Shown one piece after another: positions 1-64,000 of a stretch of DNA of 64,000 bases. Source of the stretch: Lingula anatina (Eukaryota; Animalia; Brachiopoda); the NCBI GenBank assembly GCA_051362555.1, contig CM120642.1, forward strand, positions 19,902,001 to 19,966,000. Reading direction: 5' to 3'. The notes under the pieces are model-generated. The model made no database searches and was not told the DNA's origin. It saw only the letters and a program-made list of their open reading frames with translations. The translations under genes were made by a program, and so were the position numbers. Position 1 is the stretch's first letter, and each line of letters begins with the position of its first letter.

Positions 1-236
1 ATTTCTTTGTGACTCGTACGTATTTCGTATGTATTTGGTCGACGTATACGTGCAATATGGAAAATACAAATTAATACAATGTTTTCTCCGACGCTTATGC
101 AGTAGAACTTGACCTCTTAACATTGACTAAATGGGGGACAAAGAGGGTGTAACAAAACTTTTCATAAAGAAATTCCCTGAATTTCCCCAAAATTCTGAAA
201 TGCTGGTTAAAACCCTACGTCTTTATACTTGTGCAT

Positions 237-239
<3 letters not shown>

Positions 240-297
<58 letters not shown>
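240..297. repeat. (TA)n microsatellite
   Basis: Pure TA dinucleotide run; source of the spurious IYIY ORF at 131-445. Confidence 0.95.
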
Positions 298-300
<3 letters not shown>

Positions 301-756
301 TTCTGAAGCAGGCTGCCTACACCAGCAGCCACTCCGCATTATAGAGCAACAGCTTTGTCAGATTCTGCCGGGATATGGTGCCATCTATGTGACTGTATAT
401 CAGGCAAACAGCCAGTTACTCCTGCTACTACATATATTCATCTAAGTGAATACTCTATACTATAATATTTACCTGTATATGTGTATATGAACATCAGTGT
501 GTTCATATTTTATCCTTAAGCAAATCTCTCGCATATATACATGTAGTTCATTGTATTAAATAAAGCGTTAATTGTCAATTGGTATGTTTGGATTAATCAA
601 CAAAAGAGATTCTGCGCATTATCTATATCCACTATAAATATGTAATTATAAGTGCACCATCCATTAAAAACATTTACCCAAATCTTTGCTAGTTTCTGTT
701 TTGCTAGTACTAATGCGGCAGCAACAAAGTTGATTTAGAGATTTATCAAGAATAAT

Positions 757-982
757 GGGTGCTTTCCCAGAGATTTAGATCGATCTAAAGATTAAGTTTT
801 AGATCGACCTAACTCCCTGGGGGTTCACGCTAAATTGCAGTCAGCCGAGCGGGCACCATAGTTAATTACCCCCTTACAGCTTTTAGTAGGCGGGACAGAC
901 GCTTAAGCCGGCCAAGCTGACAGTAATCTAGTGAGACTCCCCACAGGGATAGATCGATCTAAAAATCTATGGAAATGGGGTG
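757..982. mobile_element. Short MITE-like element with degenerate terminal inverted repeats
   Basis: Starts tttcccagagatttagatcgatcta and ends tagatcgatctaaaaatctatggaaa; its internal part recurs inverted at ~2955-3110. Confidence 0.5.
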
Positions 983-2101
983 AATGAAATATATCGTTTT
1001 CAGCACATTGTCAAATGCACGCTTGAACCCATTTGTAACTTTGTGTCGCATTAAAACCAAATCAGAACGATCACATGACGATTACAATTAAACCGAATGC
1101 CAAGGCATAGGATTCCTGCATGTATAACCACGTGGAATAATTAAATCAGCTGTGTTATGCACTCTGAAGTGAGCATATTTAGTCAACAGTTAGTGTTAAA
1201 ATACTTCGAAATCTGTCTAGAGGACTTTCAATGGGGAATAAGGCTATCCAGGTGAATAGTCTCTATTAAACAACATTCCAATACTAGCTCCTCAATGAAG
1301 AAAAAATTGTAAATGCCACACAATCCTACCCTGAGTGTCAGAGCAACGTAAAAGCTAGCTTGTTAAATATATACCTTGTGATGGAGTCGCTTTTACTAGC
1401 TCTGACGAACAGCGACAATCTGAGGGCGTTCTTCTTCAAAATTTTTGGAAGTCACACGTCACAGCTGTGTCCGCCTGGATCCATATTTGGAAGTCATAAG
1501 TCTCGTACGTCACAGGTTTGGCCGCCTGGAGCTGCCTTTCCCGCCTCGCGCTGAAGTTATCTCGTGCAGACGAGACAAGAAGCAAAGTGCCTGACGAAGT
1601 TTGAATTGAAAATATCTTGCAGTCGAAGGTCAGTGCCACAATAGAAGCAACATTCTGCTTTAAAACCTGATTTTGGTGTAGCCATTGCGCAGCCCTTATA
1701 GTGGTATCGGGCATACAGTGTAGCTGTCAAATTTAGCACACGGCAAGCACGTGCATGCGCACGTGTACATCTCAGGACTAAATGTTCTTTGATAAGCAAA
1801 AAATACAAAAACATTGGATATATCTTTTCTGTTCGAAGAATATTATTTATTTTTTCACTTTACATCTTAAATACAGCAAATAAAATTAAATAAAGCAAAA
1901 TTAAATCTGTTTTACGTTTCATTTTGGTCTGATGACATTCAACTGCAGATTCACTGCGGAGCAGTTCTATTTGATTGATGGAAGTGTAACATGGCCGCTG
2001 GTCACTAGAGCCGGTATTGTTGATATGGGTTATATATGAAATCAAGATCGAGCTGGCAATACCGGAATCTAGAACCTAGGGTACACAATCCAGGCAATCG
2101 T

Positions 2102-2257
2102 TCAAACAATGCTAAAATTTCCATCACTCTGGACGAGGTTTTGGTATGTGGAATTGAATGGAAATTCGTGCCAATTAAAGGCTGCGTACGCCCACGTGTT
2201 AGCCCCTAGGTTGACAATCGTAAAGGAGACCACGTTTAGGATGACCCCAACTTTTAC
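2102..2257 (-). CDS. SLC13-like exon 13 (terminal)
   Basis: ttttcag|[33 protein letters not shown]...IV*. Confidence 0.88.
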   Translation of the reverse strand, partial: VKVGVILNVVSFTIVNLGANTWAYAAFNWHEFPFNSTYQNLVQSDGNFSIV

Positions 2258-4450
2258 CTGAAAATAGATTTAGAATTTAAAATGATGCATTATTTTATAA
2301 TGGAAGCGCTTTACTTCCACGAACATTATTAAGTGAAGCCTAAATGAAAAAATCCTACTGCACTTAACTCAAGTACCTCGCCATCTTTATGCCGATATGT
2401 CTACTTATGATATAGCAACAAAGTAAAGGATGATATTCTGCGGTTGCTTCACGTACAGTACATATAAATTGTTCTTCCTGATCAATCTTTGCACCTTTAA
2501 AATTTGGAACAATTATCATAATGGCACAAAGCAAAGTTGTTTTAAACACAGTTTGTCCATTAAAATGAAAAGAACAAACAGGATGGGGACCGTTGACAAC
2601 CGCACATATGCAACCCTCTTACATTCACGCGCGCACACACATACACACACACGCGCGCGCGCGCGCTCTCACATACATGTACATACATAGGGGTGTTTAC
2701 GGGACGTGTAATGTCACTGACATTATACTTATTTACCATGTCTATTATCCGAATCCTCCCATATGCAAAGACGAAAGCATTAGCACTTGTCCCGACTGGT
2801 AACATGAACGTCATATTTGTGCACAATTCCACCGGCCACATTATGTAAACCGGGTTGTAGCCAAACTGCAAAGCCTGCATAAATATAAATAAAAAACACA
2901 ATAAAATATTAAAATAAAATCAGAATTTAGAACTTAGAACTTAGAAGTATAAGACTGGGTTCTCATGCCCAGATTGATCCATCTGGATCGGTCTATCTCT
3001 CTGGGGAGTCTCACTATTTGCTTTCAACTTAACCGGCTTAAACGTCGGTCACGCCTACCGTATCAGCTAGGGGGTAAAGATAATTACCCCCTAACAGCTT
3101 TGCTAGGTATCTACAGTATTTATCATTTATCATTAATTTTCATTTTATTTTGGTTATGTAACTATGAGAGGGAACAAAACAGACAATTTCTGGCTTACCA
3201 CGCTCCCTACAATAGGCATCAGTAATGTTGTCGAAGCTGTGTTTGTGATAAACTCTGTCATTACCGTGGCGACCGCACATAGAACCATAATCAGCTGCCA
3301 GGGGGCCAGGGAAGACAACGAAAACAGTCTGGCGCCGATCCAGTCTGACAAACCCGAAGCCTGACGTATATGTAAAGGGAATGTTTGGTTTACATAGGTA
3401 TAACAAGAAATATTTTGTCAAGGAAATATGGAAACGGGGTGCAGAATTTTTTGAATATCAAATACCGCGAATCTTCACTGAAACAGGATAGAAAGGGATA
3501 CAAAATATGGTAATTGGTTACCAATTTTGGAAAAGACACTGAACCAAGGAATCTGTGTTGGAGGCTGCCGGTGACCATTCATGTTACTGTTAAACGACTA
3601 ACAGATCTGAATAGAAATCGCTGTCCTCAAAATGGAGTTTCTATGGATTAAGAATATGTTGAGAGGTCGAGGGTAATTCTACACACTTCAGCTAGAGGCT
3701 TCTGAGCAAAGAAACGGTCATAGCAACTGGTTTGGACATAACTGGAATCACACCCTATCCATTTTAATTATTTAAACCTGTTTCTTGAAGCTATTTAACA
3801 CCAAACACAAAGTATACAGACAGATATGTTTAAGTTATATTTTAGTCTAAGACTCGAAATATTTGTTACCTCGCACGCAGACGCAAGCGCCACGCCACCG
3901 CCTAGCAATATAAGTATCCCCCAGGCGACCTTGCTTTGTGCATATTTCCAATCCATAAGGGTGGCCATTGGGTCATCGTCTTTGCAGAAATGTAAAACGT
4001 GTTGCATGTTCAAACCAAATTTACATCAGTGTGTTATATGTAGCATATGGTTCTTTTGGAAAAATGTGTACTTTGCTTTGGCATGGACCTGCCTGTTTTT
4101 ATATGGAATCCATAAAGAAACTATTCCAAACTAACTGTAGTTTAAATTGTCACAGGAGACCTTTATTCATGAAATATAAAATCACAGAGACCGTCTTATT
4201 AAATACGAGACGTGTTATTTTTCCTTTCATTTAAATGTGCACATTTCTCAGAATGTGTCCTTTCACACCTACTTACCTTCGTCACGTGTCGTCGAATCTG
4301 ATGCCAAACCAAAATACCTTTTCTATTCGGATTAGACGGGATGACAAATAAAGAAAATATAACAGCCATGGCCGCGGTCCCATCTGACACGTATCTGTTG
4401 GGGAACAATAATAGCTATAATGCGCTAAGTTAGATATCACAGTTGGAAAG

Positions 4451-4488
<38 letters not shown>

Positions 4489-7400
4489 TACTTTTAAAAT
4501 GTGAGATTTCGTATTACATTTTTTTTCGTTTATTTAATAACTCTTGCATTAGCATGGGGCAAATAACATACCCCTTTCTAAAAATCCAAATAGTTGAAAT
4601 AACACAGATTATAATAATGCACTTTTTAAATCATTTATCATTGAAATTAAAACTATGTTCAAGGAAACTATATACATTTATATCATAAGCTTTAATCAGT
4701 TACATATGGCTATATTGTTTTGATAGACTGCAAATTGCTGCAATTGTATTAGCCTACCCTTTTCTGAAGGCAACCGACCATCCGTCTATAAAACGCGGTT
4801 CTCGGGTAAGCCACAGCAATGATAGCACGGAAAAATGTACCAGCACTGCCTTCTCTGCAAACCTGTATATTGGAACGCAATGAGATTGCAATATGTCTAA
4901 GTCTAAAATACCTGCAAAGCCTCTATAACCTTTCGTAGCTAATTAAAAGAAATGAGCCGTTTGACCAAGGGCATGTTCTTGAAAAGCTTAAATACCTATA
5001 TAAAGAAAATATTTTAATATATGAATATCAAAATGTTAAAATACTTTTCACTCTTTTTTTTACTGTGAACAATATTGATTGCTAGGATGCAATGCAAGAC
5101 ATGCGTATCCAATGTATAAATACAGAAATAAATATACATTGATTAATCAATTAATATATTGAAATTGCTATCCATCTTGTAAGGGAATTTAATGCATAAA
5201 TAAGTATACATTAACTAATCGCTTAATTGATTAAAATAATTATCCATGATGTAAGGACATTTAAAGTTCTTTATATGATAATAAACTAACAACGAATGTG
5301 AAAGTGTTTTAAAATAATCCCAATATTCCTCTTCCTTCCAGTTCAACGGAAATTTAACTATTGGTCTATTTACAGACAAGAAACAATTTTATTGAATATT
5401 AAGCGACGAATAAATGTGTAGAAACTTTAAGTGAAATTTCTATAATGTTAAATGAAAGCGAAAGTAGAAAAACGATGGGTCGACATACGTCATGGGTCCC
5501 AGACTTTCATATTCCTTCGTCAGTACCTTGTTAACTTCTTCTTTCCCCCTAAAAACCTGGCCCTGACAAAAAGTGTCCCTGTGAAAATGAACATATCATA
5601 TTATATTATATTATATTAATGATTTTTTAATGTCTTTTTGTTATATCCCTTAAAAGTGTAGGAAGAATAAAATCAAAATCGAAAAGAATAAAATGGGCTT
5701 TGGCCTTAGTTTGATATTATTAAAAAGTAACAAGACGAAACCAGTGGAGGGATTCTAGGTTTCTCGTATCACCGAACAACATTTTAGAAATGTCAACGTT
5801 CTTGCAATCGAGTATCTATTATCCTACCTCCAACCTAAGAAGAACAGCTGCAAGACGAACCAAGTGCACACCGTAACCAAAAGAGATACAGGAAAACCAT
5901 ACATCAGCCATGTCGCAAACGTTATGCCGGGATCGGTGAGGGCTTTTTTGTCAGCGTATATTCTGAAAAACAAACAAACAAATAAAAAAATAGATTGGAT
6001 ATAATAAAAAAGCAAGAAAAAGAAAACAACAGGATCTTTTATGCATTCCCCTTATACATTCGAAACTTTTGTTTGGCTTGTATAGTATAAACATGCCCAC
6101 TTGCGACCTAAGAAAAACATTGTCCTACATTTACCTTCCTCTTTGCTAATGTATCATTAGTAATTACAATATTTACAAAAAAGACACTCACTGATCTGCC
6201 ACATCTTTGAAAATGAGATTCGTAGAATGCCCCGTCAGGGTTGCCGTGCCTCCTATACTTGCAGCATAAGCAATGGACAAAGTGAAAGCTTTTTCCATGT
6301 CCTTTATGGAAATAGTAGAGCGGTATTTCGGTTTATCTTCTGGGAATTTGTCCACGCCTCGCATTTCTATGTCGGTAAAACCATCGTCGTTTGTCTTCTC
6401 CAAGTCCATGAGGGAGCTAATACTGTCATCTTCGGAGGCCATGTGTCCGAGATTCTCGCGATATTTCTTCCCCACTGACGAGATCCCATCTGGGATGTCT
6501 GAGAAATTAATTGAATATACTTACATATTTACAAGATTGTTTCTCTGTAGTCCTATGCCTGAACTTGTAGCATTCTTTCAAAATATAGCACATGAACTCA
6601 AGTAGAGCAAGGAAAAGCTATATAAGGCATAGAGAGAAGCCACCAGTTACCACCTTAAACATTCAATGGATTATATCATGGTTTGTAAGCGCTAACACAT
6701 GTACCAATATTTTAATAAAAACCTAGATGAATACACATTAATATATATAATTGGCACCCTCAAGAATTTAGACATATTTATTTAAAATTGCCCCTTCTGT
6801 TCAAAGAAGACAGGTTTTTCCGTGATGTCAAGCGAGCAGAAGGTACATGTGCTTGCCCAAAAGTGCTACATTGGGGCTGCTGCAAATGCCCTAATGAAGG
6901 CCAAATATTTTATTTTATTCTGAATAGTGAAGGGGGGCGAACAAGGGGCCGCTCAAGCTTTGGCGCATGAGAATCATCCAAGATACTTAAAAGCGTAAAG
7001 TTCAGAGCGATTTGAAGGAGAGTGGGGTCAGATACACTATAAGACTAGGGACTACTGTGGGACTGTGCGGCAATGAAAAAAATTACCGAATCCATTTAAA
7101 GATAGATTTGTCGGTTGCTCGGTTGGTCGTTTTGCCTAATGACAGTATTGTGTACCGGTGCAAATTCATTTAGTTTTGCGTGTCACATTCATATTGCTTT
7201 CCCAGACAACATTACCCGTCGCAGAGTTTTACCCTTATCATGGAAAGGTGAACCCCACCTCACGCGGATTCTCGGACATTTTCTATTCCTGTATAATATA
7301 GTGCAACGCAGACAGTCTCGTTTTAGGTTATCTCGGATGATTTCCATTGGCGTCTGAAAGGCAAAATGAATTTGATATTTACAACAATACATTTACCTTT

Positions 7401-7566
7401 ATTCTCCGTCTCCATTTCCTCCAGGCGGCGTAAAATCGCCTCTACAATTGGGAGCATCATGGCGACGGTGCTGCCAGTGGTACTCATCCACATGGCTAAA
7501 AACCATGTGATCAACATGAGCCCAAACAACAACCTACGTATAAAATGATAAAACTCATATATATAC

Positions 7567-7624
<58 letters not shown>

Positions 7625-8363
7625 GATTTTATCAGGTTGGTTTCGGGGTGTATCCTGCGTACCTTGCTCCAAATTTGTAAATATTCACCCCAGTGACGTA
7701 AACGTCATTAGACTTCATACAGACTAGCTGCAGTGCATTTCATGCACTTGCCTTTCGAATGTCTAAATAAACTGCATCAATTCAAATAATTTTGCTTACA
7801 AGGACCAAGGAATAAGAAAAAGAAGAAAGAAGGAGAAACCTTTTAGGTTCAGTTCCGACCAGAAGCAACATCCTCAGTGCCATGCGTTTGTGCAGGTGAC
7901 ATCTCTCTATGGCAGTGGCTATAATAAATCCTGCCAGCTGTAGCATATTGATGTCCTGGCGGCGAGAGAAAAAAAAACAGCAAGTATATTTAGCTCTTCC
8001 TCTACCCTTTGCTTGATGAAAATATAACGTGTACATTGGATAATGTTTCTATTTCCCTTTCTTTATACTATTCAGTGCCGGGAAGTAAGGCACGCCAGTG
8101 ACGATTTCTGAAAAAAATCACACCAATGGTCCCCTCTTGAAATTAGAATTTTGACTAGCAGAATCATAGATCTAAACCATACAAAGTGGCACCGTTCGCC
8201 CTCTAAAATACCAAAATTTTCGGGGCGCGTCAGACGGCCCAAAACCCCACGCCAAGGGGGCATCTGCAGACATCCTTCAAATAATCCTGGATCAGTTGTT
8301 GTCAAATCCATCAGTTATACTAAACTATAGCAGCTTTTTATGCAAAAGGTAATTTGTCCGGAC

Positions 8364-8408
<45 letters not shown>

Positions 8409-11400
8409 CAGCCGTGCACGCTAACGATTGCGCCGTGAGTGAACCGCCCACCCTCTGTTGGTACGAGTTTCCTCTTATAGTAATAAAACAAAATTTTTAG
8501 AACTGATTTTTATCCACAAAAACTGGACGTTAGAGAATTCGAAGCGGCGTAGGATTGTCTAGCGCTGTCCACGTTAGCGGAGTTACCACGGAGCCGCGGA
8601 CTCCAGGTCAAATGCAAACTTTCTACCCTAACACGGAGAGGACCAGTTTGGATGCCCTTCAGCTGTACAAATGTATTTCATCCCGCACAACCCCCGAACA
8701 ATGTCTTATCACTGAACTTTGAAGTTGATGATGTACACGAGACCTTGTTTGAGATGCCGACCAGGAGCGTTCCTACATAGATTCCTTTTTTACTTGACTT
8801 TGTTTTGAGCTGAGATTCAGTTTAGTATCACCTATGACGTTAAAGAGCACAATGGGATGACTTTAGTTTTAGCAAGCCCCTAGGAAGAGGAAATTATTTT
8901 AAAAACGTACAAATGTGTTGAAGCTGGTGCGCTTTCCATTCAAGCAATTGAGAAGATGTGAATTTTGAGAAATAACACATTTGGCAGATAATTCCGCCGA
9001 GAGGATACCTTTTTTTCTGGTGAACGCGGTTTACAGGCGGTATGACATGGTGCTATAGCGGGAAAGCTACAAAATCCATATCAAGTTTGGTCGCTTTTAT
9101 TGAAAAGACTGCCGTTCCTAGTCAGATGATTTCAGATGCTTTTATTTTCATTATGTTTACAATGAAATTACGTCTGACTTCACCTGTGACGTTACAGAGC
9201 GAAAGCGGCTCACACTTTCACAGTTTTAGTTTTAAGTAGTCTTTGCATTTTTAATGTTCTCTGTGTAGTTGCCCCGGGTACTGTACTGTACCCAGACCCA
9301 TCTCTGTGGGGCGGTGAAATGCCCCATCCGGGATTTGAACTTGTGACTTTCCGTTACCATTGAAGATGATGTGTTATGTTCATTTAAGCAGCTGTGGACG
9401 CTCCCGATTGCACCGTGGGCGACCCCCCCTCCCCCACCCCCACCCTCCTTAGGTACGAGTTTCCTTCTATCGTAATAAAACAATTTTTTAGTAATGACTT
9501 ATCAATATAAATTACATCAAACGTTCCAGAATTCTAATCCGCGTAATAGTATCTAGCTGTTCCCTAGTCAGCGGAGTTTCCACGAAGCCGCGGAAGCTTC
9601 ATCGGCTGGCTTCAGATCAAATGTAAACTTTCTACAGTCAGAATCAACGTTCATAAAACGACATCAAACACTTAGATCTAGACTCAGTTTTACACGTACA
9701 CACATGCAAAATTGAAATGCACCTAAACACACACGCGCACACACACACGACCACACAAATATACTACCTTCCAATATTGCTGGCTGATATCCTTGGCCGT
9801 CATAATCCCCAGTAAAGGTACCAGAGCGACAGGGATCAGCGCTGTCATTGCCATAGGAACAGCTTCTGTGATCCAATAGACAGCCATCAGTACGGCGATA
9901 TAGCTCGCCTTTCCGATCTATGGGTAGATGCGAAAAGAAGAGAGATAACGATTATCTTACATGCAATAATCACCGAGTCATCCGGTGGTATTTTCATTAA
10001 AACGAAAATAGGGCCGTAAATGCGTTTGTTTACGGTATTGCTGTTTTACCTTGGGTGCTAAAACTGGATATCTTTTGTGGAGTAATAACAATAGTAATAT
10101 TAATTTATTCAGATTTTAAATATATAAAATATATACACATTATGTAAAATATATATCAGGAAGTGAATTCTGTTTGCAATATTAAAAGTAATAATAATTG
10201 TTAAATCCTCTAGTTTTAGAAGTGAAAATGATTAATAAGGTAGTGATTTAAAGGATAAATATAGCTAAAATGTAAAGTATAAACAAGAAAATGTTCATGG
10301 ATAAAAACTTTTTAAAGCCTTTTGTTTCCTTTTAAAGGTATCAAAGTCTCTTGTGCCGTGACGTTGAAGAGCGTGAATAAATGATACATGTACATGTAGC
10401 AACCAAATTGGCTTAACCGTATGTGACGATTGTGTTGTCCAACCAACCACAATCTGTGCAGGGAAAGAGACTGACCGGTGTTACAGGTGTGGTCTGCTTC
10501 CCATTACTTTGTTCAGGTGACATTCGTCCTTTATACTTACTCCAATACTCCGACTAACCCTAACCTATACTAATCATATGGAATCCCGGCCTTCCATTTC
10601 TAGGAGTTTCATTCCTGTGACACTGATCATTTTTAGCTCTTGTGCATTACTCGTTAGTGTGAAGAAGAAGAAGTGGTTTTTATCAAACTTTGTAGTAGGT
10701 CAGAGATTAAACTAGCTCATGGTGAATAGACTATAAGTGAGAGAATGTCATTACTACCGATAACAGCCATGGTCGACAATAGCTGAAACGCTCAAAAAAA
10801 TGCAATTAGGATAATAATTGTATTTATGTAGCAAATGGTTTGTTTTAGTGGTGGTAATAACTTTTTGGTAATACATCAATGTTTTGTTCATAGGAAATTA
10901 GTCTTAGTTTGGGTCTTGTGTCTGCCTTAAGTAGTTGACCAAGGCAGGTGATAACAGATGTTCAGTTTTCTTGATACTTGGTGACTGCATTTTCTTCGGC
11001 TAATATTCTGTTTTCCCAGCCACCAGTTTTGTTATCAAGTTTCGGCGACGGCTGTTTCCTTTTATTTGAGTGACAAATAAGATCACACACAGGCTAGTAA
11101 TTTTATATTTTCTTCAATTATTCCCTTATTCATGTGTTCTTATCATCAGATTTATAATTTGTCGATTGCTGCAGTTGTTAACTATTTTGTAAAGATGTCA
11201 CTGCATCTTCAAAAAAAATGTTTTTTTCTTCTTTGTGTGTAGCTATAATATTTATGCTGAATCCTACCGGGCCAGGAATTCCGCTGTTTTTATCATTTCT
11301 CGGCTGTAGTTTACATGCCGTAATCCATACATTTCTGTCTTTATATTGTCTCCGTGTCCGCATTACCAGGTGCCATAATTTAATGGGTTTCTGGTCGACT

Positions 11401-14400
11401 AGTTTACATGCATTTTTGTTATGCTCTTTGTTTTGGGTGTACTTCCCCAGGTGTTTAATTGTTTGCCTGGTAGTGAGAACCCGGTGTGGTATCGGGTATT
11501 CTAGGTTCTGGATGTTTTCCCCAGGTGTTTTATTAATAATAATAATAATAATAATAATTTATTTACTAAAATCGCAACCTAATAGGTTGAAGTTTTACAA
11601 TGCGTCTTAAATAATAAAATCATAAGGTATTTTAAAATTAACTAAGAATTATAAACTAAACTAAAAGGACCAAAGACTTATAAGACAGTTTGAAGCAGTA
11701 ATTTACATAAAATTTAAAAGACTGTGTATTATAAAAGATTATTTAAAACGCTCCGTTTTTACTTTTGGTATTAAAAATTTGTTGCTGACCCTGAGATTTC
11801 TTGGGTTCTTTTGTTTAAACAGATGGTGTAGCTTATTAAAATTCTTGATTTTTGTAAAAAAGTTCTTAAGTAAAACGACTCTTCTCTCCCTCAGAGAGGT
11901 GAGATTACTAGCCTGTAGGGCATCCTTGTAAGTATAAAATGGGTAAATAATTCTAAGAGCTCTCCTTTGAACAGATTCTAAGCATTCACATTGTTCAGCT
12001 GTAAGACCAGGCCCCCACACAGGGCATGCATATTCTAGGACTGATCTAATTATTGATTGATATATAACTATTAGATCCTCAGTGGCCAGATTTGCCCTTT
12101 TCAACTGCCTTAGATAAAAAAGCTTGGCACAAGACTTTGAATAAATTAACTGCACATGTTCTGTCCACTTGAGATCAGGGGTCAGAGTTACTCCTAGTAG
12201 CTTAAATTTACTCACTTTTTCTACAATTTCTCCATCTACCAATAGTGTTGGAATGATATCTATACATTTGGTAAAGTTAAAATCCATACATTTTGTCTTC
12301 TTTACATTTAATTTCATATTGTTATTTCTAACCCAATTTTCAAGTTGCTCTATTGCCTGTGGAAGTAGTGATTTTTGGCCAAACTGACAAAGTTCATAAA
12401 TAGATGTATCATCAACAAATTTTATATCTGGGCAGCAGGTTTTTAGATCATTTATCATTGCTATAAACAGGATTGGACCTAACTTTGTCCCCTGAGGTAC
12501 CCCTCCGTTAAGCTGGACCCAGTCAGATTTACACTGACCACATTTCACTCTCTGATATCTTTGGCATAAAAAGGAGAAAATCCACTTCCTAATAAACTCT
12601 GGAATCCCTTGACTGCCCAGTTTTTCAATTAAGATGCTGTGGTCTATTCTGTCAAATGCCTTTGAAAAATCTAAAAATAAAACTTGTGAATAAGATTTGG
12701 TTTTAGCAGACGGTTCGAGACCTTCTAGTATTTTGTGAGTCAGCTCTACTAGGGCGTGGGTAGTAGAGCTATTTTTGACTACTCCAAATTTGGACTTATC
12801 GATTTGCAGGCTACTCATCACCCATTTTGCCACAAATGACTCCAATATTTTACTCAACACTGGTGTAAGCGATATTGGTCTAAGATCAGCCTCTATCACT
12901 TTTGGTTGGTTAACTTTTGGGACGGGGATTACCTCTGCAGATTTCCAAGTGTCAGGTACATATCCCTCTCTGATAGAGCTATTAAAAATTGCGCACAAGG
13001 GCTTGGAAAGGAAGCCTGCAAAATCTCTGATGACCCAATTTGGAATTTGGTCAGGACCTATAGCCTTTGAGAGCTTAACATCAGAGAGAAGTTTTTCGAC
13101 ATCATTTACGCTAATAGTAAACTCATCTGGTACTACATAGTTCTGTTGGCCATTTTCAGCCGGTGTAAGAGGAGTCAAATTGCTACTAACACTTTGAAAA
13201 AATTCGTTGATCTTTTTTACTAGAACCTGGTAATTACCATTTGATGTGCTATCAGCAAGTGACTCTAATGAACATTTATTGTTATTCAAACCTGCTAGCT
13301 CTTTGGATTTCTTCCACCAAGTGGATTGTTTGCCTAGTAGAGAGAACCCGGTGTGGTATCGGATATACTAGGTTCTGGGTGTTTTCCACAGGTGTTTAAC
13401 TGTTTGCCTAGTAGTGAGAACCATGTGTTGATATCTTGTATACTAGGTTTATATTTTGTGGGAGTTGTTATGTTCCTATTCTGGGGAGTCACCCAGCTGT
13501 ATGTTCGTTTGCCTAGTCGGTTTTACCAGATATCCCTTTTTTTACGTGCACGGCTAAGCTGAGGCTGTTGCCTGCATGGATTTTCTCTGGCGGCGGACTA
13601 GATGTTTTTGCATTTTTAATATAAATATGGCTCGTGTCATATCTACCCAGGCTATTCGTTGGGTTTATGCCGGGTAAATATGTTCTCTGTACAAGTGTAT
13701 ATTTTATTCATATTACTTATTCCGTTTACTTACTTGAATTACCTGGCCCGGGACATTTTATTACTGAATTGTCTTATGTATAAATGCAGCTACCTTTGCG
13801 CGGTCTTCTTAGTTTCCTTTGTCTTTAAGTTACCATGCCTCCCAAGACCCCTCCCGGGAGGAGTAGGGGGTCCAGGACGTCGGGTGTCTCCAATGCGCGC
13901 TCATTATCCGGCAAAAGACGATTGGCTCCTGCATCCACTGCTCTTGGTGGAAAGAAGCCGAGTCACACCGCCACACACTTCTTCTGAGATGGAATCAACC
14001 TTTACTTCACTTGTTATCGACTGCGATTTGTTGGCACAGCGTATTATTGCTCATCAAACTGCATCAGAGGCACAGAAATGCCGAGCGCTTCTCCTTCTCC
14101 CGACTCCTCCCTGCAAGAGACCCACGTTCAGCAGCAGATACCCGGTATCAGCAGTCTGTTAGGCACTGTAAACACACGGGTCCAGCCTATGAAATTAGAA
14201 GTGATCCACATGCCCAGAAATCGCCGATTACCCTTTACCAATGGACTGATGCCTTTTTTTCAGCGATTTTCTTACAAAAATTTATATGATTCTGTAAACT
14301 TACTTAAGTACGGTTCAACTATTAGAGCATTAAGTAGCTACCTAATGCTAATGATTGGCGTCTTTATGATGACGCCTTTTGCAACTTACGAGCAACAATA

Positions 14401-17400
14401 CTGGTCCCGTGGGAACAAGTTATCCCTAAGTTACATTTAAATGTGGCAACCATGAATATTTCTCCCCTTTTCTACGTCCCTTTCGTCATCTTTTTTGCCT
14501 TTTATAATGGGGAACAATGTACCTTTAGTCTATGTCAATTCAAGCACTGTTGCCAGTACTGCTAGGGATTTCATCCTAAAATCGAATGCCGCACATCCCA
14601 TGCCCAGTTACAGACCCCGCCTACAAAATTGTCTCCTAACTCCAATTACCCATTCCCTGTTACAACTGGAACTTAAGGTTAGGATCCTCATAAGGTGATT
14701 TTTCTCATCAATATATTTCCAAGGGTTTCCGCCTTCATTGCACCACCACTCCTAGCATTCACGCACCTCATAATCATTTATAAGCACGTACTCAGCCTGA
14801 AGCGATTTTGGATTATATTGAATCAGGTTTATCCTCTGGGCGGATTGCTGGCCCAATTTTATTTCCCTCTTTCAGATTTTAAATGTTCACCATTACACGT
14901 CATTCCTAAACCTGAACCTTACAAATTCCGTGTTATTCACGACCTTTCTTATCCCCACCTGGACTCGGTTAATTCTAATGTACCCAGAGTATTTTCTGTA
15001 CGACTCAATTGATACGATTATCGCCCATGTCCAACATTTCGGCCCTGGTGCTCTTTTAGCTAAGTCTGACATTCTAGATGCTTTCCGCATTTCACCTCTT
15101 AGCCCGTTGTTTGTTTCTCTTGGAATGAATTATTTTATTATGAAACATGTCTGCCAATGGGTGCAAGTTGTTCGTGCCAAATATTTAATCACTGAGTACA
15201 GCTCTACAATGGATGTTGAAGAAATTTCATGCCTCGGCCATATCCCATATACTGGATGATTTGTGTTTCATTGGACCTCCCCATTCCAATAACTGTCAAG
15301 TTGATTTACAAAGTTTTCTTGCGTTATGCAAACGGATGAACGTTCCAATTAATGTCGAAAAAAAAACTTTACTCCGACCACTTGTTTAACTATTTGCGGC
15401 GTTGAAATAGATTCACTGCAAATAGTAAGTCGTTAGCCACAGGACAAATTGGAAAAGTGTTATCTTTTAGTTTCCCAGCTTTCTCAAAGGAAAAAGATAC
15501 ATATCTTATTGGTCTTTTAAACTTTGCATGCTTCGTCGTAGTATCGGGCAGAGCTTTCTTACGCCGCTGAATTGATTTAACTGTTAGTGTTAGGCGCCTG
15601 CATCATTCTATTCGACTCAATAGTGAAGCAAGAGCGGACCTAGGCATGTGGCTTCATTTTTTACATTACTTTAATGGAAAATCAGTCCTGCTGCCTTCAT
15701 CATGGCAATCATCAGATACCTTACACTTGTTTACAGATGCCTCGGGGCCAATAGGTTATGCGGCGGTCTTTGGCTGTCACTGGTTCTTTAATGAATGGAA
15801 TGTATGCACCATATGACAATGGGTTGCTTCGTTTAGGCCACTGGGACATTCAATTTGCAGTTATTAGTGTTAAAGTGCGACGTGAAAAGGAAACATCATA
15901 CGTTTTCCCAGGTCAACAAATGCGTGTGGTTCGAAGAGGCATGTTTACTCGATGTGTACTTGAACCCACGATTGGCTTGTATTTTAGTACCCAGCTTTAG
16001 ATGAAAAGGCTGCATAACTCAACCGGCAGAGGGTCTATATTCTAAGCGGGATGGCCCGGGTTCTAGCGTGTGATTTTTTTTATTATTTTTGTTATTATTT
16101 TTTTTTGTTGTTGTTGCATATTTAAGCATATGTTAACATTGTTTTATATATTTATATGAAAAGATAGTTACATTATTATCAGATATCTTAAATAGACTTA
16201 AAAATATGGCAATCATTTATGCAATTATAATGCAGTGTAAAACAAAGTTATATTTAGATAGAATAAATATGCTGCCAGTACAAGTTGCATTTTCTTGGTT
16301 AATTTGTAATTAAATCTCAATATTACTACATTCAATAATAAATAAAAAGTTAAAGTAAATAGAAATTTTAAAAATTTTACATCTTTTGCAAGTTTTTTGT
16401 TCTATATGAGCAATTGTATTGTTACTTGTACACTCTCCACTCTCACCTGCCACCTGCCTTCATCCTTGTGGCGTTTTTCATACTAAGACTTAATTACTTT
16501 CAAGCGGCACTTGTGCGACAGAATTAACGGGGACACCTAATTGGACAGTGCCACTTTGCCTCTGGAAGACCTGCTAATCAGGGGCATATGAGTTCAGTTA
16601 TTTAGGAGACAGTTAGTGCTCTCCCTCACTTGTCTCGTAAAATTCACCACATTAAGTAGTGCATTATTCAGGAATGATAATTTTAAAGTGAATTTTGGTA
16701 AAGTTATTCAAACCTAACCCTGTCCCCCCCTAATAATTTTTTTCTCTTTTCATGACTAATGAAGCAGATTTGAGCATTGGCTAAGTGTAATAAGGTTGTA
16801 TTTATGCTAGTTAGCTATAACTCGTTTGGCACATTTATTAGTCATTTAAGATTATCTGGTTATCATTTGTTTATTGATATATATCATACATGTGAGATAT
16901 ATTACTTTAAAACTATAGTTAGGTAAATGTACTAAGCAGGGCAAATATGGCAGTACTAAGGCCAAGAGAGACAACTCTATGATTGGGCTGTCAGAGCAAT
17001 GAGGAAACCTACGTCCCCGTCCTAAAAGGTAGGGGTTCCGTAGCTCACTCTCAGCCTAGGCCGGCTTTAGAATGTGAAACTTCTTAAAAAATAATCACTG
17101 CCATTTGTGACCATTTTTTTTCCCTCCATCTTTTCTTTTCATTTGTGCCAACTTTTTGCTCCTATAGCTGTTGTAATTCCTCATATTTTTCTTAATTAAG
17201 CCTGGTTACACTCATTAACATATTTTATTATTTTTATATTATGTCACTTATATAATTTGGGGGATGTTTGATTATCTCCCCAGTTTTGTAACTTTGTATC
17301 TTATTAGTTTTCGTCATTGATAAATGACAATTTTCAGTCATATGGACTTATTTTACTTATTTTGGAGCAAAATCAGAGCTTCGTTGTGCTTGTGAACATT

Positions 17401-20278
17401 TGGGTACATAATAATACGGTTACCAAGTTATAGGTAATATGATATAATTCACTTGGAAAATACCATGCCCTTGAAATTTTTTCATAATCTTGGCCTCTGG
17501 TGACCTTGAAAATAGTTGCAAGTGTTTGGCAGTGTCCCAATTGGTTGATATTGTTTCTTATAACATGTTTCTAGGACAACTGGGGAACTGTCATATAGAC
17601 ATTATGGGTTTTTTTGTTCCAAAAATGCTTTGACCTTGTAATAAAGTCATGACCTTGACCTCCAGTGACCTTGAGACTAGTTGCAAAAGATTGGGGATCA
17701 CTCACTTAGTAGAAGTTGGTACTTAAAACATGTTTCTGTGACATTGGGAAACTGTCATATAGACATTACGGGGGTTTTTCCTCCAAAAATACTTTGACCT
17801 TGTAATAAGCTCATGACCTTGACCTCCAGTGACCTTGAGACTAGTTGCAAAAGATTGGGGATCACTCATTTAATAGGAGTTGATACTTAAAACATGTTTC
17901 TGGGACATTGGGAAACTATCATATACAGGGTTACCACTTAATATGGAATATTAATTTTTGGCGAGTAAATTTTCTACAAAATATTAAATTTCTCTCTAAC
18001 TACTTTAAATCTAAAGCTGAGGTGTCACTCCATGTGTGTTACCTAATTACCACACAACTCTCGAAACAATTGATGTATGCAGTTGCATGTTCTGTGGTCA
18101 GAAATGTGAGGGGTGGTCTTTTCGGCAATTTCTGCCCTTGTATAAAAGCGCATGGGTTTGGTCAATCTTTGGAGTGTGTTTAGAGAAGCAACAGAGGGAT
18201 CGCTCTGAAACTTGACAGGTACCTTAGTGAAGATATGGTTCGACAGCTATCAAACGCAGCTTACTATGGGATTCTTGCTCTCAGCTCTCAGAGAAAATGG
18301 CCAGAAACGGACAGCCAATGCAAGGTAATTCAACATTTATCAGGAACCGTTTGGAAAATCCTCCAAAGAAATATTGCAACAGGGGCACCTACTCCAATAC
18401 CTCGACCAGTGTGTCCGCATTTCACACCAAGAAGACAGGATCGCCTTCTCCTTAGAGGACGCCGTGCTGGTCGTACAAAGACAACCAGTGTCCTCAGAAA
18501 AGAGTCGCAGAATGTCATTCAAACGCCCGTTTCAAGGTCCCTCGTGAACAAGAGATTACTGAAAGCCGGTTATTTTGCACAAAGGCCAGTAGGGAAACCA
18601 CTGTTAACAGCAGGTTATAAACAGCGACGTCTGCAATGGGCTGGGGACCACGTGCATTTGCAGCCAAAACACTGGAATCACGTCGTTTTTAGTGATGAGG
18701 CCAGATATGGATTTTTTAGGGTTGATGGTCGAATCCGTGTCCACCGACGTGTACGAGCGGCATAAAACGATGATTGTGTACTGCCTAGGGTGCAAGCAGG
18801 GGATGGTAACGTCTCTGTTTGGGGAGCATTTCATGCCGGTGCCTAGGACCAGTTGGTTTTTCTAGGAGGCAACCTCATCCAGGATACCTACAGAGACATT
18901 CTACAGCAAACAATGCTTCGATTGGTAAGAGTCATCTTAAGGAACAACTTTGTGTACCAAGACGACTGCGCAACCCCACATCGAGGCCGACGAATCACTG
19001 TTTTTCTTAAAAACCAATGGGTTCAGCAACTGCCCTGGCCTGCAAACTCTCCAGATATGAACCCAATTGAAAAACTTTGGGCAAAAGTAACTCACACAAT
19101 TAATAGCTATGGTCATCGACCGGTAAATAGTGATGAACTGCGACAGGCAAATATCACTGCGTGGAATGATATCCCCACCCAAACTCTAAAACACGTGTCA
19201 CAGGGTATGCCATGTAGGATGAGGGCGCTGCAAGCGGCTGCTGGAGGTCATACCCGCAATTACTGACTTTTCATGATTTACTGTAGTGAGTTCTTTGACT
19301 GTGTAACATATCACTGGCCGGAGGCTATCATTTTCTTTAATATCTTAGCTTAAAGTTAATATTGACATCAAACTGTTGATATGGTTTTCTGGGGGTGTTC
19401 CTTTCTTTTGAATGGCATCTTATGTCAGATTTGATATAATTGACCAAAAATCTCATAACAGAAGACTGGTTGTTTTTATCACTCGGTGACATACTTTTTT
19501 AATGACTCAAGCCCAAAAAAATTTAATCAGCACTCAAAAATAACAATGATAAAAAATATTCCATATTAAGTAGCAACCCTGTAGACATTATGGGGTTTTT
19601 TCTCCAAAAATGCCTTGACCTTGTAATAAGGTCATGACCTTGACCTTCAGTGACCTTGAGACTAGTTGCAAAAGATTGGGGATCCCTCACTTAGTAGGAG
19701 TTGATACTTAAAACATGTTTCTGTGACATTGGGTTCCCAAGTTATGGATTTCAAGTCCACCCACCCCATTCAATAGCGGCCATTTTGGATTTTTGTGGAA
19801 AATGAGACTTTGCCATGGGGGGATTCATGGGGGGAACTTTTTGGGATATATTGGGCCTTCAACGGACCAGAATCAGTTGAGAAACCTTTGTCACCAATTT
19901 TTTCCAACCTAAGTTGTTTATTGACTGGCCTAATAAATAGACTGTAGTCCGACGATCATTCAGTGAAAATGCGGCGATGGTGGCTGTCTGTTCGTAATTT
20001 GTGGGAGAAATAAACTGAATTTTGGCAGCGGTAGGTACCAGTAGTAGTCATTTTAATGTTAAAACATTCAACTTCGTAAACGTTTCTGCTCATGTTTAAT
20101 TATTCTATGGCATTGATGATAGGTTAAAATGGGTGACTTTCCTGAGCTAAATGTCACTTTCGACATAAAGCACCGGTACTGGTAAAACAGCATGTGTACT
20201 GTTAAAATTTTGAACTTTTTTCCTTAATAGTTTTTTTCTATGTGAATTCTGTAGAAAGGACTGTTATACAGTTTAAAA

Positions 20279-20320
<42 letters not shown>

Positions 20321-23300
20321 AAACCTACATGTATGTCCGTTGCTAGTAGGCCTACGTGTCAGAGGCAGATGTTTATTCTACTGATAACTGTCAAATAAAA
20401 TTCAATTTCTTCCGGCTTTATATTTAAAAGGGGGCACAAAAATAATAATTTGAATGTCAAGACACTAATTTGAAAAATATGACTAGCTAGAAGGTATTAT
20501 TTTGATGACCATGAGAATTTTTTTCAGTGATCAGCTGGTTATTAGCAAGACCACATATTTAGCCAGCGAAATATTCAAACCATGGTACTCATGGTACTCC
20601 TCATTTCTGACTGTCTTAGTATGGTCATACTAGATTATATTAAGATATTTGAAAATAAATCAAAATTCCCTGTCTTACACATACCTGGCTGCCTTTCTGT
20701 CATATCTTTAGAGCACATTCCGAACAGCGGACTAACAGACCCGCGGATCAAATATGGCCGACCCACTTGAATGCTTGTTGCGTAACTCCCGCAGGGAATC
20801 TATTCAGTGTCTAATCAGGAGTTTCAGCGACAAGCTTTTTAGCGGGTCGCCATATTTGATCCGTCCGCTGTTCTGAATGCGCTGTTACATGTATATACCA
20901 GTACAGGATCAATTATTACTAAAACCACAGAACGAAAGACTAAAATCTTTTGGCGAAATATCATTCCAGTACGCGGCACCACATGAGTGGAATAAATTAC
21001 CTGTAGTCTTGAGAAGCATTAGCTCAGTGAAGGATTTTAAACAAGCTTTAAAAACATACCTTTTTAACAAATTTTATTAAAGAAAATTTTATATCTCGGA
21101 AATATTAACTGGACATCATTATCATAACTCAGACTATTAACCCCATAAGGCCGGTAACCGCATATGTGCGGTTCTTTCTTAAAGGTCCCTAGGGCCGGTT
21201 ACCGCACATATGCGGTTATAACTTTTCGTGCTTGTTATGTCACCTATTGTTACCTGACATTCAATAAATACGCTTTAAAAGCACCTGGTTGTATCTTGTC
21301 TGTCAGTTCAGTCATTATTGTTCCTTCTTTGAGATTCTTAATCGCCAGAAATCGTGATTTTACCACACCCTGTTAAAGCCGCTGTCACCAGGTGAATTCA
21401 AAATGGCTGCCCGCAGTAGAAAGAGACGTATGGCAAGGGAGAAGTAGTTAGAATAACTTGAAAACTCTGATGATGACGGTGAAATGTTTAGTGATACAGA
21501 GAGTGAAGATAATGATGAAGACATGCCGCTATCGAGATCAGCATGCCGGAGAGATGACTCTGGTGCAGATGCAGACCCAGAAATAGACGCCGCTTCCTTC
21601 ACAAACGACGTCGCGCGTGAGGTCCTTCACATGAAAACCATGCATTTGATAATCTTTTTTTTTTTACACTGTGCTTTTTAATTTATTTTATAAGTGATGC
21701 TCAAGGGATTTTTTTTATTTATTTGTGCTGATATAAATGTTTTTGATCTCATTTATTGTCTTTGTAGTTCTAGTTTATTTTTCTACGTTTTTGTACAAGA
21801 CTTCTTGTGTGAATAAATATGCATTTGGACTCTATTTGTGTACTTTGTCTTTGTCCTAGTTCAGAGCATGCCTTTCCTGGCAAGATGACGCGATAAAAGG
21901 TGATTGTTAGCTAATGAAAGGTGTCAAGTTTGTTATCAGAATAGCCCATCTCACCACCTATACCTACTTCAAGGTGAACTAATTATCAATTGCCAATTAC
22001 ACCTGCCGCCAGCAGTAAACATGACTCATACGGTCAGATAAATATCTTACTGACTTATGCAGAAGATAAAGACACGTAATGCCGAAAAATTGGGCTACAT
22101 TTACCCAACATCCGAAGGTATACCAATGCGCTTTATGAAGTGAAGTAAACTCAATTTCATTTTATAAAATATAAAATCTGATTTGTTATACTGGTGAAAA
22201 ATTATTTATTGATGAGGCGATATTGAAAAGGCAATTTGTAGTACTGCCACTCGGAAAATTTCAGGATAAATCTAAAATAATTCAGGTGTCAGCTTTGTAA
22301 TTATAACACCCTATCCCCCTCCCCTGTGAAACATCCAGGAGAACAAAATTGCCATGCTGTAAGACCTGTTGACTGTAAACAGACTGTAACTTATAAAATA
22401 TCTAAGATATCTCGTTAGCATTTTCAGCGGATAAGAACAAATAATGTGAAATGGTTTTGCCTTATTCCCATCATAAAAATAGCCATTATTTAATGAAATG
22501 AGCAACATTATAATTTTATTTCAGAATATGAAAATTAATCGGTACATATATATACCTGTATATATCATCCCGTATCAATCATAAGGAAACGATACCTTTT
22601 TTGTGACAGTATTGGAAAGGTTCGTGAAAGTACCGACTTTCCATGAATATATAGATTAGATAAGTTATTCGAGAAATTTAGGTGTCAGCTTGTAATAAGA
22701 ATACCCTATCTCCTTGCGCAGCGCAACGGCCAGGTGAGGTAAATTGCCAGTTAGACTTATCAACAGTAAACCGGCTGTAACTCAAAAAGTACATAGAATA
22801 TTTCCCTGAAATTTTCGGACGATAAAGGGAAATAGTGTGACGTTACTGAGGTAGATTTACAAAGATGTACTTGAATGAAAAGAAAAAAATATCCTTAGTG
22901 AAATAGGCAAAAATAAATAAATTTTATTTAGAGACCGTTAAAAAGTTGACATTTAAAAGACTATATTTACTTAATTCAACCATATTCCTACATTTAGTGG
23001 TCATAGAAATAGAGCCGTAAATATTGGCTTTTTAAAAATATATATGTCAAGTAGGTTTTGTTGACGAAATAAGTTGTAATTAGTGATTCTGTGAGATAAC
23101 CCCCTATTCAGCAGTCACTGACTCAAAGACCCTTAGGCCCAAGGCCGCTTTCTAGGTCACTGCTAGCCAGGGCCTATGGGGTTAAGTCATAATTTTATTA
23201 ATTCAATTTAAGTTTTTAGTTTGTAAAGTCTACAGAACATATTTTATGGATTTTAGACTTTAAATAAATATATTATTATTAAATATATTATTACAGCTAG

Positions 23301-25023
23301 AATCTAGGATAATAAAAAATTTCTGAAATGACTGTAAGCTGGGATCTCACGTATTTGTCAGTTGCGATTAATTTTAATTAATATCTAATATATAATTTAA
23401 TTCTAAGATTGTGAACCAATGGTCCAGAAATAATTGTGATAATTGAAATATTGTGAGTTGGGATCTTATCTACCTGTCAGAAGTGTTTTCCCAACTTCGA
23501 ACTGCATAAGATTGGTAACCAGTGGTATTGAAAATTTTCAATTTGAGTCCTATACTGTTACAAAATTATCGTCATAGGCTACTTAAAACTAGTAGGCTAT
23601 ATTGTGGACTTTTATCCAGACATTGCCTTAAATTACTAAGTGAAGTTGGACTCACAGACCATTTAATTACCATGATGCATCTGATTTGATGTTTAAATAA
23701 GACTACATTAAAACATCATGCACGGCAGCCCGTAAAATTATTTCACATAAATGTGATAACATGCTGCAGTCCAGTAACCTGCTGCATTAAGTAACTAATA
23801 ATTGCCCTTACTTGTTTCACGCCAGGACCGATGGTTTCTTTTTTGGCTCGAGCATGACGAGAAAGACTTTTAACAGCAATAGACAGGCAAAAATGGCATT
23901 GTCGGACACATCATGCGAAAAATCATTTAGAAACAGAAATGTTAATAGCTGCAGTGAACGATTAAAGATGAAAAGAAAAGCCGAAATCCAAAGTCGAGAT
24001 ACACAGACGACAAAGGAGAAAATGTGGGTGGCAGAAGAGTGTTTGAGATATACAGAAAGACATAGGATAGGAGGCGTTGGAAGTCCACAGTGGTTCACAT
24101 TAAGTCTTCTGTTAAGATATTCATGGATTCATGATAGTAGCTAACTGGAATAAAATTCAATTTGCTTTTTTTTTTTTTTTTAGGAAGCCTGCTTTGTATT
24201 GTAGAGATGTACTATATTAAAATATCATACACTTCCTCCCCTTCCCCTTCCCAGCACACCCTTGTCACCTGTGTATCTCTCTTTCTCCCTCTCTTTCACC
24301 CTCTCTACATTTCTCTCTCCCTCTCACCCACACGAACAGGCGCTTATTGATGAATACCAAAAATACAAATAAACGATAGAAAAAAATAATAATAGAAATA
24401 AAAAATAAATAAATACTGAGGTACGATCATATATGAACGTCTTTATTTGAATGCCGTTTTCTCATAAACACACATATACACACAATTATGCGCGTGAGCA
24501 CGCGTTTGTTTCCTCCCTCTTCCCTTCTCTCTGGCTATCTCTCTCTTTAATGCATGCACACATGCGCGCGCTCACATTAATTTGAACATTTATGCATCTC
24601 TCTTTTCATTTCCCTCCTTTTCTCATAAACGCATACAACCATTCAACCTGTAAACTCTCTTACTTAATAGCAACACGCGAAGAATTTACCGCCTCCTCAT
24701 CGATTCTTTTTATTTCTAAACAAAGACAATGATAGCTTCCTTGTGTAAGCATTTTTCTTCCATAAACAACGTTGGAGACGAGTCCTGCGCCCTGTGGTGC
24801 CGGGTGAAGAAGAAAATATAGCTATCTTACTAAATACAACTCCCGGGGTAGGCGAAACATCGCAAAACAAAACGAAATTAAGGTACAAACGTACAAAATA
24901 AAATTTGAAAGAACTTACTTCATCGCCAGTTATAATCGGCAAGGGCAGTAAAAGTAGGGGTGTCAAAATGACAACCCAAAATCTCTTTGCGATCCAGCAC
25001 CTCTTGACATGCTGGCCAGGCAT
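2102..25023 (-). CDS. SLC13/DASS family Na+:dicarboxylate/citrate/sulfate cotransporter-like gene (NaDC/NaCT/Indy-like), 13 coding exons, 595 aa
   Basis: Exons 25023-24919, 9917-9768, 7955-7840, 7533-7397, 6498-6192, 5962-5828, 5578-5489, 4862-4758, 4394-4318, 3979-3870, 3360-3199, 2874-2737, 2257-2102. All introns are GT-AG, phases join in frame (1788 nt), and the stop is TGA. Family motifs: [56 protein letters not shown]. An alternative in-frame ATG lies at 25095. Confidence 0.92.
2737..2874 (-). CDS. SLC13-like exon 12
   Basis: [14 protein letters not shown]...[24 protein letters not shown]|gtaaat. Confidence 0.92.
2955..3110 (-). mobile_element. Partial inverted copy of the 757-982 MITE-like repeat
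   Basis: Reverse complement matches ttaccccc...taggcg...ttaagccgg...tagtgagactcccc...atagatcgatc; contains a gggggtaa...ttaccccc hairpin. Confidence 0.5.
3199..3360 (-). CDS. SLC13-like exon 11
   Basis: ASGLSDWIG...[20 protein letters not shown]|gtaag. Confidence 0.92.
3870..3979 (-). CDS. SLC13-like exon 10
   Basis: [30 protein letters not shown]|gtaac. Confidence 0.92.
4318..4394 (-). CDS. SLC13-like exon 9
   Basis: [20 protein letters not shown]. Confidence 0.9.
4454..4488. repeat. (AAT)n microsatellite
   Basis: Trinucleotide run in an SLC13 intron. Confidence 0.9.
4758..4862 (-). CDS. SLC13-like exon 8
   Basis: [28 protein letters not shown]. Confidence 0.92.
5489..5578 (-). CDS. SLC13-like exon 7
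   Basis: ...[16 protein letters not shown]|gtatgt. Confidence 0.88.
5828..5962 (-). CDS. SLC13-like exon 6
   Basis: [33 protein letters not shown]. Confidence 0.92.
6192..6498 (-). CDS. SLC13-like exon 5 (cytoplasmic loop plus TM5 region)
   Basis: [29 protein letters not shown]. Confidence 0.92.
7397..7533 (-). CDS. SLC13-like exon 4
   Basis: [34 protein letters not shown]. Confidence 0.92.
7569..7622. repeat. (AT)n microsatellite
   Basis: Pure dinucleotide run. Confidence 0.95.
7840..7955 (-). CDS. SLC13-like exon 3
   Basis: [38 protein letters not shown]. Confidence 0.92.
8365..8406. repeat. poly(T) tract (~42 nt)
   Basis: Homopolymer run in SLC13 intron 2. Confidence 0.9.
8460..9635 (+). 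repeat. Diverged ~170-bp direct repeat pair (8460-8625 and 9451-9635)
   Basis: Both copies read ggtacgagtttcc...gtaataaaacaa...agcggagtt..cacg.agccgcgga...caaatg.aaactttctac. Confidence 0.75.
9768..9917 (-). CDS. SLC13-like exon 2
   Basis: [39 protein letters not shown]...YWK|gtagt. Confidence 0.92.
11531..13324 (-). mobile_element. 5'-truncated non-LTR retrotransposon (L2/CR1/Crack-Daphne group) with (TTA)n tail
   Basis: RT ORF followed by a short 3' UTR and aaataaa(tta)n tail ending near 11531; the 5' end is cut mid-ORF at ~13324. Confidence 0.88.
11739..13289 (-). CDS. LINE ORF2 reverse transcriptase (partial, no endonuclease domain)
   Basis: [64 protein letters not shown]. Confidence 0.9.
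   Translation of the reverse strand: MNNNKCSLESLADSTSNGNYQVLVKKINEFFQSVSSNLTPLTPAENGQQNYVVPDEFTISVNDVEKLLSDVKLSKAIGPDQIPNWVIRDFAGFLSKPLCAIFNSSIREGYVPDTWKSAEVIPVPKVNQPKVIEADLRPISLTPVLSKILESFVAKWVMSSLQIDKSKFGVVKNSSTTHALVELTHKILEGLEPSAKTKSYSQVLFLDFSKAFDRIDHSILIEKLGSQGIPEFIRKWIFSFLCQRYQRVKCGQCKSDWVQLNGGVPQGTKLGPILFIAMINDLKTCCPDIKFVDDTSIYELCQFGQKSLLPQAIEQLENWVRNNNMKLNVKKTKCMDFNFTKCIDIIPTLLVDGEIVEKVSKFKLLGVTLTPDLKWTEHVQLIYSKSCAKLFYLRQLKRANLATEDLIVIYQSIIRSVLEYACPVWGPGLTAEQCECLESVQRRALRIIYPFYTYKDALQASNLTSLRERRVVLLKNFFTKIKNFNKLHHLFKQKNPRNLRVSNKFLIPKVKTERFK
13830..15830 (+). mobile_element. Degenerate DIRS/Ngaro-type retrotransposon (gag zinc finger, RT, RNase H relics)
   Basis: Frameshifted remnants: [30 protein letters not shown] (~14495), [64 protein letters not shown]. 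No tyrosine recombinase seen; boundaries approximate. Confidence 0.8.
17926..19581 (+). mobile_element. Tc1/mariner DNA transposon, full length, inactive
   Basis: TIRs CAGGGTT(A/G)C(C/T)ACTTAATATGGAATATT; TA target duplication at 17924-5 and 19582-3. Confidence 0.93.
18235..19266 (+). pseudogene. Tc1 DD34E transposase pseudogene
   Basis: [18 protein letters not shown] and [12 protein letters not shown] with 34 residues between D and E; in-frame stops near 18763 and 18844. Confidence 0.9.
20280..20319. repeat. (TG)n microsatellite
   Basis: Pure dinucleotide run. Confidence 0.95.
20711..20884. mobile_element. Palindromic Tourist/Harbinger-type MITE
   Basis: Long imperfect inverted arms (agcacattccgaacagcgg...ggatcaaatatggc / gccatatttgatcc...ccgctgttctgaatgcgct) with TTA on both flanks. 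Confidence 0.7.
20900..21136 (+). mobile_element. 3' fragment of an L2/CR1-group LINE; tail continues at 23186-23292 after the piggyBac-type insertion
   Basis: [24 protein letters not shown]...[10 protein letters not shown] is a typical ORF2 C-terminus; tgtaaag...aaataaat(att)n tail at 23222-23292. Confidence 0.75.
21141..23181 (+). mobile_element. Non-autonomous piggyBac-type element
   Basis: TTAA on both flanks; ends CCCCATAAGGCC / GGCCTATGGGG; subterminal palindromes aaccgcatatgtgcggtt; acidic transposase-like N-terminal remnant at ~21403-21600. Confidence 0.8.
23820..24140 (+). mobile_element. Degenerate RTE-clade LINE 3' fragment
   Basis: Frameshifted LLTAIDRQK / GHIMRK / LETEML / PKSRYTD / DRRRWK resembles an RTE ORF2 C-terminus. 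Confidence 0.55.
24919..25023 (-). CDS. SLC13-like exon 1
   Basis: [35 protein letters not shown]|gtaagt. Confidence 0.9.
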
Positions 25024-26399
25024 GGCGTTATCAATAAAACTGGTGAAACAGGGACGCGGAGCCCACGTGACATAGGTACATATCTGAACACCCATTCCAG
25101 CTGGGCTACAACCTGAAAACCTTGATTCCTCAACGAGTTCGGTGACATCTTTTGGAGGACTAAGTCACTCTGTTTGCCTCAGGTTTAGGTAAACAAAGCA
25201 GGCAAGCAAAAAATAAATGAAATAAATGACTGTGACTGACATATCTCTTCGCACCAACACGGCTTACAGAAAGCACAGGTGTATGTAAAGAAATATGTAA
25301 AAAAACGTTGACTAGGAGACACAACTTGGCTGCTGGATGAATCAGTTTCGCATGGACTGTTTGCACGTCTTCCACACGCACTCGCCATCTTTACCAGGGG
25401 CGAATTGCGTTTTGGAGGTGTGTTCAGCTTGTCTACAGCTCAAGATTGCTGGACTGGGAAAAGTCTCCATAAGGAGAGGATACTGTAAAACTGACTTGCT
25501 AGGCTTGTTGACATCCTGCCTTAAAATAATGGTGCCCAACTGTAGAATCCCCATCCTATGCTGAAACGCGTCTTCAAAAGAAAGTTCTAGCTGTTATGTG
25601 GACGTAACCTGTTAATGTTTTACTTATTGTTAAGGGTTTGTCGGTGTCTCAAACGAGCGACGATTATTTTTTTTTATTTTCCTCTCGTGATGTTAAAAGT
25701 GTTGCTCAATGGCACTGGTGTTCACTAGGAGAGAAAAAAAGGAAGTTCGGCGTAGACAAACTATGTTTAATGGCGACTCATTGATTTCATGGGCTGTTGT
25801 AAAAAGTTCAGGGAAACAGCATCTCGTATTTCCGGGTTACATGCATCAGCGTGAACTGGAAACGGCATTTGCAATTCACTGCACTAAGATCCTTGAAAAT
25901 TCCCTGTCTAATCAGGAAGACCCGGCAGCATTGAAGCTGAGGTTTCTTCACTTTTGCCGAAATTTGCAGCACTGAGTATCGGGTTCTCTTTAAGGTACGC
26001 GCTGTCGCATTGTACAATAAAGCGCTTAACTTTGCTATAACTTCTTTGCTGAAATAGCATCCACGATTAGTGATACTACTTACGCCTCGCTGACAACAAA
26101 ATTTGTCAATGAATGAATCAATGAGTTAACCGTCGCCGTAAAACATTGTTTTTCTGCGCCAAAACTTCCTTTTATGTCTCCTCATTTACTTCAGCGAAAG
26201 TATAAGTACAGGACATACACAAAAATGGCGTTCAAAATTTGGATGGTGACGGCCACTTAAATTGAAAAGTCCCTCTAGTAAAAGAATAGTGCTAAGTTAT
26301 TATATGGCATTATATGATGTTTACTGAATTTTATTACGTAATGTTATAGCATTAATAATAAATATCCAAACAAATATACACATATTTTGATTTATGGGG

Positions 26400-27200
26400 T
26401 TGCAAAGACGCCATAAACTAGTAAACAAAATATATGTTAACTGTAAGTCGAACGTCCATAGTGTCCAAATGTACGAGACAGCAGCTTTAAAAACCATTGC
26501 GTGCGTAATGATAAATCATTATTCACTCAAGTTCAGCTTCCTTTCAATCATATTACTTTTCAATTCTCCAATTACTCGATAAATGACGTACGGATAATAT
26601 GTCGTTTTAATGAATGGCAAATGTTGGAGATATCATAAATCCATCTCTATCACCGAACTGTCCAGAATATCTGACACAAACGCAGCACTTTTATAAAAAG
26701 CGATTACGCAAGAAATTGAAAGGATCACGGTTTTACGTTTTAGCTTGGTTGAAGATCACTAAATGACTCACTGAATAATATCAATCTTCTTATATTTCAT
26801 GTATATATATTTTTAATCAAATCCAAGCGTTGTTAATAAGAAAGTTTTCAACAAGTACCGAAACTGAATACGTTTATTCAATAAGTAACATGCATGTATA
26901 CCGACATTTCAAAAGCCAGTACAGTACAGCAATCCTGAACTACGATAAAGTGTGCTTCTCATCAGACTTCAGGTACAATGAGGTGCATAGCAGTTCATCA
27001 AATTTTGTACAGGTGATTGCACTGCAACAGATAGTGTGCGTAAAGTTTAAAGCTCTTAAGTCAGAAACCCAACGCCAAATGATATGGTTAAATAACTTAA
27101 AGCTACAAGTATAAATAGTCTTGTACCCTGTATTCGGTATTAAGTATCATTTTAGTGTGTGTATGTGTTGGGATAAGGGTCACTCCTACAGAGAGAGGCC
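26400..27200 (-). pseudogene. Relic 5' end and upstream region of a lost fifth GPCR copy
   Basis: ATG GAC GTT CGA (MDVR) at 26459 plus upstream sequence aligns with 52870-53630, 33060-33500 and 45000-45410; the frame closes after ~13 codons. Confidence 0.75.
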
Positions 27201-27618
27201 TCCAAAAACCAATACATCATTGCGCGTTATATAATAGGAGAGAATACAAGCAAACCAAATGTCAAAGGCACGGACCAAATCTAGTCCTATTCATAAAAAG
27301 CCCAGACCCTGTGTTTATTACAACCTGGCTGGGCCCATTCTTTATGGTGTCTTTGCATTGTTAAAAGCATAATGGGAAAGTTAAATGGCCAAGTTAATTG
27401 GCCAAGCTGCCAGTTTGTTTGTATGGCATGTGCAGAGGATTGATGTCTTAGATCAAAGCACATATTATGATACTTACAGGTGTGGCAAATAAGATATACT
27501 TGTATTTCATTACCTGTGATTTGTAAAATACATCTGAGGATGATACTTTTAAAGATGTATAATGTTTAAAGAAAAGACATGTAGATTGATTTAGTAACAT
27601 TAAATCATATATATTTAC

Positions 27619-27622
<4 letters not shown>

Positions 27623-27697
<75 letters not shown>
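27623..27697. repeat. (TA)n microsatellite
   Basis: Pure dinucleotide run. Confidence 0.95.
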
Positions 27698-27699
<2 letters not shown>

Positions 27700-28067
27700 C
27701 ACAGTGGAATGATATGCTTCTGGTATCATTTTATTAACATCAAATTTCACAAAAAGACCAACAATACAATTCCATGGTTCAGCGGTTTTATACGCATTAG
27801 TCACACTATAAGTACACCGGGCATTCTTTTATACATTGTGTGTATATTATCAAAGTCTGTTATCCGACAACATCACAGGCAAATGAAAAATAATGAAATG
27901 AAATATTTGTGTCAAAACATTACTCTTTCGTAAAAGTATTTATTAGTTCGTACCAATATAATCAAAAAGACGGTGCAGATAGAATATTTACAATGCCACA
28001 CTGTGCTTGGCTATAAACGCAAAGATTAAACCCAACAAATGGCGCATCTCTCAAAAGAAAATACATT

Positions 28068-30344
28068 TCACAATAAGCTGTTTGAAACTGTTACTACAGG
28101 TGTTGCAACATAGGTGGCATTTTTAGTTGATGTGAACGTATTCATGTTAATAGATGTAGAAGATGTGATATGACCTGGTGACTTCTTTCTGAAATAATTT
28201 CGATAACGATGCAATGTTGACTTTTTCATAATGTAAGAAAAGCAAATAAAAGCACCTTGCAGACAGGAAAATACGTAAAAGAGATACCACATAAATATTA
28301 GACTTGTAAATGCAGCGATGAACGCAAAGATCCACCCAAAACCCATTAACGTTGATAGTTTACAATAAACAAGAAACTGGTTGTAATCTGGACCACAACG
28401 TTCAACACTAGGTACAGGTCGTAAGGCAATAGCAGTCCTAATGAAGAATCCAAGTTGTAGCAGAATAGTTATTCCAACGGGCAGAGCGAAACTGTAGGCA
28501 AGTGCCGCAGTGCTGCCTATCCAACATGATGAAATACCTGTGCCGTAGCCTATCGAAACACTACTGCATTCACAAAACTCAAGAACAACACACGGGATAA
28601 CGATAACTAATGGAGAGCAATAGCTTATCAGGCAGTATATGATGTGCCACTTACGAATGTCTGAAGAATCAAACTGGGCAATACTAAAGGGATAAGTAAA
28701 CGTCCAACACATATGAAAAGCACATACAGTCATCCAAGCAAATGAACAAAGCCACCAGTAATGCATCACAATAGCAAACGCTTTACAAACAACATTGTTT
28801 TGAGAGGGTACATAATTAAGGAGAAACAATAACTGTGCAAGCATCAGGGTGACGCAGAGGTTGAATGAATTTTTTCCCGGGAGACCCTTTCTCAAGTCTG
28901 TAAACAACAGATAGGTGATAATTGTAAAAACCAAGCAAAGGACAGACATTGAGAGAAGACTATAGGAAACAATTACCTGCACAAGAATATATGAAGATTC
29001 CGGGGTTCTGTTTCCCTTATCTTTTAAGTAGTCGTCTACACAGATAAGAACCCCCTCCTCGTCTTTAATAAAGTCGGACTGATTCAATTTCAACCCATTT
29101 ACTGACAATGTAATCATGTTATCGTCTCCAGTGAACTCAGACCTGTTAAGACGCACTCTACTACAGTTCAGGGTGTCTTCTGAAATCTTGGTAACATTTG
29201 GTAAATGGCGATTGTCCTTATTTTGCCCAAATCGTGGTGCGTCAAAATTGGGGATTGCGCTGATTGGTTTTCCATTTATATCGAAACCTGTAAAGCTTGA
29301 GCTTGGTTTGCTTTGCCCTAATGCAATAGTATACGTTTCTGATTTTGGAAAGGAAAGATTATAGCTCTCGAATGAAATACAGAGCATGCAAGGAAATAGA
29401 AAACATGGGCGGGCGGATTTCTTTGAAGAAAAAGAATAAAATTGCATATAAAATGGTACTTCTGTTGCCAACGAAAGAAGCTCTACGTTGCTAAAATTCA
29501 GATGCAAAGTCGCGACTGTTGTTTCCAAAGAAGAGCTAGACTTGATGACAGTTTGTTGTTGATAACCAATCACAAAGGAAACATTTGTAAAATGTGCCGT
29601 TGGATCGACTGATTCCATGTTATTGCCAAATCTTCTATGAAAGAAAAAGGAAATTTCAGAATTTTCGGAAAACATAAGACGCATACCAAGGGCTTCGAAA
29701 TGAAGCAAAATATGTCTTATGAAATATCTTTCTGTACCAAGCATGATATTAAATGGTTGAAAATCCATTGAAGAATTTGTCTCTATTTTCCACGTTCCTG
29801 TCAGCCAGATACTGTTTTCTGGGAGCCCATGTCGAGTGACGACACTGATGTTCAAATTACTGAATTCCCACGCCATCCTCAGATGTTGACTAAATCTTGA
29901 CTCTATCTGCCTAGCAACAGACGATGATACACCCTTCCAGATTGCTGATCCTGTGATATAAACCGCGCTCGCTTCATTTGATGTATGCGTTGTGGTCAGA
30001 AAAGGATAACTACACAGTGTGATGCCGTTGGATTGGACTCCAATTATGCTTGTGTGAATAATCTGTGGCTCAAATCTACAACTAATGGCATCATCCTCAA
30101 AAGCACTGTCTTTGTGCTTTGTATATATGCAATTCACCTCATCAGGAGCTATTTCACCTGCTGCTGTGGATATGTTGTGAATTAGATCCTTGCACAAGAC
30201 TGGATGCGTTGCGTCAACGGAAAAAGCATAAAGTTTCACGGGCACCTTAAAGCTGCAATTCAGATTGATTTCAGGAAACTGGTCAATGCAGTCTGTACCA
30301 CTGGGAATCATGCCGGCTGGACAAATGATTTTTCTGCATTCCTC
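28068..30344 (-). CDS. GPCR copy 1 exon 2 (variable ectodomain plus 7TM)
   Basis: 747-aa ORF plus 11 upstream codons to the ttacag acceptor. Confidence 0.92.
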   Translation of the reverse strand, partial: EECRKIICPAGMIPSGTDCIDQFPEINLNCSFKVPVKLYAFSVDATHPVLCKDLIHNISTAAGEIAPDEVNCIYTKHKDSAFEDDAISCRFEPQIIHTSIIGVQSNGITLCSYPFLTTTHTSNEASAVYITGSAIWKGVSSSVARQIESRFSQHLRMAWEFSNLNISVVTRHGLPENSIWLTGTWKIETNSSMDFQPFNIMLGTERYFIRHILLHFEALGMRLMFSENSEISFFFHRRFGNNMESVDPTAHFTNVSFVIGYQQQTVIKSSSSLETTVATLHLNFSNVELLSLATEVPFYMQFYSFSSKKSARPCFLFPCMLCISFESYNLSFPKSETYTIALGQSKPSSSFTGFDINGKPISAIPNFDAPRFGQNKDNRHLPNVTKISEDTLNCSRVRLNRSEFTGDDNMITLSVNGLKLNQSDFIKDEEGVLICVDDYLKDKGNRTPESSYILVQVIVSYSLLSMSVLCLVFTIITYLLFTDLRKGLPGKNSFNLCVTLMLAQLLFLLNYVPSQNNVVCKAFAIVMHYWWLCSFAWMTVCAFHMCWTFTYPFSIAQFDSSDIRKWHIIYCLISYCSPLVIVIPCVVLEFCECSSVSIGYGTGISSCWIGSTAALAYSFALPVGITILLQLGFFIRTAIALRPVPSVERCGPDYNQFLVYCKLSTLMGFGWIFAFIAAFTSLIFMWYLFYVFSCLQGAFICFSYIMKKSTLHRYRNYFRKKSPGHITSSTSINMNTFTSTKNATYVATPVVTVSNSLL

Positions 30345-33075
30345 CTGTAAGTGTAGACAACCTATGCATTATTTTCGTGTTGAATTTAAAGAAAGGGTGC
30401 TTTTATTTAAATGTACATAGATATCGATCAAACACTCTCACTCCAATATAGACTAAATACCCATTGTAACGTGGTGGACAACGTTAAGATAATCATCATG
30501 TTAAAACATTTAACGTTCTTGGACAGTCAAAACGCCTTTATTTCCTCAAATTCAATAAATCTATCTACATTGCTAACCTAAATATAATTTGTCATTGTAG
30601 ATTATTTCTACTGCTCCTCATTTTTCAAAACAAGAATCGGTACAGGCTGTCGTATCTTTTTTCATTGTGGCATATAAAGCACTGACACAAGATAGAGCTT
30701 TGGATTTCACTACATCTACAAAAGCATTAAATATAACTCTATTATTTCCCTGGCCAGTGTGTACTTTACAGAGACGAATACACGAGAGAGGTTGATGGTT
30801 TATACTATTCATTTTTAAACTAAATAAGAAACTTCTATATGGACATGTTAACATTACAATATTTACAAAATTATCAATTAGTAAATGGAGAGGGTAAAAA
30901 TACAAACACAAAAAGATTCGATAAAACAAGTTTAAGCACACCACAAAATAATCTTTGAAAAAATAATTAGCACACGTATGCACTGTGAAATAAATAAATA
31001 TGGCAGGCCTAAAGAAATAAAACATGAATTTAAGAAACGCAATAAAACAAATTATTTGTGTTAAACATTTCCACAAAAAATTATAATTAATTAAAATACC
31101 CACTATTTATGCCTTTTGTTATTATTTTTATGTTAAACATTTCTTCGTGACCGGAAGTTTCAAACTTGGGCAAGAGGTTAATAATGATATTAATAATCAT
31201 AATAAGAAAACAGCGTTATCGCTGACAAAGTACAATCACAAAATAGAACACATAGCAGAAAATAAAAAAGTAAGTCGAAAGCTTTAACTTTGCACGGTGG
31301 GCAGGACTTGTAGCGAACATCTCTCTGACTTAGGTTGAGGATACGAAGACGACAGTGGATGAAACATAATCATATAACCTTAATATTCCGTAATCGTCCG
31401 TTAGAAGATAAAGACGGGCATAGCTTGATCGTGCAGTAACAGAGAGAGAAACTTCAAAATACAATATGTTTGAGACAGGAACCAAACGCGTTCCTCCTAA
31501 ACTGGCCGTCTACAAAGGTTGGCAAGGTGAATGAGGATAAAAGCTAGCAAATCAACATAAGTATATTGAGGAATGAGAAAAAGGATGAGATGCGACATAC
31601 AAGTTCCCTGGGCATGCGTAATAATAAATCTTCATGTCTGAAGATTTGTTTTATTCACCAAATATACAGGTACGAATGTATGAATTATCAAAACTATACC
31701 AGTCGTGTCAACACAATACACAATGAACACCACTACTTACGTATCCTTGTCTTTTAATGTATCCTGCCGGACATCCCTCTTGTATGTTCCTTTCACGATC
31801 TGTTTCAATTCTGATATCCGGACCAAAATCCATCATCATAGAAAAGGGTCGGATGCCTTCAGTATCCGGAAGTTTACCAGGCCCGGCATTAGTCTGTGTG
31901 TCCTGTATCATCTGTGGACAAATTAGACTGTTTTTCTCAAGGATTATACCATTGCACGTGGCGCAATGAGGATTAGCAAACAGGCCGAAAGTTGACCACA
32001 GTTTTGATCTCTCGTCAGGACAATACCCAGAACAAATTGGTCTCGTAATTGGGGAGGGATTGTCTGGTTTTATTTCAAGGTCGACTGGATAAGAAACAAG
32101 TGTTGTTGACACCGTCGTCGTGGTCGAAGTCGTTGGCGTTGTAGAATACAGAGGAGGTGGCATCCCTCCTACAACCCACTGGTTATATGCTTCACATTGC
32201 TCCCTCTCATTGTCATCATACTGCTCCCAAAGGCCTGTAACGTTGCAAGTTTGGATAAGGTCTCCATATTCAAAAGGTTGAAATTGCGCCATCCATTCTT
32301 CATACCATGAATCTACTGATGAGAAATCTACGGTAATGATGTCAGAATTTTTGCTGATATTTGTCCTACACACGTGCATATCACCTTCCATATGAGAGCG
32401 GTGTTTAAACAAAATTGAACAACTCGGCAAAGATGCTATTTGTCTCAACAAAGAAAGTTTGTCCGTGGAATTTCTGGGCAATGAATCGATTATGTCAGGC
32501 GATTTGCAATGAAAAAAAAGTAGCCAGGGCTCTATATCTGTATCATTGTGACAAACAGCACAGTAAAGATTTCTATACACCAGACGACTTGTCTTGGACC
32601 AGACTGGTAGGTCTTTTTTCGGATCTAGATCGGTTGTTCTGCCTGCTTTGAAACATTCCATGGAGGTAATATTGTCGGTATTTGGCAGGCAAGATGTAAT
32701 CATCTTCACCGCGTTTGGCATGCCTGGCAGAGTCACACACGACGTCTCGTTTCTCTTATTCTTGACATTTTTTAACCTCCTTATTTCAATTTCTGGTGTA
32801 TTAAAAGCGACATCATAACAACAGTCACCGTAAGCCATGCAGGTTTCCGGGGCACAACTACAGTAAGGCGAAACGCTTCCGCAAGAGAAAGTGTTGTTAA
32901 TCAGTGGACATAACCTGTTAATTACCTCACGTCGGTCCAGGGTTTCCCGAAAGAGCAGCGATTCTTGCGGTGATGGGAAGCTATTACTGGTGTTCACTAT
33001 AAGACAAAAATGAAAGCACAACAGAAGTCGCAGTAGAGAGCAAAACATGTTGCTAGCTATGAGGCGGACGTCCAT
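28068..33075 (-). CDS. Class B (secretin/adhesion-like, Methuselah-type) GPCR with SMB-like/Cys-rich ectodomain, copy 1; exons 33075-31741 and 30344-28068; 1203 aa
   Basis: Signal peptide; CSCAPETCMAYGDCCYD (SMB-like); YRNLYCAVCH and FANPHCATCNG modules; phase-0 intron (QGY|gtaagt...ttacag|EEC); 7TM motifs LPGKN, HYWWL..F.WM, CWI, KLSTLMGFGWIF, LQGAFI; no GPS motif seen. Confidence 0.88.
31741..33075 (-). CDS. GPCR copy 1 exon 1 (signal peptide, SMB-like, Cys-rich)
   Basis: 455-aa ORF; donor gtaagt at 31740. Confidence 0.9.
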
Positions 33076-35206
33076 TGTGTGCAGATATGCAAGACAGCCG
33101 CGTTAAAAACCATTGTGTGCGTCATGTTGATAATTAACCGTCCAAAATGAACATAGGGGATGTAAAGATGAACCATTATTCACTTAAGTTCAGCTACCTT
33201 TCAGTCATGCTATTCTCCAATTTTCCATTTAGTTGATGAATGGTGTTCGGATAATATGTCATTTTATGAGCGGCAAATGTTGGAGATATTGAAACAACAT
33301 GATCCTGTCTCTATCAACAAATTATTCCGAATATCTGATACAAACGCAGCACTTTTATTAAAAGCGGTTACACAAGAAATTGAATGGATCACTCAGAACC
33401 GTGAATATAGGTTTGCTGTAGAACGAGAAATGACTCACCAAATAAGATTACATGTCACATCTTTCATTCAATTAATTGAGTGTATGTGTTGTTGAAAAAA
33501 AAAGTTATCGACAAGTGCCAAAACATGCGTTCAGACAGTAAGTATAACCTGCGCGCATAGTTATTGTTGTAAAGTTAATGGCTAACATGTACATATTCAC
33601 TAATTGCAAGTAATGATCATTAGAGGAATCAAATGAGTTTAAGGATGATAAGTTATTGAGCGCAAGTTTAATTTTCGTAACAGTCAACAAGTTCAGAAAA
33701 TATTTTAGTAAGGAAAAGATAGAACAGGTTAATGCCACATTCACTTTCATTTGATTAGTTAATTTCACAATAGAATTGTAATATTCTGGCAAAGCATAAC
33801 ACATGCTAACTGATTTTTGGATATGGTCCAAGTATGAGTATAATTCAAATAATATTTTAGATTTTTTATTGGAAACAAGGATCTTAGAAACTACCTTATG
33901 AGGAATAATGAATGGTGAAATGCAGCAAACGAATGGAAAAGTTTTGATAATCACGCAATAGGCAATGGAAAGACAACAAGTAAACTCGTGGTCAATGATG
34001 AGAAATAATGTTTAAGTACTTGTGAATTTGTATGAAAACTCAGTCGATGAATAAACGTTTCAAAGCTCCAAATCTACGTCGTCCTCGTCATTATAATAGA
34101 GAGCTTTCGCACCTGTGCGTTTAGGTGAAAGACTACGTTCAGGTCATCATATTTTGCTGTCTAGTGACGTGTACACATACGGTTAGAGAGAACATCATCC
34201 GCAGCTAGATTGCTACCCGTCAATGAAAAACGGTTTGACAAATCAGCATAATTTTATGAAATCAAGCCTTTCAAAATTGATAGTTTCTCTGTAAAATCAC
34301 ATTGGACATTTTATTTTTGCAATATATGTGAAACATGTTGTATCTGTTATTTGTGTCTATGTTTTTTTGTTACTGTTGAAATATAGTTTATACTCGTAAA
34401 AAAGGCATTTTCTACTGACCACAAGGCAGTAAGAACTGGCCTTTCGCACGCATGACTGATTGTATTATAAGACTGTTAGGTCATCATTTTGTGAGCAGTT
34501 ATTACGAGTACACATGCCTTTATAAGTGGTCTGTGGACTAGTCGTCTGCACTTGACGCATAACAAGCAGGATATCCGCAAGGTAAGTGCCGTTAGTAAGA
34601 TACTACTAGTAGCTCGATTTTCTCCTTTAGTTGACAGGACATGTCCCCTCGACTTTTAATGCAAATTTTATGAAGCCTTGTTTCGAAAGTCACATGGCGT
34701 CCTGTTTTGTGTATTTGAATAAATGAATTATAAATAAAAGTAAGGATAGCACATCTTTCTTTACATGAAATTGTCTCTAACAGCAAATATTATTTAATAT
34801 TTATTATATCAGTAACAAAAACTGACGCTGCATTAATTTTTCAGCTGAAAATTGCGACAACATGCCGCCAACTAAGAAGCGCCGTACTGACTCACCAGCA
34901 GATTACGTCAGTTACCTGAAAGACAAGTTGGTCTTCGAGAAAGAACGCTTTGAATAAGAAAAGAAAGAGCGAGAAGCTCAAATTGAGAAAGACAAACAAA
35001 TGATGGAGATGGTTATGTCTTTGGTTAAAAAGAGAAACTGAATTGGCATATTAGGCTCTTGCTGCCTTTAAGATACACATGGGCTGAATCTTTGTTAAAA
35101 CATTAGTTTTTTATTCAAGATTTCATTTAAATAAATGTTTGCTTGCGGTATGAATTTTACATTTTACTCTTTAATTTTCCATACGCACAATGTACACGTG
35201 TACAGT

Positions 35207-35540
35207 TCATGCTAAATAGTCCTCCAAGGTGGGAGGATCTAGTTCAAAGTACCGACTCATCTGATTGCCATACACACAGGTATGGCAGTTGACCAGAAGA
35301 CAACCTACCAAGTAGTGCTTGGCTACAGGAGACAACAGAACTTTTAAATTCTTTCGAAATTCCAGGAAGGCAAAGTTTCACAATAAGTTTCCGAACTCCC
35401 ACTCGACGCATTCCCGCACAGTGGACATTCTCCTGTTGAATTCTTCTTCTTCGGCACTCATATTTGCTCCTCTGAAGGAACTCAACAAATACCTTTTAAC
35501 CGGGTAAGCCGGATCTCCATAAATTGCGTATGCAAGACCA
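35207..35540 (-). pseudogene. Harbinger (HARBI1-like DDE) nuclease C-terminal remnant
   Basis: AIYGDPAYP...FNRRMSTVRECVEWEFG..*..FAFLEFRKNLK...CHTCVYGNQMSRYFELDPPTLEDYLA*; a convergent plus-strand ORF2-like tail (YLKDK..FEKERFE) lies at ~34860-35041. Confidence 0.8.
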
Positions 35541-35597
35541 TTCCAAAATTACCTAACCTGTCCAATGGCGTATGACCTCATTTAACGTCTCTTCATA

Positions 35598-36500
35598 AGC
35601 CTCGGTCACAACCGACCGTATGGGCTCTTACGGGCAGTTTGCGTCCAAATTTTGCGCAGAATCTCACGTCCCACGCAAGGCCTTCCTACGCAACTTCTTA
35701 CAGCTCGTAAGCACGTAGGGAGGATGTTGGACATGTCCAAAAGTTTGTACGAATAGCCTGCGAAGAGCGAGGCCGCAAGCGTAACTTGCTCCCCTCGTAC
35801 AGAGTTAGCAAGAGAGACGCGCGTTGTGCAAGACTCACGTTACAAGCAATGAAGGAGCAAGTGCCCTTTGCGTGTTGAGTAAGGCGCACGCCCTCACAAC
35901 TAACGAACAAAGTCGAGAGCACACCGGGAATGCGTCGCACGTGCGTCACCCCCACGCCTGGTGTATAAAAGGCGTGCTCACGACGAACGCTCGTGTCTTT
36001 ACAAAGAACATCGACTATGTAACGTGTACAACAATTTTCAAAATTTTCAAATTTTTGCTGAATTTTGTTTCTAATATGCCTCAAAAAGGCAAGAGTAAGA
36101 AGCTTACATAGTAGAAAAAAGGGAGGAGGAAGAAGAAAGAAGAGTAGAACAGGAAGCAAAACTGACGTACGCCGTCAGTACGTCACCACAAACGTGTGAG
36201 GCAAGTGTGAAGTAAAACTGACGCAAAAGGGCACTTCTTTCGTCGCTCGTTGCATTCCCTTCGTAAGTGGTGAGTGTGCCACGTATACAGGAAGCAAGAC
36301 AAACTCAAAAATGAGTACAATTTCCACGACCATCGCTCCTTGCAATTAGCTTCCCTGCCTGAAAGGACATCTCATGTGGCCCTTGCGACTCGCAAGGCAG
36401 ACTTTCCTCTACCTCTACGACCTCCACGGCCTCCGTTACACCCAAAAATCGCAGGGGACGTACGATCCTGAAATTCGTGCGTCCGGTTGTGACCGAGGCT
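35598..36500. mobile_element. Non-autonomous Harbinger-like element nested in the larger Harbinger
   Basis: Perfect 17-bp TIR AGCCTCGGTCACAACCG / CGGTTGTGACCGAGGCT; CpG-rich interior; TWA-like flanks. Confidence 0.8.
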
Positions 36501-37134
36501 TTACAGCATGTGAAACATGTATCAGCCTACTGTACAATTCGACTATCCGTAAAGGCTAACCGGATCTTTCTGCGAAATCTGCGAAAACGTTGGTCATTTT
36601 ACGGTTACGGATAGCTAAATGTAGTCGGTCGCCTAAACGTGCAGGTGCGAAAGCTCTCTATTATTCTAAAACCCACGTATAGTAGAGTATATCAATCCCT
36701 GCACTACGATATTAAAATGTGCTTCTCGCCAGAATTCAGGTGCATTACAGTGCATCAAATTTTGTACAGGTGATTGCACTGCAACAGATAGTGTGATTAA
36801 AGTTTAAAGCACCTAACAGCTGAAACTGACGCCGATTGATCTGATTAAATCACTTAACGCTGGGAGTATAAATGGCTTTGAGCACTGTATTTGGTGATAA
36901 GTGTCTTTTTAGAGTGTGTGTGTATGTGTGGGTGATGAGGGCCAATGTTACAGCAAGATGCCTTTAAACAAATACATTAATGTGTGAAATATATTTTCAG
37001 AGAGTGATAATCAAATAATCAGTACTAGGTATGGTCTTCTCTGAAAACTAATGATACTTCAGATTCATTTCCAGATAATCATTTGTTTCTGTCACAATAC
37101 AAAACGACAAAAGAAACTCATTTAATGTTTACTC

Positions 37135-37960
37135 TGGATAAACCAGATTGGATCTTTTTGCAAACATTTCATTTGCACCTTTAACTTTAAAAAAAACATA
37201 CATACTGTTTATCAAAGCCTGTTGTCCAACGAAAGCACAGACAAATGAAAATACTTAGACTTGTGACAATGTTACCTATTGTCTCCGTCAGTATTTCGAT
37301 AAAAAAATATATTTTTTAAATTTGTCACGTAAAGCATATTTAATTGGCTCAACCCCTATAACAAATGAAAATGATTAGATGGAGTGTCCTAAATTGTTTT
37401 TCTTCGTCCATGTCATCTGAGGTTTACGAGTAAATTGTTCGATAAAAGCTATATATTCCCAGTCGCGTGACGCATTATACAATGGCCCAATCCCATTTAA
37501 TCATTCCTGTGTAGGCGCTCCTCTGTTGTGGGAGAAATTTATCACCTTTTTGCATCATTTTCCAAGCATTTTATGTGCACATTTAAGTAGCAGAAAAAAT
37601 ACAAATATATTGTTTATCAAAGTCTGTTATCCAACAACCGCATAGACAAATGAGAATAATTACGAAGAGTGCAAATTTTTCCCTACTTATCTCTGTCATA
37701 TTTTAAGAAAAACAACATTCATATTTGCCTCATGAAAGCACAGTAATTCAGTGGTTCAACTACACAGACAAATAAAATAATATAATTGAATGTCAAACAA
37801 CTGTTTGTCGTCGTCCCTTTCATCTAGGTATACGTGGGCATCGTTTGATAAAAGCAATATTCCCAGCAGTCGCGTGACGAATCATTCAATTGCCAATTCC
37901 CACTTAGATATTGCTGTATAGTGCCTTTATTGCGTGATAAATTTGTCACCTTGATTATTT
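37135..37960. repeat. Degenerate ~400-bp tandem duplication inside the GPCR spacer (also at ~46465-47445)
   Basis: Twice: ...tgtttatcaaag.ctgtt.tccaac...agacaaatg...gataaaagc...cagtcgcgtgacg...tcacctt. Confidence 0.7.
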
Positions 37961-38546
37961 ACTAACAGACAGAAACCGTTATATTATGGATAATTGAAAA
38001 ACGTAAGTTTGTGTTCCAAAACTTTATCCTTGATATACGTATAGAACCGTCACATAAAAGAAAAAACAGATAGGATATTTAAAATGCTACACTGTGCTTG
38101 TCCTTGTCAGACGCAGAGATAAAACTCAACAAATAACGCGTCTTTCAAATGAAAGTGAATACAAAACCATATATATATACAGAGAAAAAATACGTTTACA
38201 TCGTTCGATAAAAGCTTTTTCCCAGCCGTTTTAAGCATATTAAAGGACCCATTCCCATTAATTAAGTCAGTACTTAATAGGCGTTCCCCTATCGTGGGAT
38301 AAATTCATCACCTTGTTTACTAACAGTCAGAAACCGTTATGTAATGGATAATAACCCAAAAAGATTTCTTGGAAGATATACCAATTTGTCCGTAACAATG
38401 AGATCTAAAACAGTAAAGATAGGATATTTAAAATGCTACCCTGTGCTTGTCTTCAGACACAAATATAAAACTTTACAAATAACGTATCTCTCAAATAAAG
38501 GTAAATGCAAAAGCATCAACATGAAATGAAAAATTAGCCATATTAA

Positions 38547-40041
38547 CCCCATAGAGCCTGACAGCATCTGACCTAGAAAGTGCCCTTGGTCCTGAGCCCT
38601 CTACCCGTATGCACTCAATTGTACATGCGGACTCATTTAATCAATGATAATGTATTCACTTCTTTCGAAAACACCTAAAAACTGTACATTTTTAGAAAGC
38701 CAAGAATGTAAGCTTTAAAGTCATGTCAGTTTTTTTTTTTTTTTTCACATTTGTTTTTTAGGTAGAAATAGCAGGAGTTTAAATATGAGACTTGCTTTTC
38801 TCGAAGAGAAGTAAAAAACAAAACTTTAATTTCAGCATGCACATTCTTTTTCACTTTACCAAAGAATTTGTTGAAATTTTCTCACTAACATCCGAAATAT
38901 GTTGCAAACAATATCAGAAAATTTCAGAAAGATATCTAATTTAGTTTTTGAGTTATAATAAATTTCCTGGGATGCGTGCTGTACCTAAAAACCTGCATCA
39001 CGTCAGAGAGTTGCACAACATACAGGCAGGCTAGCTGACTAGAAGACTTCCACCTAATATTACTGTTATCATTACAAATAGATTGTAAATTAAGTGCCTT
39101 TTTCAATAGTTTTTCAAAGTTTTTTAATCAACTGAACTAGGATACTCATAAAATTTTGTTTTGCACTCAAATCATATACAAGAATACAAACATTGTCATG
39201 AGCAAATATTACACTTTCATGAATAAAAATTGCATCATAAAAATACTAGTAAACGTGTCATTTGTACTAATACACAAGCAGGAAAAGACATGTTGATACA
39301 GCGCACTAGTAAACATATTACATCTGTATTTATACACAAGCAGGAAAAGACGTGTTGATGCAGCACACAAGTAAACATATGTCATTTGTACTTAGGCATA
39401 AGCAGGAAAAGACATGTTGATGCAGTACAACGTAACATATGACATTTGTATTTATGCAAAGCAGGAAAAGACATGTTGATGCAGCACACAAGGCAACATT
39501 TAGCCTGACTTGCCACGGAACGGTTATAGTCATTTTATCAGTAATATAACCCTTCCAATTACTGTTGTCAACTGCTTGGTTACTGCAGTTAGTATCATCA
39601 GCGTTTTTCATATATCAAGCCCCACGTCCGAATCTGCTCTCTGACAACTCATACTAGCCAAAGGTACATCATCTTTGAAGTTATCGGAGTATCAAAATCT
39701 ATCAAGGACTCTTCCCCGAAGTCTGAATTTACTAACAAATCTAGAATATTTCTCAACCCATAACTTCTGCTGACTTCTCGCCGCCATTTTGACTTCTTAG
39801 CGCCTCGACAGTGGTTGAAATAAATCGCTTTTTCATTATCTAATTCTCGCTACACGTCTTTCAAAAGCCGGTAGTAAACAAAAAAACTAACATTAAGTTA
39901 GTCTTGTGATAGAAGCATGAATTGTTACAAACGACAGGGGACAGTACAAGCATGTAAACACAGAAACCGCGTATATGCGGTTCCCGGCACTGAGGACTTT
40001 TTAAAATGAACCGCATATGTGCGGTTCCCGGCGCTATGGGG
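38547..40041 (-). mobile_element. Non-autonomous piggyBac-type element, relative of 21141-23181 in the opposite orientation
   Basis: TTAA flanks at 38543-6 and 40042-5; ends CCCCATAG / CTATGGGG; same aaccgcatatgtgcggtt palindromes; empty site in the copy-4 flank (~54440). Confidence 0.85.
39255..39492. repeat. ~61-bp tandem repeat x4 inside the piggyBac-type element
   Basis: aagcaggaaaagac.tgttgat.cag recurs at ~39277, 39338, 39400 and 39459. Confidence 0.85.
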
Positions 40042-40101
40042 TTAAAATAATGTGACGTGAATTTTGATTCTGATAACGGTGCATTTCCCAATAAACAGGC
40101 T

Positions 40102-42369
40102 TCAAACAGCAACTTCAGGCACCGTAATATAGGTGGCGCTCCGTGCGTTTTTAGCTGATGTCAGTGTAGTCATGCTCATATTTGTAGTAGATGAGATATG
40201 ACCTGGTGTCTTATTTCTGCAGTAATTTCGATACCGTTGCAATACTGACTTTTTCATAATGTATGAAAAGCAAATGAAAGCACCTTGCAGACAAGAAAAT
40301 ACGTAAAAGAGATACCACATAAATGAGAGACTTGTAAATGCAGCGATGAACGCGAAGATCCACCCAAAACCCATTAACGTTGATAGTTTACAGTAAACAA
40401 GAAATTGGTTGTAATCTGGACCACAACGTTCAACATTAGGAACAGGCCGTAAGGCAACAGCTGTCCTAATGAAGAATCCAAGTTGTAAGAGAATAGTTAT
40501 CCCAACAGGCAGAGCGAAACTGTAGGCAAGTGCCATAGTGTTACCTATCCAACATGACGAACCTCCTGTGCCGTAGCCTATCGAAACACTGCTGCATTCA
40601 CAAAAGTCAAGAACAACACACGGGATAACGATTACTAATGGAGAGCAATAGCTTATTAGGCAGTAGATTATATGCCACTTACGAATGTCTGAAGAATCAA
40701 ACTGGGCAATACTAAAGGGATATGTAAACGTCCAACACATATGAAAAGCACATGCAGTCATCCAAGCAAATGAACAAAGCCACCAGTAATGCATCACAAT
40801 GGCAAACACTTTACAAACAGCATTGTTTTGAGAGGGTACATAATTAAGGAGAAACAATAACTGTGCAAGCATCAGGGTGACGCAGAGGTTGAATGAATTT
40901 TTCCCGGGAAGACCCTTTCTTAAGTCTGTAAACAACAGGTAGGTGATAATTGTAAAAACCAAGCAAAGGACAGATAGAGAGAGAAGACTATAGGAAACAA
41001 TCACCTGCACAAGAACAGAAGAAGATTCGGGAGTCCTATTTCTCTTTTCTTTTAAGTAGACGTCTACACAAATGAGAACTCCCTCCCCGTCTTTTATAAA
41101 ATCAGTCTGACTCAATATCAACCCATTTACTGACAATGTAATCATGTTATCGTCTTCAGTGAACTCAGACCTGTTAAGACGCACTCTGCCACAGTTCAGG
41201 GTGTCTTCTGAAATCTTGGAGACATTTGGTAAATGGCGATTGTCCTTATTTTCGACAAATCGTGGTGCGTCAAAATTGGGGATTGGGTGGATTGGTTTTG
41301 CACTTACAGTGAAACCTGTCAAGCCTGAGCCTGGTTTCCCTTGCTCTAATGGGAAAGTGTACGCTTTTGATTTTGGAAAGGAAAGATTATAGCTCTCGAA
41401 TGAAATACAAAGCATGCAAGGAAATCGAAAACATGAGCGGGCATTCTCCTTTGAAGAAAAAGAATAAAATTGCATATAAAATGGTACTTCTGTTGCCAAC
41501 GAAAGAAGCTCTACGTTGCTAAAATTCAGATGCAATATCGCGACTGATGTTTCTAAAGAAGAGCTGGACCTGATGACACTTTGTTCCTGATAGCCAATCA
41601 CAAAGGAAACGTTTGTAAAATGTGCCCTTGGATCGACTGATGCTGTGCTATAATCATATCTTCTCTGAAAGGAAATTTCAGGGTTTTTGAAGAACATAAG
41701 ACGCATACCAAGGGCTTCGAAATGAAGCAAAATATGCCTTATGAAATATCTTTCTGTACCAATCAGGATATCAGATGGTTGAAAATCCATTGAAGAATTT
41801 ATCTCTATTTTCCACGTTCCTGTCAGCCAGATCCTTTTTTCTGGTAGGCCATGTCGAGTGACGACACTGATGTTCAAATCACTGAATTCCCACGGCATCC
41901 TCAGATGTTGACTAAATCTTGACTCTATCTGCCTAGCAACAGACGATGATACACCCTTCCAGATTGCTGATCCCGTGATATAAACCGCGCTCGATTCATT
42001 TGATGTATGCGTTGTGATCAGAAAAGGATAACTACACGTTTTTATGCCGTTGGATTCGACTTTCATAATTATGCCTGTGTGAATAATCTGTGGCTCAAAT
42101 CTACAACTAATGGCATCATCCTCAAAAACACCGTATTTGTCCTCTGTATACGTGCAGTGGACCTCATCGGGAATAATGTTAGCTGATATTGTAGATACGT
42201 TGTAAATTAGATCTTTGCACAAAACTGGATGCGTTGCGTCAATGGAAAAAGCATAAAGTTTCACGGGCACCTTAAAGCTGCAATTCAGATTGATTTCAGG
42301 GAACTGGTCAATGCAGTCTGTACCACTGGGAATCATGCCGGCTGGACAAATTACTTTTCTGCATTCCTC
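40102..42369 (-). CDS. GPCR copy 2 exon 2
   Basis: 744-aa ORF with 7TM; acceptor ttacag. Confidence 0.92.
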   Translation of the reverse strand, partial: EECRKVICPAGMIPSGTDCIDQFPEINLNCSFKVPVKLYAFSIDATHPVLCKDLIYNVSTISANIIPDEVHCTYTEDKYGVFEDDAISCRFEPQIIHTGIIMKVESNGIKTCSYPFLITTHTSNESSAVYITGSAIWKGVSSSVARQIESRFSQHLRMPWEFSDLNISVVTRHGLPEKRIWLTGTWKIEINSSMDFQPSDILIGTERYFIRHILLHFEALGMRLMFFKNPEISFQRRYDYSTASVDPRAHFTNVSFVIGYQEQSVIRSSSSLETSVAILHLNFSNVELLSLATEVPFYMQFYSFSSKENARSCFRFPCMLCISFESYNLSFPKSKAYTFPLEQGKPGSGLTGFTVSAKPIHPIPNFDAPRFVENKDNRHLPNVSKISEDTLNCGRVRLNRSEFTEDDNMITLSVNGLILSQTDFIKDGEGVLICVDVYLKEKRNRTPESSSVLVQVIVSYSLLSLSVLCLVFTIITYLLFTDLRKGLPGKNSFNLCVTLMLAQLLFLLNYVPSQNNAVCKVFAIVMHYWWLCSFAWMTACAFHMCWTFTYPFSIAQFDSSDIRKWHIIYCLISYCSPLVIVIPCVVLDFCECSSVSIGYGTGGSSCWIGNTMALAYSFALPVGITILLQLGFFIRTAVALRPVPNVERCGPDYNQFLVYCKLSTLMGFGWIFAFIAAFTSLSFMWYLFYVFSCLQGAFICFSYIMKKSVLQRYRNYCRNKTPGHISSTTNMSMTTLTSAKNARSATYITVPEVAV

Positions 42370-44982
42370 CTGTAAATATAGACAACTTGTGCATTATTTT
42401 AGTGATGGATTTAATTTAAAGCAAGGATGATGTTGCTTTTATACGCTGACTGCGTTTTAGAAGGCGAAAATAAACACATTTGAAAAAGATTTCGTAGATT
42501 ATTGCTACTGCTCCTCATTTTTCAAACAAGAGTCGCTACACGCTAGCTAGTTTTTTCATTTGGTATATAAACATTGACACAAGAGAGAGCTTTTGATTTC
42601 ATCTGCAAAAACAAATTTTACTATATTATTCCCCTGGCCAGTGTGTACTTAACATAGACGAAAGCAAAGGACAGACTGATGGTTTATACTATTCATCATT
42701 TAGACTGAATAAGGCGATTTTACATGGATATGTTAACGAAATATATACATTTGTAAATGGAGAGGGTAAAAAATACAAATGCAAATAGGAAGCTAGATGA
42801 GATAAGTTTAAGTGCAGCACAAAATAATCTTTAAGAAATTATTAAGCACACGTATACACTGTCAAATAAATATATATGGCAGGAGCCTCAAATTTAGAGA
42901 AACAGTAACATAATATTACTAGACAAATTGTTTTACTGAAAATTTTGACCTTAATAAATAAAACAAATTTTGCAAATATTTGTGTTTAACATTTTCCACG
43001 AAAATGTATAATAAATTGAAATACCCACTGAACTGTATGCGTAATTATGCCTTTCTGTAATTAATTCTTATGTTACACATTTCTTCGTGACAGGAAATTT
43101 CAAACTTGGGAAAGAGATAAATAATATAATTAATAACAATAAGTAAACAAAAAATATATACAGTCACAAAATAAGAACACAGCTGAAAATTAAAAATTAG
43201 TCAGAAACTTAAACTCGGCCTTAAACTTAAACCGGTCGGACTGGTAGAGAAATCCTGTCTGACTTAAGTTGAGGAGGACGAAGACAACAGTAAATGAAAC
43301 ATAATCATTTAACCTTAATATTCTGTATCTGTTAGAAGATAAAGACGGGCAAAGTTTAATCGTGCAGTAACAGAGAGAGTTACTTCAAAATACAATATGT
43401 TTGAGACTGTAACAAAACGCGTTGCTCCTGAACTCGCCGTCTACAAAGGTTGGCAAGGTGAAAGAGAGTAAAAGCCAGCTTATCAACGAGGGTGCATTGA
43501 AGAATAAGAAAAAGGATGAGAGGCGACATACAAGTACCCTGGCCATGCGTAATAAATAATCTTTATGGCTGAAGATTTGTTTCATTCACCAAATATACAG
43601 GTACTCCTGTATGAATTATCAAAACTTTGTCAGTCGTTTCAACACGATACACAATGAACCCTACAACTTACGTATCCTTGTCTTTTGGTGTATCCTGCCG
43701 GGCATCTCTCTTGTATATTCCTTTCACGATCTGTTTCAATTTGGAAATCTGGACCAAAATCCATCAGCATAGAAAAAGGTTGGATACCTCCAGTATCCGG
43801 AAGTTCTTTATCCTCGGAAAACCTCTGTGTGTCGTGTATGATCTGTGGACAAATTAAACTGTTTTTCTCAAGGATTATACCATTGCACGTGGCGCAATGA
43901 GGATTAGCAAATAGACCAAAAGTTGACCACAGTTTTGATCTCTTATCAGGACAATATCCAAAACAAAATGTTTTCGTAATTGGTGAGAGATTGTCTGGTA
44001 TTATTTCAAGGTTGATTGGAAGATAAGTAAGCTCTGTTGTTGACATCGTCGTCGTGGTTGAAGACGTTGTCGTTGTAGAATACAGACGAGGTGGCAACCC
44101 GCCTACAACCCATTGGCTATATGCCTCACATTGGTCCCTCTCATTGTCATCATACTGCTCCCAAAGGCCTGTAACGTTGCAAGTTTGGATAAGGACCTCG
44201 TACTCAAATGGTTGAAATTGCGCCATCCATTCTTCATACCATAAATCTACCGATGAGAAATCTATGGTAATGATGTCAGAATTTTTGCTGACATTTGTCC
44301 TACATACGTGCATATCACCTTCCATATGAGAGCGGTGCTTAAACAAAATTGAACAACTCGGCAAAGATGCTATTTGTCTCAACAAAGAAAGTTTGTCCGT
44401 GGAATTTCTGGGCAATGAATCGATTATGTCTGGCGATTCGCAGTGAAAATTAAGTAACCAGGGTTCTATATCTGTATCATTGTGACAGAAAGCGCAATAA
44501 AGATTTCTATACACCAGACGACTTGTCTTGGACCAGACTGGTAGGTCTCTTTTGGGGTCTATATTGGTTGTCCTGCCTGCGTTGAAACATTCCATGGAGG
44601 TAATATTGTCGGTATTTGGCAGGCAAGATGTAATCATCTTCACCGCGTTCGGCATGCCTGGCAGAGTCACACACGACGTCTCGTTTCTCTTATTCTTGAT
44701 ATTTTTTAACCTCCTTATTTCAATTTCTGGTGTATAAAAAGCGACGTCATAACAACAGTCACCGTAAGCCATGCAGGTTTCCGGGGCACAACTACAGTAA
44801 GGCGAAACGCTTCCGCAAGAGAAAGTGTTGTTAATCAGTGGACATAACCTGTTAATTACCTCCCGACGGCTCAGGGCTTCTCGAAAGAGCGGCGATTCTT
44901 GCGGTGATGGGAAACTAGCACTGGTGTTCACTAAAAGGCAAAAATGAAAGTACCACAGAAATCGCAGTCTTGAACAAAACAT
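40102..44982 (-). CDS. Methuselah-type class B GPCR copy 2; exons 44982-43672 and 42369-40102; 1192 aa
   Basis: Paralog of copy 1 with the same splice sites; first ATG at 44982 (MFCS). Confidence 0.88.
43672..44982 (-). CDS. GPCR copy 2 exon 1
   Basis: SMB-like/Cys-rich ORF; donor gtaagt. Confidence 0.9.
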
Positions 44983-47728
44983 GATGCTAGCTATGTGCTG
45001 AACATCCAGTGTATCCAAATTTGGGAGAAAGCAGCTTTAAAAACCATTGCGTGCGTCATGCTGTTGATAATTAACCGTTCCCAAAATGAACATAACGGAT
45101 GTAGTGATGTACCATTAATCACTTAATTTCAGCTACCTTTCTATCATGCTATTCTCCAAGTTTCCATTTAGTTGATAAATGATGTTTGGGTAATATGTCA
45201 CTTAAGCAGCAAATGTTGGAGATATTGAAACAACATGATCCCATCCCTATCAACAAATTGTTCCGAATATCTGACACAAACGCAGCACTTTTATTAAAAG
45301 CGGTCACACAAGAAATTGAATGGATCACGGTTCTCCGTGAATAGGTTTGCTGTAAAACGAGATGTAACACATCTTTCATTCAATCAATTGATTGCTGTTG
45401 ATAAGAAAGTTAGTTCTAAATCTTGCGCTCATTCATTAACCATCATGCATCCGTATTGTTGTAAAGGTAATAGCTAACATGTGTATCTTTACTTATTGCA
45501 AGTAATAATCATTAGAGGAGACAAATGAGTTTAAGGATGAGGACATGTTGAGCGCAAGTTTAATCTTCTTAAGAGTCAACAAGTGCAGAACATAGTTAAG
45601 TTAGGAAAAGATAGAAGAGGCCAATGAGACATTTACTTTCATTTGGTTTGATGATTAGAGAATAGAATAGTAATTTTCTGTCAAATGCATAACCGAGCTA
45701 ACTGAGAGTTGGATATGGCCCAAGTATGAGTAATTCAAATAATATTTTAGATTTTTTTATTGGAAACAAGGATCTTAGAAACTTCCTTATGAGGAAAAAT
45801 TGAATGGTGAAATGCAATAAGAGAATGGAAAAGTTCTGATAATCACCCAATATACAACGGAAAGATAAGCAAACTCGTGGTCAATAAGGAAAAATAATGT
45901 TTAAGTACTTGTGTGAAAAGTTAGTCGGTGAATAAACGTTTGAAAGCTCCAAATCTACGTCGTCCTCGTCATTATAATATTCACAATAATCTTTTAAAAC
46001 CCACGTACACTACATCAATCCTGAACTACAACAAAGTTTGCATCTCGGCAGACTTCAGGTACAATGAGGTGCATAGCAGTTCATCAAATTTTGTACAGGT
46101 GATTGCACTGCAACAGATAGTGTGATAAAAGTTTAAAGCGCCTAACAGCTGAAATCCGACGCCAAATGATTTGATTAAATCACTCATCGCTGTGAGTATA
46201 AATGGCTTTGAGCACTGTATTTGGTGATAAGTGTCTTTTTAGAGTGTGTGTGTGTGTGTATGTGTGGGTGATAAGGGCCAATGTTACAGCAAGAGGCCTT
46301 TAAACAAATACATCAATATGTGAAAGTGAGTGATAATCAAATAATCAGTACTAGGTACGGTCTTCTCTGAAAACTAATGATACTTCAGATTCATTTCCAG
46401 ATAATTATTTGTTTCTGCCACAATACAAAACGACAAAAGAAACTCATTTACTGTCTACGCTGGAGAAACCAGTTTGGATCATTTTGCAAATATTTCATTT
46501 GTACCTCAAATTTTCAAACAAAAAATAAACATATATTGTTTATCAAAGACTGTTATCCAACGACAGCACAGACAAATGAAAATGCTTAGAGTTGCAAAAA
46601 TTGTTACATACTTATCTCTGTCATCTGGGTATTCATATTTCGATAAAAAATCTATATTTTACATAAGCCGCGTGAAGCGTAATTAATTGGCTCAACCCCA
46701 TAAACAAATGAAAATGATTAGGTGGAGTGTCCAAAATTGTGTTTCTTCGTCCATGTCATCTGGGTTTACGAGTAAATTGTTCGATAAAAGCTAAATATTC
46801 TCAGTCGCGTGACGCATTACTCAATGGCCCAATCCCATTTAATCATTACTGTGTAGGCGCTCCTCTGTTGTGGGATACATTTATCACCTTTTTGAATTAC
46901 TATCATTATTTTCTGTCAAATGCATGACATATATTTATTTTATTTAGAGAAGAGTATATTTTCCAATAAACAGGGTAAACAAAGAAACAAACTCGTTCAA
47001 AGTTTACATTGAAGACACCAGAAAAGATCATTTTCCAAGCATTCCATTTGCACCTTTAAGTAGCAGAAAAATACAAATATAATGTTTATCAAAGTTTGTT
47101 ATCCAACAACAGCATAGACAAGTGAAAATAATTACAAAGAGTTGTGCAAATTGTTCCCTACTCATCTCTGTCACCTTGGTATAAGTATTTCGGTAAAAAA
47201 ACTACATTCACATTTGCCGCGTGAAAGTATAGTGATTCAGTGGCTCAACTCCACAGACAAATGAAAATATTATGATGGAATGTCAAATAATTATTTTTCG
47301 TCGTCCCTTTGATCTAGGTATACGTGAACTTCGTTCGATAAAAGCAAAACTCCTAGCAGTCGCGTGACGCATGATTCAATGGCCAATAACCATCCAGTTA
47401 TTACTGTATAGTGCCTTTATTGCGCGATAAATTTGTCACCTTGATTACTTACTAACAGACAGCAACCGTTACATCATGGATAATTGAAAAACGTAAGTTT
47501 CTGTTCCAAAACATCACTCTTGGTATACATATAGAGCTGTCACATAAAAGACAGTACAGATAGGAAAATAAAAATGCTACACTGTGCTTGCCTTCAGACG
47601 CAGAGATAAAGCTCAAGAAATAACGCGTCTCTCAAACGAAAGTGAATAGAAAATCATATATAAACAGTGAAAAAATAACCATACTGAAAAATGTAGTATG
47701 TGAATTTGTGATTCCCAATGAACAGGGT

Positions 47729-49981
47729 TCAAACTTCAGCAACAAAGGGGGCTCCTCTTGCGTTTTTAGCTGATGTCAGTGAAGTCATGCTCATAGATAC
47801 AGTAGATGAGTTATGGCCTGGTGACTTCTTTCTGCAATAACTTCGATACCGATGCAAAGTTGACTTTTTCATAATGTATGAAAAGCAAATAAAAGCACCT
47901 TGCAGACAGGAAAATACGTAAAAGAGATACCACATAAATGAAAGACTTGTAAATGCAGCGATGAACGCAAAGATCCACCCAAAACCCATTAACGTTGATA
48001 GTTTACAGTAAACAACAAATTGGTTGTAATTTGAACCACAGCGTTCAACTCTAGGAACAGGCCGTAAGGCAATTGCAGTCCTTATGAAGAATCCAAGTTG
48101 TAGGAGAATAGTTATCCCAACGGGCAGAGCGAAACTGTAGGCAAGTGCCATAGTGTTACCTATCCAACATGATGAACCTCCTGTGCCGTAGCCTATCGAA
48201 ACACTGCTGCATTCACAAAAGTCAAGAACAACACACGGAATAACAATTACTAATGGAGAGCAATAGCTTATTAGGCAGTAGATGATATGCCACTTACGAA
48301 TGTCTGAAGAATCAAACTGGGCAATACTAAAGGGATATGTAAACGTCCAACACATATGAAAAGCACATGCAGTCATCCAAGCAAATGAACAAAGCCACCA
48401 GTAATGCATCACAATGGCAAACACTTTACAAACAGCATTGTTTTGAGAGGGTACATAATTAAGGAGAAACAATAACTGTGCAAGCATCAGAGTGACGCAG
48501 AGGTTGAATGAATTTTTCCCGGGAAGACCCTTTCTTAAGTCTGTAAACAACAGGTAGGTGATAATTGTAAAAACCAAGCAAAGGACAGATAGCGAGAGAA
48601 GACTATAGGAAACAATCACCTGCACAAGAACAGATGAAGATTCGGGAGTCCTATTTCTCTTTTCTTTTAAGAAGTCGTCTACACAAATGAGAACCCCCTC
48701 CCCGTCTTTAATAAAGTCGGACTGATTCAATGTCAACCCATTTACTGACAATGTAATCATGTTATCGTCTCCAGTGAACTCAGACCTGTTAAGACGCACT
48801 CTACTACAGTTCAGGGTGTTTTCTAAAATGTTAGTGACATTTGGTAAATGGTGGTAGTCTTTATGTTGTACAAATCGTGGTGCAGCAAAATTGGGCATTG
48901 CATGGATTGGTTTTGCGTTATCAGCGAAACCTGTGAAGCTTGAATCTGGTTTGCTTTGCCATACTGCGATGGTATACGTTTTTGATTTTGGAAACGATAG
49001 ATTATAACCATCGAATGAGATACAGAGCATGCAAGGAAATAAAAAACATAGACGGGCATTCTCCTTTGAAGAAAAAGAAATTAATTGCATATAAAGTGGC
49101 ACTTCTGTTCCTAATGAACTGAGCTCTACGTTGCTAAAATTCATATGCAAAATCGCGACTGTTGTTTCCAAAGAAGAGCTGGACTTGATGACGTTTTGCT
49201 GTTGATAGCCAATCACAAAAGAAATGTTTGTAAAACGTGCCGTTGGATAGTCTGATTCCGTGCTATAGCCAAATCTCTGAAAGGAAATTTCAGGGTTTTT
49301 GGAAAACATGAGACGCATACCAAGGGCTTCGAAATGAAGCAAAACATGTCTCATGAAATATCTTTCTGTACCAATCATGATATTAGATGGTTGAAAATTC
49401 CTTGAAGAATTTATCTCTATTTCCCACATTCCTGTCAGCCAGATCCTGTTTTCTGGTATACCATGTCGAGTGACGACACTGATGTTCAAATCACTGAATT
49501 CCCACGGCATCCTCAGTTGTTGACTAAATCTTGACTCTATCTGCCTTGCAACAAACGATGATACACCATTCCAGATTGCTGATCCTGTGATGTAAACCGT
49601 TCTCGATTCATTTGATGTATGCGTTGTGGTCAGAAAAGGATAACTACACTTTTTCTTGTCGATGACTTCGACATTTGGAATACTGACTGTGCGAATTATC
49701 TGTGGCTCAAATCTGCAACTAAAGGCATCATCCTCAAAAACACTGTCTCTTTGCTCTGTATACATGCAATACACCTCATCAGGAGCTATTTCACCTGCTG
49801 CTGTGGATATGTTGTGAATTAGATCCTTGCACAAGACTGGATGCGTTGCGTCAACGGAAAAAGCATAAAGTTTCACGGGCACCTTAAAGCTGCAATTCAG
49901 ATTGATTTCAGGGAACTGGTCAATGCAGTCTGTACCACTGGGAATCATGCCGGCTGGACAAATGATTTTTCTGCATTCCTC
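47729..49981 (-). CDS. GPCR copy 3 exon 2
   Basis: 739-aa ORF with 7TM; acceptor ttacag. Confidence 0.92.
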   Translation of the reverse strand, partial: EECRKIICPAGMIPSGTDCIDQFPEINLNCSFKVPVKLYAFSVDATHPVLCKDLIHNISTAAGEIAPDEVYCMYTEQRDSVFEDDAFSCRFEPQIIRTVSIPNVEVIDKKKCSYPFLTTTHTSNESRTVYITGSAIWNGVSSFVARQIESRFSQQLRMPWEFSDLNISVVTRHGIPENRIWLTGMWEIEINSSRNFQPSNIMIGTERYFMRHVLLHFEALGMRLMFSKNPEISFQRFGYSTESDYPTARFTNISFVIGYQQQNVIKSSSSLETTVAILHMNFSNVELSSLGTEVPLYMQLISFSSKENARLCFLFPCMLCISFDGYNLSFPKSKTYTIAVWQSKPDSSFTGFADNAKPIHAMPNFAAPRFVQHKDYHHLPNVTNILENTLNCSRVRLNRSEFTGDDNMITLSVNGLTLNQSDFIKDGEGVLICVDDFLKEKRNRTPESSSVLVQVIVSYSLLSLSVLCLVFTIITYLLFTDLRKGLPGKNSFNLCVTLMLAQLLFLLNYVPSQNNAVCKVFAIVMHYWWLCSFAWMTACAFHMCWTFTYPFSIAQFDSSDIRKWHIIYCLISYCSPLVIVIPCVVLDFCECSSVSIGYGTGGSSCWIGNTMALAYSFALPVGITILLQLGFFIRTAIALRPVPRVERCGSNYNQFVVYCKLSTLMGFGWIFAFIAAFTSLSFMWYLFYVFSCLQGAFICFSYIMKKSTLHRYRSYCRKKSPGHNSSTVSMSMTSLTSAKNARGAPFVAEV

Positions 49982-52883
49982 CTGTAAATATAGACAACTT
50001 ATTTACAATTTAAAGAAAGGAAGTTGTTACTATAATACGGTGACTGCGTTTTAGAATGTGAAAATAATTATTTGAAATAAGGTGTGTTTCCAGATTTTGT
50101 ATTCACTGGCACGATACATTACCAGTTTTCCTAATTATTAAATCAGAAACGATGACATCATCTCAAATGCAGAATGAAACAACCAGTAGTTTGTGGTCGC
50201 ATCGCCATTTCAACAAACAATACGCAATATATTTTGTACATTATTTCTTAATTTTTACCACTTAAGTTTGAAACTCTATAGAAATCAAACATTTCATTTC
50301 AGTAAAGACTAAATATCTATAGTAACATGGTTAACAACACAAAGTTCATTATCAGAATAAAATTTAAACGTTCAAGCGTTCTGAGAGAGTCAACAATTAA
50401 TCTACCATTGTGGTTTATTGCTACTGCTACTCATTTTTCAGAACAAGATGCAGTACAGTCTAGTGTAGTTTTTTCATCGCGTTATGGCACACAAACATTG
50501 GTACAAGATAGAGTTTTGAATATCACCACACCTCCAAAGACATAAAATTTTGCTATGATATTTCCCTGGCCAGTGTGTACTTTACAGAGGTGAATAGACG
50601 AAAAGAAGATGCAGGCTGACGGTTTGTAAAATTTATTAAAACAAAACTAAATAAGAAGCTTTAATATATAAGACTTTAATATATAGACATGTTAACATTA
50701 CAAGACGTATTACATGTATATTACTTTGTAAATGGTGAAAATAAAGATCCAAATACAAATAGGAAGCTAGATTAGATAAAACGAGTTTAAGTGGAGCACA
50801 AAATAATCTTTGAAAATAAGTTAGCGCACGTATACACTGTGAAATATACATATAAGGGAAGCAGTATAGTAACATAATATTACTACACAAATGCTGGTAT
50901 TGAACATTTTGACTTAAAGAAATAAACCATAAATTTACGGAACGTATTAAAACAAAATACCTGTGTTAAACATTTTCCACGAAGGAGTAATAAAAATGCA
51001 ATTAATTGTATAATTATTCCCTTTTGTTATAAATTGTACATGTTATGTTGTACATTTCCTCGTGACAGGAAATTTTCAAACATGGGAAAGAAAAGAAGAA
51101 GAAGAATATTTAGCGGAATCTTTAACTTTGCACGTCAGTTAGAACTGGTATCGAAGCCCTGTCTGACATACGTTGAGGAGGCCAACATCAAATGAAGTAA
51201 AATCGCATAATAGTAATATTCTGTTATCATAGCTCAATCGTGCAGTGCCAGAGAGAGAAACTTCAAAATACAATATGTTCGAGGCAGGAAGTGGCCGTCT
51301 TCAAAAGTGGGCAACATAAATGAGAGTAAAAGCTAGCTAATCAATGAGGGTACATTGAAGAATGAGAACTAAAGATGAGAGGCGACATACAAGTACCTTG
51401 GGCATGCGTAATAAATAATCTTCATGGCTGAAGACTTGTTTTATTCACGAAATATACAGGTACTTATGTATGAATTATGAAAACTAGGCCAGTCGTTACA
51501 ACACGATACACAATGAACCCTACAACTTACGTATCCTTGTCTTTTAATGTATCCTGCCGGGCATCCCTCTTCTATATTCCTTTCACGATCTGTTTCAATT
51601 CTGAAATCTGGACCAAAATCCATCAGCATGGAAAAGGGTTGGATGCCTTCTGTGTTCTTTGACTCAAAAACCCTGTCAACAGGCTGTGTGTCCTGTATCA
51701 TCTGTGGACAAATTAGACTGTTTTCCTCAAGGATTATACCATTGCACGAGGCGCAATGAGGATTAGCAAATAGGCCGAAAGTTGACCACAGTTTTGATAT
51801 CTCGTCAGGACAATTCCCATTACAAAATGTTCCCGTAATTGTTGGGGAATTGACTGGTTTTATTTCAAGGTCGATTGGAAAATAAACAAGTTCTGTTGTT
51901 GACATCGTCCGCGTGGTTGAAGTAGTTGTGGTTGTAAAATACAAACGAGGTGGTAACCCTCCTACAACCCACTGGTTATATGCTTCACATTTCTCCCTCT
52001 CATTGTCATCATACTGCTCCCAAAGGCCTGTAACGTTGCAAGTTTGGATAAGATCCCCATATTCAAAAGGTTGAAATTGCGCCATCCATTCTTCATACCA
52101 TGAATCTACTGATGAGAAATCTACGGTAATGATGTCAGAATTTTTGCTGACATTTGTCCTACACACGTGCATATCACCTTCCATATGAGAGCGGTGCTTA
52201 AACAAAATTGAACAACTCGGCAAAGATGCTATTTGTCTCAACAAAGAAAGTTTGTCCGTGGAATTTCTGGGCAATGAATCGATTATGTCAGGCGATTTGC
52301 AATGAAAAAAAAGTAGCCAGGGCTCTATATCTGTATCATTGTGACAAACAGCACAGTAAAGATTTCTATACACCAGACGACTTGTCTTGGACCAGACTGG
52401 TAGGTCTTTTTTCGGATCTAGATCGGTTGTTCTGCCTGCGTTGAAACATTCCATGAAGTTAATATTGTCGTCGTTGGGCAGACAAGATGTTATCATCTTC
52501 ACCGCGTTCAGCATGCCTGGCAGAGTCACACACGATGTCTGGTTCTTCTTATTCTTGATATTTTTCAACCGCTTTATTTCAGCTTCTGATCCATTAACAG
52601 TGACATCATGGCAACAATCACCGTAAGCCATGCAGGTTTCCGGGGCACAACTACAGTAGGGGGCAACGCGTCCGCAAGAGAAAGTATTGTTAATCAGTGG
52701 ACATAACCTGTTTATTTCTTCCTTATGGTGAAGGGTCTCTCGAAATAGCGGCGATTCTTTTTTGCTTTCCGCCAGTAATGCTGATGGTATTGATAAATTT
52801 ATACTGGTCTTCACTAAGAGACAAAAATGAAAGCACCGCGTTAGTGAGCACAACATGCTGTTAGCTGTGTGTCGAACGTCCAT
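47729..52883 (-). CDS. Methuselah-type class B GPCR copy 3; exons 52883-51531 and 49981-47729; 1201 aa
   Basis: Paralog with the same two-exon structure; first ATG at 52883 (MDVR). Confidence 0.88.
51531..52883 (-). CDS. GPCR copy 3 exon 1
   Basis: SMB-like/Cys-rich ORF; donor gtaagt. Confidence 0.9.
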
Positions 52884-54486
52884 AGAATTCAAATGTGCTG
52901 GATAGCAGCTTTAAAAACCAATGCGTGCGTCATGGAAGTAGATAATTAACCGTCAGAAATGAACATAAGGGATGTAAAGATTCACTTTAGTTCAGCTACC
53001 TTTCAATCATTCTATTCTCCAATTGTCCATTTACTTGACAAATGATGTTCGGATAATATGTCAATTTAATGAGCGGCAAATGTTGGATATATCAAAATAA
53101 CATGTTTCCTTTTCTATCACGAAACTAATCTGAGTGCAATGCTTTTATTAAAAGCGCGTTATGCAAGAAATTAAATTGGTCACGGTTCTCTGTGATTAAG
53201 TTTGTTGTAGAACGTGAAATGACTCACCAAATAAGATTACATATCACTTTTTCATGCACCGAATTAAGTGCATGCGTTGTTGATAAGAAAGTTAACGACA
53301 AGCGCTAAAACTGAATGTTTTTATTCTAAAGTAATATGCATGTATATCGACATTCCAAACCCAAGTACAGTACATCAGTCCTGATCAATGCTAAAGTGTG
53401 CTTCTCGCCAGACTTCAGGTACAATGAGATATGTAAAAGTTCACCATTTCTATGGGTGATTGCACTGTAATAATTGATATGCTTAATTTTTAATGCTCTT
53501 GACTACTGAAACCCAACGCCAAATGCCAAGTACTTATGGCTATAAGTATAAATAGTCCTGAACCCTGTACAAAGTGTGTTTGGTGATAAGTATCATTTTA
53601 TGTTTGGGTGACAAGGGTCGTTTCTACTCAAAGATACCTTAAAAGAAAAACGTCAATATATAATTACAGTTATATAATTACAGCGATTGGTAATCAATAC
53701 TAAGAATTATCTCTTTGGAAACAAAGGATACTTCAAGTTCCTTTCCAGATAGTCACTAGTTTCCTTTACATTTCAAAATCACCAAACAAACTCATTCAAA
53801 GTTTACATTGAAAAAAGCAGTTGGGTACTTTTTGTAAGCATTTCATTAGTACATTGAATTAGAAAAAATACACATATATTGTATATGTAAGCCTGCTATC
53901 CAAAAGACAAATGAAAATTATAACGTGGATTTGCGAAAATTGTTTATCTTTGTCATCTGGGTATAAGCATTTTGGTAAAAAAAACTATATTCACATTAAT
54001 TGAGAGTCTCAGCTCCACAGACAAATGTAAATAATAAGATGGAGTGTCGAAAATTGTTTTTCTATGTCCCTGTCATCTGAATATACGTTTAAATCGTTCG
54101 ATAAAAGCCTTTTCCCAGCCGTCGCGTGAAGCATGATTAAAGGACCCATTCCCATTAATTAAGTCAGTACTTAATAGGCGTTCCCCTGCCGTGGGAAAAA
54201 TTTATCACCTTGTTTACTAACAGCCAGAAACCGTTATGTAATTGATAATAACCCAAAAAGAACTCTTGGCAGATATACTAATTGGTCCGTAATAATGAGA
54301 TCTAAAACAGTACAGATAGGATATTTAAAATGCTACCCTGTGCTTGTCTCCAGACACAAATATTAAACTCTTCAAATGACGAATCTCTCAAATAAAAGTA
54401 AATGCAAAAGCATCAACATGCAGTGAAAAATTAGCAATATTGAAATAATGTGACATGATAACGGCGCATTCCCCAAAAAACAGGCT

Positions 54487-56745
54487 TCAAACAGCAACTT
54501 CAGGCGCTGCAACATAGGTGGCGCTCCGTGCGTTTTTAGCTGATGTCAGTGTAGTCATGCTCATAGATGTAGTAGATGTTATATGACCTGGTGACTTCTT
54601 TCTGCAATAATTTCGATACCGTTGCAATACTGACTTTTTCATAATGTATGAAAAGCAAATAAAAGCACCTTGCAGGCAAGAAAATACGTAAAAGAGATAC
54701 CACATAAATGAGAGACTTGTAAATGCAGCAATGAACGCAAAAATCCACCCAAAACCCATTAACGTTGATAGTTTACAGTAAACAAGAAATTGGTTGTAAT
54801 TTGAACCACAACGTTCAACACTAGGAACAGGCCGTAAGGCAATAGCAGTCCTAATGAAGAACCCAAGTTGTAGGAGAATAGTTATTCCAACGGGCAGAGC
54901 GAAACTGTAGGCAAGTGCCATAGTATTACCTATCCAACACGAGGAACCTCCTGTGCCGTAGCCTATCGAAATACTGCTGCATTCACAAAAGTCAATAACA
55001 ACACACGGGATAACAATTACCAATGGAGAGCAATAGCTTATTAGGCAGTATATGATATGCCACTTACGAATGTCCGAATAATCAAACTGGGCAATACTAA
55101 AGGGATATGTAAACGTCCAACACATATGAAAAGCACATGCAGTCATCCAAGCAAATGAACAAAGCCACCAGTAATGCATCACAATAGCAAACACTTTACA
55201 AACAGCATTGTTTTGAGAGGGTACATAATTAAGGAGAAACAATAACTGTGCAAGCATCAGGGTGACGCAGAGGTTAAATGAATTTTTTCCGGGAAGGCCC
55301 TTTCTCAAGTCTACAAACAACAGATAGGTGATAATTGTAAAAACCAAGCAAAGGACAGATAGCGAGAGAAGACTATAGGAGACAATCACCTGCACAAGAA
55401 CATGTGAAGATTCGGGAGTTGTATTACTCTTTTCTTTCAAGTAGTCGTCTACACAAATAAGAACCCCCTCCCCGTCTTTAATAAAGTTGGACTGATTCAA
55501 TGTTAACCCATTTACAGACAAGGTAATTATGTTACCGTCTCCAGTGAACTCAGACCTGTTAAGACGCACTCTACTACAGTTCAGGGTGTCTTCTGAAATC
55601 TTGGTGACATTTGGTAAACGGCGGTCTTGTTTATTTTGTACAAACTGTGGTATCTCGAAAACATTCATGGCGACGGACAATCCCGGATTTAAAGCAGAAA
55701 CTCTGTATTTCGAATCTGCTCTGCTTTTGCTTGCCATTATATTAGATTGCTTTGAATTTAGAATGGAAGAGTCACAACAATTAAATGATGGACATAAAAT
55801 GTACGGAGATGTAGGACATAGTAAGTTGGTCTGCTCTGAAACAGGATAATGCACAAAGTAAGGCATATCCATAGTTAGAGAACTTAGTACTATATTACTA
55901 AGATATACGCGTACCGTCCCATATGTTGTTTCTAAGGAAAAATTGCCATCGATAAAATTTTGCTTTGCGTATTCAAGAGTAAATGAAATGTTTGTGAAAC
56001 TTGTCGTCAAATGGCCTGGTTTCCTGTTGGTTGTTTTTTCTACACTAATTTGATTTGAACTAGGACCTTCGGCAAAAATAAGACTAACTCCAAGGGATTC
56101 AAAATGATGTAAAAGGTGGCCTAGAACACACCGCTCTGTCTCATTAATCCTGTTGTGCATAGGGGATTGCAAGGTCGAATTTAATTCTATTGTCAACGTT
56201 CCTGAAATGGAGATATAGTACTCTGGCAGCTTATGCCTGACGACGACTTTGTTGATCAAGTCCCTAGAGTCCCATGGTTTCTGCAAATGTTCGCCAAAAC
56301 TTGATTCAATCGCACTCGCAGCAGACGACGAAATAGCTTTCCACAACGCGGAACCAGCCAGGTAAATGTTGTTCTGCTCATTCAGTGGCAGCGTTTTAGA
56401 TAAAAAAGGTTGTGCACACGCCTGATATATAATACGTGTTTTAAAGATGCCAATAAGGACAATAAGTGGCTCCAATTTACAACCATAAGTATCACCATTG
56501 GATACTTTTCCCCTGTCTTCTGTGTATTCACATTGGATTTCGTCTGGTATACTGCCACCAGCTGCGTTGGCTATGCTTTCAATTAGATCCTTACACGAGA
56601 CTGGATGGGTTGCGTCAACGGAAAAAGCATAAAGTTTCACGGGCACCTTAAAGCTGCAATTCAGGTTGATTTCAGGGAACTGGTCAATGCAGTCTGTACC
56701 ACTGGGAATCATACCGGCTGGACAAATGATTTTTCTGCATTTCTC
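54487..56745 (-). CDS. GPCR copy 4 exon 2
   Basis: 741-aa ORF with 7TM; acceptor ttacag. Confidence 0.92.
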   Translation of the reverse strand, partial: EKCRKIICPAGMIPSGTDCIDQFPEINLNCSFKVPVKLYAFSVDATHPVSCKDLIESIANAAGGSIPDEIQCEYTEDRGKVSNGDTYGCKLEPLIVLIGIFKTRIIYQACAQPFLSKTLPLNEQNNIYLAGSALWKAISSSAASAIESSFGEHLQKPWDSRDLINKVVVRHKLPEYYISISGTLTIELNSTLQSPMHNRINETERCVLGHLLHHFESLGVSLIFAEGPSSNQISVEKTTNRKPGHLTTSFTNISFTLEYAKQNFIDGNFSLETTYGTVRVYLSNIVLSSLTMDMPYFVHYPVSEQTNLLCPTSPYILCPSFNCCDSSILNSKQSNIMASKSRADSKYRVSALNPGLSVAMNVFEIPQFVQNKQDRRLPNVTKISEDTLNCSRVRLNRSEFTGDGNIITLSVNGLTLNQSNFIKDGEGVLICVDDYLKEKSNTTPESSHVLVQVIVSYSLLSLSVLCLVFTIITYLLFVDLRKGLPGKNSFNLCVTLMLAQLLFLLNYVPSQNNAVCKVFAIVMHYWWLCSFAWMTACAFHMCWTFTYPFSIAQFDYSDIRKWHIIYCLISYCSPLVIVIPCVVIDFCECSSISIGYGTGGSSCWIGNTMALAYSFALPVGITILLQLGFFIRTAIALRPVPSVERCGSNYNQFLVYCKLSTLMGFGWIFAFIAAFTSLSFMWYLFYVFSCLQGAFICFSYIMKKSVLQRYRNYCRKKSPGHITSTTSMSMTTLTSAKNARSATYVAAPEVAV

Positions 56746-58935
56746 CTGTAAATATCAATTATAGTATTAATACCATGCATAATTATCCCCCAGAAGTTAC
56801 AGCAGGAATAGAAATTAACCAAAGAGAAGTTCAAAAACTGTATTTGGTCTAATATGTAATAATATGAACAATGGATACACATTTTAACTTTTTAGATTTC
56901 TGTCACAATGACTTTAAACTAACTTTTCATGTTTTGTCCTATATTTTGTATATCAGCAACCCATTTTACTCCCTCTAATAAATTTCACCCTAAGGTGTTT
57001 ATTAAGATATTGTTTGATGTAGTTACATATATTTGAAAACATGCTGCAATTACTGTAAACAACATAAGATGTCTTATAGATTTTATTAAATCACACCTTA
57101 TATTTCGAGCTATATGTTTATGCACTGTAGTAGGGAAGTGAAGAAAGTCAAGGATTTTTTATCGGCAATATCATCCTTTTGAGTGTATAAAAACCGTGCC
57201 ATGAAATACCAGTGGAACTCAATATATAAAAAATATCACCTTGGTGAAAACAAATTTAGGTTTTGTACAGTAACAATATGCATGTGGACTTGCACCATAC
57301 TAAAACACATAAAAAATGGAGGAACAGGGAAAAAGAAAATAAATTCAATACCGCCTTAATTCTCTATGTAAATTCGGGTTTTGGATATTTGTTTAAGCAC
57401 CAAAAATTCATTCTGAAAAATAGTGTTTCCTTGTATTGAGTAGAATAGGTACTTTTGAGTCTTTCAGATATAAATCTTAAATGCATGTTGTATTTGTTAT
57501 TTAATTTTGTCAAAGAATGTTTAGACTTTTTCATCATTACTGGTTTTCTGGATACATGCCCCCTCATATGTGTAGAACTAAAAACAACCCGTTTGTTGCC
57601 ACAAGATACAGAGGGAACACAATGACTTACGTATCCTTTTCTTTTGACATATCCTGCTGGGCATCCCTCTTGTATAATCCTCTTGCCGGCGGCTGCCATT
57701 TTGAAATCTGGGCCAAAATCCATCAGCATTGAAAACGGTTGAACGCCTGAAAGTACCCTATTGCTGAAAGATGTGTGCGCCTCACGTATGTTTGCTTTTG
57801 CCTGTGGACATATTAAGCTATCGTTTCGAAGGATAACGCCATTGCACAGCGCACAATCAACGTTAGCGAATAAGCCAAATGATGACCACATGTGTGAACG
57901 CTCATCGGGACGGTATTCAGTAAAAATCATTACTGTCTCCATTTTGGGGACTTCTGTCGTTGACTCCGATACCGGTGGGGTGGAATTCGTGGCAGAAAAC
58001 AGATTAGGTGGTAACCCTCCGACTACCCACTGATGATATGCACCGCATCTGGCTATCTGTTCTTCGTCATAGTTCTTCCAAAGACCTGTCACGTTGCAAG
58101 TTTGAATAAGATCGCCATATTCAAAAGGTTGAAATGGCGCCATCCACTCTTCGTACCATAAATCTACCGATAAGAAGTCCACGGTAATGTTGTCAGAATT
58201 TTTGTTGGCATTTGTCCTACACATGTGCATATCACCCTCCATATGAGAGCGTTGCTTAAACAGAATTGAACAACTCGGCAAAGATACAATTTGTCTCAAC
58301 AAAGAAAGTTTGTCTGTGGAATTTCTGGGCAATGAATTGATTACGTCTGGCGATTTGCAGTGAAAATTAAGCAGCCAAGGCTGTATCTCTGTATCATTGT
58401 GACAAAGAGCACAGAAAAGATTTCTATACACCACACGACTTGTCTTGGACCAGACTGGTAGGTCTCTTTTGGGGTCTATATTGGCTGTTCTACCCGCGTT
58501 GAAACATTCCAAGGAGGTAATATTGTCGGCATTTGGCGGACAAGACGTTACCATTTTCACCGCGTTCGACATACCTAGCAGAGTAACACACGACGTTTGG
58601 TTCAACTTATTCTTGTTATTCTTCAACCTCCTTATTTCAGCTTCCGAACCATTAAAAGCGACATCATGACAACAATCTCCATAAGCCATGCAGGTTTCCG
58701 GGTCACAACTGCAGTAGGGCGAATCATCTCCGTAATGTCCGCAAGAGAAAGTGATATTTATCAGTGGACATAGCCTGTTTATTTCTTCCTCGTTTCTGTG
58801 AAAAATTCGCAGGAGGTGTGGTAAATCATTTTCGTCTTCACTTGATGATGATAGGTTAGTTTTCACAGCACTGCCAACGTTCACAAACGCACAAACATGC
58901 AAGTACCAAACTAAAGCCCTGTTTGAGAGAAACAT
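54487..58935 (-). CDS. Methuselah-type class B GPCR copy 4 (most divergent); exons 58935-57631 and 56745-54487; 1187 aa
   Basis: Same architecture and splice positions; divergent mid-ectodomain and a shorter, dissimilar intron. Confidence 0.88.
57631..58935 (-). CDS. GPCR copy 4 exon 1
   Basis: SMB-like/Cys-rich ORF; donor gtaagt. Confidence 0.9.
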
Positions 58936-61039
58936 GTTGCGCTGTGTGCGGAAAAATTCCGTTTTATCCGAGTTAGCAGGGCAGAGGCGTTAGTATAGGC
59001 ACTGTAGCTCATATGTCAGAACAGTAGAGTAATCAATCTAACCTTGAAACAAATATAGTGAACATAATTATGCCTTTAACCTCTAGGATTAACTCGACTT
59101 GAAACTATTCTATTTTCTAAGTGCCCAAGCAGATCATATATAATGCATGTTACAAGAGTGCCTCTATTCCCTCTGGGTAGAATATATATAGGAAATTAAA
59201 AATAATAAGTCCACAACCCTCTCACATGTTTATTAAATACATTTGATTACACAGGAAATTGAATGGTCTTCATATGTTATTTTCGTTGCTTTACACATAT
59301 TATTGAAAATATGATAGCATAGGCCTACCTGGTTCTTTATTCAGCTTTTAATGTTACATGTTAACATTGTCTATGCTACTTCCGATGCAACTGCATAGCT
59401 ACATACGAGTAGAAAGTAAAAGAAATAATTTAATATGGTTGATGATTGTCTATCAATTGATGTATACAGGATCAGAGAAGTTTTGGACTCTTTTTTTTCT
59501 CGTGTTGCTGATTGTATATATAGAGCAACTCTAGTTGGAAGGATTCATACTTTATGGGTTTAGTAATTTTCATGATAATAATTAACTTAGTTATAGAGAC
59601 ACGTCGGAAACCGTTCATTATCTCAGACAAATAACAATGCAGCAAAAATGACGATTGGCCACCCTTTGTGCAGAAACGTGTAAGGTGGTAAATAAAACAA
59701 CAGAAAAGGTAGTTGGTGCTCCACAAGTGTTTATTTTTATTGCACTGATTTTGAGATGAAAAGTTCACATGAAAGTTACTGAGAAAAAGCTATTTTTCCA
59801 AACATACGCCTTTATAACGATTCTAGAACAACCCCCCTCCCCCCCCCCCCCTCCCCGGCAATATCCCCCAAGACTTCCCAGGAAAGAAAATACTATATTT
59901 GAGGTATTTATATAATTCTTGAATATTTTACTAAATAAAGAAAGAAGACAGGAAATGAAAATATGAAGTATTGGGTATAAATTACAAGGTTCAGAAAGTT
60001 CACTTACGTGCATACGTAAATCATGGAAGGGAGCCGTTACTTGTTGGATCCTATAGAGGCAGATTTTGTAAAAATTTTAATAAAAAAAATAAAAATAAAT
60101 AAAAAAATACCATTCTGTCAGTTTTTTCAGTTCTGTCTAAAACTGAACAAAATTTATGCCATTTTTTGTTTGTGAGTTTTCTGAGTAACAGGTTAAGTAA
60201 ATCATAGAAAAAGAAAATAAGTTTGAGACAGGAAATCCGATGGCAAGCACATTTCAAAATAATTGTGATTACAGTCATTTTGGTGGTAAAATATAATTTA
60301 TTATATATCTCTGTGCTGTTTACCAAGTATTTATTGTGGAAAATATTAATCTCATAAAGAAGAGTTGTTATCCCAGTACGTAATTACCAGGCTATTTAAA
60401 GTGGCCATTTATAAAAAAAGGTTGCGATACAGATAAGTATAACGTACCAGGTGTACAGGGCCCAAAACTGGCGGTGTGTATTTGGAGCCCGCCCTTCAGA
60501 GATGCGAATCCAGTTGTGACTCAAACTTTGCCACTTCCCATCCAAATTAAATTGCATCATTTTACACAGAGGAAATCGTGGGCGATGTGTAGAGCATAAG
60601 CATACAGACAACGGAGACAAAAGAAAACAAACATCATTGGCAGATTATTCGTACATGTTATTGAAATTATATAGACATGGAAGCCTTTTAAACATCATTT
60701 ACTATTAAATAAATCATTAGTATGTCACTTCATTTGCATAACTACTCTTCTAAAGAGTGAAATAGGTGAAAGAATAGTACCTTTGGGAAATTGTTAATTT
60801 CCGTAATGGAAATGGCACCTTTTACTGGTACTCTTGTTGTCGGATAATGGCTTGATGATAGATCGCACCTTAAGCGAATAATCTTCCCTCTGGACATGAT
60901 TCACCCTTTCTGTCTAATGAGGACGTTTTAATTAAATTCCTCTTACTACACTGCTCCTCCTCCGATCCCCCAAATAATTAATAATAAGCAAATAAAAAAT
61001 TACAATATAAAATAAATAAACAACAGTAACAATCATGAT

Positions 61040-61488
61040 CACTGGAGAAGCATTCAGAGAGCGCAGACCTCCGCAAAGGAAACTCGATTCTCACTAATCA
61101 TTCCTTAATCATTTAAATAACTCAATTTCCATTTGACTAATTAATAATAAACTAAATAATGAGCTAAATTCTCAAAAATCAAATTAAGTTACAGCTAAAT
61201 CTCCACCTTAACATAGCCCATTTCCGACCTATCCTGAAAATTTTATTAAAATCCGGCCATAATTTTTGAAATATACGTTTTTACCAGACAGACATACAAA
61301 TAACAATTAATAATAAACCACGAATTGATTAAATAATTATTGGATAACCGAAATCTAATCAATTTGAAGTTGTAGCTTATTTGTGATCTATCTACTGACA
61401 TCAAAATCCAATCTTAACTTTTTGAGTTAGGCTGGTGGCAAACTAACTAACAAATAACATAGAAAACCACCTTATTGGCACTGGTAAT
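61040..61488 (+). mobile_element. Non-autonomous Helentron-associated (HINE/DINE-like) element
   Basis: Starts actggagaagcattcagagagcgcagacctccgcaaagg and ends acc..ttggc..ggtaat, with internal acag/acaa microsatellite-like stretches; recognised from memory of this repeat class. Confidence 0.55.
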
Positions 61489-62445
61489 AACAATAACAGT
61501 ATCGTAACAATAATAGCAACAACACATACATAGATGACAGAGGTTATGCCATAAACAATCAAATCAATCCTTAACATATGCATAAAATAGAAGAACTAGA
61601 CTTTTTCTTCGAAATGAGTTTTGTTTCATATTGAGTAAATTAAATACTTCTCACACACGTGACAAGGGCCTGGAGACACATCCTGTCCGTATAGCTCACA
61701 TGACCTCAAAGAGTAGTAGTAATAGTAACTTGCCTTAAACAATTGCCTTAAGTAAGTTAGGAGTTGGCATGCACCTTACAGGTATTTAATAACATGCTTT
61801 TTTTTAATAAAATTTACATCGTCATTTTCATCCACCCAGGTGTGTGCACATGTTACGACGAATAAACTGTTATGACCAATTCATCACGTCAGTTTCTTAT
61901 ATAGGATCTGAGGTTGAGATCTCAACACTGGGCAGTTATCAATTACAAAGCCTTATGTTTTTATTAAGTATTATTCTTTACATATCAACTACTTGGTGAT
62001 AAGCTGGGTAAAGGCAGTGTTTTTTTAAATGACGAACACCCACGCTGACAATTCAACTAGCATCTAAATGCATAAATTACACAGGGAAAATTCACACAGA
62101 CATATTCCCATTTCCAAATTTAGGCACATTTCAATATTTCCCTATGTACCATTTTGAGCATATATTTATCAGATTTAAAACTCCAAGTCAGATCAAAATA
62201 ATGGAAGATGCAACAATGACAAAAAGACAAAAAATGGCGAAACAAGACATTGTTGGTATTTTATGTGAACATAAAAGCAAACGTGATCCTAACCTTACTT
62301 CCAGTCCGTCAGCTCTAACTGATATTATTCTAACATTCAGTGCTATGATTAACAACACTCTGTAGGACAAAACCATTCCTCAGATTCAAGTTCCTCACAA
62401 CTCACTGACTGGAATCTTATGTTAATCCATTAGTTTGTTCGGTGT

Positions 62446-63569
62446 TTATCTCACTTTATTTATATTATTTTCTGTGTTACTACAGTAACCATTCAGAAGC
62501 TCAGTATTGCTTGTTGATTGGCCAACATTTTTATTCCTTAGGTCCCCTTCATTGTTCAGTAGCATGTCCATACTATTATCTTTTTCACTGGAGGGAACAG
62601 TTTCAAAACTACTTCTATTCCCATCAATTTGGTTGAAGTTATCTGTCGCAACATTTTCAGACCCAGTGACTTGGGTAGTACAGTCTTTGGTACCCATGTT
62701 CTGGGCAATACAGTTCGTGGTACCTGTCATTCGTGCATTACTGTCAGTGGTGCCAATGACCTGGGCAGAACAGTCTGTGGTGACCGTGAACTTGGCGGTA
62801 CAGTCCCTGGTACCCTTGAGCTTGGCGGTATGGTCAGTGGTACCCTTGACCTGTGTGGTATAGTCTGTGACAACGGTAAAATTACCACTACAAGAGCCAG
62901 ACTCTGTATTGCACATTTCAGCAGTTCTGTCTTCTGGAATTCTTTCACCAGCATCACATAAATTAGCACCAATTTCTTCAGCGTCTTTGTCACTTATACC
63001 AGACAGCTTTGAAGCCATGCTTTTTCTTTTCACATCTGTCTGCACCTTTTTCTGGAACATTAAATTATAAAGTCTTATCAAGCATCTCAAAACACTCAAT
63101 AATAACAACACTACATCAATCAGTGCTTTAAGACTTTTGAAGTATCTTTTGTTTACTCTGGTGAACACAATTTATCTTAGTGTCTTCTCAATCTAACTTT
63201 TAAATAAATAATTTCTGTATGAGTAATATTTTAAAGCAAAAAAGACAAGTCACTTTTCACCTTTTTAAACTGCCTGTTACTGTCATGCAATTTCTGATGC
63301 TGGCATAGCTTTTGCTGAAATTAAAATAAAATATCACTTTACTGCCCCTGGAGATAAATACACTGAGTATAAAAACCATGAACATTTTACCATAGAGATG
63401 TTCTTTTTAAATATGACCTTATCCTTATTTTCTAGAAATATCCAAATCCACTATGAAAAAAGTGTTAAAAGTACATTCTGATACAGAACGCATGTAACAG
63501 TTAGTTTTGAATTTTAAAGTTACATTTGAAGCCAGTGTGAATTTGCATAAAGTCCACTTGTACAAGTTT
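62446..63569 (-). CDS. Putative 3' exons (63569-63524, 63314-63261, 63051-62446) of a C2H2 zinc-finger-like gene or pseudogene extending out of the window
   Basis: GT-AG joining gives LYKWTLCKFTLASN|QKLCQHQKLHDSNRQFKK|KKVQTD..., which has C2H2 spacing with Trp at the first Cys; the last exon is a 201-aa low-complexity tail. Confidence 0.45.
62662..62871 (-). repeat. 30-bp (10-aa) coding tandem repeat x7, consensus TTDCTAQVxG
   Basis: VTDYTTQVKG TTDHTAKLKG TRDCTAKFTV TTDCSAQVIG TTDSNARMTG TTNCIAQNMG TKDCTTQVTG. Confidence 0.85.
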
Positions 63570-64000
63570 CTTAAAAAACTCAAAAAGAGTCAACATGCCA
63601 AGGGATAAACCTAATTAATCACTCTATCAGCTATAAAATATTTTTACAACTGCACCATCTTCAAAAATTCTGGCCGTAAATTGGCCTCTTTATCTCTCCA
63701 ATCTGTAAAAATTTGCCAAATTGGCCATGTATGGTGCATTACTGCTGCTCACACAAAAGCAAAATTATTCAAATGAGTTGCCAAAAACGGCCAAGGTTAT
63801 ATGTAGCACAGAAAGAAATTTTTTTTAGGAAATATAAAATTCTGTTCTTTGGAATTTCTAAGTTATTTTATTTGAAACTATATGGTGGCATTTGGTCAGT
63901 TTTGTGGCAAATGTGCAACTTCAAATGCATCTTTAATAAGGCAAAAAACAAGTAAGCACTGAAATACTCAGGACAAAAAGCTAATTAAGTATGTTCTCAT

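Follow-up and report, generated by a model that had tools for sequence, protein, structure and literature searches.

Four tandem genes of the brachiopod Lingula anatina, lying in the 64,000-nucleotide window analysed here, encode receptors with a conserved peptide, far upstream of the membrane, that looks like a tethered agonist. The receptor family itself is already known; the new element is an internal Stachel-like peptide placed after a variable loop, in proteins without a GAIN or GPS match. We regard as evenly balanced the proposition that these four Methuselah-like receptors signal via such a built-in tethered agonist, with the copy-specific loop setting the trigger. Under this mechanism, the conserved internal peptide would dock into the 7TM pocket of its own receptor, as the Stachel of adhesion GPCRs does. 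It would alternate between a sheathed state, as a beta-strand of the ectodomain (the state seen in an octopus model), and the docked state, and the trigger would be either cleavage of the loop by an extracellular protease or the action of a partner or force on the ectodomain. With such a switch the 7TM would not have to differ between copies, so that exchange can hold it uniform while the loop and an insert remain copy-specific.

The array occupies positions 28068-58935 of the window. As the first-pass annotation had described, it consists of four intact, two-exon genes arranged head-to-tail, all (like every feature given below) on the minus strand. Their reading frames are open, and their GT..AG introns, 885-1549 nt long, are in phase 0. 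The proteins measure 1187-1203 aa and contain 54-56 cysteines each. In copy 1, exon 1 (57631..58935) encodes a signal peptide, an SMB-like domain, two DUF8401-type Cys repeats, the variable loop and the Stachel-like motif, and exon 2 (54487..56745) a Cys knuckle, a 366-aa insert, a pre-TM domain, the 7TM (54649-55395) and a C-tail. The exons of copy 2 lie at 51531..52883 and 47729..49981 (7TM 47879-48625), those of copy 3 at 43672..44982 and 40102..42369 (7TM 40264-41010), and those of copy 4 at 31741..33075 and 28068..30344 (7TM 28236-28982); in copies 2 and 4 the true start is possibly the next Met, nine codons in. Copy 3 is 98.4% identical to the RefSeq protein XP_013385466.1 (hereafter P0001), with an identical splice junction. 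Additionally, a fifth-copy remnant (26424..27235) retains the upstream region and the first codons of exon 1, with stops thereafter.

Judged by sequence, the four genes are somatomedin-B/DUF8401/7tm_2 (Methuselah-like) receptors, in line with the Methuselah-like kinship and the GPS-less secretin/adhesion-class 7TM recognised at first pass. Pfam matched 7tm_2 above the cut-off (E 2e-19 to 4e-19; exon-2 proteins of copies 1 and 4, and P0001), DUF8401 (PF28443) Cys repeats are present (precomputed for P0001; top atlas matches 0.95-0.97), and 111 ectodomain homologs were found. Somatomedin B was matched below the cut-off in copy 1 (E 0.026) and not at all in copy 4 or P0001; its Cys pattern is present. 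Neither GPS nor GAIN gave a Pfam match (exon-2 proteins of copies 1 and 4; full-length P0001), and the C.C.HLT motif is absent upstream of TM1 in the array proteins. In P0001, Pfam likewise found neither the HRM hormone-binding ectodomain of class B1 secretin-type receptors nor, at E<=1, Methuselah_N; the latter absence is expected in non-arthropod members, since the Methuselah_N ectodomain is confined to arthropod ones (PMC4768249). The 7TM is of B2 type, with the TM6 Trp, TM7 QG and ECL2 CW all present, and its nearest solved counterparts by both sequence and fold are adhesion GPCRs; fold-search matches for the modelled receptors are dominated by the 7TM, and a viral fold library gave 7TM matches only. 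Non-arthropod Mth/Mthl receptors with somatomedin-B (de Mendoza et al. 2016, PMC4768249) and the PF28443 clusters share with the Lingula genes the 7tm_2 domain, DUF8401 repeats, the lack of Methuselah_N and GPS, lineage-specific expansion and perhaps a weak SMB. They differ in that the text of PMC4768249 describes no internal tethered peptide and in that the Lingula copies add an insert of about 370 aa.

Directly after the variable loop, all four copies carry (Q/R)PFSM(L/M)M, which matches the adhesion-GPCR tethered agonist TxFAVLM, a consensus taken from the accessible text of PMC9046087. The motif reads QPFSMLMDF in copy 1 (57715..57741), copy 2 (51615..51641) and copy 3 (43756..43782; P0001 397-405) and RPFSMMMDF in copy 4 (31825..31851), and in each of the four it is the top TxFAVLM match among 844-862 ectodomain 7-mers. 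The first-pass annotation had used PFSM as a landmark and missed it as the main feature. Its distance to TM1 is 488-492 aa, and no Stachel stands immediately N-terminal of TM1. Among 35 7TM relatives from neither Lingula nor octopus, the best ectodomain match lies in the stretch that follows the last Cys repeat in 16. Over all 60 rows the figure is 31, where position alone predicts 8.1, but 5 of these rows come from Lingula and 20 from octopus and are not independent; five proteins lacking a Cys repeat upstream of the TM were left out of the scan. Conservation of a hydrophobic beta-strand motif would be expected even without any agonist role.

Two structure predictors bring the motif into the receptor core. 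In the AlphaFold2 model of P0001, residues 395-407 stand out as confidently modelled (pLDDT about 71-73, with a helix at 399-402), with disordered linkers on both sides, and the motif is placed in the 7TM pocket, in the register of solved tethered agonists. In a VIA superposition of this model, 21 of 31 adhesion-GPCR rows begin at model residue 395-398; nine others begin at 884-890, and their aligned chain range starts at TM1 too. Q397 is aligned to ADGRD1 545 and ADGRF1 567, which the available part of PMC9046087 names as first in the stalk, and the best row is 7ept (Z 30.7, rmsd 2.5, 267/272 aligned). Run with no alignment on peptide 378-412 and segment 822-1150, ESMFold2 gave 0.65 in three runs, the best of three controls reaching 0.02, with contact agreement between runs of at least 79% and partner pLDDT of at least 55. 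The mark applied to this complex was calibrated on protein pairs, not peptides (pairs reaching it, microbial: 51/78 solved, 2/108 mismatched; eukaryotic: 39/65 novel, 2/126 unrelated); a pass denotes likeness rather than binding, and memory of solved Stachel complexes may be its source. The predicted docking puts F399, L402 and M403 at the S3, S6 and S7 positions, with modelled ESMFold2 contacts between F399 and TM1/2/7, L402 and W1040 (ECL2), and M403 and W1103. Across copies 1, 2 and 4 and P0001, 29 of the 30 pocket and core positions checked are identical (885 is V/I), against 28 when all the copies are compared, and W1103, F1121, C1039 and G1129 are conserved in 24/24 other family members.

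The resemblance to adhesion GPCRs, as these are presented in the accessible portions of Qu et al. 2022 (PMC9046087) and of PMC13197933, covers the F-x-x-L-M register and, by prediction, pocket contacts with ECL2 and helices 1, 2, 3, 5, 6 and 7, the TM6 Trp among them; it does not cover position, since the Stachel of those receptors lies directly before TM1, whereas the Lingula motif lies about 490 aa before it, with no GAIN/GPS match. Unlike the adhesion-GPCR Stachel, the Lingula motif is held at both ends unless cut. To our knowledge, no described Stachel is tethered at both ends some 490 aa from TM1. Protease-activated receptors are class A receptors with the ligand near the N-terminus; by analogy, they may share with the Lingula receptors the logic of a cut that exposes a tethered ligand. 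We found no earlier report of a tethered-peptide reading for Methuselah-like receptors in the literature searched, which was mostly without subscription papers and supplements, and a prior report is possible; among the titles listed for Lingula, none concerned this array.

A more conventional account is possible, if on the unlikely side: an ordinary, lineage-specific tandem expansion of Methuselah-like receptors, with the motif a structural strand of the ectodomain, the loop a relaxed linker, the ligand a diffusible peptide, and the uniform 7TM a product of gene conversion and purifying selection. It draws support from the AlphaFold2 model of the octopus relative P0127 (mean pLDDT 83), where the motif forms a beta-strand (269-274) within a hairpin of the ectodomain; there it is reached by 0/50 VIA rows, and the motif is thus docked in one of the two AlphaFold2 models (Lingula P0001, not octopus P0127). 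The octopus motif is more divergent (xxLTILFN), the equivalents of W1118 and Q1128 are not conserved, and in most relatives the motif-to-TM1 distance is about 110-300 aa. The same account fits the recurrence of Mth/Mthl expansions in published work (PMC4768249) and group 4 of the octopus-specific expansion of Mth-like genes (Ritschard et al. 2019, PMC6408891), tandem paralogs with the domain order seen in Lingula, for which the accessible text of that paper gives a homogeneous omega of 0.306 and no selected sites. Octopus DUF8401 relatives carry the NCBI name Mth-like, lack the insert, unlike the Lingula copies, and form an independent clade or expansion in a quick, unrooted tree (SH-aLRT only, without named Mth or outgroup rows). 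In 14 aligned octopus Mth-like paralogs, which may or may not be the group-4 genes of PMC6408891, the least conserved 15-column window is the homologous loop (0.08; next 0.18), a point in favour of the tethered-agonist reading. However, ordinary expansion leaves unexplained the exact F/L/M register shared with solved tethered agonists and obtained from two predictors.

Over the six pairs of copies, identity is 94.0-98.0% in the 7TM, which bears out its description as near-identical, 65-87% in exon 1 and 50-82% in the exon-2 ectodomain. The 7TM is under purifying selection (dN/dS 0.08-0.17; no selected class in the site model, p 0.63), and the copies have mosaic ancestry, with informative sites changing blockwise among all three trees (36 runs in 114 sites, p 1e-4). 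Between copy 1 and the others, dS is 0.16-0.21 in the 7TM and 1.17-1.25 in the insert, which escaped homogenisation. The high identity of the 7TM is due to purifying selection together with sequence exchange between copies, and the constant signalling module proposed at first pass is supported with the amendment that its constancy is partly homogenisation, which had not been considered. TLR1/TLR6 and EMR2/EMR3/CD97, as described in the available text of PMC2077338, offer a parallel in which conversion evens out the membrane and signalling part of adjacent paralogs and the rest diverges; those receptors are unrelated or distantly related, and the Lingula inference comes from four paralogs in one assembly.

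The hypervariable, diversifying ectodomain of the first-pass annotation shrinks, on dN/dS, site models and comparison with the intron, to a single loop. Whole-ectodomain dN/dS is 0.42-0.56. In copies 2-4, to which the site models and the intron-rate test were restricted because the copy-1 intron is unalignable, model M2a gave a positive-selection signal (p 5e-4) that was lost once 10 codons were removed (p 0.20) and weaker when multi-nucleotide changes were allowed for (p 0.03); the selected class was not significantly better than a fast-neutral one (p 0.05-0.08). General positive selection across the ectodomain was rejected on these values, and both the ectodomain dN/dS below 1 and the fragility of the signal favour ordinary expansion. 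All eight patch sequences quoted at first pass were found as quoted, but in copies 2-4 only the 10-residue loop before PFSM has changed faster than the intron (substitution rates compared: iid P 2e-4, block-bootstrap P 0.026). Neither the exon-2 patch nor any of the remaining patches does so, and one intron window equals the loop in divergence. The complete loop is 22 aa long in all four copies (57742..57807, 51642..51707, 43783..43848 and 31852..31917 in copies 1 to 4), directly before the motif; in copy 3 its fast core is 43795-43824 and its pLDDT below 50. Its nucleotide differences fall mainly at codon positions 1-2 (40/50), which, like the fixed length, ordinary expansion does not explain. 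A frameshift or indel origin was rejected, the free DNA alignment being gapless there. No protease site is common to the loops, and across the family the homologous loop measures 5-26 aa, as for a plain linker. On the tethered-agonist reading, the loop just upstream of the motif likely sets what triggers each copy.

The insert (about 370 aa; 41200..42306 in copy 3, with equivalents at 55585-56682, 48815-49918 and 29172-30281 in copies 1, 2 and 4) is array-specific. No match was found among the 111 ectodomain homologs, in hhalign comparison with the inserts of relatives (probability 0.2) or in the atlas (best 0.80, chance level); internal repeats are absent, pLDDT is below 50 in the P0001 model, and the equivalent stretch measures 0-180 aa in 25 aligned relatives. 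It is also the most divergent domain (41% identity, copy 1 vs copy 3), and being unhomogenised it suits a diversified recognition family, the idea put forward at first pass, in which the copies would bind their own foreign or environmental ligands through SMB/DUF8401, loop and insert, with a common 7TM and no tethered peptide; the TLR1/TLR6 and EMR2 cases above are precedents for such converted signalling and divergent sensing parts. We consider this quite improbable: the patches in the insert do not outpace the intron, insert dN/dS is 0.45-0.83, and neither the insert searches nor the model revealed a known binding fold.

Very improbable is an allorecognition locus with patches highly polymorphic between alleles, as tandem, mosaic surface receptors might suggest. 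Between copy 3 and its RefSeq allele there are 15 substitutions and one 4-residue gap, all outside its two quoted patches, so that allorecognition-type polymorphism is unlikely, and nine DNA runs contain 60-84% of copy-2 exon-2 words. RNA support for the array amounts to a handful of reads, with no spliced read in five RNA runs (6-25% of each read); in two polyA/oligo-dT runs nearly all reads came from repeats.

In class B, tethered agonism has been ascribed to the GAIN domain. On a broader and rather unlikely reading, the SMB/DUF8401 Methuselah-like orphans, widespread in invertebrates, would make up a second family of tethered-agonist GPCRs, one without GAIN, with a strand-sheathed internal Stachel freed when proteases cleave a fast-evolving bait loop. 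Tandem arrays such as this one would then be protease-sensor repertoires with one output, which brachiopods and octopuses evolved in parallel. Should the docking prove to be an artefact, an ordinary tandem expansion with gene conversion is left. If it is true, it would explain an array with one uniform 7TM in which only a loop varies, and would bear on the origin of the adhesion-GPCR mechanism. Furthermore, an internal Stachel without GAIN would be a ready agonist for many invertebrate orphans, which a synthetic 7-9-mer could deorphanise.

The array comprises four minus-strand receptor genes, namely copy 1 (58935-57631 and 56745-54487; 1187 aa), copy 2 (52883-51531 and 49981-47729; 1201 aa), copy 3 (44982-43672 and 42369-40102; 1192 aa) and copy 4 (33075-31741 and 30344-28068; 1203 aa), together with the remnant of a fifth (26424-27235, same strand), which retains an upstream region and the first few codons with no coding sequence beyond. 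Each of the four has two coding exons, an open frame free of internal stops and a phase-0 GT..AG intron directly 3' of a conserved Gly-Tyr. The first-pass annotation thus rightly described four intact two-exon genes with near-identical 7TM domains (94-98% identity), and the patch sequences it quoted are exact; identity is 65-87% in exon 1 and 50-82% in the exon-2 ectodomain. The sole close database protein, the Lingula anatina RefSeq allele XP_013385466.1 (whose residue numbers we use), is 98.4% identical to copy 3 and shares its splice junction. Another database protein of the Lingula clade, P0088 (351 aa, 7TM), has a copy-4-like tail and 33-44 differences from each copy in the window, and is likely an additional paralog or a divergent allele. 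Sequencing run X10 is of a divergent sample labelled as this species; its contigs match the exons of copies 3 and 4 (region 26000-45900) at ~87-92% identity, so the array is likely present in a related lineage.

Each protein runs from a signal peptide through an SMB-like domain, two DUF8401-type Cys repeats, a 22-residue loop, a short motif, a Cys knuckle, an insert of 366-370 aa and a small pre-TM domain to 7tm_2 and a short tail. Pfam returned no GPS, GAIN, HRM or Methuselah_N match in the full-length RefSeq allele, which agrees with the absence of GPS reported earlier; the nearest solved 7TMs are adhesion GPCRs. Atlas neighbours of the RefSeq allele are 7tm_2 and DUF8401 (plus SMB) clusters from molluscs, cnidarians and arthropods (0.94-0.97). 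An ectodomain HMMER search gave 111 relatives, whose best-matching stretch was in the SMB/DUF8401 part for 110, at the pre-TM end for P0088, and in the insert for none. NCBI gives octopus relatives the name Mth-like, and the Lingula genes are putative Mth-like receptors; non-arthropod Mth/Mthl receptors lack Methuselah_N, carry SMB in some cases and have expanded repeatedly (de Mendoza et al. 2016, PMC4768249). Two predicted proteins, P0008 and P0010, each fuse two similar receptor copies whose pre-motif loops are not alike. Among viral folds, the octopus receptor is best matched by AMV261, a 7TM protein of an entomopoxvirus (E 3.6e-9, TM-score 0.52 on the target).

The 7TM has a dN/dS of 0.08-0.17, and synonymous divergence is patchy along the genes. 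Between copy 1 and the others, dS is high in the insert (1.17-1.25) and the linker region (0.8-1.1) and low in the 7TM (0.16-0.21) and at the start of exon 2 (0.12-0.23), while the copy 1 intron has lost its alignment to the other introns. Along the 114 informative sites, blocks that favour each of the three possible trees alternate (36 runs, p 1e-4). The copies therefore exchange sequence, and an old duplicate has had its 7TM overwritten; precedents in the accessible text of PMC2077338 are TLR1/TLR6 and EMR2. At three positions within 33 columns (226, 252 and 258), the RefSeq allele has the copy-1 residue and copy 3 does not, possibly a recent conversion tract.

The proposal of a hypervariable, diversifying ectodomain held up in one place. 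Whole-ectodomain dN/dS is 0.42-0.56. Among copies 2-4, M2a was preferred over M1a (LRT 15.2, p 5e-4; LRT 11.4 with four segments), a signal that weakened when multi-nucleotide changes were allowed (p 0.03), when the comparison was with a fast neutral class (p 0.05-0.08), and without columns 407-416 (p 0.20). Only columns 408-417 exceed the intron rate (P 2e-4 iid, 0.026 by block bootstrap; 22, 18 and 10 differences at codon positions 1, 2 and 3), with one intron window scoring as high; the remaining patches show no excess over the intron rate. The loop is the same in copy 3 and the RefSeq allele, and so is copy-specific in the sole comparison available. Across 14 octopus paralogs, conservation in 15-column windows is lowest at the homologous loop (0.08; next 0.18). 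Octopus and Lingula copies group apart, each with SH-aLRT 100 (quick tree, 55 rows). Being fastest in two expansions, the loop fits a specificity site and also a disordered linker (pLDDT <50). The main rival takes the second course: the array would be an ordinary Mth-like expansion in which the motif is structural and the loop relaxed, a reading we consider rather improbable. The available part of Ritschard et al. (2019) gives no selected sites for the octopus Mth-like expansion.

Directly after the loop, all four copies carry (Q/R)PFSM(L/M)MDF. According to the accessible portion of Qu et al. 2022 (PMC9046087), the tethered agonist of adhesion GPCRs is TxFAVLM, whose F3, L6 and M7 are buried against helices 1, 2, 3, 5, 6 and 7 and ECL2, and tethered agonism works without cleavage. 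Scored against TxFAVLM, the motif ranks first among 844-862 ectodomain 7-mers in every copy; the equivalent window is top-ranked in 16 of 35 relatives other than Lingula and octopus, all retrieved with a motif-containing query and with best-matching stretches mostly outside the motif.

The AF2 model of the RefSeq allele (74-row alignment, mean pLDDT 62, pTM 0.53) confidently folds the motif into a short helix flanked by two disordered linkers. Structural alignment to 31 adhesion-GPCR rows (top row Z 30.7, rmsd 2.5, 267 aligned) starts at residue 395-398 in 21, at 884-890 in nine with an aligned chain range beginning at TM1, and at 406 in one. Q397 falls opposite ADGRD1 545 and ADGRF1 567, which the accessible text of PMC9046087 gives as the start of the stalk. 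Alignment-free ESMFold2, run three times, scored the complex of peptide 378-412 with 822-1150 at 0.65 (best control 0.02; contact agreement >=79%, partner pLDDT >=55), passing a mark that 51/78 solved and 2/108 mismatched pairs pass in a calibration that covers no peptides; the model may have memorised solved Stachel complexes, which could account for the pass. It predicts contacts of F399 with L896, F939, F1121 and Y1122, of L402 with W963, W1040 and F1051, and of M403 with W1103 and A1106. The predicted register places F399, L402 and M403 at S3, S6 and S7, and rests on the start point and these contacts, since the structural alignment reports only the residues at its two ends. The AF2 weights used here presumably predate the 2022 Stachel structures. 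Of the pocket and core positions checked, 29/30 are identical in copies 1, 2, 4 and the RefSeq allele, and W1103 and F1121 are retained in 24/24 relatives.

The octopus relative P0127 (AF2, pLDDT 83) tells against this docking: its motif is a beta-strand within an ectodomain hairpin, and none of its structural alignment rows extends to the motif. Either the motif is purely structural and Lingula docking an artefact arising from poor resolution of the ectodomain; or octopus receptors differ, their motif and two pocket residues being more divergent; or the two models represent sheathed and docked states, the sheathed adhesion Stachel likewise being a beta-strand in the available text of PMC9046087.

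Expression is low in the samples of runs X12 and X15-X18, with no spliced reads in the 6-25% of these runs analysed. X15 gave 14 mapped reads, 10 at >=99% identity, on the exons and 3' flank of copy 1 and the 7TM regions of copies 2 and 3; in all pairs the first mate lies on the plus strand, which for most types of stranded library fits minus-strand RNA. X16 and X17, mapped at 85%, gave similar traces not assignable to a single copy and no reads on copy 4 exon 2, and nearly all reads of X12 and X18 are repeats. Elsewhere in the window, intergenic blocks at 36664-38544, 45992-47677 and 53357-54441 were duplicated along with the genes and are mosaic too (67-91% identity). Scattered exons at 2563-25164 (-) belong to a multi-exon transporter gene with a weak CitMHS Pfam match, which we take to be an SLC13-like carboxylate/sulfate transporter; the ORF at 11742-13367 (-) presumably encodes the reverse transcriptase of a LINE-type element, and 18184-19263 (+) presumably a broken Tc1-like transposase. 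A 241-aa open frame at 62449-63171 (-), with imperfect ~10-aa repeats rich in Thr, Asp and Cys, had no convincing Pfam match.

The leading reading, about as likely as not, is that the receptors operate as adhesion GPCRs do without belonging to them: an internal tethered peptide would act on the receptor's own uniform 7TM, and the loop ahead of the motif, perhaps together with the insert, would determine the trigger. Its boldest version, a putative protease cut within the loop, we think doubtful. A literature search of openly accessible main texts found no relevant report of the tethered-peptide reading. The array by itself is of a known kind; what would be new to the family is the predicted GAIN-free tethered peptide.
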